Shown: in pieces, positions 1 to 64,000 of the stretch
Layout of the letters: every line of letters begins with the position of its first letter
Numbering within the stretch: the first letter of the stretch is position 1
Origin: Chiloscyllium plagiosum
Lineage: Eukaryota
Direction of reading: 5' to 3'
Assembly (NCBI RefSeq): GCF_004010195.1
Contig: NC_057757.1
Location: forward strand, 1,986,985-2,050,984
Length of the DNA stretch: 64,000 nt
Position numbers and translations under genes: made by a program
The notes under the pieces: generated by a model
What the model was told of the DNA's origin: nothing
What the model saw: only the letters and a program-made list of their open reading frames with translations
The model's database searches: none

Positions 1-191
1 GGAAGTAGCTTCTTAATATCCATTCTTAGCGACGGGGAGAAAAGGTTTCTGTTTTATAATTAAAATAACCAAGCCCACAACATCAGAGTGGAAAACAGTC
101 AGGAAGCAAAACACAGTCTAAAATGAGAAAGCAATAACTCCCCAGGTTTAATGGCAAACTTGAGCTCTAAGTGTTCATAGATTCCTCTCAC

Positions 192-280
192 CTTGCAATA
201 CGGCGAGTGGGACTTGGAGAGGAATTTGGGGTGATGCCACCTTTGGGTATCAGAATCGGCTGGGATGATGAGAAGTACTG
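192..280 (-). CDS. FAM122: FAM122/PABIR-family gene, internal coding exon (6th of 6 visible; gene continues beyond the left window edge)
   Basis: tttttaacag|...|gtgag splice sites. 89 nt, phase 0->2, translating QYFSSSQPILIPKGGITPNSSPSPTRRIA(R), which aligns by eye to FAM122A QCFSPSLQSFVSSNGLPPSPIPSPTTRFTTR. Confidence 0.85.
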
Positions 281-369
281 CTGTTAAAAAAGGAGTTAAT
301 CATTAGCGTATAGCAAACAGTTACCCTGCTGCACCCCTTGCTCACCTCTAATTGGTGTCTAATTCTTGT

Positions 370-545
370 TCTGAAAGCCACAATTGAATCAGCCTCCAGC
401 ATACACTTAGGCAGTATATTCCAAATTCTAACCGCACGCTGCATGGTTTTCTCCTTGTGTCACCATTCCTTCTTTAGCCCATCATTTTAAATTGGTGTCT
501 TGATGAGAATGGAAAAGGGAAACCAGTTCCTTCCCCTCTCTGTCC
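370..545 (-). mobile_element. CR1 LINE 3' fragment
   Basis: Minus-strand translation QRAVRIWNILPKCMLEADSIVAF matches the CR1 ORF2 C-terminal motif (RVVxxWNxLP). Confidence 0.7.
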
Positions 546-570
546 AGACACCTTAATAGTTAACACCCTT

Positions 571-843
571 CAAAGTTTGTGCGAAGATTTGTAGCTCAGG
601 TGCTCGTTGTTGTGGTTCTGTTCGCCGAACTGAGAATTTGTGTTGCAGACGTTTCGTCCCCTGTCTGGGTGACATCCTCAGTGCTTGGGAGCCTCCTGTG
701 AAGCGCTTCTGTGATCTTTCCTCCAGCATTTATAGTGGTTTATAAGCACTTCACAGGAGGCTCTCAAGCACTGAGGACGTCACCTACACAGGGGACGAAA
801 CGTCTGCAACACAAATTCCCAGCTCCACGAACAGAACCACAAC
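571..843. mobile_element. Palindromic Penelope-derived mini-element with two hammerhead motifs
   Basis: 13-bp TSD agttaacaccctt (558-570, 844-856). About 100-bp inverted arms at 608-708 and 744-844. Each arm has CTGAGGA-stem-GAAACGTC. Confidence 0.8.
768..807 (+). ncRNA. Minimal type I hammerhead ribozyme motif (mirror copy on minus strand at 645-684)
   Basis: gca-CTGAGGA-c-gtcacct(acac)aggggac-GAAA-CGTC-tgc: helix I gca/tgc, helix II gtcacct/aggggac, GUC cleavage triplet. Confidence 0.7.
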
Positions 844-1580
844 AGTTAACACCCTTTTCCTGATATTAGCAGCTATTTGGAATCAACAGAGGTAGTTTAA
901 GCAATGGGGACTTCAAATTAAACTGTAGATGCAAACCAACTTCTGGCCACTAGATGGCACATGCAAACCTGCACCCTGCTGAATGAAACACAAAACACTT
1001 TCCAGACACAGGCCACAGAATTAGTATTTACCAAAGCAGACAATTAAAAGCAATCCAGGTAAGCCCATGCAATGATTCCCCAGGAAGGGTAGCATTAGGT
1101 GAAAGACAGTCAATCCCAAATGCATGACATGCCACGTAGCTCAAAAGAAGCAAAGGCCAGACTGCAGTTTGCGCTGAGGGAGTTCTGATATTTCCCTGCC
1201 TCAATCTAAAATATTATGTGCCTCTTGCAACCTCAAACAACTTCTCTGATAAAAATGGCAAGACTGGAAAAAACACAGTCAGCCAGCTACTTGTTTTCTG
1301 TGCAACCAGGAAACACTGCAACATTGCAAACGGTGATTGCATGCAAAGCATGAGTATGACAACCGTGGCTTAGTGGGTAGCACTGCCTCTTGTTGGAGTC
1401 AGAAGGTCATAGATTCAAACCCCACTCCATCGGCTCTGGAGCCTAACCCACACCAACAAAGTGCAGAAATGAAGGAACGTTACATTTCTGTGTTTTGAAT
1501 AAGGCATTCAATGAAATTTAAGAGTCATCTCCAATATTAGATTTGGAAAATTCGATAAAGCTGACCAGAAGGGCTTAAAA

Positions 1581-1877
1581 CAGCACAGTGGCTCAGTGGT
1601 TAGCACTGCTGCCTCACAGCGCCAGGGATCCGGGTTCAATTCCCGCCTGTGTGGAGTTTGCACATTCTCCCTGTGTCTGCGTGGGTTCCTCCGGGTGCCT
1701 CCCACAGTCCAAAGATGTGCAGGTTAGGTGAATTGGCCATGCTGAATTGCCCGTAGTGTTAGGTGCATTAGTCAGGGGTGAATATAGGGGAATGGATCTG
1801 GGTGGGTTGCTCTTTGGAGGGTCGGTGTGGACTTGTTGGGCCGAAGAGCCTGTTTCCACACTGTAGGGAATCTAATC
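1581..1877 (+). mobile_element. HE1/V-SINE (tRNA-derived)
   Basis: A box tggctcagtgg, B box ggttcaattcc, V-domain tgtggagtttgcacattctcc...ctcccacagtccaaagatgtgcagg, CR1-like tail ending aatctaatc. Confidence 0.9.
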
Positions 1878-2007
1878 AAAAAAACAACCCCAGAGCAAAC
1901 AGAATATAGATGCTTACATGTAACTGAAACAAACAACAGGTTACTTAGGAATAGATTAAACACAATGCACCATCAAGCATGTCTTCACCATGTGACACTG
2001 AAAAAGG

Positions 2008-2078
2008 TTGAAACTTTATTGCTGGAACAGCACAGCAGGTCAGGCAGCATCCAGGGAACAGGAGATTCGACGTTTCGG
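2008..2078 (-). mobile_element. 71-bp Penelope 3'-terminal insertion
   Basis: Near-identical to the reverse complement of about 5447-5517. Perfect 12-bp TSD cactgaaaaagg (1996-2007, 2079-2090). Confidence 0.85.
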
Positions 2079-2799
2079 CACTGAAAAAGGGCCAACTCAG
2101 ACTGGTATGCAGTGGGAGAACTCCTGTAGGTGTGCACACAGCACCATCAACATACCAATTTCTGTTCTCACTCCATCTGCGACTTGTTGCATTCCTGCCA
2201 GATCTGCTGTCACAGATTGTCTGTCTTATACCACCCTCACACATCAACTGAAAATTGCCTGCAACTGCTATGGGGCATATACCATGCAACTATACTTAGG
2301 TCAACTCCTCTTTCTGCTGTCCTCCACTTTGCCTTCCAGGAGCGATCCTCCTAGCTTTCAGCTCTGATCGAATGGTTGAAACACTGATGTTGGCATTTCT
2401 GGATGCCAACTTAAGTCTTGTTTTTCCATTCTTGCAATTTTAAATCACTTTGCATTTGCTTTATGGGCTGTATATGGAATTTTTAGAATATATCTCAGCA
2501 TCCATATTCCAAAGATCTATTATTTTCTTCTATCAATCTCATTCTCCGCATTGCTGCCATAATACAGGAAGGTGGGTAGGACACAATCTTTCTTCCTCAT
2601 CACAAGTTTGTGTTTTATTGTTGTGAACACATCCTTCATCTTCACAAAATTACTTCTGGTGATCTTGATTTTTCTTCTCAATTCTCTTATCATTCCATAC
2701 CAAAATGCCTTACATTTACACAGAACCTTTTACAACCACAAGACAGAGTCATAGAAAAGTACAGCACAGAAATAGACCCTTCGGTCTAACTCATTACAC

Positions 2800-3597
2800 T
2801 ATGGGAAATAAAGAGCATGAAAGCATGGGAAGGGTTAAAGCATGAAGACCACTGGCGATCTGTTACAAGGGGTCTGTGGAATGCTACACGAGCCAAAAGA
2901 TCACGGTGGCAGGATGGGATAACAATAGTGGAATGCTCCTACACCAATGAGCAGAGTCAGACTGGGAGCTGAAAGGTTACTATGGCAGGCTGAGATAACA
3001 ATTAGTAAAGTCAGCCTCGCCTACTAAATATCATCGTGGCAGGTTGGAACAGGTCGTGACAATAAATATTTAGGAGATGATATTAAATATTTAATTAAGA
3101 GTTAGTAGAGTCAGCCTGCTTGAGACCCATGACAATAAATATCTAATCAGTAGATAGTGGAGTCAGCTTGGGACAGGAGACCATTTAGCTACCCCGTGGT
3201 AGACGGGGTAGCTAAATATCTAACCATGACAGGTTAGTCTGGGATGGAGGATCATTGTGGCAGAGGAGGCAGTAAAGTATCTAATCGTGACATTAGAATA
3301 ATATTACGTATAATGTAGGAAAAACCACAGTGGCAGAAGTAGAGAGATAATGGGAGCTAATATCATTGGTTTATTGGATAGCTGGAGTGCGGCAATTCTG
3401 ACTAGCACAGTTGGGCATGCTGATAAGCTAACAAAAACATGATTAAAAGAAGGTATAAAGAACCATGGACCCTGAGGTTCAGGGGCATTCAAGAATTTGC
3501 TTTCTGAGTGCCACAGTTTTTTGTTTGCAAATAAAAGACCTACTCCTTGAAGAACTCTCTGTGTCGCCTGGTGATTCTCTACATTTTCTCCACGACA
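2800..3597 (+). mobile_element. Probable solo LTR
   Basis: Internally repetitive U3-like region, TATA-like ggtataaag (~3452), AATAAA (~3530), ends ...ctccacgaCA. The 5' boundary is unclear. Confidence 0.5.
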
Positions 3598-3619
3598 ATA
3601 CTGACACGATATCCTAAAT

Positions 3620-3830
3620 CAGTCCCAAAGTGTTTTCCAGCCTTCGTTGGAATGTTTGCAAAACAGGAAATCCAGAAGCTAACTTTTGCACAGCAAGCTC
3701 CCACAATGTCTTAATGACCAACCTCTTTCTGTGATACTGGCAAAGGAATAAAATTAGCCAGGACACATCCCTGTTCATCTTTGCAATAGTGACCGGCAAT
3801 GATTTACTTCAAGAAAACAAATAGCACCAT
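3620..3830 (+). mobile_element. Deu-domain SINE (SacSINE1-like) fragment
   Basis: ttgcacagcaagctcccaca...taatgacca...attagccaggacac...cctgttcatctttgcaatagtg resembles the DeuSINE core. Similar copies near 51590-51935, 52550-52607, 54300-54640 and 57080-57375. Confidence 0.6.
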
Positions 3831-4334
3831 AAATTAACAGATGGTCCACAAGGAAGGATATTTAAAGTGAAGTTGTCAAGATGAGGGGGACAAGTAACGG
3901 CATAGACTGATGGGCCTAAAGAAGGAACATGATAGCATTGTGGCTTTTCTGTTTCACTGTGCCAAGGTCAGTTCAACCATGAACGATAATGCGAGGTATG
4001 GGAGTACTGCCAATTTCTAATATCCCTTGACAGCATTCCTCAGTACTTCAGCGGGAGTTTCAACCTGGATTACGTGCTCAAATTTACAAAGTGGAATTTG
4101 AAATAACAACCTTCGGATTGAGAGGCAAGAGTGATACCTGAATGCTTTTGAGGGCGGGGGGGGGGGGGGGTGGGGGTGGAGTTTGCAAACAACAAGAGCT
4201 GTCATATCCCTTGATTGCGACCCCAAAACAATGCATGGCTGGAAAAAAAAACGCAACACAGCCTTTTCTTAAAAGCAGCAAACAAGCCAAACGGCTTGCG
4301 TGACTAAATTTAATGCAAGAGGCACCAGCCCTAC

Positions 4335-4439
4335 CTTGCCAATCCGCGTCGGAGAAGGAGAGGGAGACAAGGGGAAAATATCCTCCCTCTGCAAAGTCAA
4401 AGTCTGGTCCTCCTGCTCAGCAGTCACCATCTGGTCACA
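4335..4439 (-). CDS. FAM122: FAM122/PABIR-family gene, internal coding exon (5th visible)
   Basis: tctcttttacag|...ggcaag|gtaggg. 105 nt, phase 0->0, CDQMVTAEQEDQTLTLQREDIFPLSPSPSPTRIGK (cf. FAM122A IDFIPVSPAPSPTRGIGK). Confidence 0.85.
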
Positions 4440-4780
4440 CTGTAAAAGAGACATCAGCACCAGGTAACCAACGTAAATATCACCCTCTGCCCTTTATGTT
4501 TCAGATAATACCCCGTAACCACCACAACAAATCACAGTCTAAGTTTACAATTCAACCAACACAGTCAATTGATAATGTGTCACAATTTTCATTCACCTTG
4601 AGATGTTGATAACTCATGGAACGAAGAGTAACATACTTTACAGTCCAACTTCCGACATGCCGCAGAACTAGCAACACAGGGCTCAAGTCAAGTCACCATT
4701 GTTTACCAGACCATGGGGCTGCTCTCTGATTAGATAGCTACCTCAGCTCAGAAAAGGGAAGAGCTTGAGAAGAATCCTTC

Positions 4781-5518
4781 CGACCCAACCTCCGCTCCCG
4801 GCACCTTCCCTTGCAACCGCAGGAGGTGCAACACTTGCGCCCACACCTCCCCCCTCACTTCTCTCCAAGGCCCCAAAGGAAACTTCCATATCCGCCACAG
4901 ATTCACCTGCACCTCCACCCACATCATCTACTGCATCCGCTGCAGCCGGTGTGGCCTCCTCTATATTGGGGAGACAGGCCGCCTACTTGCGGAGCAATTC
5001 AGAGAGCACCTCTGGGCCACCCGGACGAACCAACCCAACCAACCTGTAGCACAGCATTTCAACTCCCCCTCCCACTCCACCGAGGATATGCAGGTCATTG
5101 GACTCATCCACCGCCAAACCACAACAACCCGACGGTCGGAGGAGGAGCGTCTTATCTTCCAACTGGGAACCCTCCAACCACAGGGGATGAACTTGGACTT
5201 CACCAGTTTCTTCATCCCCCCTCCCCCCACCCTGTCTCAGCCGGATCCTTCCAGCCCGGCACCGCCTCCCTGACCTGCAGTCTTCTTCTTGACCTCTCCG
5301 CCTCCATCCTACTCCGACCTATCAACCTCACCTTGACCTCTTTCCACCTATCACATTTCCAACGCCCCTCCTCCAAGTCCCTCCTCCCTACCTTTTATCT
5401 TCTCCTGCTGAACACTCTCTGCTCATTCCTGAAGAAGGGCCTGTGCCCGAAACGTCGAATCTCCTGTTCCCTGGATGCTGCCTGACCTGCTGTGCTGTTC
5501 CAGCAATAAAGTTTCAAC
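4781..5518 (+). mobile_element. 5'-truncated Penelope-like retroelement with open GIY-YIG endonuclease frame and terminal hammerhead
   Basis: Uninterrupted frame (stop at 5273): ...FPCNRRRCNTC...FTCTSTHIIYCIRCSRCGLLYIGETGRLLAEQFREH...VAQHF...EERLIFQLGTLQPQGMN. 11-bp TSD aagaatccttc (4770-4780, 5519-5529). Confidence 0.92.
5425..5460 (+). ncRNA. Minimal type I hammerhead ribozyme motif in the Penelope 3' end
   Basis: attc-CTGAAGA-a-gggc(ctgt)gccc-GAAA-CGTC-gaat: perfect helix I attc/gaat and helix II gggc/gccc, predicted cleavage after C5456. Confidence 0.8.
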
Positions 5519-5744
5519 AAGAATCCTTCATGGTAAACCCCAGCCAGTGCGAGGCTTAAACCCACACTCTTGGCATCACACAGCTTCGCAAACGAACCGT
5601 AAAAGCAACGGAGCTAAACCGATCCCCAACACAGGGGTAATTCCCACAGACAGGCTGCTCACAGCTGGTCTGCCTGGAACCTGTTGCATTCAGTAAATAG
5701 GTTGCACTGGGCATTTTCTGCTAAAAGGATTAATTTACAAGAAC

Positions 5745-6165
5745 AGACCGGATAGACTTGAGCAATATCCCACCAGGCATCAGAGATTAACATGTGATCT
5801 AATAAAGGCATTTACGATAGTTAATGGACATGATTGAGTTGGCAGAAAGGTACTATTTCCCTTGGAGAAGGGAACACAGAACAAAGGTTGCAGAATCTTA
5901 ATTTTAAGAGCCAAACTGTTCTGGAGTGATGTCAGGAAGCCCCTTCTTCAAGCAAGGGGCAAGTGGAAATCCAGAATTCTCTCTTCCACTAAAAGCTGTG
6001 GGCCAATGAAACTTTCAAAATTGAGACAGATTTTTGTTTGGCATGGTGGATTAAGGGTTGCAGAGTTAAGGCGAGTGAACTTAGAATTAAGTTATGGATC
6101 AACCATAATCTAAGTGAATGGCGGGAGAGGCTGAGTGGAGTCCTCCTGTGCCTTCGTTCATGTCA
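5745..6165 (+). mobile_element. Degenerate CR1 LINE 3' end
   Basis: Remnants of DLIKAFTI...LFP...DVRKxFF...W and the CR1 3' UTR (gaatggcgggagaggctgag). Confidence 0.6.
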
Positions 6166-7042
6166 GTGGCCATCTGTAAAAGACTGTGGGAGTCTTGTAT
6201 TCTGCACTGGAGGTGGAAACATTTTGAAAACGAAAACACTCCATATTTTCCACATCATTGTAGCCAACTTTCCATTTCTGTCCTCGTGAGCCCGAGTTCG
6301 CTCTTGATATACACAAAATACCAGCTATCTTCCCGTTTCCTATTTCTCCCCCAGGCACGAAGAGGAAGTACACTGTATACACATGATTCACCCCCTGGAC
6401 AGGCCTTTGCTCCCAATGCTGGTGAAAAACAAAACAAGTTTACTGGAAATTGAGTGTCCTTTTACATTGAGACAATTTCCCCCAGAGTTTCCCAGATAAT
6501 ACAAGTTAAAACTTTGAGGCCACTATACCCACACAAGAACAGAAAGAATCTTCAATGTTGTTTATTAGTTGTCGAGTGCTAATGCTTGGTTTAGGTTACT
6601 TACAAAGGTGTTTTGTAAGTCTATTAAGAGCAAAAGGATAAATCAGAGAAGGAACAGGGCCAATGAAGGACCAAAGTGGCAATGCTTGCGTGAAGCCGGA
6701 AAACACAGATGAAGTTCTAACTGAGTACCTCACATCTGTGTTCAGTGTGAAGAAAGGTAATGTAGATGTAGTAATATAGGATTATGCTATTCTTGAACAA
6801 ATTAGCACTGAGAAGGATATGGTATCAGTGGTTTTGCAGTCTTAAAAGTGGATAAATCCCCAGACACAGAGGAGATGTATACCAGGCTGCTGTGGGAGGC
6901 AAAAAACGAAGTGCAGAGGTTCGGACATTAATTTTCAATTCTCTTTGGCTACAGGAAAGGTACCAGAGGACTGAAGGACAGTCAGTATGATACCATTACC
7001 CAAGAGAACTAAAGAACAGTTAATTGTCCTGTGGTTAACCCA

Positions 7043-7211
7043 GAGCTGAAAATGTGTTGCTGGAAAAGCGCAGCAGGTCAGGCAGCATCCAGGGAACAGG
7101 AGAATCGACGTTTCAGGCATAAGCCCTTCTTCAGGATGCTGCCTGACCTGCCGCGCTTTTCTAGCAACACATTTTCAGCTCTGATCTCCAGCATCTGCAG
7201 ACCTCACTTTC
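7043..7211. mobile_element. Palindromic Penelope-derived mini-element with intact hammerhead on minus strand (7103-7138)
   Basis: Inverted arms. Minus strand reads atc-CTGAAGA-agggc(ttat)gcct-GAAACGTC-gat. About 16-bp TSD tcctgtgg(t/c)taaccca (7027-7042, 7212-7227). Confidence 0.8.
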
Positions 7212-7588
7212 TCCTGTGGCTAACCCACCTAACCTGCATATCCCTGGACACTACAGGCAATTTAGCATGGACAATCAACCCAAACCTGCACACCTTTGGA
7301 CTGTGGGAAGAAATCAGAGCCCCTGGATGTGCGGGTCAGGTGAACTGCCCATAGTGTTAGGTGCATTAGTCAGAGGAAAATGGGTCTGGGTGGGTTACTC
7401 TTCAGAGGGTCGGTGTGGACTGGTTGAGCTGAAGGCCTGTTTCCACACTGTAGGGAATCTAATTCTAAAACCACACAGATGAAGGGAGAATATGCAAACT
7501 CCACACACAGTCGCCTAAGGCTGGAATTGAACCCGGGTCCCTGGCGCTGTGAGCCAGCAGTGCTAACTATTGAGCCACCGTGCCACAC
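7212..7588 (-). mobile_element. HE1/V-SINE with a plus-strand HE1 3' fragment (~7326-7468) nested inside
   Basis: Reverse-complement tRNA head at 7520-7588 and V-domain. The inner segment matches the 3' half of 1581-1877. Confidence 0.8.
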
Positions 7589-9111
7589 CAAAGAAGAGTG
7601 GTAGGAATAAACCAGGAAACTACATCAGAGGTAGGGAAGCTACTGGAGAAAGATTTGAATGACAAAATCTCTGCTTGCAAAGGCAAGGATTCATACCCAT
7701 GGCTTTGTAAGAGGAAATCATATCATAGTTTTGAAGAAGCGATTAGGTGTGTAGATGAAGGTAGTGCAATTGATGTAGTTCACATGGCCTTCATAGTTCA
7801 GGGCTTTGAAATGTTTTACGAGAGACTGGTTAAGAGCCTGTGGCATCCAGGGCAGTTTGGCCAAGTCAATCCAAAATTGGCTTTATAGCAGGAAGCAGAG
7901 GGTGGTGGCCGAAGGTTGGTTTAGTGATTGGAAGTCAGTGTCCAGTGGCATATTGCAGGGTTTGGTGCAGGGTCCCTTCTTGTTTCTACTATATGTTAAC
8001 AAGTTGAATGAAAATACAGAAGGCGTGATCATTAAGTCTGTAGATAATATGAAAAATAGTGAGGTAATAAACGGTGAGCACAAAAACTTTATAGTATTGG
8101 ATGGTGCAGACAAGCTGCTCAAATGAGCAGAATGATAGCAAGTGGTATTAAGTCGTGAGAAAAAGCATTAAGCAATCTATTTTGGGAGGACTAACAAGAC
8201 AAGGCTATCCATAATGTATGACAGGACCCCGAGAAGTACAGACGATCAAAGGGACCTTGGTGTCGATGTTATGAAGGCAGCAGGACAGGTAGATAAGATG
8301 GTGGCTTATGGGATACTTGCCTTTATTAGTTGAGGTAATGATTACAGAACAGGAAGGTCATGGAGCTGTACGAGACATTAGTTAGGCCACAGCTGGTGTA
8401 CTATGTGTGGTTCTGGTCACCATACGAGAGGAAGGATGTGATCGCACTAGACTGCATGCAGAAGAGATTTACTAAGATATTGCCCAAGCAGTAGTGATTT
8501 AGCTACAAAAAGGGATGTTCAATAGGCTGATGTTGTTTTCCTTCAAGCAGACAAGGATGATAGGGGACCTGAGTAAGGTATATAAAATTATGAAACGCAC
8601 ATTTGGAAATCTTTCCCCCTAGTAGAAGGATCCATAACCAGGGAAGTACATGATTTAAGGTTGGGGACAGGAGATTTAGAGGGGATTTGAGGAAAAATGT
8701 TTTCATCCGGGGAAACGTGTATCTGAGGAACATTTCTAGAACAATTTTGGATCCAATTTGCCATATTATCGTGGATCTCACAGGCTTTTACCTTTCTGAT
8801 TAGTCTCTCATGTCTCCTGGTCAAAAGCCTGTCAAGTCCATGTAAACTACATACTCTCATCTACAAACCTAGTCACTTGCCCATTTAGTAAAAATTTAAA
8901 TTTAAAATCTTAGTCGAATTTGTACAGACAGGAATCCTCACAACATTTTAATAGTATTTAAATGAACACATGTAATGTCATAGCATGTAAGGCTATAGGC
9001 CAAGTGCTGGAAAATGAGATTACAGCAGATAGGTGCTTGATGACTGCCACAGACATGATGGGCCCAAGTGCCATAAAACTCCATGGCAATGGCAATATGT
9101 AAAGTACTCAC

Positions 9112-9166
9112 CAGCGCAAAACCATCCTCCCGTGAGCAGCTCATTTGCATGGCTGTGTGGATCCCT
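9112..9166 (-). CDS. FAM122: FAM122/PABIR-family gene, internal coding exon (4th visible)
   Basis: Long polypyrimidine tract, then ttaag|...gcgctg|gtgagt. 55 nt, phase 2->0, (R)GIHTAMQMSCSREDGFAL (cf. EVQTAMQISHSWEESFSL). Confidence 0.85.
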
Positions 9167-11361
9167 CTTAACAGAGATAGAGCAGAAAAAGAAACACAAA
9201 TTAGATTGCAGATATGTTGATGCCTCCCAGCCCAACATAAACATCAGTTTCACTCTAAGATAGACTAGAAAAACCTAGTTAATTTTCCACTCCCTAACAC
9301 TCGCTTGATGCAGCAGGATTTGGAGGGGACTGATGCATGTTTCCTTTCCAATACCAAGCATAATTCACAGACACTATCCAATCAAGGCTGATCAGGGGTA
9401 GTGTGAACGTGCTCCTGAACATGTACTCACAGGGAATTTAAAGAGATTTCACAAGGGTGGGACAGTTTAAAATAAATCAAAAAACAGATAGTACAAGTGG
9501 GATTACAATGAGGTGATCACAGAATCACATTGTTAGGGTACAGAAAGAGACTATTCAATCTATTATGTCCATGAGAGCTCGCCAAACAACATCACCCTCA
9601 TTCTTTATCCCTGTAACCTTGCACTTTCTTCTTTTTCAAATGACAATGAAATTTCCTTCTGAATACTTCAGTAGAACCTGCCTCCACCAGACTTGAACAG
9701 TGCATTCCAGACCATAACCACTATGTGTAAAAACATTTCTTCACATTGCTTCTACAAATTACTTTTAATCTATGCACTATCATTCTTAGTCCTTCCCCGA
9801 GTGGAATATTACTTATTTGACCTTCACTTGTTAAATTGAAAACCTCAACAATCTAACCACTTCATCATGTTAACTAGAGTGGATTACTCTCCAATTTGGA
9901 CATTTTCAGACACACACCACTCAAACAGAACCATCCGTGGGATCCCGGGCTAAACTTAAAGCAGCTGTCTTCTTAAAATACCTTGTTTACCCTTTCTCTG
10001 TCCCGACCACCAGTTGCAAAATGTTAAAGAGCAATTCAACTTCTTAATAGAGACCAAAACAGACAAGTCCATAACACGTTTGGATGAGCAAATGCACCAT
10101 TGAACAACAAGCCATGTTGGTGGTGCAATCAGTCCAGAGCTCACGACAGAAACAAACAGATGTCTTCAAGTGGGTTCAAGAATAAACACAATGTGTTTTC
10201 TTTTTCCTGTTTCAAACATATAAATCCCATCCACATTAGCAGAATAAATTCCATGCTCCCATATCTTATCAAGGTTCACACAGCATGATCAGACCATCGA
10301 GTAAAAACAGAAGATACCAAGAAACAGCAATTTGTACACAGGAAATACACTATTTGCAATGATTCAACACAACATATTACCATGCAATAAGACAATCAAA
10401 TACTGCAATCATCTCCCCACAAAATATTCCAATCAGAAACTCAGACACAGTGAACATCAACATTCAAAGACTTTCATCTACCCACATTCACACTCAACCA
10501 TTTCCAACTGGAATTGGGACTTTCATGTTTGCTGTTACTCTGCTTCTCTCAATGTTGTGATTCTAACCATCAGCTCTCGCACAGTACGCACACTGCTTGC
10601 CTTGTGTGTCTATCTGCTGGATTCCCTCCAATTTGAAGTAAACAACGGGAGTGTGCACTTGCGAGCTGAGAGCGAAAGGTCACAATTTAAGTAGCAGTTC
10701 ACACAGGAGCAGGTGGTGGAGGGAGTGAGGTGTGAGCACGGTTTTGGTGTAGCTAACAGGTGCAAAGTCTTTGGAGATGCCAGCACCATCAGGAAAGAAA
10801 TCTGACCCATCTGTAGCATACATACATGCCCCCACACACTGCCATGCTCTCCACACCAAGTTGGGAGGCAAATACAGGCAGTGCGCCCTATTCAGTAATC
10901 TAGCTGCTTCGACTACACATACCACATGCAGCCCAGTTCAGTCCCAGGTCAAAGCGAGCTAGGACAGCAGAGGTTAGTGAAACTGAAAGACAAAAGCAGT
11001 CTGGCAAACATAACTAAAGAATCACAGAATAGGTGAAACATTCAAGGACGCCATTGCTGCTCCTCCAGTCAGTGCTGGTCCTCTGAACAAGTGAACCATT
11101 TAGTGCCACTTCCTTTACTTCGCCACTTGGCTGACCACATTCATCCTCATCGGTTATGTTACTGAAACCTACAGTATTCTGAACGGCTGAATAAGGCAAA
11201 CCGGAGAGTTTGTTCCCACCAGTTGGGGTGTCCAGAACATGGGGACACATTCTCAGGATAAAGGACCAATGATTTAGAACTGCGATGATGAGAAACTTTT
11301 TCACTTCAAAGGCTGTGAATCTTTGGAATTGTCTACCCCAAAGGGAAGTGTAATTATATTT

Positions 11362-11555
11362 TACAGGGCAAACCCCGTATCTGCGGAATTGTTTTCCGCG
11401 GTTTACTGCAGTCCGAACATATTACAGGGAAGCTTGCGGAACCAGGGACCGGGGTCTGCCGGGAAGGTATGTTTCGCAATGAAATGGATGGGTTCACTCC
11501 TATCTGCGGTTTCAGGTTTCTGCAGTAGGTCTTGCAATGTATCCCCCGTGGATAC
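11362..11555. mobile_element. Tigger/Tc1-mariner-type MITE remnant inside a CR1 3' fragment (~11190-11710)
   Basis: Starts TA-CAGGG. Subterminal inverted motif ccgtatctgcgg ... ccgtggatac resembles Tigger/MER2 TIRs. Confidence 0.45.
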
Positions 11556-12077
11556 TCTATTATTGAATACACTCAATAATCAGATTTCTGGTCTCTCAGG
11601 TAATCAAGGGACATGGTGAGCATGTGGTTAAAGTGGAATTAAAGCTGAAAATCAGCCACGTTTGCAATAAAATGGTAGAGTAGGTCTATTCCTGCTTCTA
11701 TTTCTCGTGTTCCTTTTTTGATAATGATCTAACACTCTCTTAAATACCTTCATCATCTGAAGAATGGCTGTGTAAGGAAGTCAACTCATGATTGATTTTA
11801 AACAACGAGTTGTGGTGACCTGGAATGCACTGCCTGAAAGAAGACAGAAGCAGATTCAATGGTAACTTCCAGAGGGGAACTGAAGAAACACTTGTATTGT
11901 AGGGCAGCACAGAGCTGATGCATGATGGGCTGGACAGCCTACGTCGATATCATCCACACCCTGAGCAGCCTGACCTAACATATGTTGAGGAGTGTGAAGG
12001 AGATTTAGTTTGGGGTGGAGGGTAGGAAGAAAGAAAGAAAAGAGAGAGAGAGAGAAGAGAGACAAGGTGAACACAAA

Positions 12078-12555
12078 TCTATTGAGATACTAACAAAAGC
12101 ATTCTATCTGGATGCATCACAGATTGACTTGGTAACTGATCTTTCCAAGACAGCAAGAAGCCAGAGAGAGTTTTGAACATAGCCCAGTCCATTACGTAAA
12201 CCAGCCTTTCATCCATTGGACTCCATCTCTCCTTGCTACCTCAGGAAAGCAACCGAAATAATTAAAGACTCCTCCCCGCCCTGCTATATTCTATTCTGCC
12301 AGGCAGAAGATAAGGAAGTTTGGATACACATATGAATAGATTCAAGAACAGCTTTTCCCCCTGCTGTTATTAGGCTTGTGAATGGACCTCTCAAATTTTA
12401 AACTTCATGCTGATATCGCTGTGTGTGACTTCTCTTGGCAGCGGTAACATTGTTCTATGACCCTCTGCACTTTGTATGGTAAGATCCACCTGTACTGCAC
12501 ACAAACAAAACTTTGCACAGTACCTAGATACGTGACAATAATAAATCAAATCAAA
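12078..12555 (+). mobile_element. Rex1/Babar-type LINE 3' end
   Basis: Degenerate SILSGCIT...VLNIAQSIT...LRKATEIIKD...GRRxGS...NRFKNSF; tail aataaatcaaatcaaa. Confidence 0.7.
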
Positions 12556-12622
12556 GGCTCCTCAGAAATCATGGATTTGAACAAAGCAGGCTGAGAGGGG
12601 AAGTCTGAAATCTCAAACTCAC

Positions 12623-12666
12623 CTTTCATGTGCAGCCTCCCGATTCATCACATCCATGCTCTCCTC
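12623..12666 (-). CDS. FAM122: FAM122/PABIR-family gene, internal coding exon (3rd visible)
   Basis: gttttacgtttcag|...gaaag|gtgagt. 44 nt, phase 0->2, EESMDVMNREAAHE(R) (cf. EEGMDLINRETVHER). Confidence 0.9.
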
Positions 12667-12929
12667 CTGAAACGTAAAACAAGCAATTGCCTTTTACATC
12701 TGTGCTCAGGATTCAGCAATGATCTCAGCCACTCTTCCACAATTAGGTTGAGCCAACAACTGCTAATGATCTTGCACCTGAACTGCACTGCCCAACATTA
12801 TGCTTGGTCACACCCTTCCTGTTTGAGTGAATGCTGCCACTCCAATGTGCTGAACTAATCATATGGACCATCATGCCATCTCGGGTGAATTCTCAATGTG
12901 GTCTCCCCTACACTGGGGAGACAGGAAAA

Positions 12930-13557
12930 CGGATCTTCCTGCAAATCCAAATACACCACCTACTGTGTCCATTGCTCTTGATGTGATCTCCTCTACACTG
13001 GGGAGACAGGATGCTAACTTGTGGAACGTTTCAGGGAACACCTCTGGGACACATACCAAACAACCCCATCACCCTATGGCCAACCAATAATTAAAATGAG
13101 GAATCTTCTCAAATGATTAACAGAGTTGATTCGAAAGAAATCTTTGTCTCATTTCACTTTTGCAGAATATTAATGTTGAGAGTCGAGAGATCTTATTTAT
13201 TTAGTTATCAACTAACCCTTCCACTCCACCAAGGACACACAAGTCCTGGGCCTCTTCCACTGCCAAATCCAAGCCACCCAACACCTGGAGGAAGAATGCC
13301 TCGTCTACCGCCTTCAGACCCTGCAACCACACAGCATCAACGTCAACTTCACCAGTTTCCCCTTTCTCCCCCACCTCCCCCAACCTCAACACTGTCCTAT
13401 CTGTCCACCTTCCTTCCTATTTATCCCCCAGTTCTCCCCGCCCCCCTATACATTTCTGCTGAAGGGCTTTAGCCCAAAATGTAAATTCTCCTGCTCCTCG
13501 GATGCTGCCTGACTTGCTGTGCTGATCTCCAGCATCTGCAGTCCTCACTTTCTCCTG
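12930..13557 (+). mobile_element. Degenerate Penelope-like element 3' part (GIY-YIG remnant plus decayed hammerhead), interrupted ~13088-13215
   Basis: ctctacactggggagacagg (YxGETG) and RLQTLQPHSINVNFTSF. Ends with the same gatgctgcctgac...ctcactttctcct terminus as the other copies. Confidence 0.75.
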
Positions 13558-13714
13558 AATTCTGCATTAGGCCAATTACTAAGAAAGAGTGGAATTATTC
13601 AAGAGGTCAAAAAAGTACCAATGAAGTTCCCACTGACTGGCGTGATTAAGCTTTGCTATGGCTTTCTAGAAGAGTCTTTCATATACTTAATTGTAATGCA
13701 GAAAGAGAAGTCTT

Positions 13715-14235
13715 AATATGAAGTTATATGAATTGGAATGGAAAATTCAGCCCCTCAAAACTGCTCCGCCTTCATAAAGATCATGCCTGATCTAATGTTG
13801 CTTTAATTCCATTTGCCAGTCTGACCCAAAGTCCATGACTCTTTAGTCAATCGAAAACCTACCTAATATAATGGCCCAATCATCACTGCTCACCAAGGGA
13901 GTAAAGTGCAAACACTAACATGACCCCCTGGGTGAAGAAATTCTTCAATTCCATCCTAAAAAGAACAATCTTTATTCTACCCATGACGGGAAACATCCTC
14001 TCAGCATCCACCCTGACGACATCTTGTATGTTTCAATAAGAACACCTCCCATCCTTTTAAACTCCAGCAAGTATGGACCCAACTTGCTCTAACTTTCCTG
14101 ATAAGATGATCCCTTCATCCCAGGCATCAGCTGAGTGAATCTTCCATGAAGTAACAAAGATGAGTAAAACTGGGCACACTAATGTATGTGTGGACCCATT
14201 ACCACATGCAATTGTAGCAATATTCCCTACTTCTA
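13715..14235 (-). mobile_element. Degenerate CR1 LINE 3' part
   Basis: Reverse-complement CR1 3' UTR (cagcccctcaaaactgctccgcc...gatcatgcctgatct) and RNFFTQ motif. Confidence 0.6.
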
Positions 14236-14849
14236 TACGCCACAAGGCAACATAACTTTGTGAGATCAGATGGGTGTGAGAGAGAGCGAGAGCAAGAGTG
14301 AGCGAGAGATCGAATAGCCTGGGTCCATATTTTCTGTAGTTTAGAAGAATACATTAAACTCTTAAGTGGCTCGACAGTAGATGCTGAGAGATGCTGACTG
14401 AAGAAGGGTTAATGTCAGATTATGGGGCTACCCAACGAGGACCAGGAGACTTTTTTTTTCCCAGTTGGGGGTTGTGAATCTTTGAAATTCTCTATGTCAA
14501 AGAATTATGGATGCTCAGTTGTTGGGTTTCCAGTAAGGAAAGAACATGATGGGAGATAGCACAAGGAGGTGGAATTGTGATACATCTGACTGAATGTAAA
14601 AGGATCTTACGGCATAATGGCCCCTAATCCTGCACCTATATTTATAAGCTATTGTATAATTTTATCAGTATTGAGCTGCAGAAAGTCTACTTACCATGTT
14701 GGACATTATCAGTTTCAATTTACGACCAGTAACAAATATTCATGTTGCAGCTTTATCATATACTTAACACGAGCAGTAGCACAAACAAGTCCAATATGAG
14801 GGGCTCCCCCTGCATTGCTCTGTCCATCATGGTGTCCTCTGGAGATCCA

Positions 14850-16420
14850 CTGCACCACAGATGCAATCCTCAGCCAATTCAGTTCATTCCATGTGATAGC
14901 AAGATACAGCCGGAGATACTGGATTCTGAAGGGGCTATCGGTGACAGTTTTCTGGCAACAGCACTGAAGACTTATGGTTCCACCCCTAACCCCATAGAAC
15001 TAAAATACAGGCATCCACTCAGGCATGTGTGAAGTTGCCCAGGTATATGCTGTACACAAAATGCAGGAGAAATCCAGCCCCATCAGTCTACTCTCAACTA
15101 CCAGTAAACTGATGGAAGGAGTGATCAACAGCACTTTCAAACAGCACTTGCAAAGACAATAATCTGTTCAATTCGTATTCTGCCAAAACCACTCAGCTCC
15201 TAACCTCATTATGGCCTTGGACCAAACATGGACAAAAGAGCCGTACTCCAGAGACAAGGTAAAAGTGACTGCCCTTAATAACAAGTTTACAACTGACTAA
15301 GTGTGACATCAAGGAACACTTGCAAAACTAGAGTCAATGGGAATCAGGAGAAAAATTCCACACTGGCTGCAATCATACCTGGCACAAAAGAAGATGGTCA
15401 TCATCGTTGGAGGTCAATCATTTCAGTTTCACTACATCTCTACAGAAGTTCTTCATTGGTAGATATTTGCTAATCAACCTGCTCAGTGAAGTAAGGACAT
15501 GAATTTAAGACTCCTGGCCCTGAGGTGGGGACACTACCATCACACCACAAGCACTCTCAAAGTTCCTCAGGATAATGCCCTTGCCTTAACTATCTTCAGC
15601 TGCTTCACCAAATACCTTCTCTGCATCCTCAGGCCTGAAATGGGATGATCATTGATGATTGCACAGTGTTCAGATACTGAAGCAGTAAATGCCCAAATGT
15701 GACAGGACCTGCGTCGATAAGTGGCAATCAATGGCTATTTCCAACAAGACAGAATCTAACCAATGTCCCTTGAAATTCTTTAATGTCACTAAGTCCCACA
15801 CATAATCAATATCCTGTGTTTTGGGTGGGGGGGAATCACCATTGACCAGAAACTGAATTAGATAGCCACATAAATACTGTGGTTACAACAGCAGGTCAGA
15901 GACTAGGAGTCCTACGACAAGTTACTCATTTCCTGACTCCACAATGCATGCCGGCCAACTGCAAGGCACAAATCAGGAGTATGAGGGAATACTCCTCACT
16001 TGCCTGGATGATGCAGCTCCAACAATACTCAAGAAGCTCGACACCATCCGGGACAAAGCAGACTGCTTGACTGGCACCACATTCACACAGTAGCAGCAGT
16101 GCATATCATTTACAAGATGAACTGCAGAAACTTATCAAAGCTCATTAAACAGCACCTTCCAAACCAATGGCTAATACCACCTGGAGGAAATGGACAGCAG
16201 GTATATACCACCAACACATCCAAGTTCTTCTCCAAGCCATTCATCATCCTAATTCAGAAGTATATGGCCGTTCCTTCACAAAATCCTGGAACTCTCACCT
16301 TTACAGCTGGGTGGGTGTTTCTACACACACTGCTAACTGCAGCTGTTCAAAAACCCTGCTCACCAACACCATCTCAAGACTAATTACAGATGGGCAATAA
16401 GCGCTGGCCCAAACTGGCTA
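14850..16420 (+). mobile_element. Decayed non-LTR LINE (CR1/L2 group, second family) RT region to 3' end
   Basis: KLPRY.VHK...PISLLSTTSKLMEGVINS, HSAPNLIMALDQTWTKE, LAKLESMGIR, VPQDNALALTIFSCF. Tail tgggcaataagcgctggccc. Same family on minus strand at ~50150-50720 and ~38555-38850. Confidence 0.75.
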
Positions 16421-17152
16421 TGTCAGTTGTCAAGACATTTTCTGGAGAAGCAAAAATTCATCCTTCAGAGAATCAGGAAAATTAAGCAAGGCTTGGCTAA
16501 TTTCATTGGCAGAAAAGGAATTAGAATTAAAAGTAGGGCTAAGACAGGAGAACAAATGCAATGTTTAAACAGCATTTCAAAGCGGAAGAAAGAGAAAGCA
16601 TTCCACTTGGTAGTTTAACTTAATTAGCTGGAATTAATTACAGATGAGGCAGCTTTAAGTAGGAAATAAATAAGCAAATATGAAACCTGAATAGGAAATT
16701 GAATTGAAAGAAATCTTTGATCATTTAAGAAGCTGGAACTAAAATTATAAAGAGAAAGAGAACAAGAGACAGAACAGCAAGGGAGCAAGAACGTGCACAT
16801 TGGTTTAAAAGCTGGAAGTAAAAGCAAAATAATCTCCATGAGTCCTCTGCACCTTCTGATGAGGTAGAGGAGAAGGCCAAAAGAAAACTAGAGACTGTTC
16901 ATGAAGGCTGGCAGAGACAGTTTATTAAGTTATTATTGTTAATTTTCTGAGGAGGTTTCTACAGATTATGAGATGGCAAAAAAGGCTTTTCTTGATGCAT
17001 ATGAGTTGGTCCCTGAGGCTTGCAGACAGAAATACTGGAACCACCAGAAGCAGCTTGGAGTTAATTGTAAGAACCCACTAACAAATGCTAAGAACCTACA
17101 CAGAAAACCAGACATTTTCAACACAATCAGACACACAGCCAAGATGGCTGAT

Positions 17153-18537
17153 GAACAAAGAAACAAAGCAAATTTCCAGCCCAGGAACTGGCCCTTCGAC
17201 TCTCCAAGCCTGAGCCGATCCAAATGTACTGTCTAAACCTGTCGATCAATTCCTAACCATCTGTATCGCTCTACTCCCCATCTACTCATGCATTTATCCA
17301 GACGCATCTTAAATGAATCTACCGTGCCTGCCTTTACCACCTCTGCTGGCAACGCGTTACAAACGCCCACCACTCTGTGTGAAGTACTTGCCGCGTGTAT
17401 CCCCCCCCTTAAACTTTCCACCTCTCACCTTGAAAGCGTGACCTGTCGTTATTGAATCCTTCACCCTGAGAAAAAACTTGTCTGTATCCACCCTGTCAGT
17501 ACCCTTCATGATTTTATAAACCTCAATCAGGTCCCCCCTCAATCTCCTTTTTTCTAATGAAAATAAACCAAACCTACTCAACTTTCTTCATTGCTAGCAC
17601 CATCCCCTCCAGGCAACATCCTCGTAAACCTTCCCTGCACCCCCTCCAATGCGTCCACATCCTTTTGGTAATGAGGTGAACAGAACTGTACACAGTATTC
17701 TAAATGCAGCCAAACGAATGTCTTGTACAATGTTAACATGACTTGCCAGCTCTTGTACTCAATACCCCGTCCAATGAATGCAAGCATACTATATGCCTTC
17801 TTGACCACTCTATCCACCTTTGCAGCAACCTTCAGGGTACAATGGACCTGCACTCCCAGATCTCTCTGCCCAGCAACTTTTCACAAGGCTCTTCCGTTCA
17901 TTGTATAATTCGCTCTAGAATTAGTCTTGCCTAAATGCATCACCTTTTCCGCCCAACTCTCCAGTCTATCTATATCCTCTTGTGTTCTCTGACAGTCCCT
18001 TATGCTTTCTGCTACTCCACCAATCTTCGTGTCATCTGCAAACTTGCTCATCATATCAACAATGCTCTCTTCCAGATCATTTATGTATATTAAAAACAAC
18101 AGTGGCCCCAACACTGACCCCTGTGGAACATCACTGGTCATCTTTCTCCATTTCGAGAAACTCTCTTCAACTACTAATCTGAGTCCTGCTGTTCAACCAG
18201 TTCCTTATCCACCGAGCTAAACACCCTGCACACCATATTACTTCACTTTCTCTATTAGTCTACCATGGAGTGGCCCCAACACTGACCCCTGTGGAACATC
18301 ACTGGTCACTTTCTCCATTTCGAGAAACTCTCTTCAACTACTACTCTGAGTCCTGCTGTTCAACCAGTTCCTTATCCACCGAGCTAAACACCCTGCACAC
18401 CATATTACTTCACTTTCTCTATTAGTCTACCATGGGGAACCTTATCAAACACCTTACTGAAGTGCATATATATGACATCAACAGCCCTTCCTTCATCTAT
18501 CAACTTGGTCACTTCCTCGAAGAACTCTATTAAGTTG
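17153..18537 (-). mobile_element. Relatively young CR1 LINE (RT to 3' tail) inserted in the Gypsy gag
   Basis: VPQGSVLGPLLFLIYINDL...SKFADDTK, LEYCVQFCSPHYQKD, LFSLEKRRLRGDLIEVYKIM. The host gag frame rejoins across it (KMADE|YKIVNKSKP). Confidence 0.92.
18101..18435. repeat. Tandem duplication, 168/167 bp x2, within the CR1
   Basis: 18101-18268 and 18269-18435 differ by about one substitution and one indel. Confidence 0.9.
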
Positions 18538-20519
18538 GTACAAGATTGTCAACAAGTCCAAACCCATTTTTCATGACCCTCACAAACCCAAGACGGAAAG
18601 AAGGTGTGAGATGAAAGGAAGGTAGGGGATGAAAGGAAGGCACCTTCAATTCCCAAAACAACGGAAAACATCCTAGGATCTCACCCTCAAGCCAAACACA
18701 AAGGTGGTAAGTAGAACTGATGTCCAAAAGCCTATGTGTCTCCGTTGCCACAAGACAGGACACTTTTGTGCAAATTGTTGGTAGTTTCAAGGTAAACTCA
18801 TGAAACTTACTGGAGTACACAGATCAGTGCAAAGAAATGTGACAAAGTTGTAGTTATGACTGTAGCTGTAAGACAAGATGTAAATACTGTTGTAGGGTGT
18901 AAGGGAGGCAAACAAGAGAAGGGAGAGTTACAGGGAATTCTTGTCAAAAAAAGGTAACTCCTTATTTCTCAAACGAGGCCAAGTACAAATACAGAAAAAC
19001 CTGTATTTCTATTTAGGGATACAAAAGCCACCTAAATTCTTTTGCTAGGGAATTGCATAACATTTCCACTAGAAAGTACTCTGAATGCCCAGTGTTTAGT
19101 GACCGGTACTAGTGGGCAGTATACATACATACCTTTGCATTGGGTGCACCTGGAGTGTGACCAATGCCTGGAATGGACCAATGCCTGGAAGGGTACCGTA
19201 GGGTTTGTCCATTGTTTGTCCGTAGTGACCTGCACATAAAGTCAATACTCCTGGGGAGTGATCTGATTGAACTGAAAACAGTAGCTTCACCAACAGTTAA
19301 GGAGAGGCCGAGTAAAGTCAAGGAGACAAAGCAATTGAAAGAAAAGATTCAAGGATTTTTTCCGTCATGCATCATACCCAAGCAATGGCTAAACAAGTAC
19401 GGAGATCAAGCACAGACAGATATTTGGCTATCTGAAACTTTCTTTGAGATTTGGATAATCTGAAGGAAATGATCAGTAAATATTCTCGGATTAAGGCTTG
19501 GCAAGCCAATCCAGAGTCAAGTCGCACAATTGGTTTGATCCGAAATTAAAGCTGAGAGATTCTAGAATGTTACCAAATTGAAAAGGAGATTCTGATGAGG
19601 AAGTGGAGACCTACTCACAGACCTGCAGATGATGATCAGACAATGATTCACCAGACTGCAGTGCAAACCAAATATTGTCAGGAGATATTAAAAGCATGGG
19701 TAAATCACCTTAGACTTATAGGACAAAGAACAGTGCCACTAAGAGCAGCAAATGTAAAAGCATTCAGTGAATTCCTTACATCCAAGACTGAACAAGAAAT
19801 CATGGTTTTTTTGGGAATGTGTGGTTGCTATTGCAGGTTTGGATCAAATTTCAGCACTATAGTTGCTCCACTGATTACGTGCTGATTGAGAAGTCAGGGA
19901 GTGTCATGTGTCTTCTGAGAAGTCTAAAGCAATTTTGGTTAATGAACCCAGTGTTGGTTCATTTTTTTTCGACCAAAACCTTCAAGATAGCAATTGATGC
20001 TAGTGAACTAGGATAGATGGAGCCCTGCTACAAGAAGATGGGGTAGGTATACGAAACCAGCAGGATATGGATTCTAAAATGTTACCGTAACAGCAACAGG
20101 TATACTGTACACTGGAAAAGAAACTCTTGGGGTGCTACTGAGTCTTAAATACTTTGAAGTAGATGTCCATCACAGCCACAGGGAGACACAAACATATACT
20201 GATTGTAAGCCTTTGTGGGAAAAATTTAAAAACCACAATGTTAAATTACTTCAATGGAGTTTCATATTACAGCCCTAACACTGTCCACACTGAGGAGGAA
20301 AACAATGGACATTCAGATGTTTTGTGGAGAATTTAACGTGCTTTAAATTATCCAAATAGCAACATGAGACCAAAGAGTGAATGAGGATGAGAGGGTAAGT
20401 GTGTCTTCATTTTACTTTTTAAAAGCTACATTTTGTTTTCCTTTATACTTCGCAATGAAAAACATTTAAAATGATGTTTCACTTTTCCAAGGCACTTCTG
20501 TTCTTAACATCTTTTGAAG

Positions 20520-21381
20520 ACTTGCGCCTGAAGTTTTGTGAAAGGTTTTTCCAATGAAGTTCTGAAGAAATACCTGGATGGGTTTGTTTTTTTAAATAGT
20601 GGCGGTCACTGTGGGATATTTCCTTTTAAAAGATGCTGGAAGTGACATGACTTTGGCTACTTACTTAGGCTTACTAGAAGTCAAATGCCTCTAATTATTG
20701 ATGTCAGGCGTTATACATATTTTACTATTGTTTGGAGCTCAGTTGGAACATAACCAGTGAGGAGAGAAATACCCAGCTCAATCTATGCACCTTCCTGAAA
20801 ATTCCATTTCTCAAATTTTTAGATTCCAAAAAAAGTGAAATAGATATTCTTCCCAAGCAGCTTCTAGAAGGTCTCCCTCAAAACCCTCCAAACAAACTGC
20901 ATCTAGAAGGGACAACTACATGTCTTCGTGCCACTCATCTGTGCCTTGTGACGTGTCATAAGGATACCAGACTGACAGCCATTTGGAACATTTATATTTG
21001 TAATGTTGAACTCTCTCAGAATGTACAAGTAATTGGCCAAAGTGTTTTTATTCCAAACTTAATCTCTGCTGATAATACTTACCTTTTTCACTGGTATGTG
21101 TGTCAAGTTATTTAGAATGATAATGTTTATACTTCAAATTTTTTTCAAACTATATTAACCATATTTGTAGCCAAGTCAGCCTTGTTTTCATAATTATCAA
21201 AAAATTAATAATTTTCTTGTTTATTGAAGAAACCTAATTGATGGGTCTTTTCATTCTGAACCTCATGTAGATACATTATATAACTGGCCATATCAATAAC
21301 TACAAAACATTCGAATATATATGTTTGGACTAAATAAATATCGGACAGAAACAATGCACTTCTTCAATCTTGATCGTAACA
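20520..21381 (+). mobile_element. Possible 3' LTR of the Gypsy element
   Basis: Follows the RNase H end and terminates ...gatcgtaaCA. No matching 5' LTR was found. Confidence 0.3.
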
Positions 21382-21514
21382 TAATACACATACAGGATAA
21401 CACTGAGCCACAAATGTACAATTGGAAGTGGGTAATTATGATTGAAAAGGATAAAAGGAATAGTGCCAAGTTTCTTGCGCATAATGCAAAGCTCAGCCAT
21501 AGCACATATTGGGA

Positions 21515-21960
21515 AGGTGATGGCCTAGTTGCATTATCACTGGATGGTTAATCCAGAGACTAGATTGGAGTGGTGCTGGAAAAGCACAGCAGGTCAGGCT
21601 GCATCCGAGGAGCAGGAAAATCGTTTCGGGCAAAAGCCCTTCATCAGGTTAATCCAGAGACCCAGGTAATATTCTGGGGACCCAGATTCAAATCCTGTCA
21701 TAGCAGATGATGGAATCTGAATTCAACAAAAACCTGGAATTAAGAGTCTAATGATGATCATTGTTGATTGTTGGAAAAGTTGGTTCACTAATGTCCTGCA
21801 GGGAAGGAAACTGAATGTGACTCCAGACTGACAGTAATGTTACTGACTTTAACTGTCCTGACACCCTAATTCCATGAATGAATAAAAAATAATATCTACA
21901 CTATCTACACACAGGAATTCGGGATGGGCAATAAATGCCTGCTTAAACCACAAAACCCAT
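21515..21960 (+). mobile_element. Second tRNA-derived shark SINE family (ggcctagt...ggggacccagattcaaatcc...gggatgggcaataaatgc)
   Basis: A/B-box-like head, conserved body ggttcactaatgtcct...gggaaggaaactg. Other copies at ~34010-34390(+), 34920-35220(-), 55975-56155(+) and 60120-60475(+). Confidence 0.7.
21561..21646 (-). mobile_element. 86-bp Penelope-derived hammerhead mini-insertion inside the SINE
   Basis: Perfect 15-bp TSD ggttaatccagagac (21546-21560, 21647-21661). Minus strand reads CTGATGA-agggc(tttt)gccc-GAAACG with the cleavage triplet deleted. Confidence 0.85.
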
Positions 21961-22007
21961 ATCGCATTTTTAGTCTTAAAAAGTAGCAGAAAACTAAAAA
22001 AGATTTT

Positions 22008-22324
22008 GGAGCGGCACAGTGGTTAGCACTGCTTCCTCACAGCGCCAGAGACCTGGGTTCAATTCCCGCCTCAGGCGACTGACTGTGTGGAGTTTGCACA
22101 TTCTCCCCGTGTCTGCGTGGATTTCCTTCGGGTGCTCCAGTTTCCTCCCACAGTCCAAAAATGTGCAGGTCAGGTGAATTGGCCATGCTAAATTGCCCGT
22201 AGCGTTAGGTAAGGGGTAAATGTAAGGTAATGGGTCTGGGTGGGTTGTGCTCCGGCGGGTCAGTGTGGACTTATTGGGCCGAAGGGCCTGTTTCCACGCT
22301 GTGTAATCTAATCTAATCTAATCT
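22008..22324 (+). mobile_element. HE1/V-SINE, full length
   Basis: tRNA head, V-domain, (aatct)n tail. Confidence 0.92.
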
Positions 22325-22705
22325 TTAAAACACGTGTGATTTGCTGCTGGCTACATTCAACCAATTACACACACATGCTAATCATTTCAAGCCAGAGAGA
22401 ACAATTAAGGACTTTTCTGATCTTGACAATGTACATAAAATTTATGAAACACAGATTTTCCATTCTTATAACATAACAGTTCACCAATTATTAAAAACAA
22501 CGCTAAAATCATTCTAATAAGTGAGGTAAAATAAGTTCATGTCCATTGCTAACTGTACACACACTGTGTACACTGTCACGCATCTGTTGGCAATGGCACT
22601 GCCAAATTGTAAAACAACTGACCCGAAGACACCTAGCCTGCAAAGCAAATACCTTGACTTTAACAGGATTAGCCTTTAGGTAAGACATGTAAAGATAACC
22701 CTTAC

Positions 22706-22762
22706 CTGCCGAATCTGGTCAATCCTGCTGCTGAAAGTTCGGAATGGTGACAGCGGGAACGA
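22706..22762 (-). CDS. FAM122: FAM122/PABIR-family gene, internal coding exon (2nd visible)
   Basis: ctctccctccctctatctccag|...cggcag|gtaagg. 57 nt, phase 0->0, SFPLSPFRTFSSRIDQIRQ (cf. LLPASPVRMHSSRLHQIKQ). Confidence 0.9.
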
Positions 22763-23014
22763 CTGGAGATAGAGGGAGGGAGAGAAAACCAAAAGTCCGT
22801 CATTCAAAGTGCACATTGTATTACTAATTGGAAATTGACCTGAATAGTTAGAATTTACATAACAAGCTAAACTGTGGAATCTCTGTTCTGCAATGCAATT
22901 GTGAAGTGAAGTATGATTTGAACAGAAAACAGCCACAAGTGAACAGAGCAAAACAAATCAGGTAAGTTCTTTTCCTAGCTTCCTATGTATGTGATGTCTA
23001 TGAACACATACCTA

Positions 23015-23360
23015 TTCATAGTCATACAGCATGGAAACAGACCCTTCAGTCCAGCCAGTCTATGCTGATCATAATTCCAATCTAAAGTAGCCTCACCTGC
23101 CTGTGCATATCCCTTCAAACATTTCTTATTCATGAACTTATCTAAATGTCTTTTAAACATTGTAACTGTACCCACATCCAACACTTCATTCCACATACAA
23201 ATGACAATATAAAAATAATTTCCCCCATGTCTTTTTTAAAATCTATCGCCTCTCACCTTAAAAATATGCCCGAGTCTTGAAATCCCCCACCCTACAGGAA
23301 AATAAAAAGAGACCAGCCATTCACCTTATCTATATCCTTCATTATTTTATAGACCTCTAT
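23015..23360 (-). mobile_element. CR1 LINE 3' end
   Basis: WNEVLDVGTVTMFKRHLDKFMN; tail ctgtatgactatga. Confidence 0.8.
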
Positions 23361-24044
23361 ATGGATGTTATGTTATGTTATGTTGCTTTTCCTGGTTTGG
23401 TTTTCCAGGCACTGTGGGACAAATCCTTCTTTTGCCTGTATTTTACAAGTATCCCAGCCAAATAAGGCCGTACATGCTAACTTTCATCAGTAACGTGAGT
23501 AACTTGGAAGTTATGTTCCCAGCAAGGTGTGGGTGATTGTTAACAGCCATTCCCTGTATTTAAACCTTTCTGTTCAGGGGGTACAGTTTAATGCTTCTGT
23601 AACAGATTTGACGGCTCTTTACCTGAAATATCAGATGGAGGGTATACCTCAGCACTGACAACTCATTTGGATACAATGCATTTAATGTCCCAAGTGATAA
23701 CAGTGCGGTACATAAAATCTGACACGTATGGATAGTGAGCAAAAGTCTGGGTAAAGAGGTAAATTTTGAGAATGACTTAAGTGTGGGGGGGGATAATGAG
23801 CTGAATGAGTGTGGTCAAGCTCCCACCCACAGAACCAGGGATTTTTAGTTTTCAGCAGCAGTCGCTGCTGGGGGTCTTGAAGATGTGGAAGCTATTTTTT
23901 CCCTCAGTCAATTACAAAAGCTGTGACACTGGCTGCTGGAGTTGCATGTGAGAGAATCTGTTTTCTGAAACTGCCTTTTGCCAAGGGTGCATTTATGGGA
24001 TGTTACTATATTGGAACTGCTTTTAAAGTTATTAAAAACTTTTT

Positions 24045-24700
24045 GAAATTTTTTATGAAAACAACTATATATAAAAAGAAAAACAAATGGATAGAGGTAG
24101 TACAACAGTGTCATATCACAATACTATTAATATAAACTACCTACTATTCTACCAGAATAAACATATCTACTTAACTTATACTAAACTTCAATCAAATTAA
24201 ATAAAAGTTAAATTAAGTTGAATTCAAGTTAAATTAAATTACATTACTTTATTCTATTTCATTTACCGCACCTCCGTTGAAGCCCCAATCATTGTACCCA
24301 TATTTTCCCAGCTTCCCCATCCCAGGGCCCCACGGGCTGCCCTATCCGACTCCCATGGCTATATCATGACCCTGATTAATAATAGATAAGTCTGTATCTA
24401 TATAATTTAGAAAAGGCGACCATGTCTTACAAAACTGCTCCGTTTTGTGCTGCAACATACTTCTAAGGTAGTCTTGTGGAAGATGCTCCATCACCAGCCT
24501 GCACCATCCCACAAGACCTAAGTCCAAATCATTAAAATGTTCTTCCTCGCACAGTGCATAACTTCTTCCCATTTTCCCCCCCAAGAGAGGGCAAAGTTTG
24601 GCAACCCCATGTAGAAGAAATACTGGATTCACCTTGACTTCAATTCCTAGGATTCCCTTCAGCTCCCTTACAAAGGCACTCCAGTATCTGTGAATCTTGT
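24045..24700 (-). mobile_element. L1-clade LINE 3' end
   Basis: WCRLVMEHLPQDYLRSMLQHKTEQFCKTWSPFLNYI resembles the fish-type L1 ORF2 C-terminus; T-rich 3' UTR and A-rich tail on the minus strand. Confidence 0.65.
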
Positions 24701-25150
24701 ATCTGGAGTATTAAGTGCAATCTGGTCTACTGCCTAAGGAAGGACATAGTTGCCACAGAAGGAATGCAGCAGATGTTCCCCAGGCCGATTTCTGGAATGA
24801 TGGGACTATCCTATGAGGAGACTGGGCCTATATTCTCAGGAGTTTAGAAGAATGAAAGGCAATCTCACAGAAACTTACAGGTTACCTAAAAGGGATAGAC
24901 AGGACATTTCGTCTGGCTGTGGGAGCACAGAGTAAAATACAAGTCACTTGAAACGGAGGTTAGGGAAACATTTACAGTCAGAGGGCTGTGGAAAATCAGT
25001 CATTGAGAATATTCAAGACAGAGGCTGATAGATTTCTAGATTCTAATAACATCAAGGGATACGGGGATAGCACAGGAATTTGATGTTGAGGTAGATGACC
25101 AGCCATGACCCAGAGCGGCAGAACAGACTCATGGGGCTGAATGGTCTAGT
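24700..25150 (+). mobile_element. CR1 LINE 3' part
   Basis: LEY.VQ...LRKDIVATEGMQQMFPRPISG...GLYSQEFRRMKGNLTETY. Confidence 0.75.
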
Positions 25151-25982
25151 GCAGCGCCAGCACTCAAGCCTGCTCAGCTGTTTAGGGATATCAGCGACCT
25201 AATTCCAGAACCATGATTTTGTCTTTTTTACTTCAATTTGGCTAATAAAACACTCAGAAGAACTGACCCCGCTGCCCTGGACGCAACTTCCAAAAGGGGA
25301 ACATTTTGCAGTGGTACAGGAAAAGGCAGAAGAATGTCATACTCCTGTTGAAAGTTGGCTATTACCTAAGGAGCTGAACATCCTCACCCCTGCTACGAGC
25401 ATTAATGGTATGAAGTAGGGCATGGCTCACTGACATCCACGTCTTTATATACAAGGGTACTCAACTGGAATGATGCCAGGTCTGACAGTTTCTGAAACAG
25501 ATGGAGTGGGGAGAAGAAGGGAAGAGCAGCACCAGCTCCAATAATCCTTGTAGATCCCTTGGTACCAGACACAAGGAAAGCATGGTCTGACTGGGATTAG
25601 CACACGGATGGGACAGAACAAAAAGAAAGATTTACATTTCCGTCATGTCTCTTATGACCTTGTGACCTCATGTGCCAAAGCACTTTACAACCAAAATGGT
25701 ACAATTTCCTACGAAGCATAGTCATTGCTGCAGAGTACGAAAAGATAGCAAATGCTTGTTGGAGTTTAAACAAAGTTCTAAAATATCTGAGGACAAAAAG
25801 AGGTATGGCAAAGTGCCAACAAGTAATCAGCTCAGTTTACAGAACAGAAGTTTCAGAATATTACATCAGTTTAACTCAGTTGGTTAACATGCTGCTCTAC
25901 AGCTCAAAGGACAGAAAAATTCCTAGAACCCAGTATTAAAGCCTCTCTGTGGCCTTGCCTCTGTATCCTCTTACAGAACAAT

Positions 25983-26293
25983 GGGCGGCACAGTGGTTAG
26001 CACTGCTGCCTCACAGAGCCAGAGACCTGGGTTCAATTCCCGCCTTAGGCAACTGTCTGTGTGGAGTTTGCACATTCTCCCCGTGTCTGCGTGGGTTTCC
26101 TCCGGGTGCTCCGGTTTCCTCCCACAGTCCGAAAATGTGCAGGTCAGGTGAATTGGCCACGCTAAATTGCCCATAGTGTTAGGTGAAGGGGTAAATGTAG
26201 GGGAATGGGTCTGGGTGGGTTGCTCTTCGGAGGGTCGGTGTGAACTTGTTGGGCCAAAGGGCCTGTTTCCACACTGTTAAGTAATCTAATCTA
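25983..26293 (+). mobile_element. HE1/V-SINE, full length
   Basis: tRNA head, V-domain, aatctaatcta tail; highly similar to 22008-22324. Confidence 0.92.
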
Positions 26294-26834
26294 GTAAGTA
26301 ATCTGGTCTGTGAACTACACCTCAAACAGATTCCTCCATACCAAGCCTACTGTGTTTCTCCCACTCTCTTCACCTCATGCTGTCTTCAGTGGCTGAAGAT
26401 CTAAATTCTGTCATTTATTGAGGAAAACATGCATTGAAACTGAATTTGACTAAACCTTCAGTCAGGTCCTCACATCTTCTTTTGCTCACAGCCAAATTTG
26501 TCTGTTAATTTTGCGAAACATCGTGGCATTGCCTTGCCTTTCTGGTACTACATAAATGTAGGTCGGGTCCTGTTGCTGGGTGAATCTCAAGTGGCACACT
26601 GTTAAGTTTATTGCTAATGGAACAGAAGCAGAATTATTCGGGAAAGTTAAGCCAAAGGAAGATTCCCTGGTTACTCTTTGAGTAGCTTATGGAGAAAAAA
26701 ACCACAATGAGGTACACTCTGATTTGTCTGGAAGGGTAATTCCTAACTCCAAAATAACTTGGTAACTGTAATGATACACAGCTTGTGGCCTCTGCGAAAG
26801 AATGAGCAAACGGAGGTGGCCTCGCTTTACTCAC

Positions 26835-26916
26835 CGAGCTTGGACAGCTGAGGTTTACTGAGGCACTGCTCCTCCGACAACGGAGCGACGTTGGCTGAAA
26901 CACTGGAGAGGAGTCG
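26835..26916 (-). CDS. FAM122: FAM122/PABIR-family gene, internal coding exon (1st visible; probably coding exon 2)
   Basis: tttgttttgtag|...gctcg|gtgagt. 82 nt, phase 2->0, DSSPVFQPTSLRCRRSSASVNLSCPSS (cf. SDTSPVFQAEAPSARRNSTTFPSRHGL). All six exon phases are mutually compatible. Confidence 0.88.
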
Positions 26917-28282
26917 CTACAAAACAAATTGAGACAGAGATTAGCCAGTGCCTCCACCAAGAACTCAAACACTGGGTCTTACTGTTTTCAGCATCAATGT
27001 ACAGTTTGCCTGTTTTGGACCAGCCCGCTGCATTTCTTTTTCCACAAATATCAAGATGCATCACATACACGGCAACTGGATAGGTGCTTAAGCTAGGACA
27101 AATGTTCGGCACAACACTGTGGGCCGAAGGGCCTGTTCTGTGCTGTATTGTTTATGTTCTATAGACAGGAGGTGCAGGCAAAGAAACAAAGTGGGGAATA
27201 CAATGCACAGTAAATGCTTCCCAGTTACCTGACTTTAACTAACATGTGCAATTGATATGGTGTGCCTATTATATTAAAAGCTTATACTGTTCAAATCTCA
27301 GGTATGTATTTCACAGCATGGAGGGATTGTTTCCAACAACGCTAATAGCAACAAAATCCAAACTCGAGTGTGCCAAATGTTTGCTCTCTTCCAGTAAAAT
27401 CAGATGATGTGTATCTTTGGAAAATTCCTGAATGTTGTCACTATTGTCAATAATATTGATCATCAATTTCAAGTTACGATCCTCATGCATTTCATTTCGT
27501 AATCTAAGAATGCGTGACCTGTTGTATAATCTCACAACCAGGGGCCATGTTTGGACCACCCAAACTCGGAGACACGCCGAGTCACAAAGTCAAGGTTCGA
27601 CATGCAAGGTCATGTGCTTCAGCTTCCACAACGCATACCATTTGTTGTATGTAACCCCTGGAGTAGGACCGCTCAGTCAATACATGTTCCTGCCAGTTAC
27701 TGACACTAACTCATAGTGTTTGGTTCATACTACAGTGCAACACTAGGTACAAGTCAAGCAGGTGCAAGTTTTGGACTCAGTGTATGGAGATGTATTAGGC
27801 CAGGTACAGACTGCTGCTGTTGGTGAAACACTTCAGACAAGAATCCAGCTCCAGATTTCTATCCCCCGTAGGAATAACGGGTGAGGAACAGGACAGGGTG
27901 ACATTGGATTTGCAGCGCCTGTGGTTAATAGCCCATTAACACTCACCGTTTAGGCTCACACATGAAGAACGACCAGGGAACCACTCGTTCGTAGATTGTA
28001 CCTGGGAAAGAGACAACGCCTTCCAAAACACAAAAAGCCAACACAGGCTCTTCTCCACGTCTCCGCTATAGACAGAATCATACTAACTGCTGCTGCTGTA
28101 TGTGCAGCCAGTACTGAATGTTCCAAACACGGATGCCTCCTGATTGGAATCCAAGATGATGGCAGTCTGCCTGATTTCCAATCAGATTGCTCACCAACAA
28201 TCCTGGATCTGGCATGAGCCAAGATCACTTCCAGTGGAGGGGGGGGGTGGAGTGATCAGTAATGCCAAGTCCAGAATGACAA

Positions 28283-28782
28283 NNNNNNNNNNNNNNNNNN
28301 NNNNNNNNNNNNNNNNNNNNNNNNNNNNNNNNNNNNNNNNNNNNNNNNNNNNNNNNNNNNNNNNNNNNNNNNNNNNNNNNNNNNNNNNNNNNNNNNNNNN
28401 NNNNNNNNNNNNNNNNNNNNNNNNNNNNNNNNNNNNNNNNNNNNNNNNNNNNNNNNNNNNNNNNNNNNNNNNNNNNNNNNNNNNNNNNNNNNNNNNNNNN
28501 NNNNNNNNNNNNNNNNNNNNNNNNNNNNNNNNNNNNNNNNNNNNNNNNNNNNNNNNNNNNNNNNNNNNNNNNNNNNNNNNNNNNNNNNNNNNNNNNNNNN
28601 NNNNNNNNNNNNNNNNNNNNNNNNNNNNNNNNNNNNNNNNNNNNNNNNNNNNNNNNNNNNNNNNNNNNNNNNNNNNNNNNNNNNNNNNNNNNNNNNNNNN
28701 NNNNNNNNNNNNNNNNNNNNNNNNNNNNNNNNNNNNNNNNNNNNNNNNNNNNNNNNNNNNNNNNNNNNNNNNNNNNNNNNNN
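28283..28782. other. Assembly gap (exactly 500 N; true size unknown)
   Basis: Run of N of round length. Confidence 0.99.
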
Positions 28783-29021
28783 CTCCTGCTCCTAATTCTT
28801 ATGTCCTCATAGGCTCTCCCAGTTCCTATAATTGCATACATTGTACACAAAACTGAAGGGAGACCTCATGTACAGAGCATGCTGAAGAAGAAAGGAACTT
28901 CTTATTATGATTGACTCCCTCTTTTAAAGCTGTTTGTAAGATTTTAATTTTACAGAATTTTTTTTTTTCGATTCCTTGTGAAAACATGAGCTTTTGTTGG
29001 GGCTCGACCCAGCATTTATTG

Positions 29022-29217
29022 TTGGGAGTGTGTTGCTGGAAAAGCACAGCAGGGTCAGGCAGCATCTGAGGAGCAGGAGAATCCACGTTTCGGGCATAAG
29101 CCCTTCATCAGGATGAAGGGATCCAGCCCAATACGTCGATTTTCCTGCTTCTCGGATGCTACCTGACCTGCTGTGCTTTTCCAGCAACACACTCTCAACT
29201 CTGAAACCTCACTGTCT
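29022..29217. mobile_element. Palindromic Penelope-derived mini-element, inverted at the hammerhead
   Basis: Inverted arms meet at cccttcatcagg|atgaaggg. About 14-bp TSD ccca(g/c)catttattg (29008-29021, 29218-29231). Confidence 0.8.
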
Positions 29218-29917
29218 CCCACCATTTATTGCCTATTGCTAATTGCCCCTGGAGAGAGTGGTGGTGGTGGATATAGAAGGGTTGCAGTTTGTGTGATGTA
29301 GCAACCTCCCTCCTCCTCCAGATGGTGCTACAGAAGGAGTTGGCACTTCATTGGTACGTGTGTGTGATCCAATGTTTCACCTTCGCGTGATCCATTGGAT
29401 TCAGCCCCTTTCCATTGAATTTAAATTGTAGAGAAAGACCAATCGGCCTGTCTGCTCTATGCTGGTTTTCCTGCTTCTTGTAAGCCTCTTCCTCCCCTCC
29501 TCTTCCTCTCACTCAGTCAGCGTATCCTTATATTCCTTTCCCCCTTATGTGTTTATGCAACATCCCCCCTCTTCTCCGCTTTCAACAAATTGACACGATT
29601 CATTTCAGTCTCACCCTGTGGGAGCACATTCCACATTCTCACTAGTCTCTGGGGAAAGACATTTCCTCTGAATTTATTGGGTTGGATTGATTGGGGACTG
29701 CCTTACCCTGATGGATGTGGTTTTGGAGACTCCTATAAATTGGAATGTCTCCCTTGTGTCCATCTTATCAATTATCTTCCTCATTTTGAGCCTGGGATTT
29801 AGGCGGATGCTCCAGGTGTTAGCGTAGATGGAGTGCTGTGCTTACTGATGCAGGTGGTAAGATGTTAAACTGAGATCCCATGGCCCTGGCCAACATCGCT
29901 AGAAAAGGTATCTGCTC

Positions 29918-30230
29918 ATGATCATGGAATCCTTACAGAGCGGAAGCAGGCCATTTGGCCCATTGAGTCCAAACCTGAAGAGCATCCAACCCAAATCTAC
30001 CCTACTTCCCTGGGCAAACCCACCAGGCCTACACCTCCCTGGGCACTATGGGACAGTGTGGCATGGCCAATGCGCCTTAACCTGCACAAGTTCAGACTGT
30101 GGGAGGAAACTGTAGCAGATACGGGGAGAACGTGCAAACTCCACACAGACAGACTCCTGAGACTGGGATTGAACCCAGGTCCCCACCGCTGTGAGGCAGC
30201 AATGCTAACCACTGAGCCACCGTGCCACCC
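29918..30230 (-). mobile_element. HE1/V-SINE
   Basis: Reverse-complement head (actgagccaccgtgcc) and V-domain. Confidence 0.85.
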
Positions 30231-30809
30231 TCATTACTGTAGCTGATTTCAAATAGCTTCATTGGCTGTGAAGCGTTCTGGGGTAAGGAAAGGCACTATG
30301 TAAATGCAAGTTCTTTCTTATTCTGTTTTCAGATCAGAACCAATCTGTGCCCATAATAACTTAATGCAAAGCAAGACTGGACTCTATTGACCTGACCATT
30401 TCCATGCAAACATGGCCCCAACAGATACTGAGTGATTAGCTCCACGTTTGAATGGGAAAGGATTTGCTCTGTTACAGTGGGGGGGGGGGGTACAAATTGG
30501 GTCGATATTCCCTGGAATTTAGAGAGAACAGGTGACTGCCTTGAAACCTCCAAGATTGTGAAGGACCTTGGCAGGGTAGACACCAACAGGTTGTTTCTGC
30601 TGGGGCAGGAATCTAAAACAAGGGGAATGGGACTCTGGCAACCAAAGTAATGGGAAGAGGATGGGAAAATGGTATTGAAGCCCAAGGTCAGTCATGACAG
30701 TATTGAATGATGGATGGGCTGAATGGTCTATTCTGGCTTTTATTCTCGTGAGTTTACATTGAGTTACTTGTGATTTAGAACTTCAATCCTCTTAGTGTTG
30801 AATTCTGTT

Positions 30810-31900
30810 TGAATTCTTTGAGGAGGTAATGAACATGTTAGACGCAGGAGAGCCAGTGGACATGATCTATTTGGATTTCCAGAAGGTCTTTGAAAAGGTG
30901 TTGCACAGGAGGCTGCTAAATAGTACAAGAGCCCATGGCGTTAGGGGCAAGGGACTGGCATTAATTGAGAATTGGCTCCCTGGCAGAAGGCAGAGATTAG
31001 GGATAAAGGAGTCTTTTACAGGATGGCAGTCGGTGACTACGTCAGTGCAGATGAATTGGACCCAAGGGTCTGTTTCTGTGCTGTATAACTCCTGTGGAGT
31101 TGCACAGGGGTCCATGTTGGGACCATAACTAAACCATTAATATACATTACCGATCCGGGCAAAAGAACTGAGGACATTGTTGCTATGTTTGCAGGTGACA
31201 GATAGGTGGAGGGACAGGTAGCGTTGAGGAAGCGGGAGGCTGCAGAAGGACTTGGACAGGGTGGGAGAGTGGGCAAAGCAGTGGCAGATGGAATACATTG
31301 TGGGAATGTGTGAGGTGATGCACTTTGGTCAGAAGATTAGATTGTTTTCTAAATGGGGAAAGGCTTCAGACATCTGAAGCACAAAGGGACTTGGAGGTCT
31401 TAGTTCAGGATTCTCGTAAGTTTAATGTGCAAGATGAGTTGGCAGTCAGGAAGGACATTGGGAAGGTTTATGAGGACAACGTCAGAAATGCACGGGAATT
31501 TACATCAGGAAAGGAGGCCGGTTTTTGTTTGAATGAAGAGGGTCGAGGTTTTTTTAAAATATTGATAGTTTTGATCGGCTGGGTTTGGATGGCGAGAATG
31601 TTTTCTCTTGTAGGGACGAGAAGTGCTAGAGACCGTCAGTTCAATATAGCCCCCAAGAAATCCAGTTGGGAATGCAGGAGTGAAGTGGAGGGCATGATGG
31701 TAGTGGGGAACTCACTTCCATAGGGAACGGTGGAGGTGAATAGTGTGGATACTTTGGGGGGAAGGCTGAACAAGTCTATGAGGGAGGAGGGAATAGAAGA
31801 TGGCAGGTTTTGATGAGGAAAGATGGAACTGGAGTGGAGCCCAGCATGGATGAGTTGGGCCGAATGGCCTGTTTCTATGGCTTGTATCCTGTGCAATCCC
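30810..31900 (+). mobile_element. CR1 LINE RT fragments (composite)
   Basis: VDMIYLDFQKVFEKVLHRRLL...WLPGRRQR, GVAQGSMLGP, MFAGD, 3' UTR remnant. Confidence 0.8.
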
Positions 31901-32228
31901 ATGGATCGTTACCTGAAGTCGGAACTATAGGGTCAGGGTGGAGCTGAGTGAATGCTCTAGCACAGACACAATGAGCCAAATTGCCCTCTTTAGCGTTGTA
32001 ACTGTTCCATGGTGCTATGAGTCTAAATTCCTGACAGGAAGTTTAAAACATGTGCTTGCACATACAGGTCTAGGATTACATAACATGGATCTCTATGTGA
32101 CTCTTGGCACTCACATGTTCAAAGATGAGAACAGCTGTGAAATATGGTTTAAATAATTGAAGGAGCTAATGTTTTCAGAAACAGTGTGAGGATGTCATTC
32201 TCTGCTTAGTTTGGCAGGAGTCCCCCAC

Positions 32229-32356
32229 CCTGATGAAGGCTTTTGCCCGAAACGTCGATTTTGCTGCTCCTCGGATGCTGCCTGAACTGCTGTGCTCTTC
32301 CAGCACCACTGATCCACAATCTGGTTTCCAGCATCTGCAGTCATTGTTTTTACCTT
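32229..32356 (+). mobile_element. Penelope-derived terminal fragment starting at the hammerhead core
   Basis: CTGATGA-aggc(tttt)gccc-GAAACGTC-gatt followed by the family terminus gatgctgcctgaactgctgtgc...cagcatctgcag. Confidence 0.8.
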
Positions 32357-32679
32357 AGGATTCATTATAGCCTACCCCATCTTTCTCAAGGTCACCTCTC
32401 TCGGTGTTGACATCGTAAAATCTACAGGTTCTTTGCAATCTACTCTTTTCACCCTCGTCGGGTTCCCTGACTTTAAAGAGATAGAAGTTTTCAGTGGCGG
32501 AGATATTGTTTGAAGACTGTCAATTGCAAGCTGGTGTAATCCATGTCTGTCCTAATGTACAATGAGTTCCCAACACAAAATGGCCACTTGTGTTTCCAGA
32601 GGGCCCCTCAGATTAAACCACCTATCATGCTACTTTCATTGGAGTGTTGTCAAAAAAAATCTCATCTCCCAGCTGAAAT

Positions 32680-33020
32680 ATTAGGACAGATTGAATTGAA
32701 AACTTGGTCAAGGAAGTGGGTTTTGAGGGATGTTTTAAAGGAGGGAAACAGAGCGAGGAAATTCCAAAGCTTGGGTATAGACGGCCGAATGCATGGTGGA
32801 GTAACTGGAATTGGGAATGCTTGAGGCTGGAGGGGCACTGACAATCTCGTAAGTTTGTAGGGGTGAAGGTAGGGAGAGGAGAGATCATGCAGGGACTTGA
32901 AGGCGCAGAGAATGGAGAATTTCAAAATCGAGGGGTAGGCAGCGTAAGTCGGTGAGGACAGGTTTGGTGTTAGAGAGTGCAAACTCCACTCGAGACATGA
33001 AAGAGAGCTGGAGACAGTGA
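32680..33020 (-). mobile_element. L2-type LINE 3' end
   Basis: KFSILCAFKSLHDLSSPYL...PKLWNFL...FKTSLKTHFLDQVF. Confidence 0.65.
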
Positions 33021-33034
33021 GGAGAGATAGGCTT

Positions 33035-33468
33035 GCTCTCACACATGCACAAACCTCCATGCACACACATATATGTGCATCTCGTCTGCGCACACATGCC
33101 TGTGCACACCCCAAATACATACACACACCTCCACACACATGCTTATAGATGTTCAAACACTCCCACCACATATGTCAACACATACATGCGTATGAACACA
33201 AATATGCGCATCTGCAAACTCTCATGCAGGTGCTTACACACATGCACATCTCCAAACCTCCATGCAGGTGCATACACAGCCCCACACATATGGACACACA
33301 TACATACTGAGAGCCCCACACATGTGCATGCACACACACGTACATACATACACCCACGTACTTGCACAGAGGCACATGCAAATACACATGCTTACACATG
33401 TGCACAGTCAAGCATACATTCATATAACAAACACGTGCACAGACAGACAGACACACACACACATACAG
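33035..33468. repeat. Degenerate (CA)n/(CATA)n/(TGCA)n low-complexity tract
   Basis: Purine-pyrimidine alternating sequence over ~430 bp. Confidence 0.9.
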
Positions 33469-35499
33469 AAATAAAAACAAGATTGCAGTTGGGAATGAGA
33501 AGATGGACTGAGTGGGGAAACACCCCTTTCTGTGTTTTATTCTGTTCCTCAGCTATGAATTATGATGAAGGAGCAGTGTGTGTGTATCGTGTCAAATTTG
33601 CGAGAGTGATGTGTCTGCGTTCTGCACAAGTTTGCAATTGAGGGGAGCGAGGCAGTAAAATGGCTGTGGCGTGATTTGGACCCTTGTCCCCTTGTGGAGG
33701 TTTCTCTGGTTACTGGTTAACCAGCGAAGGCCACAGTGCCCTGTTAGCCATTTAACCAGCGAGTTCAGAAAGGCTGCGGTAGTTGAGAGTGCCTGGAACT
33801 AAAAGCTCCTACACTGTGTTGTTTGCAAAACAAAAAAAACAGCAGCCCATCAGCAAATCCCACGCCACGTTAACTAAGGAGACTATGGTTGCCCTCAACT
33901 TTGGCAGCGTATGTTTGTGGAGGTTCCATCACATATTACTCCAGCCCCTTTGTTCTGTCACTGCCCCATCTTTACAGCTTCTCCATGTGGCTAGTGAAAT
34001 AATTAAATATGGTGGCATCATGGATATATTACTTGATTAGTAATCTAAAAGCCTAATGAATCAAGGATGTAGTTTAAATCCTACCATTGCAATTCAGCAT
34101 CTAAATCCAGTTTATTAAGACTGCATGGATTTAACCACATTTGAAGCCTCTGGTTTGTTAATAAAAAGCCATCTGGTTGACTAAGTCAGGAAAGGAAGGC
34201 TGCTATCCTTATTAGGCCTGGCCTACACGAGGCTGACAGCAACATGGTTGACTCTAAAACGGCACCATCCAGTTGTGTGAAAATACCATGACAACGGTTC
34301 AAGAAGGTAGCTCCCCACCACCTTCTCCAGAGGGAAAATAGGGTTGCACAATAAATACTGGCCTTGTTAATGACAAATACATCTCATAAAAATTGTTATT
34401 TTTAAAATTCTTGCATTTTGAAAATGGAATCTAACGATACAGGAGAAAGTGAATAGCGTAAGGCCTGTTGAGCAGGCCTTCAGGGTCTCAGTTATCTCAG
34501 GTTGGTATCGGAGGATCACAGTCATTTTCAATTTAACTTCAGATATAGGAAGCATGGACAAAATGGGCAGTATTTGTCTGATCCTGAGGACGCGGTGATG
34601 GGCTTAACAGGCCACATCAGTGGGCAGTTTCAAGGCCATTAGGGTGGAGTAAACATCAGCCTCACCTGGGTAAGACTAGCAAGTTCCTATCAGTTCATGA
34701 CCAAGTGATTTAGTGTTTTACAGACTATTTTATGAATTGAATTCAGACTCTGAGAGAACCCCCTCCGTGTGGGATATGAACTCCAGTCAAGGCCCCTGGA
34801 TTACAGTAAACAGAAGCTTGACACCTCTGTGCCCTTCAAATACATTTTCGTTTGTTCGTAGTTTGAAAGAAATCTCCCCATTTTAAAACATTTCCAGACT
34901 TTTAATCTACGTTACAATGTGAGTGCTATTAACAAGGCCACATATCCCTAATTACCCTTGAAATAGGTGGGTTAGCCATTCCACAGGGCAGTTAGGAGGC
35001 AACCACGTTGCTATGCATTTGGAGTCACATTTAGGCTGGATGTTTTCAATCCCTTAGTGAATGAGGGGGACATTTATAGCAATAGTTTTGCGGTCATCAT
35101 CACTGAGACTAGTTTTCAATTCCAGATTTAATTAATTGATTTTATTCCAACAGTTGCCGTGGGTGGGATTTGAACCTGGACCTCTGGATTACTATCCAGC
35201 TGCATTGCTGCTACACTGCCGTCCCTGATCGCTCTTTAATTCAACAACATCAGGTGACTCGGGCAGAAGATTGCAACTACCCAGAAGCCACTGAGAATCC
35301 CAGGAAATCTGGGTCATCTGATTTACGGTAAGGATTTCCCACTTGTCTGAAAATGCTGAGGATGAGTCCAACTTGTTATTTTGGTATCATGTGCAGGAGC
35401 TAGAGAAAGGGACAGACATTGAGATTGGCCTTAACTTTGGCTTGTCATGTTTATCACTGTGTGTGTGTGTGTTTGTGTGTGCGCGTGTGTCTGTGTATA

Positions 35500-36335
35500 C
35501 ATGTACGTGTGTGCCATATGGAATGTCCTCCTCCAATATGGCTCCCTCAGAAATTTGTCGCCATTCTGTACCCACTAAACAATGATATAGATGCCATGAT
35601 CCTCACCAATGCCAGCACCATGTCAGTGAAAAGCAGGGCCAAAAGTGGCACTGTCATTCCACCAACTCTCTTTGCCATCATCCTTGCATCACACAGCCAG
35701 TAAGTTACCCACATATCTACACAACCGATTGGGAAACTGTCCAAACTTGGCCACCCACAAAGCAAAAAAAGACCTAAAACACACCCTACGCCAGCCACTG
35801 AATGCCAGTGTGTGGATTCTGCTTGTGTGTACTCACTCAGAAACTGAGGTCCACAACAATGTTCACTCCTTTTCAGAAATGTCTGGAAAGGTGAACCTTT
35901 TACTCAACACCCAGAAAGCTAAGGTCCTCTTCCAAACAGCTTCCTCAGCCAAACTCCCTCCCACTTCTGTCGATTAAGAGCAATGGTGGGATTGTGGGAA
36001 TATAAAGCGTTTTCTGTAGTTTGACTTATCACTTCCGGTCATGGCAGAGGTGGACAATGGATTGTGTCCTGATCTCCAATGTGTCATTATTAGCCTTTGT
36101 CCAGCAAAGGTCAAAGGTCTCAAACCCTAGATTTTGGACAGCAGTGGTTCCCACACACTTTGCAGGCCTGGGCAAACCACAGTAGTCTCCTACACACTGG
36201 AGTCTTTGCAAGATCCTCCCAATCCAGCTGTGGGAATGGTGGTCCACAGAAGCTTCCCCTTGCAAGCCCCTTGCTCTGCGTCACGCAGCTCCACTGGGCA
36301 GGTCTCAACTGTACGACACCAGACTCCCAAGGTGA
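35500..36335 (+). mobile_element. Decayed RTE-clade LINE RT fragment
   Basis: VKSRAKSGTVIPPTLFAI (cf. GVKQGCVIAPTLF) and CTHSETEV...LNTQKAKVLFQ. Confidence 0.6.
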
Positions 36336-36339
36336 CTGG

Positions 36340-37015
36340 CCATTTCTGGAATATTATGTCCAATTCTGGTTTCCCTCCTATCGGAAGGATATTGTGAAAC
36401 TTGAAAGGGTTCAGAAAAGATTTACAAGGATGTTGCTGGGGTTGGAGGATTTGAGCTACAGGGAGAGGCTGAATAGGTTGAGGCTGTTTTCCCTGGAGCA
36501 TCGGAGGCTGAGGGGTGACATTATAGAGGTTTATAAAATCATGAGGGGGATGGATAAGATAAACAGACAAGGTCTTTTCCCTGGGATGGGAAATCCAGAA
36601 CTAGAGGGCATAGGATTAGGATGAGAGGGGAAAGATATAAGAGACCTAAGGAGTAACTTTTTCACACAGAGGATGGTGAGTGTATGGAATGAGCTGCCAG
36701 AGGAAGTGGTGGAGGCTTCTGGATGGGTATATGAATAGGATGGGTTTAGAGGGATTAAGGCGAAGTACTGGCAAATGATTGATAAATTCTTGATCTTGCA
36801 AGGAATTAAGGGCTACGGGGAGAGTGTGGGTAAATGGCATTGAAATGCCCATCAGCCATGACTGAATGGTGGAGTGGACTTGATGGGCTGAATGGCATTA
36901 CTTACACTCCTATGTCTTACGGTCTAAATGGGACTAGATTAGGTTAGGATATCTGGTCGGCATGGATGAGTTTGAGTGAAGGGCTGTTTCCATGCTGTAC
37001 ATCTCTATGACTGCT
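36340..37015 (+). mobile_element. CR1 LINE 3' end with a second CR1 tail (~36775-36925) nested
   Basis: LEYYVQFWFPSYRKDIVKLERVQKRFTRML...RRLRGDIIEVYKIM. Confidence 0.88.
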
Positions 37016-37749
37016 CTACTGGGAACTTAGTCGTGCTGGGGACTCCCAGGAGGATGTTAGAACCAAAAGCATCGCTGAACTGGGCCAAGCATCTCTCCAC
37101 CAACTAGTGGGAGTCCCTGGCTTGCGGCTGACCAATATGGAGAAAGCTTATTCAGGAAGGTATGGGATGCATGAGTGCACTTGGTCAGAGAAGATGCAAA
37201 ATGAAAGAGAGTCATCCTCAATCCCAAGAGACCCCCACCTGAGGAGGTACCAACCTGCGATGGAGAGTATTTTGTGTGTGGGTCCAAAGAGAAAGACCTC
37301 ACTGCAGACCACAGAATCATGGGGTTTATGCAATTTATGGCACTGATGGTGACCATTCGGTCCACTCTGTCAATGTCAACCCTAAAAAGAACGATTCGGC
37401 CTCATCCCACTCTTTGTTTACAGTGAGTGGCCTGCGGAGGCAAGACTACAGGCCTAGGAAGCATCTTTAAATTCAGAGAGGTAGAGAGATAGGCAGAAAA
37501 ATAGGTAGATCACAAGTGCCAGTTGAGAGAGGAACTGATGGTTACACGGGTTTGAGAGAAAAATAGAGTAAGCTTTATTAAAATGAGTCTCTCAAGGGAG
37601 AACACATGGATAGCCCACTGTTTCATTGTATGTTATCAGGATGTGTACACTGACAGACCGTAGATTGAGATGCCCTTTGCTGAAGGAGGCCAAAATTGTT
37701 CAATGTGTTGAGGGAAGGACAGCATTTTTAATCAGGTAGACATTGTGTC

Positions 37750-37882
37750 AACAAAAACAGAAACTGCTGGAGAAACTCAGCAGGTCTGGCAGCACCTGGT
37801 GGAGAGAGAAAGCAGAGTTAATGTTTCGAGACCAGTTTTGAAGAAGAATTCAGATCTTCAGCATCCGCAGTTCTTGGTTTCA
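37750..37882. mobile_element. Older Penelope-derived palindromic mini-element (family also at ~39135-39265 and 46272-46488)
   Basis: gaaactgctggagaaactcagcaggtctggcagca...gagttaatgtttcg arm plus inverted cagcatccgcagttctt terminus. Confidence 0.6.
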
Positions 37883-39599
37883 TTTTAGAGAGAATGTGAA
37901 GATGAAGCCTGTGTTGTTAGGCCTCATCTCTCCCCCCCCAAAATCCTGACTGAGCTCAAATACAGAGGCAGAGTTAGGATCACACAGATAAAGCAGCCGA
38001 ACAAGATACCAAAGAAAGGAACTGGCGAGATTGATAGAAAGTCTGTTTTTTCTCTTGATGTGTAGGGGAGTCCAGAAACATGAAAATAGACTGATGGGCG
38101 TGAATAACAGGAAGTTCTTCTTCATGTACTGTGGAGTTGAAAGCTAGATCATTTGTCCCAAGATTAGTCATCTGGTCTGGAAGGTGGGGAAGGATCCAAT
38201 TGAAAATTTCTAAATTGCATTGAATCGATTTTTATTTGGAAAGGGGATTAAGGTAGATGAAGTGAACTATTCTGGAGTATCTTACTGAACGTTGCAACGG
38301 GCTCAGGAGACTGGTTCTATGTTTACATTAAGGTTTTTTAAATTCAATCATACAGAATGGCCCAAATAAGTAGTTACAGTATTTACTGGGAAAATGGAAG
38401 GGGGAACCAGGTCGTGAATACATAACACTTGGAGGCCCATACAATATATTGGTGTCAAATGTAAAAATGGCTGCTGATTTTTTAATATTGAGGGTAATAC
38501 AAATAAAAATAAATAAGTATTACTAGACAAATATATATTTTGGACTGAGATTTTTGTTCATTCATGGGATAGGGGTGTCACCAGCTGAACCCAGCATTTA
38601 TCACCAGTCCATAGTTGTCCCCTGAGAAAGTGGTGATGAGCTGTCTTCTCTGTGGTATAGTGACACCCACACAGTGCAGTTAAGGAGGGAATTCCATTGA
38701 CCCGATGACACTAAAGAAATGGCAATATATTTCCAAATCTGGATGGTGAGTGGCTCAGATGGGAACTTTGAGGGAGTGATATTCCCATATATCTGCTTTC
38801 CTTCTCCTTCCAGATGGTAGAGGCCATGGGTTTCGAAGGTGCTTTCAAAGTCTGTGTTGTGGATATGCCAGTTCAGGTTTTATACAAAGCATTGATGGGG
38901 ATGAATCTTATTTTCCCTCATTGCATCAAAGCTGGCTAACAAATGGTCACATCATTGTGCACTGTAGCATCTGAATGCGTGAAGATGGTTTACAGTGTGT
39001 TGTGCGATTGCTGCATAGATATTGCCAACTCTTGTTGCAATGCATTGTAGGAGATTTGTCACATGATCTCCCACCACCTACGCCCGCACTCCTGCCATTG
39101 GTCACCCAGCCTGCCAATCAAACATTGAACTTTGGCAGAAATTGCTGGAAAAACTCAGCAGGGTTTCAACCTCAGGCAGCAGTGACCCTTCTTTGGGACT
39201 GAAGAAGCTTTCTTCAATTTCTGTTTTAGTTTCAGAATTCCAGCGTCTGTAGTCCTTTGTTTTATTTGAGGCATTGAAATTGGTTGAACAAATCTTGACC
39301 CTCAGCCAAAAAGCCCTTTCTCCACATGAGAAAAGCACAATCCTTTAACTCCCCTGTGATTTTCCTTCTGTCTTAACTTCCTGGTAACTCTATGGTCAAT
39401 GCAGATAGCAAAGCATCCAGAGAGGGAGACGAGAAGGACTTTTTTTCACATGGCATCTTGTAGCGATATGCCTAAAAGGGCGGTGGGAGTAGTGGAATTT
39501 AGTAGGAACATTCAAAAGGCGAATTGTGTAAACACCATTATAACCAGTCCCCACCAATAATCCCCAATTCGTGACTGTCATGGGTAGCAGTATGATCTG

Positions 39600-40470
39600 A
39601 GGGGAATGCTACTGAACAAAGAGACCTTGCAGTCGCAGGTACACTGGGTGGTGAAGAAGGCATTTGGTATGCTTGCCTTTATTGGTCAGTGTAAGAGTTG
39701 GGAGGTCATGTTGCAGCTGTACCTGGACATTGGTTAGACCACTTTTGGAATATGGCGTAAAATTCTGGTCTCCCTGCTATAGGAAGGATGTTGTGCAACT
39801 TATAGATCATAGACTCCCTACAGTGTGGAAACAGACCCTTCAGCCCAGCAAGTCCATACTAAACCTCTGAAGAGTAACCCACCCAGACCCATTCCACTAC
39901 CCTATAATCTTATATTTACCCCTTACTAATGCACCTCACCTTCACATCCCTGAAGACTATGGGCAATTTAGCATGTCCAATTCAAATAACCTGCACATCT
40001 TAGGATTGTGGGTTCAGAAATGATTTGACAAGGATGTTTCCAGGATTGGAGGGTTTGAGCTTTAGGGAGAGACTGAATAGGCTGGGGCCGTTTTTCCCTA
40101 AAGCGTCAGAGGCTGAGGGGTGACCTTAAAGAAGTTTATAAAATCATATCCAAGGTCTTTTTCCCAGGGTAGGGGAGTCCAAAAATAGAAGGCACAGATT
40201 TAAGGTGAGGTTGAAAGATTTAAAAGGGACCCGAGGGTTAACTTGTTCATGCAGAGGGTGTTGTGTTTATGGAATGAGCTGCCAGAGGAAGTGTTGAAGG
40301 CTGGTACAGTTACAACATTTATTTGGCATCTGGATGGTACATGAATAAGGAGAGTTTAGAGGGATATGGGCCAAATTCTGGCAAATGGGTCTAAATTAAT
40401 TTAGGATATCTGTTTTGCATGGACAAGTTGGAGTGAAGTTTCTGTACTGTACATCTCTATGACTCTATGA
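39600..40470 (+). mobile_element. 5'-truncated CR1 with a minus-strand HE1 fragment (~39800-40010) nested
   Basis: LVRPLLEYGVKFWSPCYRKDVVQL, RVL..WNELP, tail ctctatgactctatga. Confidence 0.85.
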
Positions 40471-42159
40471 GAATGATCTGACTCTTCTGCTTTATTCACC
40501 TGCCTCCTCAACTGGTTGCAACAAAGTTAATGCAAAAAGGATCCCCTCCCTTGTGGATACATTTCTCGTGGACCAAATGAATTTCTGTTTTAAAAGGAAC
40601 CAATTAAACACCGTTACAACCAGTCCCCGCCAATGATCCCCAACTCGTGACAGTCCTGGGTAGCAATATGATCCAAGGGGAGTGCTACTGAACAAAGAGA
40701 CCTTGCAGTCGCAGGGTGGTAAAGAAGGCATTTGGTACTTTTTGAGCTAAAGAAAGAGTGAGCTTATTAGTAACTAAATGCAAGAAGACCTAATAACATA
40801 ATACACAGGCATTCAGGTCAGAAATGAGAAGGGAGTCCAAGAAAACATAGAAGACAGACTGATTGGTATCTGAGTTATTCATGAAGGGTAAATAATGGAA
40901 CATTGTGGCTGTAAAGTTGGGTGATATCAGTAATGTTCACATTAACAGTTGAGCAGTTCAATTTTGAGACTCTTAGCTTAACGAGTTAGTTGAGATTCTT
41001 TTATTCCTTTCAACAGTGACTGGTTTGCAGTTCTGAGAATGAATGCATGAATGGATAGTTTCATATCCTTTTACCTGCAATGCAGGGGTGTTTAATGGCT
41101 GTCATCAAACTGTGTTCTTCACAGGACATTAGTCCACATTCCCACATCATAGAATCAAAGACCATGCAAACAGACCCTTCAGTCCAACCAGTCCATGCCG
41201 AACATAATTCCAAACTAAACTAGTCCCACCTGCTTGCTCCTGGCCCATCTCCCTCCAAACCTTTCTTATTCATGTACTCATCCAAATGTCTTTTAAACAT
41301 TGTAATTGCACCAGCCACCACTTTCTCAGGAAGCTCATTCCACATGCGAACAACCCTCTGTGTAAAACAATTTTCACCTCATATCTTTTTAAAATCTCTA
41401 AACCAGTAGTTACAGATGGTTATTAGCCCCCTTTTAGTACATTCTTGGAAGGATAAACCAGAAAGTCTTTGACTCATGTCCAGGGATCTGAGGTGTAACT
41501 GAAAGGAGAGGTTTTTTTCCCTGCTGAGAGGAGACTATTAGATTGCCTCAAACTTCTGCTTTGTGAAGAATGTTTTGTTGGCTCCTACACTCCATGACAT
41601 TCCAGGGGTTTTCACAGAGTATCAGCAGTTCGTGAATTCCATGCGATAATGTTACCTAACGGCCAGGCTTGGTTTGCAGTTTTTGCTTAAAATAAGCACA
41701 TGTTTTGACTAAAACTTCATTAGGCCCATGAGTCATTTAAGGTTCCGATCCATCGTCATGACACTACTTGGAAGTGAAAAATGCGCAGGGTTTGAGCGGG
41801 AAAGCTTGCAGGACTAACTGGAAAGCTCATTCACTGGGCTGTCACAGATAATATGGGCTGAATGGCCTCCTCCTGTGTTGTTTGACCCTGTGATTCTGGG
41901 AAGTTAAATAAGCCCAGCAAAGTTGGCATAAGCACTCTCAGCAGAATCAGGAACAAGAAGGCTTTGCACTGGAGTTTGAGGTGTCAAAATGTTTGTAAAA
42001 GGGACTGGAAAGGCCTTTTTGAGAGAATGAGGGAAATGTAATGATGACAGCCTGGAACATGCACTGTCTAACTTCCAGATAATTCTACCTTGCTTGGGCC
42101 AGCTGCTGCTTGCCTGACTCTCTAGTCCAGCCAACTGTGTGACTTGTATACATATTTAA

Positions 42160-43650
42160 GATCATAAGACATAGGAGTGGAAGTAAAGCCATTTGGCCCA
42201 TTGAGTCCACTCCGCCATTCAATCACGGCTGATGAGCATTTCAGCACCACTTACCCTCACTCTCCCCGTATCTCTTAATTCCTTGCGAGATTAAGAACCT
42301 ATCAATCTCTGCCTTCAAGACATTTAATGTCCTGGCCTCCATTGCGTTCCGTGGCAATGAATTCCACAGGCCCACCACACTGGCTGAAGAAATGTCTCCT
42401 CATTTCCATCTTAAATTGACCCCCCTCTAATTCTAAGCCTGTGCCCACAGGTCTCAGCCTCCTTGTTTAAGTTTCCTTGTTTAAGAAGGGACATGGTAGG
42501 ATTGGAGTCAGTTCAGAAAAGGTTCATTTCGTGATTCCTGGGCCAAAGGGGCTTGTCTTATGAGGGAAGGTTGAATAGGTTGAGTCTAAATTCTCTCGCG
42601 TTTTAAAAAATGAGGACTTACTGAAAACGTTGTTTTGCAGGTATAGCAGGTAATTAAGAAGGCAAATGGAATATTGTCCTTCATTGCTAGAGGGATGGAG
42701 TTTAAAAACAGGGAGGTTATGCTGCAGCTGTATATCGTGCTGGTGAGGCCACACCTGGAGTATTGTGTACAGTTTTGGTCTCCTTACTTGAGAAAGGATG
42801 TCCTGGTACTGGAGGGGGTGCAGAGGAGGTTCACTGAGTTGATTTCGGAGTTGAGAGGGTTGGCTTATGAGGAGAGATTAAGTAGTCTGGGACTGTATTC
42901 ATTGGAAGTTAGAAGAATGAGGGGAATCTTACAGGAACATATAAAATTATGAAGGGAATAGATAAGATAGAAGCAGGGAGGTTGTTTCTGCTGGTGGGTG
43001 AAACTAGGTCCTGGGGGCATAGCCTCAAAATAAGGGGGAGCAGATTTTGGACTGAGTTGAGGAGGAACTTCTTCACCCAGAGGGTTGTGAATCTGTGGAA
43101 TTCCCTGCCCAGGGAAGCAGTTGAGGCTACCCCATTGAATGTTTTTTTTTAAGGCAAAGATAGATTTTTGAACAGTAAAGGAATTAAGGATTAGGGTGAG
43201 CAGGCAGGTAAGTGGAGTGGAGTCCATGAAAAATCAGCCATGATCTTATTGAATGGCGGAGGAGACTTGAGGGACCAGACGGCCTACTCCTGCTCCTAGT
43301 TTTAATGTTCTTATGTACGGTCCAGAGAAGGGCTTGACAATGTAAATGCTGAGTAGACACTTCCTTCCATGGGTGAATCTAGTATTGGGGGCCAGAAATT
43401 CAGCAAAAGTAATCTTCCGATGAAGGTGAACAGGTATTTCCCCTCTCAGAGAGTTGTGAATCTTTGGCATTCAAAATCCCAAAGAGCAAGAGAGGCTGAG
43501 GCATTGAAAAGATCCAAGGATGAGGGAATCAAGAAGGGGGACAGGCAGGAAAATCGAGTTGATCCATTGGATCAGCCATGATGTTTCTGAATCATGGAGC
43601 AGGCTCGAGGGGCCTGAATTGCCCGATCCTGCTCCTGTTTCTTGAGTTGT
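42160..43650. mobile_element. Cluster of CR1 3' fragments (42160-42470 minus; 42640-43315 and 43320-43650 plus)
   Basis: LVRPHLEYCVQFWSPYLRKD...RRNFFTQRVVNLWNSLP and CR1 3' UTRs. Confidence 0.85.
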
Positions 43651-44305
43651 TAAGAGCAACAGTGTCCACATCTGCTAAATGACAATTATAAGTAGCTCAT
43701 CAGACAGTATGCAAAAAGATTACTGAGAACTTTACAAGGGCTATTAAAGGTCATATTGAAATCCTATGGGAATGTGGCACCTGAATGGAATACAAAACTG
43801 GAGATTTATTTACATACATTTACATTTAAATCCACAACGTGCATGCAACACACAGCTACACCCTCTGTGGGGATGGGATAAACACACTCCCCACTCAAGA
43901 GGCCATTCACTACTTACTAGTTACTGAGCTAGTCAGTCAGTGGTCAGACCTAACCCAGAGATTATGACTTTGATACCACCTTGAACAACTGGAGCAATCA
44001 GTTAAGAAATCTAGACATAAAGAATTATTTGGTTTTATCAAGTTATTTAACTGATGCTGTTTAGGAATAGACACTTGCATGCTTACTTGGTGTATAACTG
44101 ATGTCAACATAGAATCCGTACAGTATGGAAGCAGGCCATTCAGCCCATCAAACCCCTCTGAAAGCATCTCAACCAGACCCACCTCCCTACCATCTCCCTG
44201 TAGCCCTGCATTTCCCATGGCTAACCCACCTAGCCTGCACATCCCTGGACACTACGGAACAATCTAGCATGACCAATCCAACCTCAGCTGCACATCATTG
44301 GACTG

Positions 44306-44828
44306 ATGTGGAAGTGCCGGTGTTGGACTGGAGTGGACAAGGTCACACAACACCAGTTATAGTTCAACAGGTTTGTGTGAAATCACAAGCTTTCTGAGCG
44401 CTGCCCCTTCATCAGGTAAAGTGAAGAAAAGCATTCAGGCACAGAATTTATAGGCAGAGAGATCAAAAGATCACACAAATGATGTGAATGGGAATGTCGA
44501 ATAAGTCTCTGCAGGTAATCAAAAGTGTCAGCAGCTGAATAGCAAGTGAAGATGATGAGCTATAATTCAATTAATTGAGGCAGAGAGATAGTTACTAAAA
44601 CTTGAAACTATTTTGATGCTGGAGACAAACCATATTGCTGGAATAACATGATAGGTGTATGAGTTGCTTGCTGAGGGTTTAGCAAAAGTAACAACTAATC
44701 CAAAACTGTACAAACTATTGAAGGGAGAGAGGTCATATCAAGGTGATGGTGTCAAAACAGGACAGTAGGAAGATTTTACAGATATAGAACAATATTGTGG
44801 GGTTACACATAGCGCGACTTGAACCCAA
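44306..44828 (-). mobile_element. 3' end of another Penelope-like family with hammerhead motif (44384-44418)
   Basis: Minus strand begins (L)GFKSRYV* (PLE-like C-terminus), later reads ac-CTGATGA-aggggc(agc)gctca-GAAAGCTT-gt. Flanked by an imperfect acatcatt..gga(c/t)tg duplication. Confidence 0.6.
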
Positions 44829-44896
44829 CATCATTTTTGGATTGTGGGAGGAAACCGGAGCACCTGGAGAAAATGCTTGCAGACACAGGGAGAATT

Positions 44897-45200
44897 GGGG
44901 CAGCACGGTGGCTCAGTGGTTAGTACTGCTGTCTAACAGCACCAGGGTCCCAGGTTTGATTCCAGCCTGTCTGTGTGGAGTTTGCACATTCTCCCCGTGT
45001 CTGCGTGGGTTTCCTCCGGGTGCTCCGGTTTCCTCCCACAGTCCAAAGTCAGGTGAATCGGCCACGCTAAATTGCCCATTGTGCTAGGTGCATTAGTCAG
45101 AGGGAAATGGGTCTGGGTGGGTTGCTCTTCAGAGGGTCGGTGTGGACTTGTTGAGTCGAAGGACCTGTTTCCACACTGTAGGGAATCTAATCTAATCTAA
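44897..45200 (+). mobile_element. HE1/V-SINE, near full length, nested
   Basis: ggggcagcacggtggctcagtgg head, V-domain, (aatct)n tail. Confidence 0.9.
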
Positions 45201-46271
45201 TGTGCGAACTCCACACAGACAATCGCCAGACAGTGGAATTGAACCCGGGTCCCTTTTGCTGGGAGGGAGCAGTACTTAGCACTGAGCCACCAACAGAGGG
45301 CACTATCAACTATAAGTGGCTCAGGAAAAAGGACTACCGATAGGGCATCTAAAGACAGGCAATAATTTGCCAACGATGCCTGTAACCAGAAAATCAGAGG
45401 GAAAAATATTTGATTTCTCCAGCAATTTCTTTGATTTGTAATGGGTTTTTAACAAAAATAACAACAGGAGTAGGTCATTTGGCCCTTGATAAGATCATCC
45501 TAGGTCTCGACTCAACCTTTCCGCACTATCTGCATCTCCCTCAGCATCCGAAACTCTCTTGATATTTGTCTCTGAAGTACAAAACGGCTGAACACTCACA
45601 ACGCTCCAGAGTGGAGAGCAGCAGGATTTACGTCCCTTGGGTGAAGATATTTCTACTCATTTCACTTCTAAGTCCTGAGCTGCGATCCCTAGCTAGGAGA
45701 AGCAGCCTCTCAACATCTACCCTGTCAATCCCTGTTGTACATTTGTCAGACAAAGTCACTCTTTTAAATGAATTTTCTGCCCCGTTCCACTTCCCAGAAA
45801 GGATTTCCAGTAGAAGGATAGGGCCATCAAGCTGCCTTACTGTTCAATTAAACCATGGCTGATTATCTACCTCAACAGCACTTTCCCGCATCGTCCCCAT
45901 TTGTGTACTTACTGTTTAGAAATCCATTTATTTCTATCTTGAACCTGCTCAAAGATTAATCCTTTGTCGACCGATGAGATTGAGAATCCTTAAAATTAAG
46001 CACCCCCTGGGCAGAGAAATAAGGGGTCTGTCCCTTATTCTACAACTACGTCTCTGGGTTTTAGACACAGTCACACTGCCTGTAAGTTTTAACAGGATCA
46101 CCTCTAACACTCTGAAACTTGAGACAATACAGGCCAAGTTTCCTCAACCTCTCTTCAAGGCAATCTACCTACACAGTACTCCCACTGATGCAAGACATCA
46201 GACTCTTACATATAGAGACCAAACTATATGTAAGCTATTCCCTGGTGAGTGGCTCCTTGCGATAATGAAAT

Positions 46272-46488
46272 CAATAAAAACTGAAAGAGCTACGGATGCT
46301 GTAAATCAGAAACAAAAACGGAGATTGCTGGAAAAGCTCAGCACGTCTGACAGCAATTGTGGAGAGAAATCAGAGTTAATGTTTTGGGTCTTTTCAGGTT
46401 CTGAGGAAGGGTCACTCGACCTAAAATATCGTCTCTGATTTCTCTCCACAGATGCTACCAGTCCTGCTGAGCTTTTTCAACAATTTCT
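46272..46488. mobile_element. Older palindromic Penelope-derived mini-element with decayed hammerhead
   Basis: Inverted arms gagattgctggaaaagctcagca...ggagagaaatcagag / ctctgatttctctccaca...gctgagcttttt. Core gtt-CTGAGGA-agggtc(actc)gacc is degenerate at GAAA. Confidence 0.65.
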
Positions 46489-47289
46489 TAGGTGGATTCA
46501 ATGTACTATGAAATCTTTGTTTAACAAGTTGCCTTCTTACCTCCTCTTTTACATGGTTTTGGGATCTGAAACCAAACTGACAGAATCTTGTGTGCCTGTG
46601 AAGGTATTAAGTACGTGAATCTTCCAGCATTGTGGGAAGTAGGAAAGCTAACTGGTGAGCTGTATGCAGTTCCTTGTCAAAAGGCTATCTTACCCTTTAA
46701 CAATCCCCCCTGCCCCCAAATCCTTTCATTAGCATGTCATTATTTGCACATCAATGGATCAGTGAACCCACCATGGAAAGTTAAGCAAACTTTGTTTTAA
46801 CTAGCAACTTATCAAACTGTACTCTTGATAAAACAACAATATCTATTATATATATGTGTACCTCAAATACCGCAATCTCACACAATGTCCAAGTGTTTAT
46901 GCTGTAACTGAAGTACAGCAGTGCATTACAATTCTGTTACTTACTGTGTGTGTTTAACATTGATTTTAGGAAGTGTGTTGATATTTCTAGTTAGAGTTTT
47001 TGAGGGTTGTTGATGTCTGAAGCTTTGCTTGGTCAGGATTTATTGCAGATATGCGTACCTTTGATTGTCTGGAGTATTAGGTCAATCGGTACACTCTTAT
47101 TCCCATTGGTGCCAGTTAATAAAAAGTTTGCGGTCTAAAGACACAATTGTTATTAATAACTATCAACTGATCTCTGTGGTCCAGACACTGACAGTTACAA
47201 ACATAGAGTCCTACTCCCTCTGACAATGGATTCTTATTGGACAACTAAAAGAAATCAAATATTCAATTAACCTTTCTTTTACAGTCAGA

Positions 47290-48250
47290 GTTTACACTCT
47301 TTGGTCCAACTCGTCCATGCTGAACAGGTATCCTAAATTAATCCAGTCCCATTTGCCAGAATTTGGCCTATTTCCCGCTCCCTATTCATTCACCCATCCA
47401 GATGCCTTTTAAATGTTGTAATTGTACCAGCCTCATCTTCGTCTGGCAGCTCATTCCATACACATACCACCCTCTGCATGAAAAAGTTGCCCCTTAGGTC
47501 TCTTTTGAATCTTTCCCCTCTCAACTTAAACTTATGCCCTCTAGTTTTGGACCGTCCACCCTGGGAAAAAGACCTTGGCTATTCACCCTTCCCATGCCCC
47601 TCATGATTTTATAAACTTCGATAAGGTTACCCCTCAGCCTCCTATGCACTAGGGAAAAAAAGCCCCAGCCTATTCAGCCTTTCCCTATAGCTCAAATCCT
47701 CCAAACCTGGCAACATCCTTGTCAATCATTTCTAAAACCTTTCAATTTTCTCAGCATCTTCCCAAAATCAGGGAGACCAGAATTGAACACAGTGTTCCAA
47801 AAGTGGCCTAACCAATGTCCTGTACAGCTGCAACATGACCTCCCAACTCCTATACTCAATGAACTGACCAATAAAGGCAAGCATACCAAATACTATCTTC
47901 ACCACTCTGTTTACCTGCAACTCCACTTTCAAAGAGCTATGAACCTGCACTCCAAGGTCTCTTTGTTCGGCTACACTCCCCAGGAGAAAGTAAGGTCTGC
48001 AGATGCTGGAGATTAGAGCTGGAAATGTGTTGCTGGAAAAGCGCAGCAGGTCAGGCAGCATCCAGGAAACAGGAGAATCGACGTTTCGAAGAAGGGCTTA
48101 TGCCTGAAACGTCGATTCTCCTGTTCCCTGGATGCTGCCTGACCTGCTGCGCTTTTCCAGCAACACATTTCCAGCTACACTCCCCAGGACCCTACCATTA
48201 AGCGTGTAAGTCCTATCCTGATTGGCCTCACCAAAATGCAGTACCTCACA
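47290..48250 (-). mobile_element. CR1 LINE 3' part, interrupted at 47986-48173
   Basis: EQRDLGVQVHSSLKV...LYRTLVRPLLEHCVQFWSP and 3' UTR. Confidence 0.88.
47986..48173. mobile_element. Young palindromic Penelope-derived mini-element, inverted at the hammerhead
   Basis: Perfect 16-bp TSD gctacactccccagga (47970-47985, 48174-48189). Near-perfect arms meet at gacgtttc|gaagaagggcttatgcctgaaacgtc. Confidence 0.88.
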
Positions 48251-49779
48251 TGTTCTTAATATTTCTCTCAGTACATTATATTCCAGTGTCGAGGAAGTTT
48301 GAACTTTGCAGCCAATCTTTTCACACTTTTATTTGAATTTATTTACAAGCCTTAGCCCAAATCTGTGTACCCATAGCAGCACAGGTAAATCCCCAGTTGA
48401 GTATGATTCAACAGGCTTCTTTATGGCCACCTTATTGACAAAACAGGGCTTTCAGTCCAAAAGAAACATCTCCAGCAATATAGCATTCCCTCAGTATTGT
48501 CAGCCTCAATGAAGGGCTCAGGTTTCTGGGGTTTGAAAGCTTTTATATTTTCGAAAGACACAATGCGGTGAACTTCCAGAAAAAATCATTTCCGATCATG
48601 GTGTTTTTCTAAGCAGGACGCTGTGCTTTTAAAGCAGCACGTGTCACGCGATGATGGGAATGTCATCCAATTAATATCACACAATGTTCTCATCCTGTGA
48701 TGCTGAAAGTAGTTGTAAACAGAATTTAACCACCTCCCTAATGTGCACTCACATATTTTAACCCTTCGAAGTTCAAATCTCCTCCCCCTGACCTGAGCTG
48801 TTTCTTCCATATTACATACGGCCTCAGGTTAAAAAAAAGACTTCTTTAAAAAGAGGTTTTTAGGAGCAAGGGGTCTGGTTTTGTTGGTTACTTAACACCC
48901 AATTTGGCCGGTTATTGGGTTACGTTTTAACAGTTTGCATAGATTAGTATAGCTTGGATTGCTGTCACAAACCTAAATTGTTACTCATCACAGAACATTG
49001 TGCAATTGCCGTGCAGAAAATCTATGGAATCCTGTCTCAGTGAACAAACTAAAGGACAGAAAGGATGCGAGAGAGGGATGATGGAGAGAGGGAGAGTGAG
49101 AGAGACAGGAAAGATGCAAAGTTCTTAGTCTCAATATTCTATCCAAGAAAATCCTGGAGGTGAGAATCCTTTGGGGTTGTCACATCAAGGATTCATTTGG
49201 GTGGATTTTCTACGTTTTTAGATTTGTAACAGGGCATCACAGCGGCCTAAAGGACTGGAGGCCATTTGGCCCAATTTGTGTTCCATGCTCTTTGAAAGTA
49301 CTTTCCAATCCTTCCTTTTCGAGTATTTTTCCGATTCCCTTTGTGGAAGTTCCTATTGAATGTGCGTTTCCCTTCAGGCAGATTACAACAATTCACAATG
49401 TTGATAAAAATTCCCATCATCCTCCACCACTATAGCCAATAACCTGACAATATTTAACACATTTCTCGAACTGCCCTGGAAAGGGTGGTGATGAGCCATC
49501 TTCGTGGACTTTAGACAATTATAAACAGCTTACTCTTATTTATCAAGATGATTAATTAATTTTGAAAAACTCCACCAAATCTTCCTTTTAATAGTCTCTG
49601 CTTCAAGGACAACCTAACTTTATTTTCATTCACTGGATGTGGGTGCCATTGCACGTTGCCAACTGTCCCTTTGAGAAGGTGGGGTGAGCTGCTTTCTTGA
49701 ACCACTGCAGTCCATGTGCTTTAGGGACACCCACAAAGTGCTGTTAGGGAGTGAGTTCCAGGATTTTGACCCAACAGTG

Positions 49780-50137
49780 ACATATGGCTCAGAGAGGGTG
49801 GACGCTAGGAAATTGTTTCCGTTAGGCGAGGAGACTAGGACCCGTGGACACAGCCTTAGAATTAGAGGGGGTAAATTCAGAACAGAAATGCGGAGACATT
49901 TCTTCAGCCAGAGAGTGGTTGGCCCGTGGAATTCATTGCCACAGAGTGCAGTGGAGGCCGGGACGCTAAATGTCTTCAAGGCAGAAATTGATAAATTCTT
50001 GATGTCACAAGGAATTAAGGGCTACGGGGAGAATGTGGGTAAGTGGAGTTGAAATGCCCATCAGCCATGATTGAATGGCGGAGTGGACTCGATGGGCCGA
50101 ATGGCCTTACTTCCGCTCCTATGTCTTATGGTCTTAT
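49780..50137 (+). mobile_element. Young CR1 3' end inserted in an older LINE
   Basis: KLFPLGEETRTRGHSLRIRGGKFRTEMRRHFFSQRVVGPWNSLP; tail tatgtcttatggtcttat. Confidence 0.88.
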
Positions 50138-50730
50138 ATTTCCAAGTCAGGAGTGGTTTGGAGGGGATCAGCAGTTCCCATGTATCTGCTGCCCTTGTCC
50201 TTGGTAGGACATGGTAGTGGTCAGTGGGTTTGGAAGGTGCTGTCTAAGGAGCTTTGGTGAAATTTCTCCACTGCATCTTGTAGATGGTACAGACTGTCTA
50301 CAACTCTGCAACTGTGCGTTGGTGGTGGAGAGAGTGGATGTTTAAGATGGTGTATGTGGTGTTAATCAAGCAGCTGCTTTGTCCTGATGCCGATTTTCTT
50401 GTGTTGTTGGAGTATTCCCTCACACTCCCAACTTGTGCCTTGTTGATGGTGGACAGGCTTTAGGGAGTCGGAGGTGAGTTACTCACTCCAGGATTTCTAG
50501 TCTCTGACCTAGTCCAGTTCGGTTTCTGATCAATGGTAAATTCCAGGATGTTAATAGTGGAGGTTAAAGTGCTAGTGATTTCATTGATTTTCAAAGGGTG
50601 GTGATTAGATTGTCTCTTGTTGGAATTTGTGTGGCATGAATGTTAGTTGCCACTTGTCAGTCCAAACCTGACTCTTGCTGCATTTCATAGACATTGCTTC
50701 AGAATCTGAGGAGTTGAGGATGAGGCTGAA

Positions 50731-51390
50731 TCATAGAATCCCGAGAGTGTGGAAGCATTCGGCACATTGAGTCCACACCAATCCTCCGAAGAGCTTCCCA
50801 CCCAGACTCATCCCCCTACCTGATTCCTCCGATCCTGTATTCCCCATGGCTAATCCACCAAGCCTGCACATCCCTGGACACTATGGGACAATTTAGCACG
50901 GCCAATCCACCCTAATCTGCACATCCCTGGGCACTATGGGGCAATGTAGCAGGGCCAATCCATCCTGACCTGCACATCCCTGGACACTATTGGACAATTT
51001 AGCACGGCCAATCCACCCTGACCTGCACATTCCTGGAAATTATGGGACCATTTAGCACGGCCAATCCACCCTAACCTGCACATCCCTGGGCACTATGGGG
51101 CAATGTAGCACGGCCAATCCATCCTGACCTGCACATCCCTGGACACTATTGGACAATTTAGCACGGCCAATCCACCCTGACCTGCACATTCCTGGACATT
51201 ATGGGACCATTTAGCACAGCCAATCCACCCTAACTTGCACGTCTTTGGACTGTGGGAGGAAACCGGGGTGCCTGGAGGAAACCCACACAGACATGGGGAG
51301 AATGTGCAAACTCCACACAGACAGTCGCCGAGGTTGGAATCAGGTCCCTGCTGTGAGACAGCAATGCTAACCACTGAGCCACCACGCCAC
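50731..51390 (-). mobile_element. HE1/V-SINE containing an expanded internal tandem array
   Basis: Head at 51330-51390, V-domain, tail near 50731. Confidence 0.88.
50864..51234. repeat. 53-bp tandem repeat x7 with 159-bp higher-order structure
   Basis: Units start at 50864, 50917, 50970, 51023, 51076, 51129 and 51182. The variant pattern of units 2-3-4 recurs in 5-6-7. Confidence 0.92.
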
Positions 51391-52610
51391 CCAAATCTTG
51401 TCCAACAATCAGCGAACATGTCCCACTTTCAACATTATGATGGAGGAAAAGTCAATTTCTCCTTGAAACTGAAGCCCCCCATTCCTGGTTAAATCTCCTC
51501 TGCACCCTCTGTAAGGGCTGGATATCCATTGAACAGAATACTCCATCTGAATCCTGATTACTTCATAAAGGTTGAACTTAACACTCCTGTGTTTTTGCAG
51601 TCACCGGGACAATGTAAGAAACACAATAGCCAATTCAAACACAGACAGCTCCACCAAATAGACATGTGGCAACGAACAGACTATCTGCATTCACGATACT
51701 GTCTGAGCGATAAACATGGGCCAGGACACTGTAAATAAAAGGCCAGTCCTTCTCCAGAATGGTGCTGTTGGACTTCACCAAGAAAGGGAAGACAGCTCCT
51801 CGTCAGCTAGACAGTGGCTCTGACAGTGCGGCTCTCCCTCAAAATGTCAGATTATATGGTTCAGCCTCTGGGGTGGGACTGACCTTCTGACTCCAAGGCA
51901 AGTGAGCTACTCGCTGGGTCACAGCTGACACTACGATGTTTGGAAATCAGGATCCGTGTTGCAAAGGCTGGGATAAAAGAGAAGAGAGCTGGGAAATATC
52001 AGCTGGTCAGGAAGCACATGTAGGGTGCAGTGAAGGGTTCAGGACAAAATCCCTTTGATATTTCCCTCCATTCAGCAAGACCAAACCAAAGTCACATGTG
52101 TTCATCCTATAATCTCCATCATTGAGGCGGGGATTAGACAGACTTTTGATCTCTCAGAGTGGGGAACAGGTGGGAAAGGCGAGTTGAAAGGTCACCCGAG
52201 TCTCCAATGCTCTAGGGAAAACAGCCCCAGCCTATTCAGCCTCTCCCTATAGCTCAAACCCTTCAACCCTGTGAACATCCTCATAAAACATTTTGCACCG
52301 TTTCAAGTTTAACCACATCCTTCCGATGGACGCTTCTTAAAGTGGGAGAGAGAGCCAGAGAAGGGCAGAGAGGATGAGGGAGAGAATTCTAGAGCTTCAG
52401 GCTCAGAGAGCTGAGTGAATCAATCTGAAGCTGCCTGAGAATTGGAGGATTTCAAAGAGGTTTGAGGGTATTGAGAGTCAGATGGAGGTGGTACAGTAAA
52501 CCAAATCAGGGATGCGCAATGGGTCAGACTGATAGACGTTTGAAGTGTGGTCACTTGTTACAATGTAAGAAAGCACGGCAGCCAACAGCGCACAGCAAGC
52601 TCCCACATAT

Positions 52611-52646
52611 TTCTCACCTCTGGCCTTTCCCTTGTTCCCATCCAGG
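52611..52646 (+). promoter_or_regulatory. 3' splice acceptor in front of the P2Y coding exon (implies an upstream non-coding exon)
   Basis: ttctcac branch-point-like motif, pyrimidine tract cctctggcctttcccttgttcccatc, then cag|g, 56 nt upstream of the ATG. Confidence 0.7.
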
Positions 52647-52701
52647 TCTGAGAATTCGCAGCCGGTAAGCGATGCTTACGACAGGCAGCAGAGTCTAGAA
52701 G

Positions 52702-53748
52702 ATGAATGAAAATGCTACAAGCCCGATGGTTGACAATGGTTCGAGTGAGGACATCCCAGCCTCAAACTCCTGCAGCAAGGACGAATCGTACAAGTACGTT
52801 TTCCTGCCAGTGTGCTACACCTACACCTGTATCCTCAGCTTGGCACTCAACTCCATCATCCTCTGCAGCATCCTCAAGCGGCGCAAAGAGTGGAACTGCT
52901 CCCTCATCTACATGTTCAACCTTGCTCTGACTGACTTCATGTATGGCCTGTCGCTGCCATTCCTCATTGCCAGCTACATCATGCATGATGTCTGGGTCTT
53001 CGGGGACTTCACCTGCCGCCTGGTTCGCTTCCTCTTCTACTTCAACCTCTACTGTAGCATCTTCTTTCTGACCTGCATCAGCTTCCACCGCTACCTTGGC
53101 ATCTGCCATCCCATGAAGACTATCACCATGGAGACCAAGAAGACGGCCCGGGTGGTCTGCGTGCTGGTGTGGCTGGTGGTCCTGGCCCTCACCTGCCCTA
53201 TCTTTCATTTTGCCAAGACCGCCACCTTCAACAATGCCACTAACTGCTGGGATGATGCCCTTGACACCGAATACCCGCACTATGTGCCCTATGGGATCAT
53301 TCTGCACTCGGTTGGCTTCTTCCTGCCCTTCTCCATCATTGCCTGGTGTTACTCGCGTGTGATTAAGACAATCTTCAAGACCATCAGCAACCAGGAGTTC
53401 AAGTCGGCTGTGCCGGGCCTGGAGAAAAGGCGCAAGTCCATCAAGACCATCGTGACCATCACTCTCCTCTTCGCCCTCTGCTTCCTCCCCTTCCACGTGA
53501 CCAAGACCATCTTCTTGGTCAACAAAGCCGTCCCTGACGTGGCCTGCGCCACCAAGAGGGTGGTGACCATCTGCTACAAGGTCACCAGACCCTTGGCCAG
53601 CTTCAATGCCTGGCTCAACGCACTGCTTTACTTCCTGACCAAGGACAAGTGGCCTCAGAACTGCCTGAAGCCCAAGAAGAACGCCGACGACTCCAAGTCC
53701 TCGTGGAACATTTTCAAACCCTTCAACCACCTGACGCCTCCTTCGTGA
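52702..53748 (+). CDS. P2Y purinoceptor-like class A GPCR (P2Y2/4/6/P2Y3-like group), 348 aa, intronless CDS
   Basis: Seven hydrophobic segments. Motifs: TM2 NLALTD, TM3 CRLVRFLFYFNLYCSIFFLTCISFHRY (HRY is typical of P2Y), TM6 CFLPFHVTKT, TM7 YKVTRPLAS. N-terminal/ECL3 and TM3/ECL2 cysteines, N-glycosylation sequons NAT and NGS, strongly GC3-biased codons. Confidence 0.95.
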   Translation: MNENATSPMVDNGSSEDIPASNSCSKDESYKYVFLPVCYTYTCILSLALNSIILCSILKRRKEWNCSLIYMFNLALTDFMYGLSLPFLIASYIMHDVWVFGDFTCRLVRFLFYFNLYCSIFFLTCISFHRYLGICHPMKTITMETKKTARVVCVLVWLVVLALTCPIFHFAKTATFNNATNCWDDALDTEYPHYVPYGIILHSVGFFLPFSIIAWCYSRVIKTIFKTISNQEFKSAVPGLEKRRKSIKTIVTITLLFALCFLPFHVTKTIFLVNKAVPDVACATKRVVTICYKVTRPLASFNAWLNALLYFLTKDKWPQNCLKPKKNADDSKSSWNIFKPFNHLTPPS

Positions 53749-55104
53749 ATGCCAGGGCGGGTGGTTGACAGGGACCAGGGCTGGCATGGGGACCAAAGTG
53801 GGGAGATCCTAGGGATTTGCACTTAGCCTGGCCCTAGACACTCGAGCTCTCCTACGCTCTGCTGACTGTCACTTTGTGCCTATTGAACCACTGGGCTTGG
53901 CCACCAAATATTTGTTATGGTACATTATCAAAATTGACCTCACTGGTCCGCAGATTTTATTTCTGGTGTTACATCCGCTTCTGTTTTCGGTGAGACGTTG
54001 GTGGATGGTCTTTGTGATGCCACTGGAGCTCAGTCTGACCAAGGATCCTTTGTGTGAGGGCAAGTTGGGTGCCTACTGACTGAATGGACTTGTGCCCCCA
54101 CACCTCCCTACACCCCCCCCCCACCCGGTTCCAAACCCCACCTCGTGGGCTTCTCTGTGGGCCCTGCAGCTGCAGAAAGGAACCTGCAATTCCATAGTAC
54201 CCTTCCCCAACCTCTGTACTGGCCCACCTTCACCGACAGCGACGGATTTTTTTTTTTCCGGCCACGCATGTTGCAATGCCGAAAACATGACATGCGACCC
54301 GAGCGTGGGCAGCTCCCACAGACAGCAGAGTGGTAGATCATCTGCTTGCTTTGTGTTTGCAAGAGATGTTGGTTAAACAGTATAATCGGGTCAGGACAGT
54401 GTGTAGGGGGAGGGGAGATGGAGTAGAGATCATGCCTTTGCTCATTGTGAGATCTTTTACTTCCACCAGATTGGTGGACGTGGGTCTTCTCTGTATGATG
54501 GCACCTCTGATAATGCAGCCTTCCCTCAGTGCCTACAGGGATCGTCTGCCTGCTCCTGTACAGTACGCTCAATTTTCGGTGAACTAGGAATTTTATGACT
54601 CAGAAAGTGACACCCACAGAACCACGCTGACGCTGTTAACACAATTAATTTTTGCATGAACTGCTTGATCCTGGCAAGCTTATGTTGGATGTACAGAATT
54701 CACCTGCAGAGTGTTTTGTTCTCCAAAGTTCATTTCCCAGTTGCTGGTTATTGCACTGGTGAGGTCAAACCAGCACCCCTAAACGTGCACCCTCAAACAC
54801 CGACTGATTTCAACTTCACTCTAATTGCCGGATCACAAATTGGGGCGCAGTCTCCACAACATTCTTTGGTCCCACCAAATCTGGACACTTGCAAAGGCAG
54901 GTTTGATGTTGGGTTTTCTCAAGGACGCACTCCCAATTTTGAAATCTGAAATGTTCCCTCCTTCACCAACTTTTCACTGTCAGTTTGAAGTAATGTAGTC
55001 GATTGTCGTATAACCTTAAAATGTGCTATAAAGAGATGTTGGAACTGTTGACAATTGCTTCAAATCATTTCACGATTTTTGTTTTTAATCATGAATTTGA
55101 TGAA

Positions 55105-55750
55105 CGTATGAAATAGGAGCAGCAGTGGGCCATTCAGCCCTTCAGATCTGCTTCACCATTTAATGAGATCATGGCTGATCTTCTCCCTCAACATCATTTC
55201 CCCACCATATCCTCATAACTCTTGACGTTTTTCACAAAATCTATTGATCTCTGTCTTGAACATACTCAATACTCTGCAGTGGGATTCCAAAGGTTCAGCG
55301 CCATCATGTGAAAAACATTTCTCTTCATCCCAGCTCCCTAGTTGTAAGATTATAGAATGACCTCCCCCCCCCCCCCCCATCCTCGCTCTACCCCCCCCAC
55401 CCCATTCTGATTCTACAATCACAAACTAAGGGAAACATCCTGTCTACGTCTATCCACTTCACGTGAAATGAACTTCTTGAGAAAGTGGTGAATGTGGGAA
55501 CAGTTACAACATTTAATACATTTGGATGAGTACATGAATAGGAAAAGTTTGGAGGGATAATGGGGCAGAAGCAGGTCGGTGGGACTAGCTTAGTTTGGAA
55601 TTACAATCGGTTGGACTGAAGGGTCTATTTCTATGCTGTATGACTCCATGTGAAAAATGTTGTAAGTTTTAATAAGATCATCGCTCATCCTTTTAAACTC
55701 AAGAAATTGTAGACCCAATCTATTTAATCTTTACTCCTATGACTATCCCT
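55105..55750. mobile_element. CR1 3' fragments (minus, with a plus-strand tail at ~55475-55650)
   Basis: ataggagcagcagtgggccattcagccc...gagatcatggctgatc; CR1 tail ctgtatgactccatg. Confidence 0.7.
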
Positions 55751-57614
55751 CCATACAATGATAACCCGTTGCCTGTTTTGTGATTTCAACAGAGGGGTAA
55801 ACACTAGCTACATGACACTACATTGCACCCCTGCTTTTCTTGAAGTGGCACACATATGGAATCTTTCACACCTGCCTGAACTTGCAAATTGGTTTGACGT
55901 TACATCTGTAAAACTATATGACAGTGTGGCACTCCCTCTGTACTGCACTGGGAGTGTTGGCCTTGGTTTTGTGCTGGAGATTGTCGGAAAAACACATCTG
56001 GTTCACTAATGTCCTTTGGGGAAGGAAACTGCCATCGTTACCTGGGCTGGCCTACAGAAATGTGGTTGACTCTTAACAGCCCTCTGGGCAATTAGGTATG
56101 GAGAAAAAAATGCTGGCCTAGCCAGTGACACCCTCATCCTGTGAGTAAAATAAAGAAAAGCACTGAAGTGGGAATTGAAACCAGGACCATGTGGTTCAAA
56201 GGCTAAGTGTGCTACCCAACTGAGCCACATCTCACGTCCTTGGCATCCTGTCCAACAATGTGGGGGCAATGTAGCTGGACTCCAGTCCCGCAGTATGAAC
56301 AATCAGGAGCAGCTGAGAGTTTGTGCATCGAGGCCTATTACCGACCCCTCACACTGTTGCTTCAACTGACTCCCATGTGGCCTTGGGATTGAACAAAAGG
56401 TTGCCAACTCTCTGGGGAATAGACTGGAGTCCCTGGCCCCTGCAGCCTCACCCCCAGAGTACTTCCGTGGCAACTTAAGAAGAAAGTCTCATTTGAGTTA
56501 AAAATGCTGCATTTTAAAACAGAAAATTGGCTTAATATAGACTTGGCCCTGCGAGGCTGGGCTACTTGGGTTAGCCAATGGCAGAACTGGGTAGGTCAGA
56601 GGTGAAAGGTCACATATTGACATCTCCAGGAACGTGGCCAAAGTTGGCAAGCCTACAGATGAAAACTATAACTGAACCAGCATCACTGCTTCAAAGGGTT
56701 GCGATGACAGCTTTGAAGGAAACCATTCAATCTTCCTCTAAATGTATTTACCACCCAAATCAAGGTCTGTGCTGAGAACTCAAGGATTTGTCTCGATAAT
56801 AAAATTGAGTATTGCTGCTAAAAGATGCATTTTTTTCCGAAGCTTCCCATCTTGCACTCATCAGGACATTTTGTAACAACACAAATTCAAGGGGAAAACT
56901 AACATTTATGTTGCATGAGGGGAGAGCGCTGACTGGTTGGCAAGGACTCACTGGTCGAAGTGTGACTGTGGGAACGCACCAATTAATGATGATTGACAGT
57001 TACCTGGCAGGCTTTGTTTCAATTTTAAACAGACAGGTTGACTCTGATAGGTCAGGGCATTGCGTTGAGAAATGAACCAGCAAATGGCCGGTCCCTATTT
57101 CGGTGAGTTGAAAATCGGACACAGGCCCAAAAGGAGATTGATAGAAAAGGAAGTTTTTGGACACGAGTAAAACACTCCAAACCTGTTCTTCGAAATAGTG
57201 GCTGTGGGATTTTGCTGTGTCCACTCAAGAAGACAAAACAGTACATCAACTTCACATGTCATCCTCACCCTCTGATGCTGTACCACTCCCTCAGTACTGC
57301 ATTGGGAACATCCAACTGGATATTGTACTCAAGTCCCTGCAATGGGACTCAAACCGCCATTCTCATTCGGACAAGCTGAGGGGATGGTAGGTCATGTGAT
57401 AGGAGGCATTGTGCACTGTACCAGGCCTCTGTCACCACCATCTGATAAACAGCTGCTGAAGGAGAGCTTGGTAGGGTTTTTGTGGTCCAGTATAATGTCC
57501 CTACCTCTGGACAGGAGGCATGGATTCAAGTCCCACTTGCACCAAAGATGTTTAATAATATTTTTGAGCAGATTCATGAAGAATGTTTTTGGAAAATGAC
57601 AGTAGCTTGGTACT

Positions 57615-58287
57615 AGTTTGGAGTACTGTAGAACAGAGGGACCTAGGGGTTCAGGTACATAGCTCATTGAAAGTTTCATCACAGGTAGACAGGGTGGCGA
57701 ACAAGGCATTTGGCACACTTGCCTTCATTGCTCAGACCTCTGAGTATAGGAATTGGGACATTCTGTTGTTTTACAGGACGTTGGTGAGGCCATTTTGAGT
57801 CCTGGACCCTCAACTTTAGAAAGGATATTAATAAGTTGGAGAGGGTTCAGAAAAGATTTAAAGGATGTTACTGGGACTGCATGGTTTGAGTTATAAGAAG
57901 AGGCTGGATAAGCTGGGACTTTTTAAACTGGAGAATAGGAGGTTATAGAGGTTTACAAAATCATGAGGGCTAGAGATAAGGTGAACAGGAAAGGTAATTT
58001 CCCTTGGGTATGGGAGTTCAAAACTGGCGGGCATAATTTTAAGGTGAGAGGAGAAAGATTTAAAAGTGAGCTGAGGGGCAACTTTTTAACACAAAGTGTA
58101 GCATGTGGGTGGAATGAACTGCCAGAGGAAGTGTTAGACGCAAGTACAGTTACTACATTTAAAAGACATTTGGGTAGGTACATGGATAGGAAGGGGTTTG
58201 AGGGACATGGGCCAAGTGCTGGCAAGTGGGACTAGTTTGGCTTGGAAAACTTGGACTAAAGGATCTGTTTCGTGCTGTATGACTCTT
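57615..58287 (+). mobile_element. CR1 LINE 3' part
   Basis: EQRDLGVQVHSSLKV...RTLVRP, RGNFLTQSVACGWNELP...FKRHLGRYMDR. Confidence 0.88.
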
Positions 58288-59197
58288 AAATCTTTTTACA
58301 CTGCCATATGGCTCTGATCAAGGGTAGTGGGTGACTGGATTATATACAGAGTTAAAATGTGAAACTTTGCTCTAAATATACAGTACAGAAAGAGGCCATT
58401 CAGCTGACATGTCCACCTGTATTTATGCAGCATGTGAGTAGGCTCCCACCCACCCTTCAAGTCACCCCTCAGATCATTCCATTCCTTTCTCTCCCATGTC
58501 TTTATCCAGCTTCCCCTTCACTGTGTCTAGGCCATTCACATTGATCTCTCCCTGTGGGTAACAGCTTCCTCAGTCTAATAGTGTCCAGCCGGTTGTTGTG
58601 GTCTGACAGGTTGGCGGAAGTGAAATTTCAATCAACCAGGTGAACTACTTGAGAAAAGGAATATTTGCACGGCTTAGGGGGTGGAGCCATCAGGGGGGGC
58701 CTAATTGATTAGCTCTTCATAGAGACAGAACAACAGCCCAAATGACCTCTGTATTGTGTGGCTCTCGCTCTCAGCTTACACGGCTGGCAGAGTGTAACCG
58801 TAGTCCAAAGTAAACCATGTTATTGAGGTCTAATGAGCCTGAAGACATTCCATTACAAGTTAACATCAGTCAAAGATCCAGGATTTTCCTGACCGACGTT
58901 GTGTCTGACTGGCATTGGGTCCAAAAGTCAAAGAGCAACACATTGCTATGGAGAGTCCAGGAAAGACAAAAATAAGCATCAATCATGATACTGTTTGTTA
59001 TTCAGTTTTCAGACATTCTTTCCACAATAGGGGACTGAAGCTGCAAATGCAGAACTCCATGTATAGACTAAAGATTCTGTACTTAAATAATTCATTATCT
59101 AGGTGTTGGGTGTTCCTTCTTATTGCTCAGTATTTAAATAAGAGGAAGGAGGCCATTCAGCCCTCGGGCCAGATCCAACAGTCGGTAAGAACATAGG

Positions 59198-59840
59198 ATC
59201 ATAGAGATGTACAGCACGGAAACAACTTGTCTGTGCTGACCAGATATCCTAAATTAATCTAGTCCCATATCCCCCTTAAACCATCTTATTCATATACCCA
59301 TCCAGATGCCTTTTAAATGTTGGAATTGTACCAGCCTCCACCACTTCCTCTGGGAGCTCATTCCATACGCACCCCACCCCCTGCGTGAAAAAGTTGCCCC
59401 TTAGGTCCCTTTTAAATCTTTCCCTTCTCACCTTAAACCTATGCCCTCTAGTTTTGGACTCCCCAATAATGGCTAATCTGACTGTGCCTCGGGTTGGATC
59501 GAAATCGGCAAATGATTAGAAATGGAATTATAAGGTTTATTGTAAGGTGAATGGAATCTAGACGTTAAGGGTGTTTTGTTATAGTTGCACTGAGCATCGG
59601 AGAGGCCATTTCTGGAATAAAGCGTACGGTTATTGTGCCAAACAGCATGGAAACAGACTCTTCAGTCCAACCAGTCCATGCTAACCACGTTCTCAAACTG
59701 AACTAGTCCCACCTGCCTGTGCTTGGCCCTTTTCTATTCATGCACTTCTCCAAATGTCTTTTAAACGTTGTAATCGTACCTGCAATCACCACTTCCTCAG
59801 GAAGTTCATTCCACACGCAAACTATGCTTTGCCCCTCATG
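59198..59840 (-). mobile_element. Two CR1 3' tails (59198-59465, 59640-59840)
   Basis: Reverse-complement CR1 3' UTR (catagagatgtacagcacggaaac; cagcatggaaacagac). Confidence 0.8.
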
Positions 59841-60651
59841 TCCTTCTGGGTTTCCTATTTAAAAAGGGAGGTAACTGAATCAGAAGCAGTTCAGGGGAAG
59901 GTTCACTTGACTAATAACTGGATCAGGGGGACTGATTATTGTAAAAGAAAAGATTGAACAGGCTGGGCCAGTGTCTATTGTAGTTTAGAAAAATTACTGG
60001 CGGAGTGGTTGAGACGAATAACATAAATGCAATTGAAATGAAACTAGCAAAGAGGGAGAAGGGTAGAGAAGGTTTCCTTCGCAAGATATAACAATGAGGG
60101 AGGAGAGGAGGTTGGTGGCAAGAAGGTAGGATAAGTATAATTTCACTTGCCTCAAAATTTAGAGACCCAATTTAATGCTTCATGGATACATGTTCAAATC
60201 CCACCACAGCTTCAGGTGGAATTTAAATCCAATCTGGAATTGAAATCCTGTCTCAGTGACGGTGACCCATGGCACCCATCTTCAACTGAGGTAAGAATCT
60301 TCCTGGCTCACTGGTGGTCCTGGTCTGGCCCACACACCTTAGTACATTCAGCAGTGTTGCTGACTCCTAAATGTCCTCTGAAATGATTAACCAACCACTC
60401 TTTACAAGGGCAAATTGCAATGGGCAACAAAGGCTGGGATTGCCAGTGAAACCTGCATCCAATGAATACAATTTTAAGAAGAAAACCATCAGCATAGTTC
60501 CAATGACCTGCTTTGATATTGTACATTTCTACACAGTTTCCAAGTAACTTTGTTTTGAAGGAACATTTTATTACTTTAAAGGTGCTATACAAATGCAAGT
60601 TGTTGTTCTAAACTGCCCCCAGTAAACATTGGCAAGCGAGTGATGTTAGGA

Positions 60652-61457
60652 TAGAATAGAATCCTTACAGTGTGGAAGCAGGCCATTCAGCCCATCAAGC
60701 CTACACTGACCCTCTGAAGAGTATCCCACCCTACTGAAGGACAGTCAGTAGGATAGCATTACCCAAGAGAACTAAAAGACAGTCAATAGTCCAAGAATCA
60801 TAGAATCCCTAGAGTGTGGAAGCAGGCCATTCAGCCCATTGAGTCTACACCAACCTTCCAAAAAGCATCCCATCCAGACCCAGCCTTTCCCTGTAACCCC
60901 ACATTTCTCATGGTTAATCCACCTAGCCTGCACATCGTTGGACATGACAGGACAATTTAGCACAGGCAATCTACCTAATCAGCACATCTTTGGACTGTGG
61001 GAGGAAACCAGAGCAACCCCGCACAGACACAGGGAGCACGTGTAAATGCCACACAGACCGTCCCCAAGGCCAGAATTGAACCTGGGTCCTTGGTGCTGTG
61101 AGGCAGCAGTGCTAACTACTGAGCCACACCTGTTAGGGACATGTGAGCAAAAGCATGGTTGAAGAGCCGGGTTAGTTACATTACAGTGTGGAAACAGGCC
61201 CTTCGGCCCAACAAGTCCATACCGACCCTTCAAACAGCAACCCACCCAAACCCATTCCCCTAATTCACTCCTTCACCTAACACTACAGGTAATTTAGCAC
61301 AGCCAATTCACCTAACCTGGACATTTTTGGACTGTGGGAGGAAACCCACGCAGACATGGGGAGAATGTGCAAACTCCACACAGACAATTGCCTGAGGCGG
61401 GAATTGAACCCGGGTCTCTAGTGCTGTGAGGCAGCAGTGCTAACCACTGTGCCACCC
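60652..61457 (-). mobile_element. Three adjacent HE1/V-SINE copies (60652-60732 tail only, 60798-61128, 61172-61457)
   Basis: Reverse-complement heads at ~61075-61128 and ~61400-61457, V-domains and tails. Confidence 0.85.
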
Positions 61458-62422
61458 ATAAGGTAGAGTATCTTCAAGGTGCTGGAGAGGTTTTGAGAGA
61501 GAATGCCAGAGCTTAGGCATCAGTTCTAGAGATCACAGTGATCAATGATTAATCATTGACGATCATTGATTAAAATCAGAGGTGCATGAGATGCCAGAAC
61601 TGCAGGGTTGTTGTACTGGAGGAGTGTGCAGAGTTCATAGAGGAAGAGGAAGTCTTCTAAACAGTAAGCGGATTTACTAGGTGAACACCTTTATGGTACA
61701 AGCTATTAACTAATGTTGCCCTTGTTCTAAAGCATTGCTGATAGCTGGCTGTAGAAAGATTCTAGTCCTTTTTAAGACAATTTCCAATAATGCTAGACAC
61801 TGCCCTGACAGGCTACAACATTTACATCCAACGTACTAGGAACTAAACAATTGCTACACAGAAACAGGCTCTGTTAGTCTTTTCTTTGTTCCACAGAAGT
61901 CTCTTCCCTCTCTGCTTCATAAAGAGTAGCCTCTTGCATTTGTATAGCACCTCTAGGGATATGGAGCTCGGCCACAGATCACACTGAATGGTGGAACAGG
62001 TGCAATGGATTCAATGGCCTACTCCTGTTCTCACATAGTCCATTTGGCCCTTGATCCTGCACCGCCATTCAATATGGTCACAATTACATTTCTCTATCCA
62101 CTTCCCCATCCCTTTGGTTGCCCTTGTATTCAAAAACCTTCCTCATCCACAGCTCTCAGGGGTAGAGAATTCCAAAGAAGCACAGCCCAAGTGAAGATAT
62201 TTCTTCTCATCTTAAGTCCAAAATGGCTGATGTGTTATCCTGAGACATTGCCCCCTGGTTCTGAACTCTCTGGCAGCAGGGGATGAACAGCCTCTTTGCT
62301 CTCTCATCATGCCCTTTAGGAATTTTATAAGTTTCCAAGAGATCACCTCTCATGCTTCAAACCCAGGTTACAGGCCCATTCAACTCAATCCCTCCTCATA
62401 GGTCAAATTATTTACCTTACCC

Positions 62423-62992
62423 TACAGCACGGAAACAGACCATTCGGTCCAACCAGTCCATGCCGACCCTAACCCCAAACTAAACTAATCCCAACTGCCT
62501 GTTCCTGGCCGATATCCCTCAAAACCTTTCCTATTCATGTACTAATCTAAGTGTCTTTTAAATGTTGTAACTGTGTCTGCATCCATCACTTCCTCAGGAA
62601 GGTCATTCCACACGCAAACCACCCTGTGTAAAAATATTTCCCCCGATGTCTTTTTTAAAATCTCTATCCTCTCACCTTAAAAATATGCCCCCTAATCTTG
62701 AAATCCCCCACCCTAGGGAATATTAACCCTATATATATCCCACATGATTTTACAAACGTCTATAAGGTCACTAATCAGCCTCCTACACTCCAGTGAAAAA
62801 AGGTTCCAGCCTATTCAGCTTCTCCCCATAACTCAAACTTTCCACTCCCAGCAACATCCTGGTAAATCGTTTCTGAACACTCTCTAGTTTAATAATATCC
62901 TTCCTATAACAGGGCGACCAGAACTGGAGGCAGTTCTCCAGACGAGGCCTCACCAATGTCCTGTACAACCTCAATATGACATCCCAACTCCT
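62423..62992 (-). mobile_element. CR1 LINE 3' part
   Basis: LYRTLVRPRLENCLQFWSPCYRKDIIKLESVQKRFTRML. Confidence 0.88.
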
Positions 62993-63629
62993 AATCTTTT
63001 CTCTCTTGTGTACTTATCTATATCTCCCCCTCAGTGCTTGTTTGTTTGACCAAAGTTTAGATTGCTCCATGTCTGAGTACAATCCAATCTGCTGTGCTCT
63101 GATTTGCCTTTGCATCTTTGACCTTAGTTTGTCTTATTCTAGGTGAGCGTCATTGTAAAACCATTATAGAAAGCTTATGGTTAGGAGTTGCCTGCTGGAT
63201 CAGTGGGGAAGTGTTACACACAGGATAATTCTCATTTCCTGATTACGGCAGGAGGAGATATTTGGCTGTTTGCTTTATCTGAAGTGAAATAAATAAAACA
63301 AGTGTCTAATTACTGTAATTATACTCTATCACATTTGCTACTGTTCGTTTCTGTTTACTCTTCAATAAAGCTATTTAGTGGTTTACAGCCCAAGCCAGTG
63401 ACCGATAAGAGAGTTTATTCATTCACTTTTCAGTCTTAAGAAACTTCATGGTGGCACGTTATACGTTCCGACACAAATATAGTAATAGGGTTTCTCTGTT
63501 CAACCTCCAGTTTCTCTATATTTGCCAATATATCTGATAAGCACTAGTTGACAGTGAACGTTCTGTTCTGGGAGTCATCATCTCATCTGGTGCTAAAACT
63601 GTTGTGCAGACTTCGCTACCTTTTTTTTA

Positions 63630-63832
63630 GAAAATAGAACCATAGAATCCCTACAGTGAGGAAAGAGACCATTCATCCCATTAGGCTTGCACTGACCCTC
63701 CAAAGAGCATCCCATCCAAACCTGGCCCCCTCTCCTATCCCCATAACCCTGCATTTACCACAGCTAATCTTCCTAGGCTGCACATCCATGGACATTATGG
63801 ACAATTTCACATGGTTGATCCACCTAACCTTT
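63630..63832 (-). mobile_element. HE1/V-SINE 3' fragment
   Basis: catagaatccctacagtg...ctgcacatccatggacattatggacaattt. Confidence 0.7.
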
Positions 63833-64000
63833 AGACATAATAATTCCAATGCGCTCCTGTCCAGCCTCCCACATTGTATTCTCCATAAACTTTTCCTTTA
63901 CTCATTTATGGGATGTGGGCATCACTATCTGGGCCAACATTTATTGCCCATCCCTAGTTTTGAATGTAGGAGATAGTGGTGAGCTACCTACTTGAACTGC

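Follow-up and report, generated by a model that had tools for sequence, protein, structure and literature searches.

Short hammerhead-bearing insertions in a shark genome are 3' terminal repeats (pLTRs), with or without a 35-nt tail, of protein-coding Penelope-like elements (PLEs) and do not constitute a separate family. They were examined in a window of 64,000 nt of Chiloscyllium plagiosum (GCF_004010195.1, NC_057757.1, forward-strand positions 1,986,985 to 2,050,984). In three of the four families (A, C and D), the short insertions are, with a probability that we put at about 0.6, mostly run-off cDNAs that extend from two fixed 3' sites to the capped 5' end of an RNA beginning at hammerhead helix I. 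An earlier sequence-only reading had announced a new population of ribozyme mini-elements, a headline that is mostly covered by published work and is partly wrong. How PLEs transpose is poorly understood; with young copies numbering in the tens of thousands, this genome provides statistics on it at base level.

PLE insertions in the window

PLE sequence lies under all 13 positions highlighted by the sequence-only reading, whose estimates of about one site per 5 kb and of at least three or four sequence families agree with the density and the four families found. Family A occupies 2008, 4781, 7043, 12930, 21561, 29022, 32229 and 47986, family B 571, family C 37750, 39135 and 46272, and family D 44306; a copy at 56864, beyond the 13 sites, probably represents a fifth family. 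Lengths are about 70-275 bp at 10 sites, close to the 70-270 bp proposed for many insertions, and the longer 5'-truncated copies are those at 4781 (738 bp), 12930 (about 660 bp) and 44306 (at least 150 bp). The 11-16 bp TSDs that had been described hold for seven sites, five with exact repeats (571, 2008, 4781, 21561 and 47986) and two with one mismatch (7043 and 29022); no convincing TSD of at least 10 bp was found at the remaining six. Similarly, the palindromic form ascribed to the insertions is clear, as head-to-head arms, at five of 13 sites (571, 7043, 29022, 46272 and 47986) and not at the other eight.

Site 4781 is a young, 5'-truncated family A copy on the plus strand at 4781..5518 (11-bp TSD, 4770-4780 and 5519-5529), in which a coding end with a CX4CxxC linker and GIY-YIG (4782-5273) is followed by the 3' UTR and pLTR. 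Its intact minimal type I hammerhead (5425..5460, plus strand) comprises helix I (5425-5428/5457-5460), the core (5429-5435) and helix II (5437-5448), and is predicted to cut after 5456; the genome-wide peak of 5' junctions falls on base 5425, the putative +1. A young, untailed stub of 71 bp (2008..2078, minus strand; 12-bp TSD, 1996-2007 and 2079-2090) starts within helix II. Older-subfamily stubs are found at 21561..21646 (minus strand, from the core onward; 15-bp TSD at 21546 and 21647) and at 32229..32352 (plus strand, tailed, starting one base before the core; 3' end approximate, TSD not found). An old, family A-related 5'-truncated copy at 12896..13557 (plus strand, ends approximate) retains GIY-YIG remnants, a tail and a decayed hammerhead near 13456.

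Inverted pairs are given without strand. Those of family A are 7043..7211 (16-bp TSD at 7027 and 7212, one mismatch), whose minus arm begins at the hammerhead edge and whose plus arm is short and tailed; 47986..48173 (16-bp TSD at 47970 and 48174), with a tailed minus arm and both arms starting within the ribozyme; and the older-subfamily pair 29022..29217, whose arms meet at the hammerhead core (14-bp TSD at 29008 and 29218, one mismatch). The family B pair at 571..843 (13-bp TSD, 558-570 and 844-856) consists of a tailed minus arm (741-571) and an untailed plus arm (744-842) and has two intact hammerhead cores (681 minus and 771 plus). Family C provides a pair at 46273..46500 (ends approximate), with a tailed minus arm and a plus arm that begins just ahead of a decayed core, and two copies also given without strand: a decayed one at 37750..37885 (right end approximate, TSD not found), whose minus arm (37826-37750) matches family C, and a strongly decayed, probably inverted one at 39135..39270 (ends approximate). 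The family D copy at 44304..44453 (minus strand) has AGCT in helix III and a 5' end at least this far out, upstream of the core and beyond a TATA-like box.

Family A shows the order of RT followed by C-terminal GIY-YIG that defines EN+ PLEs, as judged from partial ORFs. A GIY-YIG piece is still encoded at site 4781 (E 0.004 within 4782-5273), and locus L212 contains RVT_1 (E 2.9e-5; both Pfam matches are below the curated cut-off) with RT continuing in frame into the EN start. A stepwise walk toward a full-length element reached RT and the ORF start and yielded no complete copy. The CX4CxxC in the translation from 4782 onward fits the CX2-5CxxC linker between RT and EN described for Neptune/Nematis in the available part of PMC8557442. 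Long family A copies, in the 29 best matches beyond the window's own, have fixed 3' ends, varied 5' lengths and TSDs, and a pLTR with hammerhead, optional tail, variable 5' truncation and TSD is the layout of EN+ PLEs; families B, C and D were examined for pLTR, hammerhead, fixed 3' ends and upstream extension. There are two fixed 3' ends, 35 nt apart, and the genome contains 18,829 exact matches to the young 3' end. The suggested PLE origin and mobilisation by PLE machinery hold.

Inverted loci made up 32 of 73 sampled in family A, and pLTR-tail-ORF junctions were also found. Of 27 complete inverted pairs, 26 carry the tail on one arm and not on the other; this set leaves aside five inverted loci with an incomplete arm and contains two pairs sharing a junction (L043 and L088) and one doubtful pair scored as tailed on both arms (L034). 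The palindromes have unequal head-to-head arms, varied junctions and TSDs of 7-16 bp, which does not match MITEs, whose terminal inverted repeats are mobilised by a DNA transposase and whose TSD is short and of fixed length.

Hammerhead motifs and 5' junctions

The sequence-only reading held that the insertions carry a minimal type I hammerhead or a decayed version of it. A strict descriptor detected four intact motifs in three of the 13 insertions (681 minus, 771 plus, 5429 plus and 7134 minus). In 60 first-order Markov simulations, chance gave 0.07 per window and at most 1. Each of the four motifs has CUGAnGA, GAAA, NUH, helices I and II and a palindromic helix III. All 13 sites are PLE derived, and at those without an intact motif the hammerhead is decayed or cut. 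The CTGAnGA box is absent from 2008 and from both arms of 47986 because these start partway through the ribozyme; at 21561 the cleavage triplet is gone, and 29022 has G at position 17. An Rfam scan at E<=10 gave no hammerhead family match, and its miRNA matches are the palindromes. Folding of the hammerhead is weak (-7.1 kcal/mol, z -0.8), and fold z-scores were not significant. The helices vary among families and still pair, as expected under the covariation check that had been suggested.

Helix III is ACGT in families A, B and C and AGCT in family D. AAGCTT, contrasted with ACGT previously, fits as a palindrome only in the unlisted 56864 copy. The further proposal that helix III palindromes restrict dimers to their own family fails: being identical in A, B and C, helix III cannot separate these families and could only set D apart. 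Because helix I, too, would be expected to pair intermolecularly in a double hammerhead, any specificity among A, B and C should depend on helix I.

In family A, 55 of 96 arms, and 24 of 43 non-inverted arms, begin 88-97 nt from 3' end 1, on the first bases of helix I and ~32 nt upstream of the predicted cut; this sample comprises the first matches on one contig, from a young subfamily, with arms of one insertion not independent, arms with N upstream or near locus edges excluded beforehand, and at least one arm (L053) misplaced by ungapped extension. The same helix I edge is the start of 19 of 30 arms in family C and 19 of 30 in family D, as scored by eye. Of the 69 family A arms reaching the edge, 55 end within 10 nt of it (binomial p 3e-48 for a rate of 0.8% per base, itself estimated after the fact). 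Family B, in contrast, has no peak: its arms reach anywhere from 56 to more than 550 nt upstream. A search of the literature outside most subscription papers and Repbase/Dfam found neither a 5' junction peak at the hammerhead nor a strong-stop product in PLEs.

N lies directly upstream in 39 of 85 tail-to-ORF loci; among the 46 gap-free loci, seven start at 92-95 and 11 extend past -100, five of the latter through one shared junction. Two loci (L377 and L385) run from the pLTR through the tail and 337 and 498 nt into the ORF region, with starts at -92 and -95. Tandem-derived copies that seemed to begin shortly past the cut, 40-54 nt from end 1, proved to be mostly gap edges. Splicing, or a lariat branch point, as the cause of the stop at the helix I A was rejected, as the junctions show no shared upstream exon; the distance to the next AG is also too small.

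Several features of the edge resemble a transcription start. In families A and C, helix I begins with the A of what we take to be the initiator consensus, YYANWYY. A TATA-like box lies 29-30 nt upstream of this start in long family C copies and about 32 nt upstream of the candidate +1 in long family D copies; family A has only a degenerate TATA-like stretch at about -32, and family B has a TATA-like box yet no junction peak. There is a moderate excess of G just upstream of the edge. When the base preceding the junction A was counted by hand among the 100 matches listed for each family, the template C was present in 55 (A) and 54 (C), and G made up 25 of 45 (A; p 9e-5) and 25 of 46 (C; p 1.4e-4) non-template cases, versus 28% expected. 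Three filler-free cases are resolved by TSDs: one G is clearly untemplated (L299) and two lie inside the TSD. GGCC fillers do not suit a cap model. One RNA run (1038 reads; poly(A) single-cell, mostly diverged copies) covered both strands with no peak of starts, ends or joints, and a second run gave 0 reads. The available parts of PMC2377424 and PMC8557442 place the TSS of PLEs in the upstream pLTR.

Origin of the short insertions

The proposed mechanism draws on the two fixed 3' ends, the TSDs, the helix I junction peak, the sequence in common with long coding copies and the one-tailed pairs. The RNA would start at the initiator in the upstream pLTR, its first, presumably capped, base being that of hammerhead helix I, and the enzyme would often prime inside the first pLTR and run off the template 94 or 129 nt later. 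A staggered cut would leave two nicks, each served in inverted pairs by a different start site, and microhomology may then link the two cDNA ends. Lacking the upstream TATA region, most stubs would be dead ends, and family B would yield ordinary variable truncations. According to the accessible text of PMC11167929, a PLE enzyme in vitro initiates RT internally at two sites and extends both strands, and hammerhead cleavage is not required for insertion.

A more specific form of the run-off reading, to which we give slightly less than even odds, is a strong-stop-like PLE product: the transcript would start on the first base of the hammerhead, and one dimeric enzyme would prime at two fixed sites separated by 35 nt, using a different one for either DNA end. 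If true, tens of thousands of run-off copies would map the start site and two-ended integration at base resolution, and inverted pLTRs, the one-sided tail and possibly the regeneration of pLTR tandems would be explained. Stub starts at the front edge of the ribozyme are a clue to PLE copying, likely marking the RNA start, and the 5' stop at helix I and the single tail per inverted pair yield direct predictions for the existing in vitro system.

Coincidence of the peak with the helix I edge in three families would also be expected, with distinctly lower probability, if the RNA continued upstream and RT stopped, or 5' exonuclease decay halted, at a folded or protein-bound hammerhead acting as a structural barrier; many tail-to-ORF loci do run beyond the edge, and the PLE protein affects hammerhead folding or cleavage in the part of PMC11167929 available. 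However, the motif folds weakly, RT is expected to stall at the 3' side of a structure, family B has an intact hammerhead and no peak, and a barrier leaves the TATA-like spacing and the G excess unexplained.

It is improbable that the stubs are self-propagating, non-autonomous ribozyme mini-elements (retrozyme/MITE-like) with their own transcription, moved in trans. This view accommodates the nearly fixed unit length and recurrent lineages: the junction of a 224-bp tandem unit occurs in nine of 85 loci, a second deletion junction in 16 of 85, and one family A junction four times among the 100 matches listed. However, short arms and ORF-linked long arms carry the same sequence (61 of 91 and 41 of 63, respectively, are identical to the reference) with no private recurrent variants, in a test of low power on a nearly invariant young subfamily, and the separate population put forward by the sequence-only reading is not upheld. 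Moreover, stub 5' ends scatter over 10 nt beside unique flanking sequence, the tail-to-ORF class numbers 387 matches versus 18,829, and the stubs in the window are solo or inverted rather than tandem, many with part of the ribozyme lost and only three of 13 sites with an intact motif. Tandem, re-mobilised derivatives are a small minority in the genome and account for none of the 13 sites; no tandem array whose hammerhead is complete in two or more successive units was found in the window, and elsewhere only the minor 224-bp lineage is of this kind.

Purely random 5' truncation, the length pattern that had been named as counting against ribozyme mini-elements, describes family B and long family A copies and is very improbable overall, being contradicted for A, C and D by the edge peak (55 of 69 arms in A). 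The predicted hammerhead cut is equally improbable as the main route to stub 5' ends, with the peak ~32 nt upstream of it and only six of 96 family A arms starting close to it (58-66, the cut being at 62). In two of the best 30 U6 loci (L393 and L410) the junction falls on the base that immediately follows the predicted cut, so occasional cleavage probably takes place.

Relation to known elements

Solo, opposite-strand and dimer-dependent PLE hammerheads are already published. In the accessible portion of that account, they share with the present copies the minimal type I motif, the bulged base before helix II, the palindromic helix III, several families per genome with thousands of mostly single motifs, opposite-strand pairs 100-700 bp apart and a dimer requirement that is putative here. 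The same portion names no shark and maps no 5' junctions, which are mapped here. PLE hammerhead dimers were described by Lunse et al. (cited in PMC6765202), whose work, known here through that citation, may address cross-family pairing.

Canonical EN+ PLEs, in the available parts of Craig et al. 2021 (PMC8557442) and Arkhipova et al. 2013 (PMC3846280), likewise show 5' truncation, partial tandems, inverted and solo pLTRs, TSDs and a 30-40-bp tail often at one end, and family A has the CX2-5CxxC linker in common with Neptune/Nematis (PMC8557442). Unlike in those elements, stubs dominate here and start at one narrow site, and the one-tail rule is counted (26 of 27). Inverted junctions were explained by self-priming on an antisense template in the accessible text of Arkhipova et al. 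2013 (PMC3846280). For the Poseidon element PAc of Anolis in vitro (Frangieh et al. 2024, PMC11167929), the text available describes two internal RT starts that define the tail, as proposed here, with both strands cut and extended, a predicted dimer and no need for hammerhead cleavage; it reports no genomic 5' junction peak, and family B, of similar layout, has none here.

Non-LTR retrozymes, as presented in the available parts of PMC7229834 and Li, Clavereau, Pollet 2026 (bioRxiv 10.64898/2026.07.22.740005), are alike in their origin from PLE pLTRs and their type I hammerhead, occur in the one cartilaginous fish sampled and also include dispersed monomers. By definition they are tandem repeats of which two units or more have a complete hammerhead, whereas the window contains solo or inverted sites; of the copies here, this definition fits only the rare 224-bp tandem lineage outside the window.

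Penelope-derived insertions and their coding relatives

All 13 sites that the sequence-only reading listed between 571 and 48173 are derived from Penelope-like elements (PLEs) and sort into four families (A to D), consistent with its proposal of a PLE origin and several families. A strict descriptor detected four intact minimal hammerheads within three insertions of the window (0.07 expected); the other copies are decayed or start within the ribozyme. Target site duplications (TSDs) of 11 to 16 bp occur at seven of the 13 sites, and five sites are clear head-to-head palindromes. An Rfam search of the window returned no hammerhead family at E<=10. A decayed minus-strand copy at 56760-56900 (core at 56864), beyond the 571-48173 interval, has an AAGCTT-like helix III and probably represents a fifth hammerhead family. 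Counts of exact 18-28-mers give at least 18,829 young family A, 6,175 B, 4,054 C and 3,387 D matches genome-wide.

In the family A insertion at 4781-5518, coding sequence for a CX4CxxC linker and a GIY-YIG domain precedes the hammerhead. Its 29 best genomic relatives (98-99% identity) extend upstream to variable degrees, and their 3' ends fall at either of two sites separated by 35 nt (the one closer to the hammerhead is termed end 1, and the extension to the other the tail). In family A copies elsewhere in the genome, the RT lies further upstream of the GIY-YIG region, and in tail-to-ORF loci the ORF starts past the tail. The terminal repeat (pLTR), optional tail, 5' truncation and inverted copy are shared with the PLE layout described in PMC8557442 and PMC3846280. 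The N-terminal region of the ORF at one locus (L211) carries 12-residue proline-rich tandem repeats ahead of the RT.

The 5' junction peak

Arm lengths in family A come from the first exact 3'-end matches on a single contig; once arms with N or close to a locus edge had been removed, these comprised 96 arms at 73 loci. Starts fall 88-97 nt from end 1 in 55 of 96 arms (27 shorter, 14 longer), including 24 of 43 non-inverted arms, and helix I begins at position 94; six of 96 begin at 58-66, around the predicted cut at 62. The same edge is seen in 19 of 30 arms each for families C and D (counted by eye among the arms listed). Family B has no edge, its 30 arms reaching 56 to >550 nt upstream of the cut (three N-limited), with an anchor that conceals truncations within the ribozyme 3' half. 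Random 5' truncation, which the sequence-only reading named as its refuter, therefore fails to describe the peaked families A, C and D but suits the spread in B. The insertions are real and of a known element kind, with one non-random, testable signature; a literature search lying outside most subscription journals found no paper reporting a PLE 5' junction peak.

The main rival explanation of the peak is a structural stop at the hammerhead, the edge being at helix I. The best reading, to which we assign a probability of roughly 0.6, is run-off from priming in the first pLTR: since the PLE enzyme initiates within its RNA at two sites (PMC11167929), priming inside the first pLTR would lead to run-off after 94 or 129 nt.

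Helix I opens, in families A and C, with the A of an initiator-like word. A TATA-like box lies 29-30 nt upstream in long C copies and about 32 nt upstream of a candidate +1 in long D copies; that of family A is degenerate only. Among non-template-C cases, the base preceding the helix I A is G in 25/45 (A) and 25/46 (C), about twice the expected share, in hand-counted tallies where a few rows are both arms of a single insertion. This excess fits copying of a cap, but of the three G cases that are resolved by TSDs and free of filler, only one is clearly untemplated. Two loci joining the pLTR to the ORF region begin at -92 and -95, whereas 11 of the 46 such loci that are gap-free reach past -100. 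The RNA data searched revealed no start site.

Inverted pairs, stubs and derivatives

An inverted arrangement occurs at 32 of 73 family A loci. Exactly one arm is tailed in 26 of the 27 pairs with both arms complete (p 2e-7 versus 0.5), whereas the mix of single copies (26 tailed, 15 untailed) would predict about 46%. The count of 26 suggests that a different start site serves each end of the target cut. One-sided tails are already described qualitatively in PMC8557442 and PMC3846280. Since an identical inverted 5' junction recurs at L160, L351, L359 and L380, the rearranged, hairpin-bearing unit appears to have been re-mobilised.

Over a shared 129 nt, 61 of 91 short and 41 of 63 long arms are identical to one family A reference, and no variant was seen more than three times. 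Because short and long arms are equally near that reference, stubs (short pLTR arms with or without the tail) would derive from the same masters as coding copies, a low-power comparison that nevertheless speaks against a separate mini-element population. True non-autonomous derivatives are rare but present: a 224-bp tandem unit (pLTR, tail and ORF start, with one hammerhead per unit; L154-L157, L179, L334, L342, L351, L371 and L383) has its junction at nine of 85 tail-to-ORF loci, and another deletion junction occurs at 16 of 85. The tandem unit is a retrozyme-like family A derivative, agreeing with the retrozyme definition in a 2026 preprint (Li, Clavereau, Pollet; bioRxiv 10.64898/2026.07.22.740005), which derives animal retrozymes from pLTRs and covers one cartilaginous fish. 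None of the window's 13 sites is of this tandem type. PMC4209133 has already described multi-family, mostly solo, opposite-strand-paired minimal hammerheads that are linked to truncated PLEs and depend on dimers.

Ribozyme helices and neighboring repeats

Helices I and II covary, their sequences changing between families with pairing retained: helix I is ATTC/GAAT in young A (one mismatch in older copies), GCA/TGC in B, AGTT/AACT in C and CAC/GTG in D, and helix II differs likewise. Families A, B and C all have ACGT in helix III, against AGCT in D, so helix III cannot provide the proposed family-specific dimers among the first three; helix I may be the better candidate for such specificity. 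In two of the best 30 U6 loci (L393 and L410), the U6 match is fused at its 3' side to the first base past the predicted older-A cut, indirect support from sequence for occasional hammerhead cleavage. L405 and L409, from the same 30, join PLE coding-like sequence internally.

A SINE-like repeat lies directly 3' of many U6 copies (L391, L398, L399, L403, L408 and L411-L416) and is also frequent in the window, e.g., at 1581-1880; a 53-bp unit repeated 7.4 times at 50848-51240 is akin to its body. A 167-bp unit is tandemly duplicated at 18101-18435 (98% identity), and 500 N at 28283-28782 are probably an assembly gap. The segment at about 2861-3582, with a TGT start, an ACA end, internal repeats and AATAAA, is solo-LTR-like by eye.
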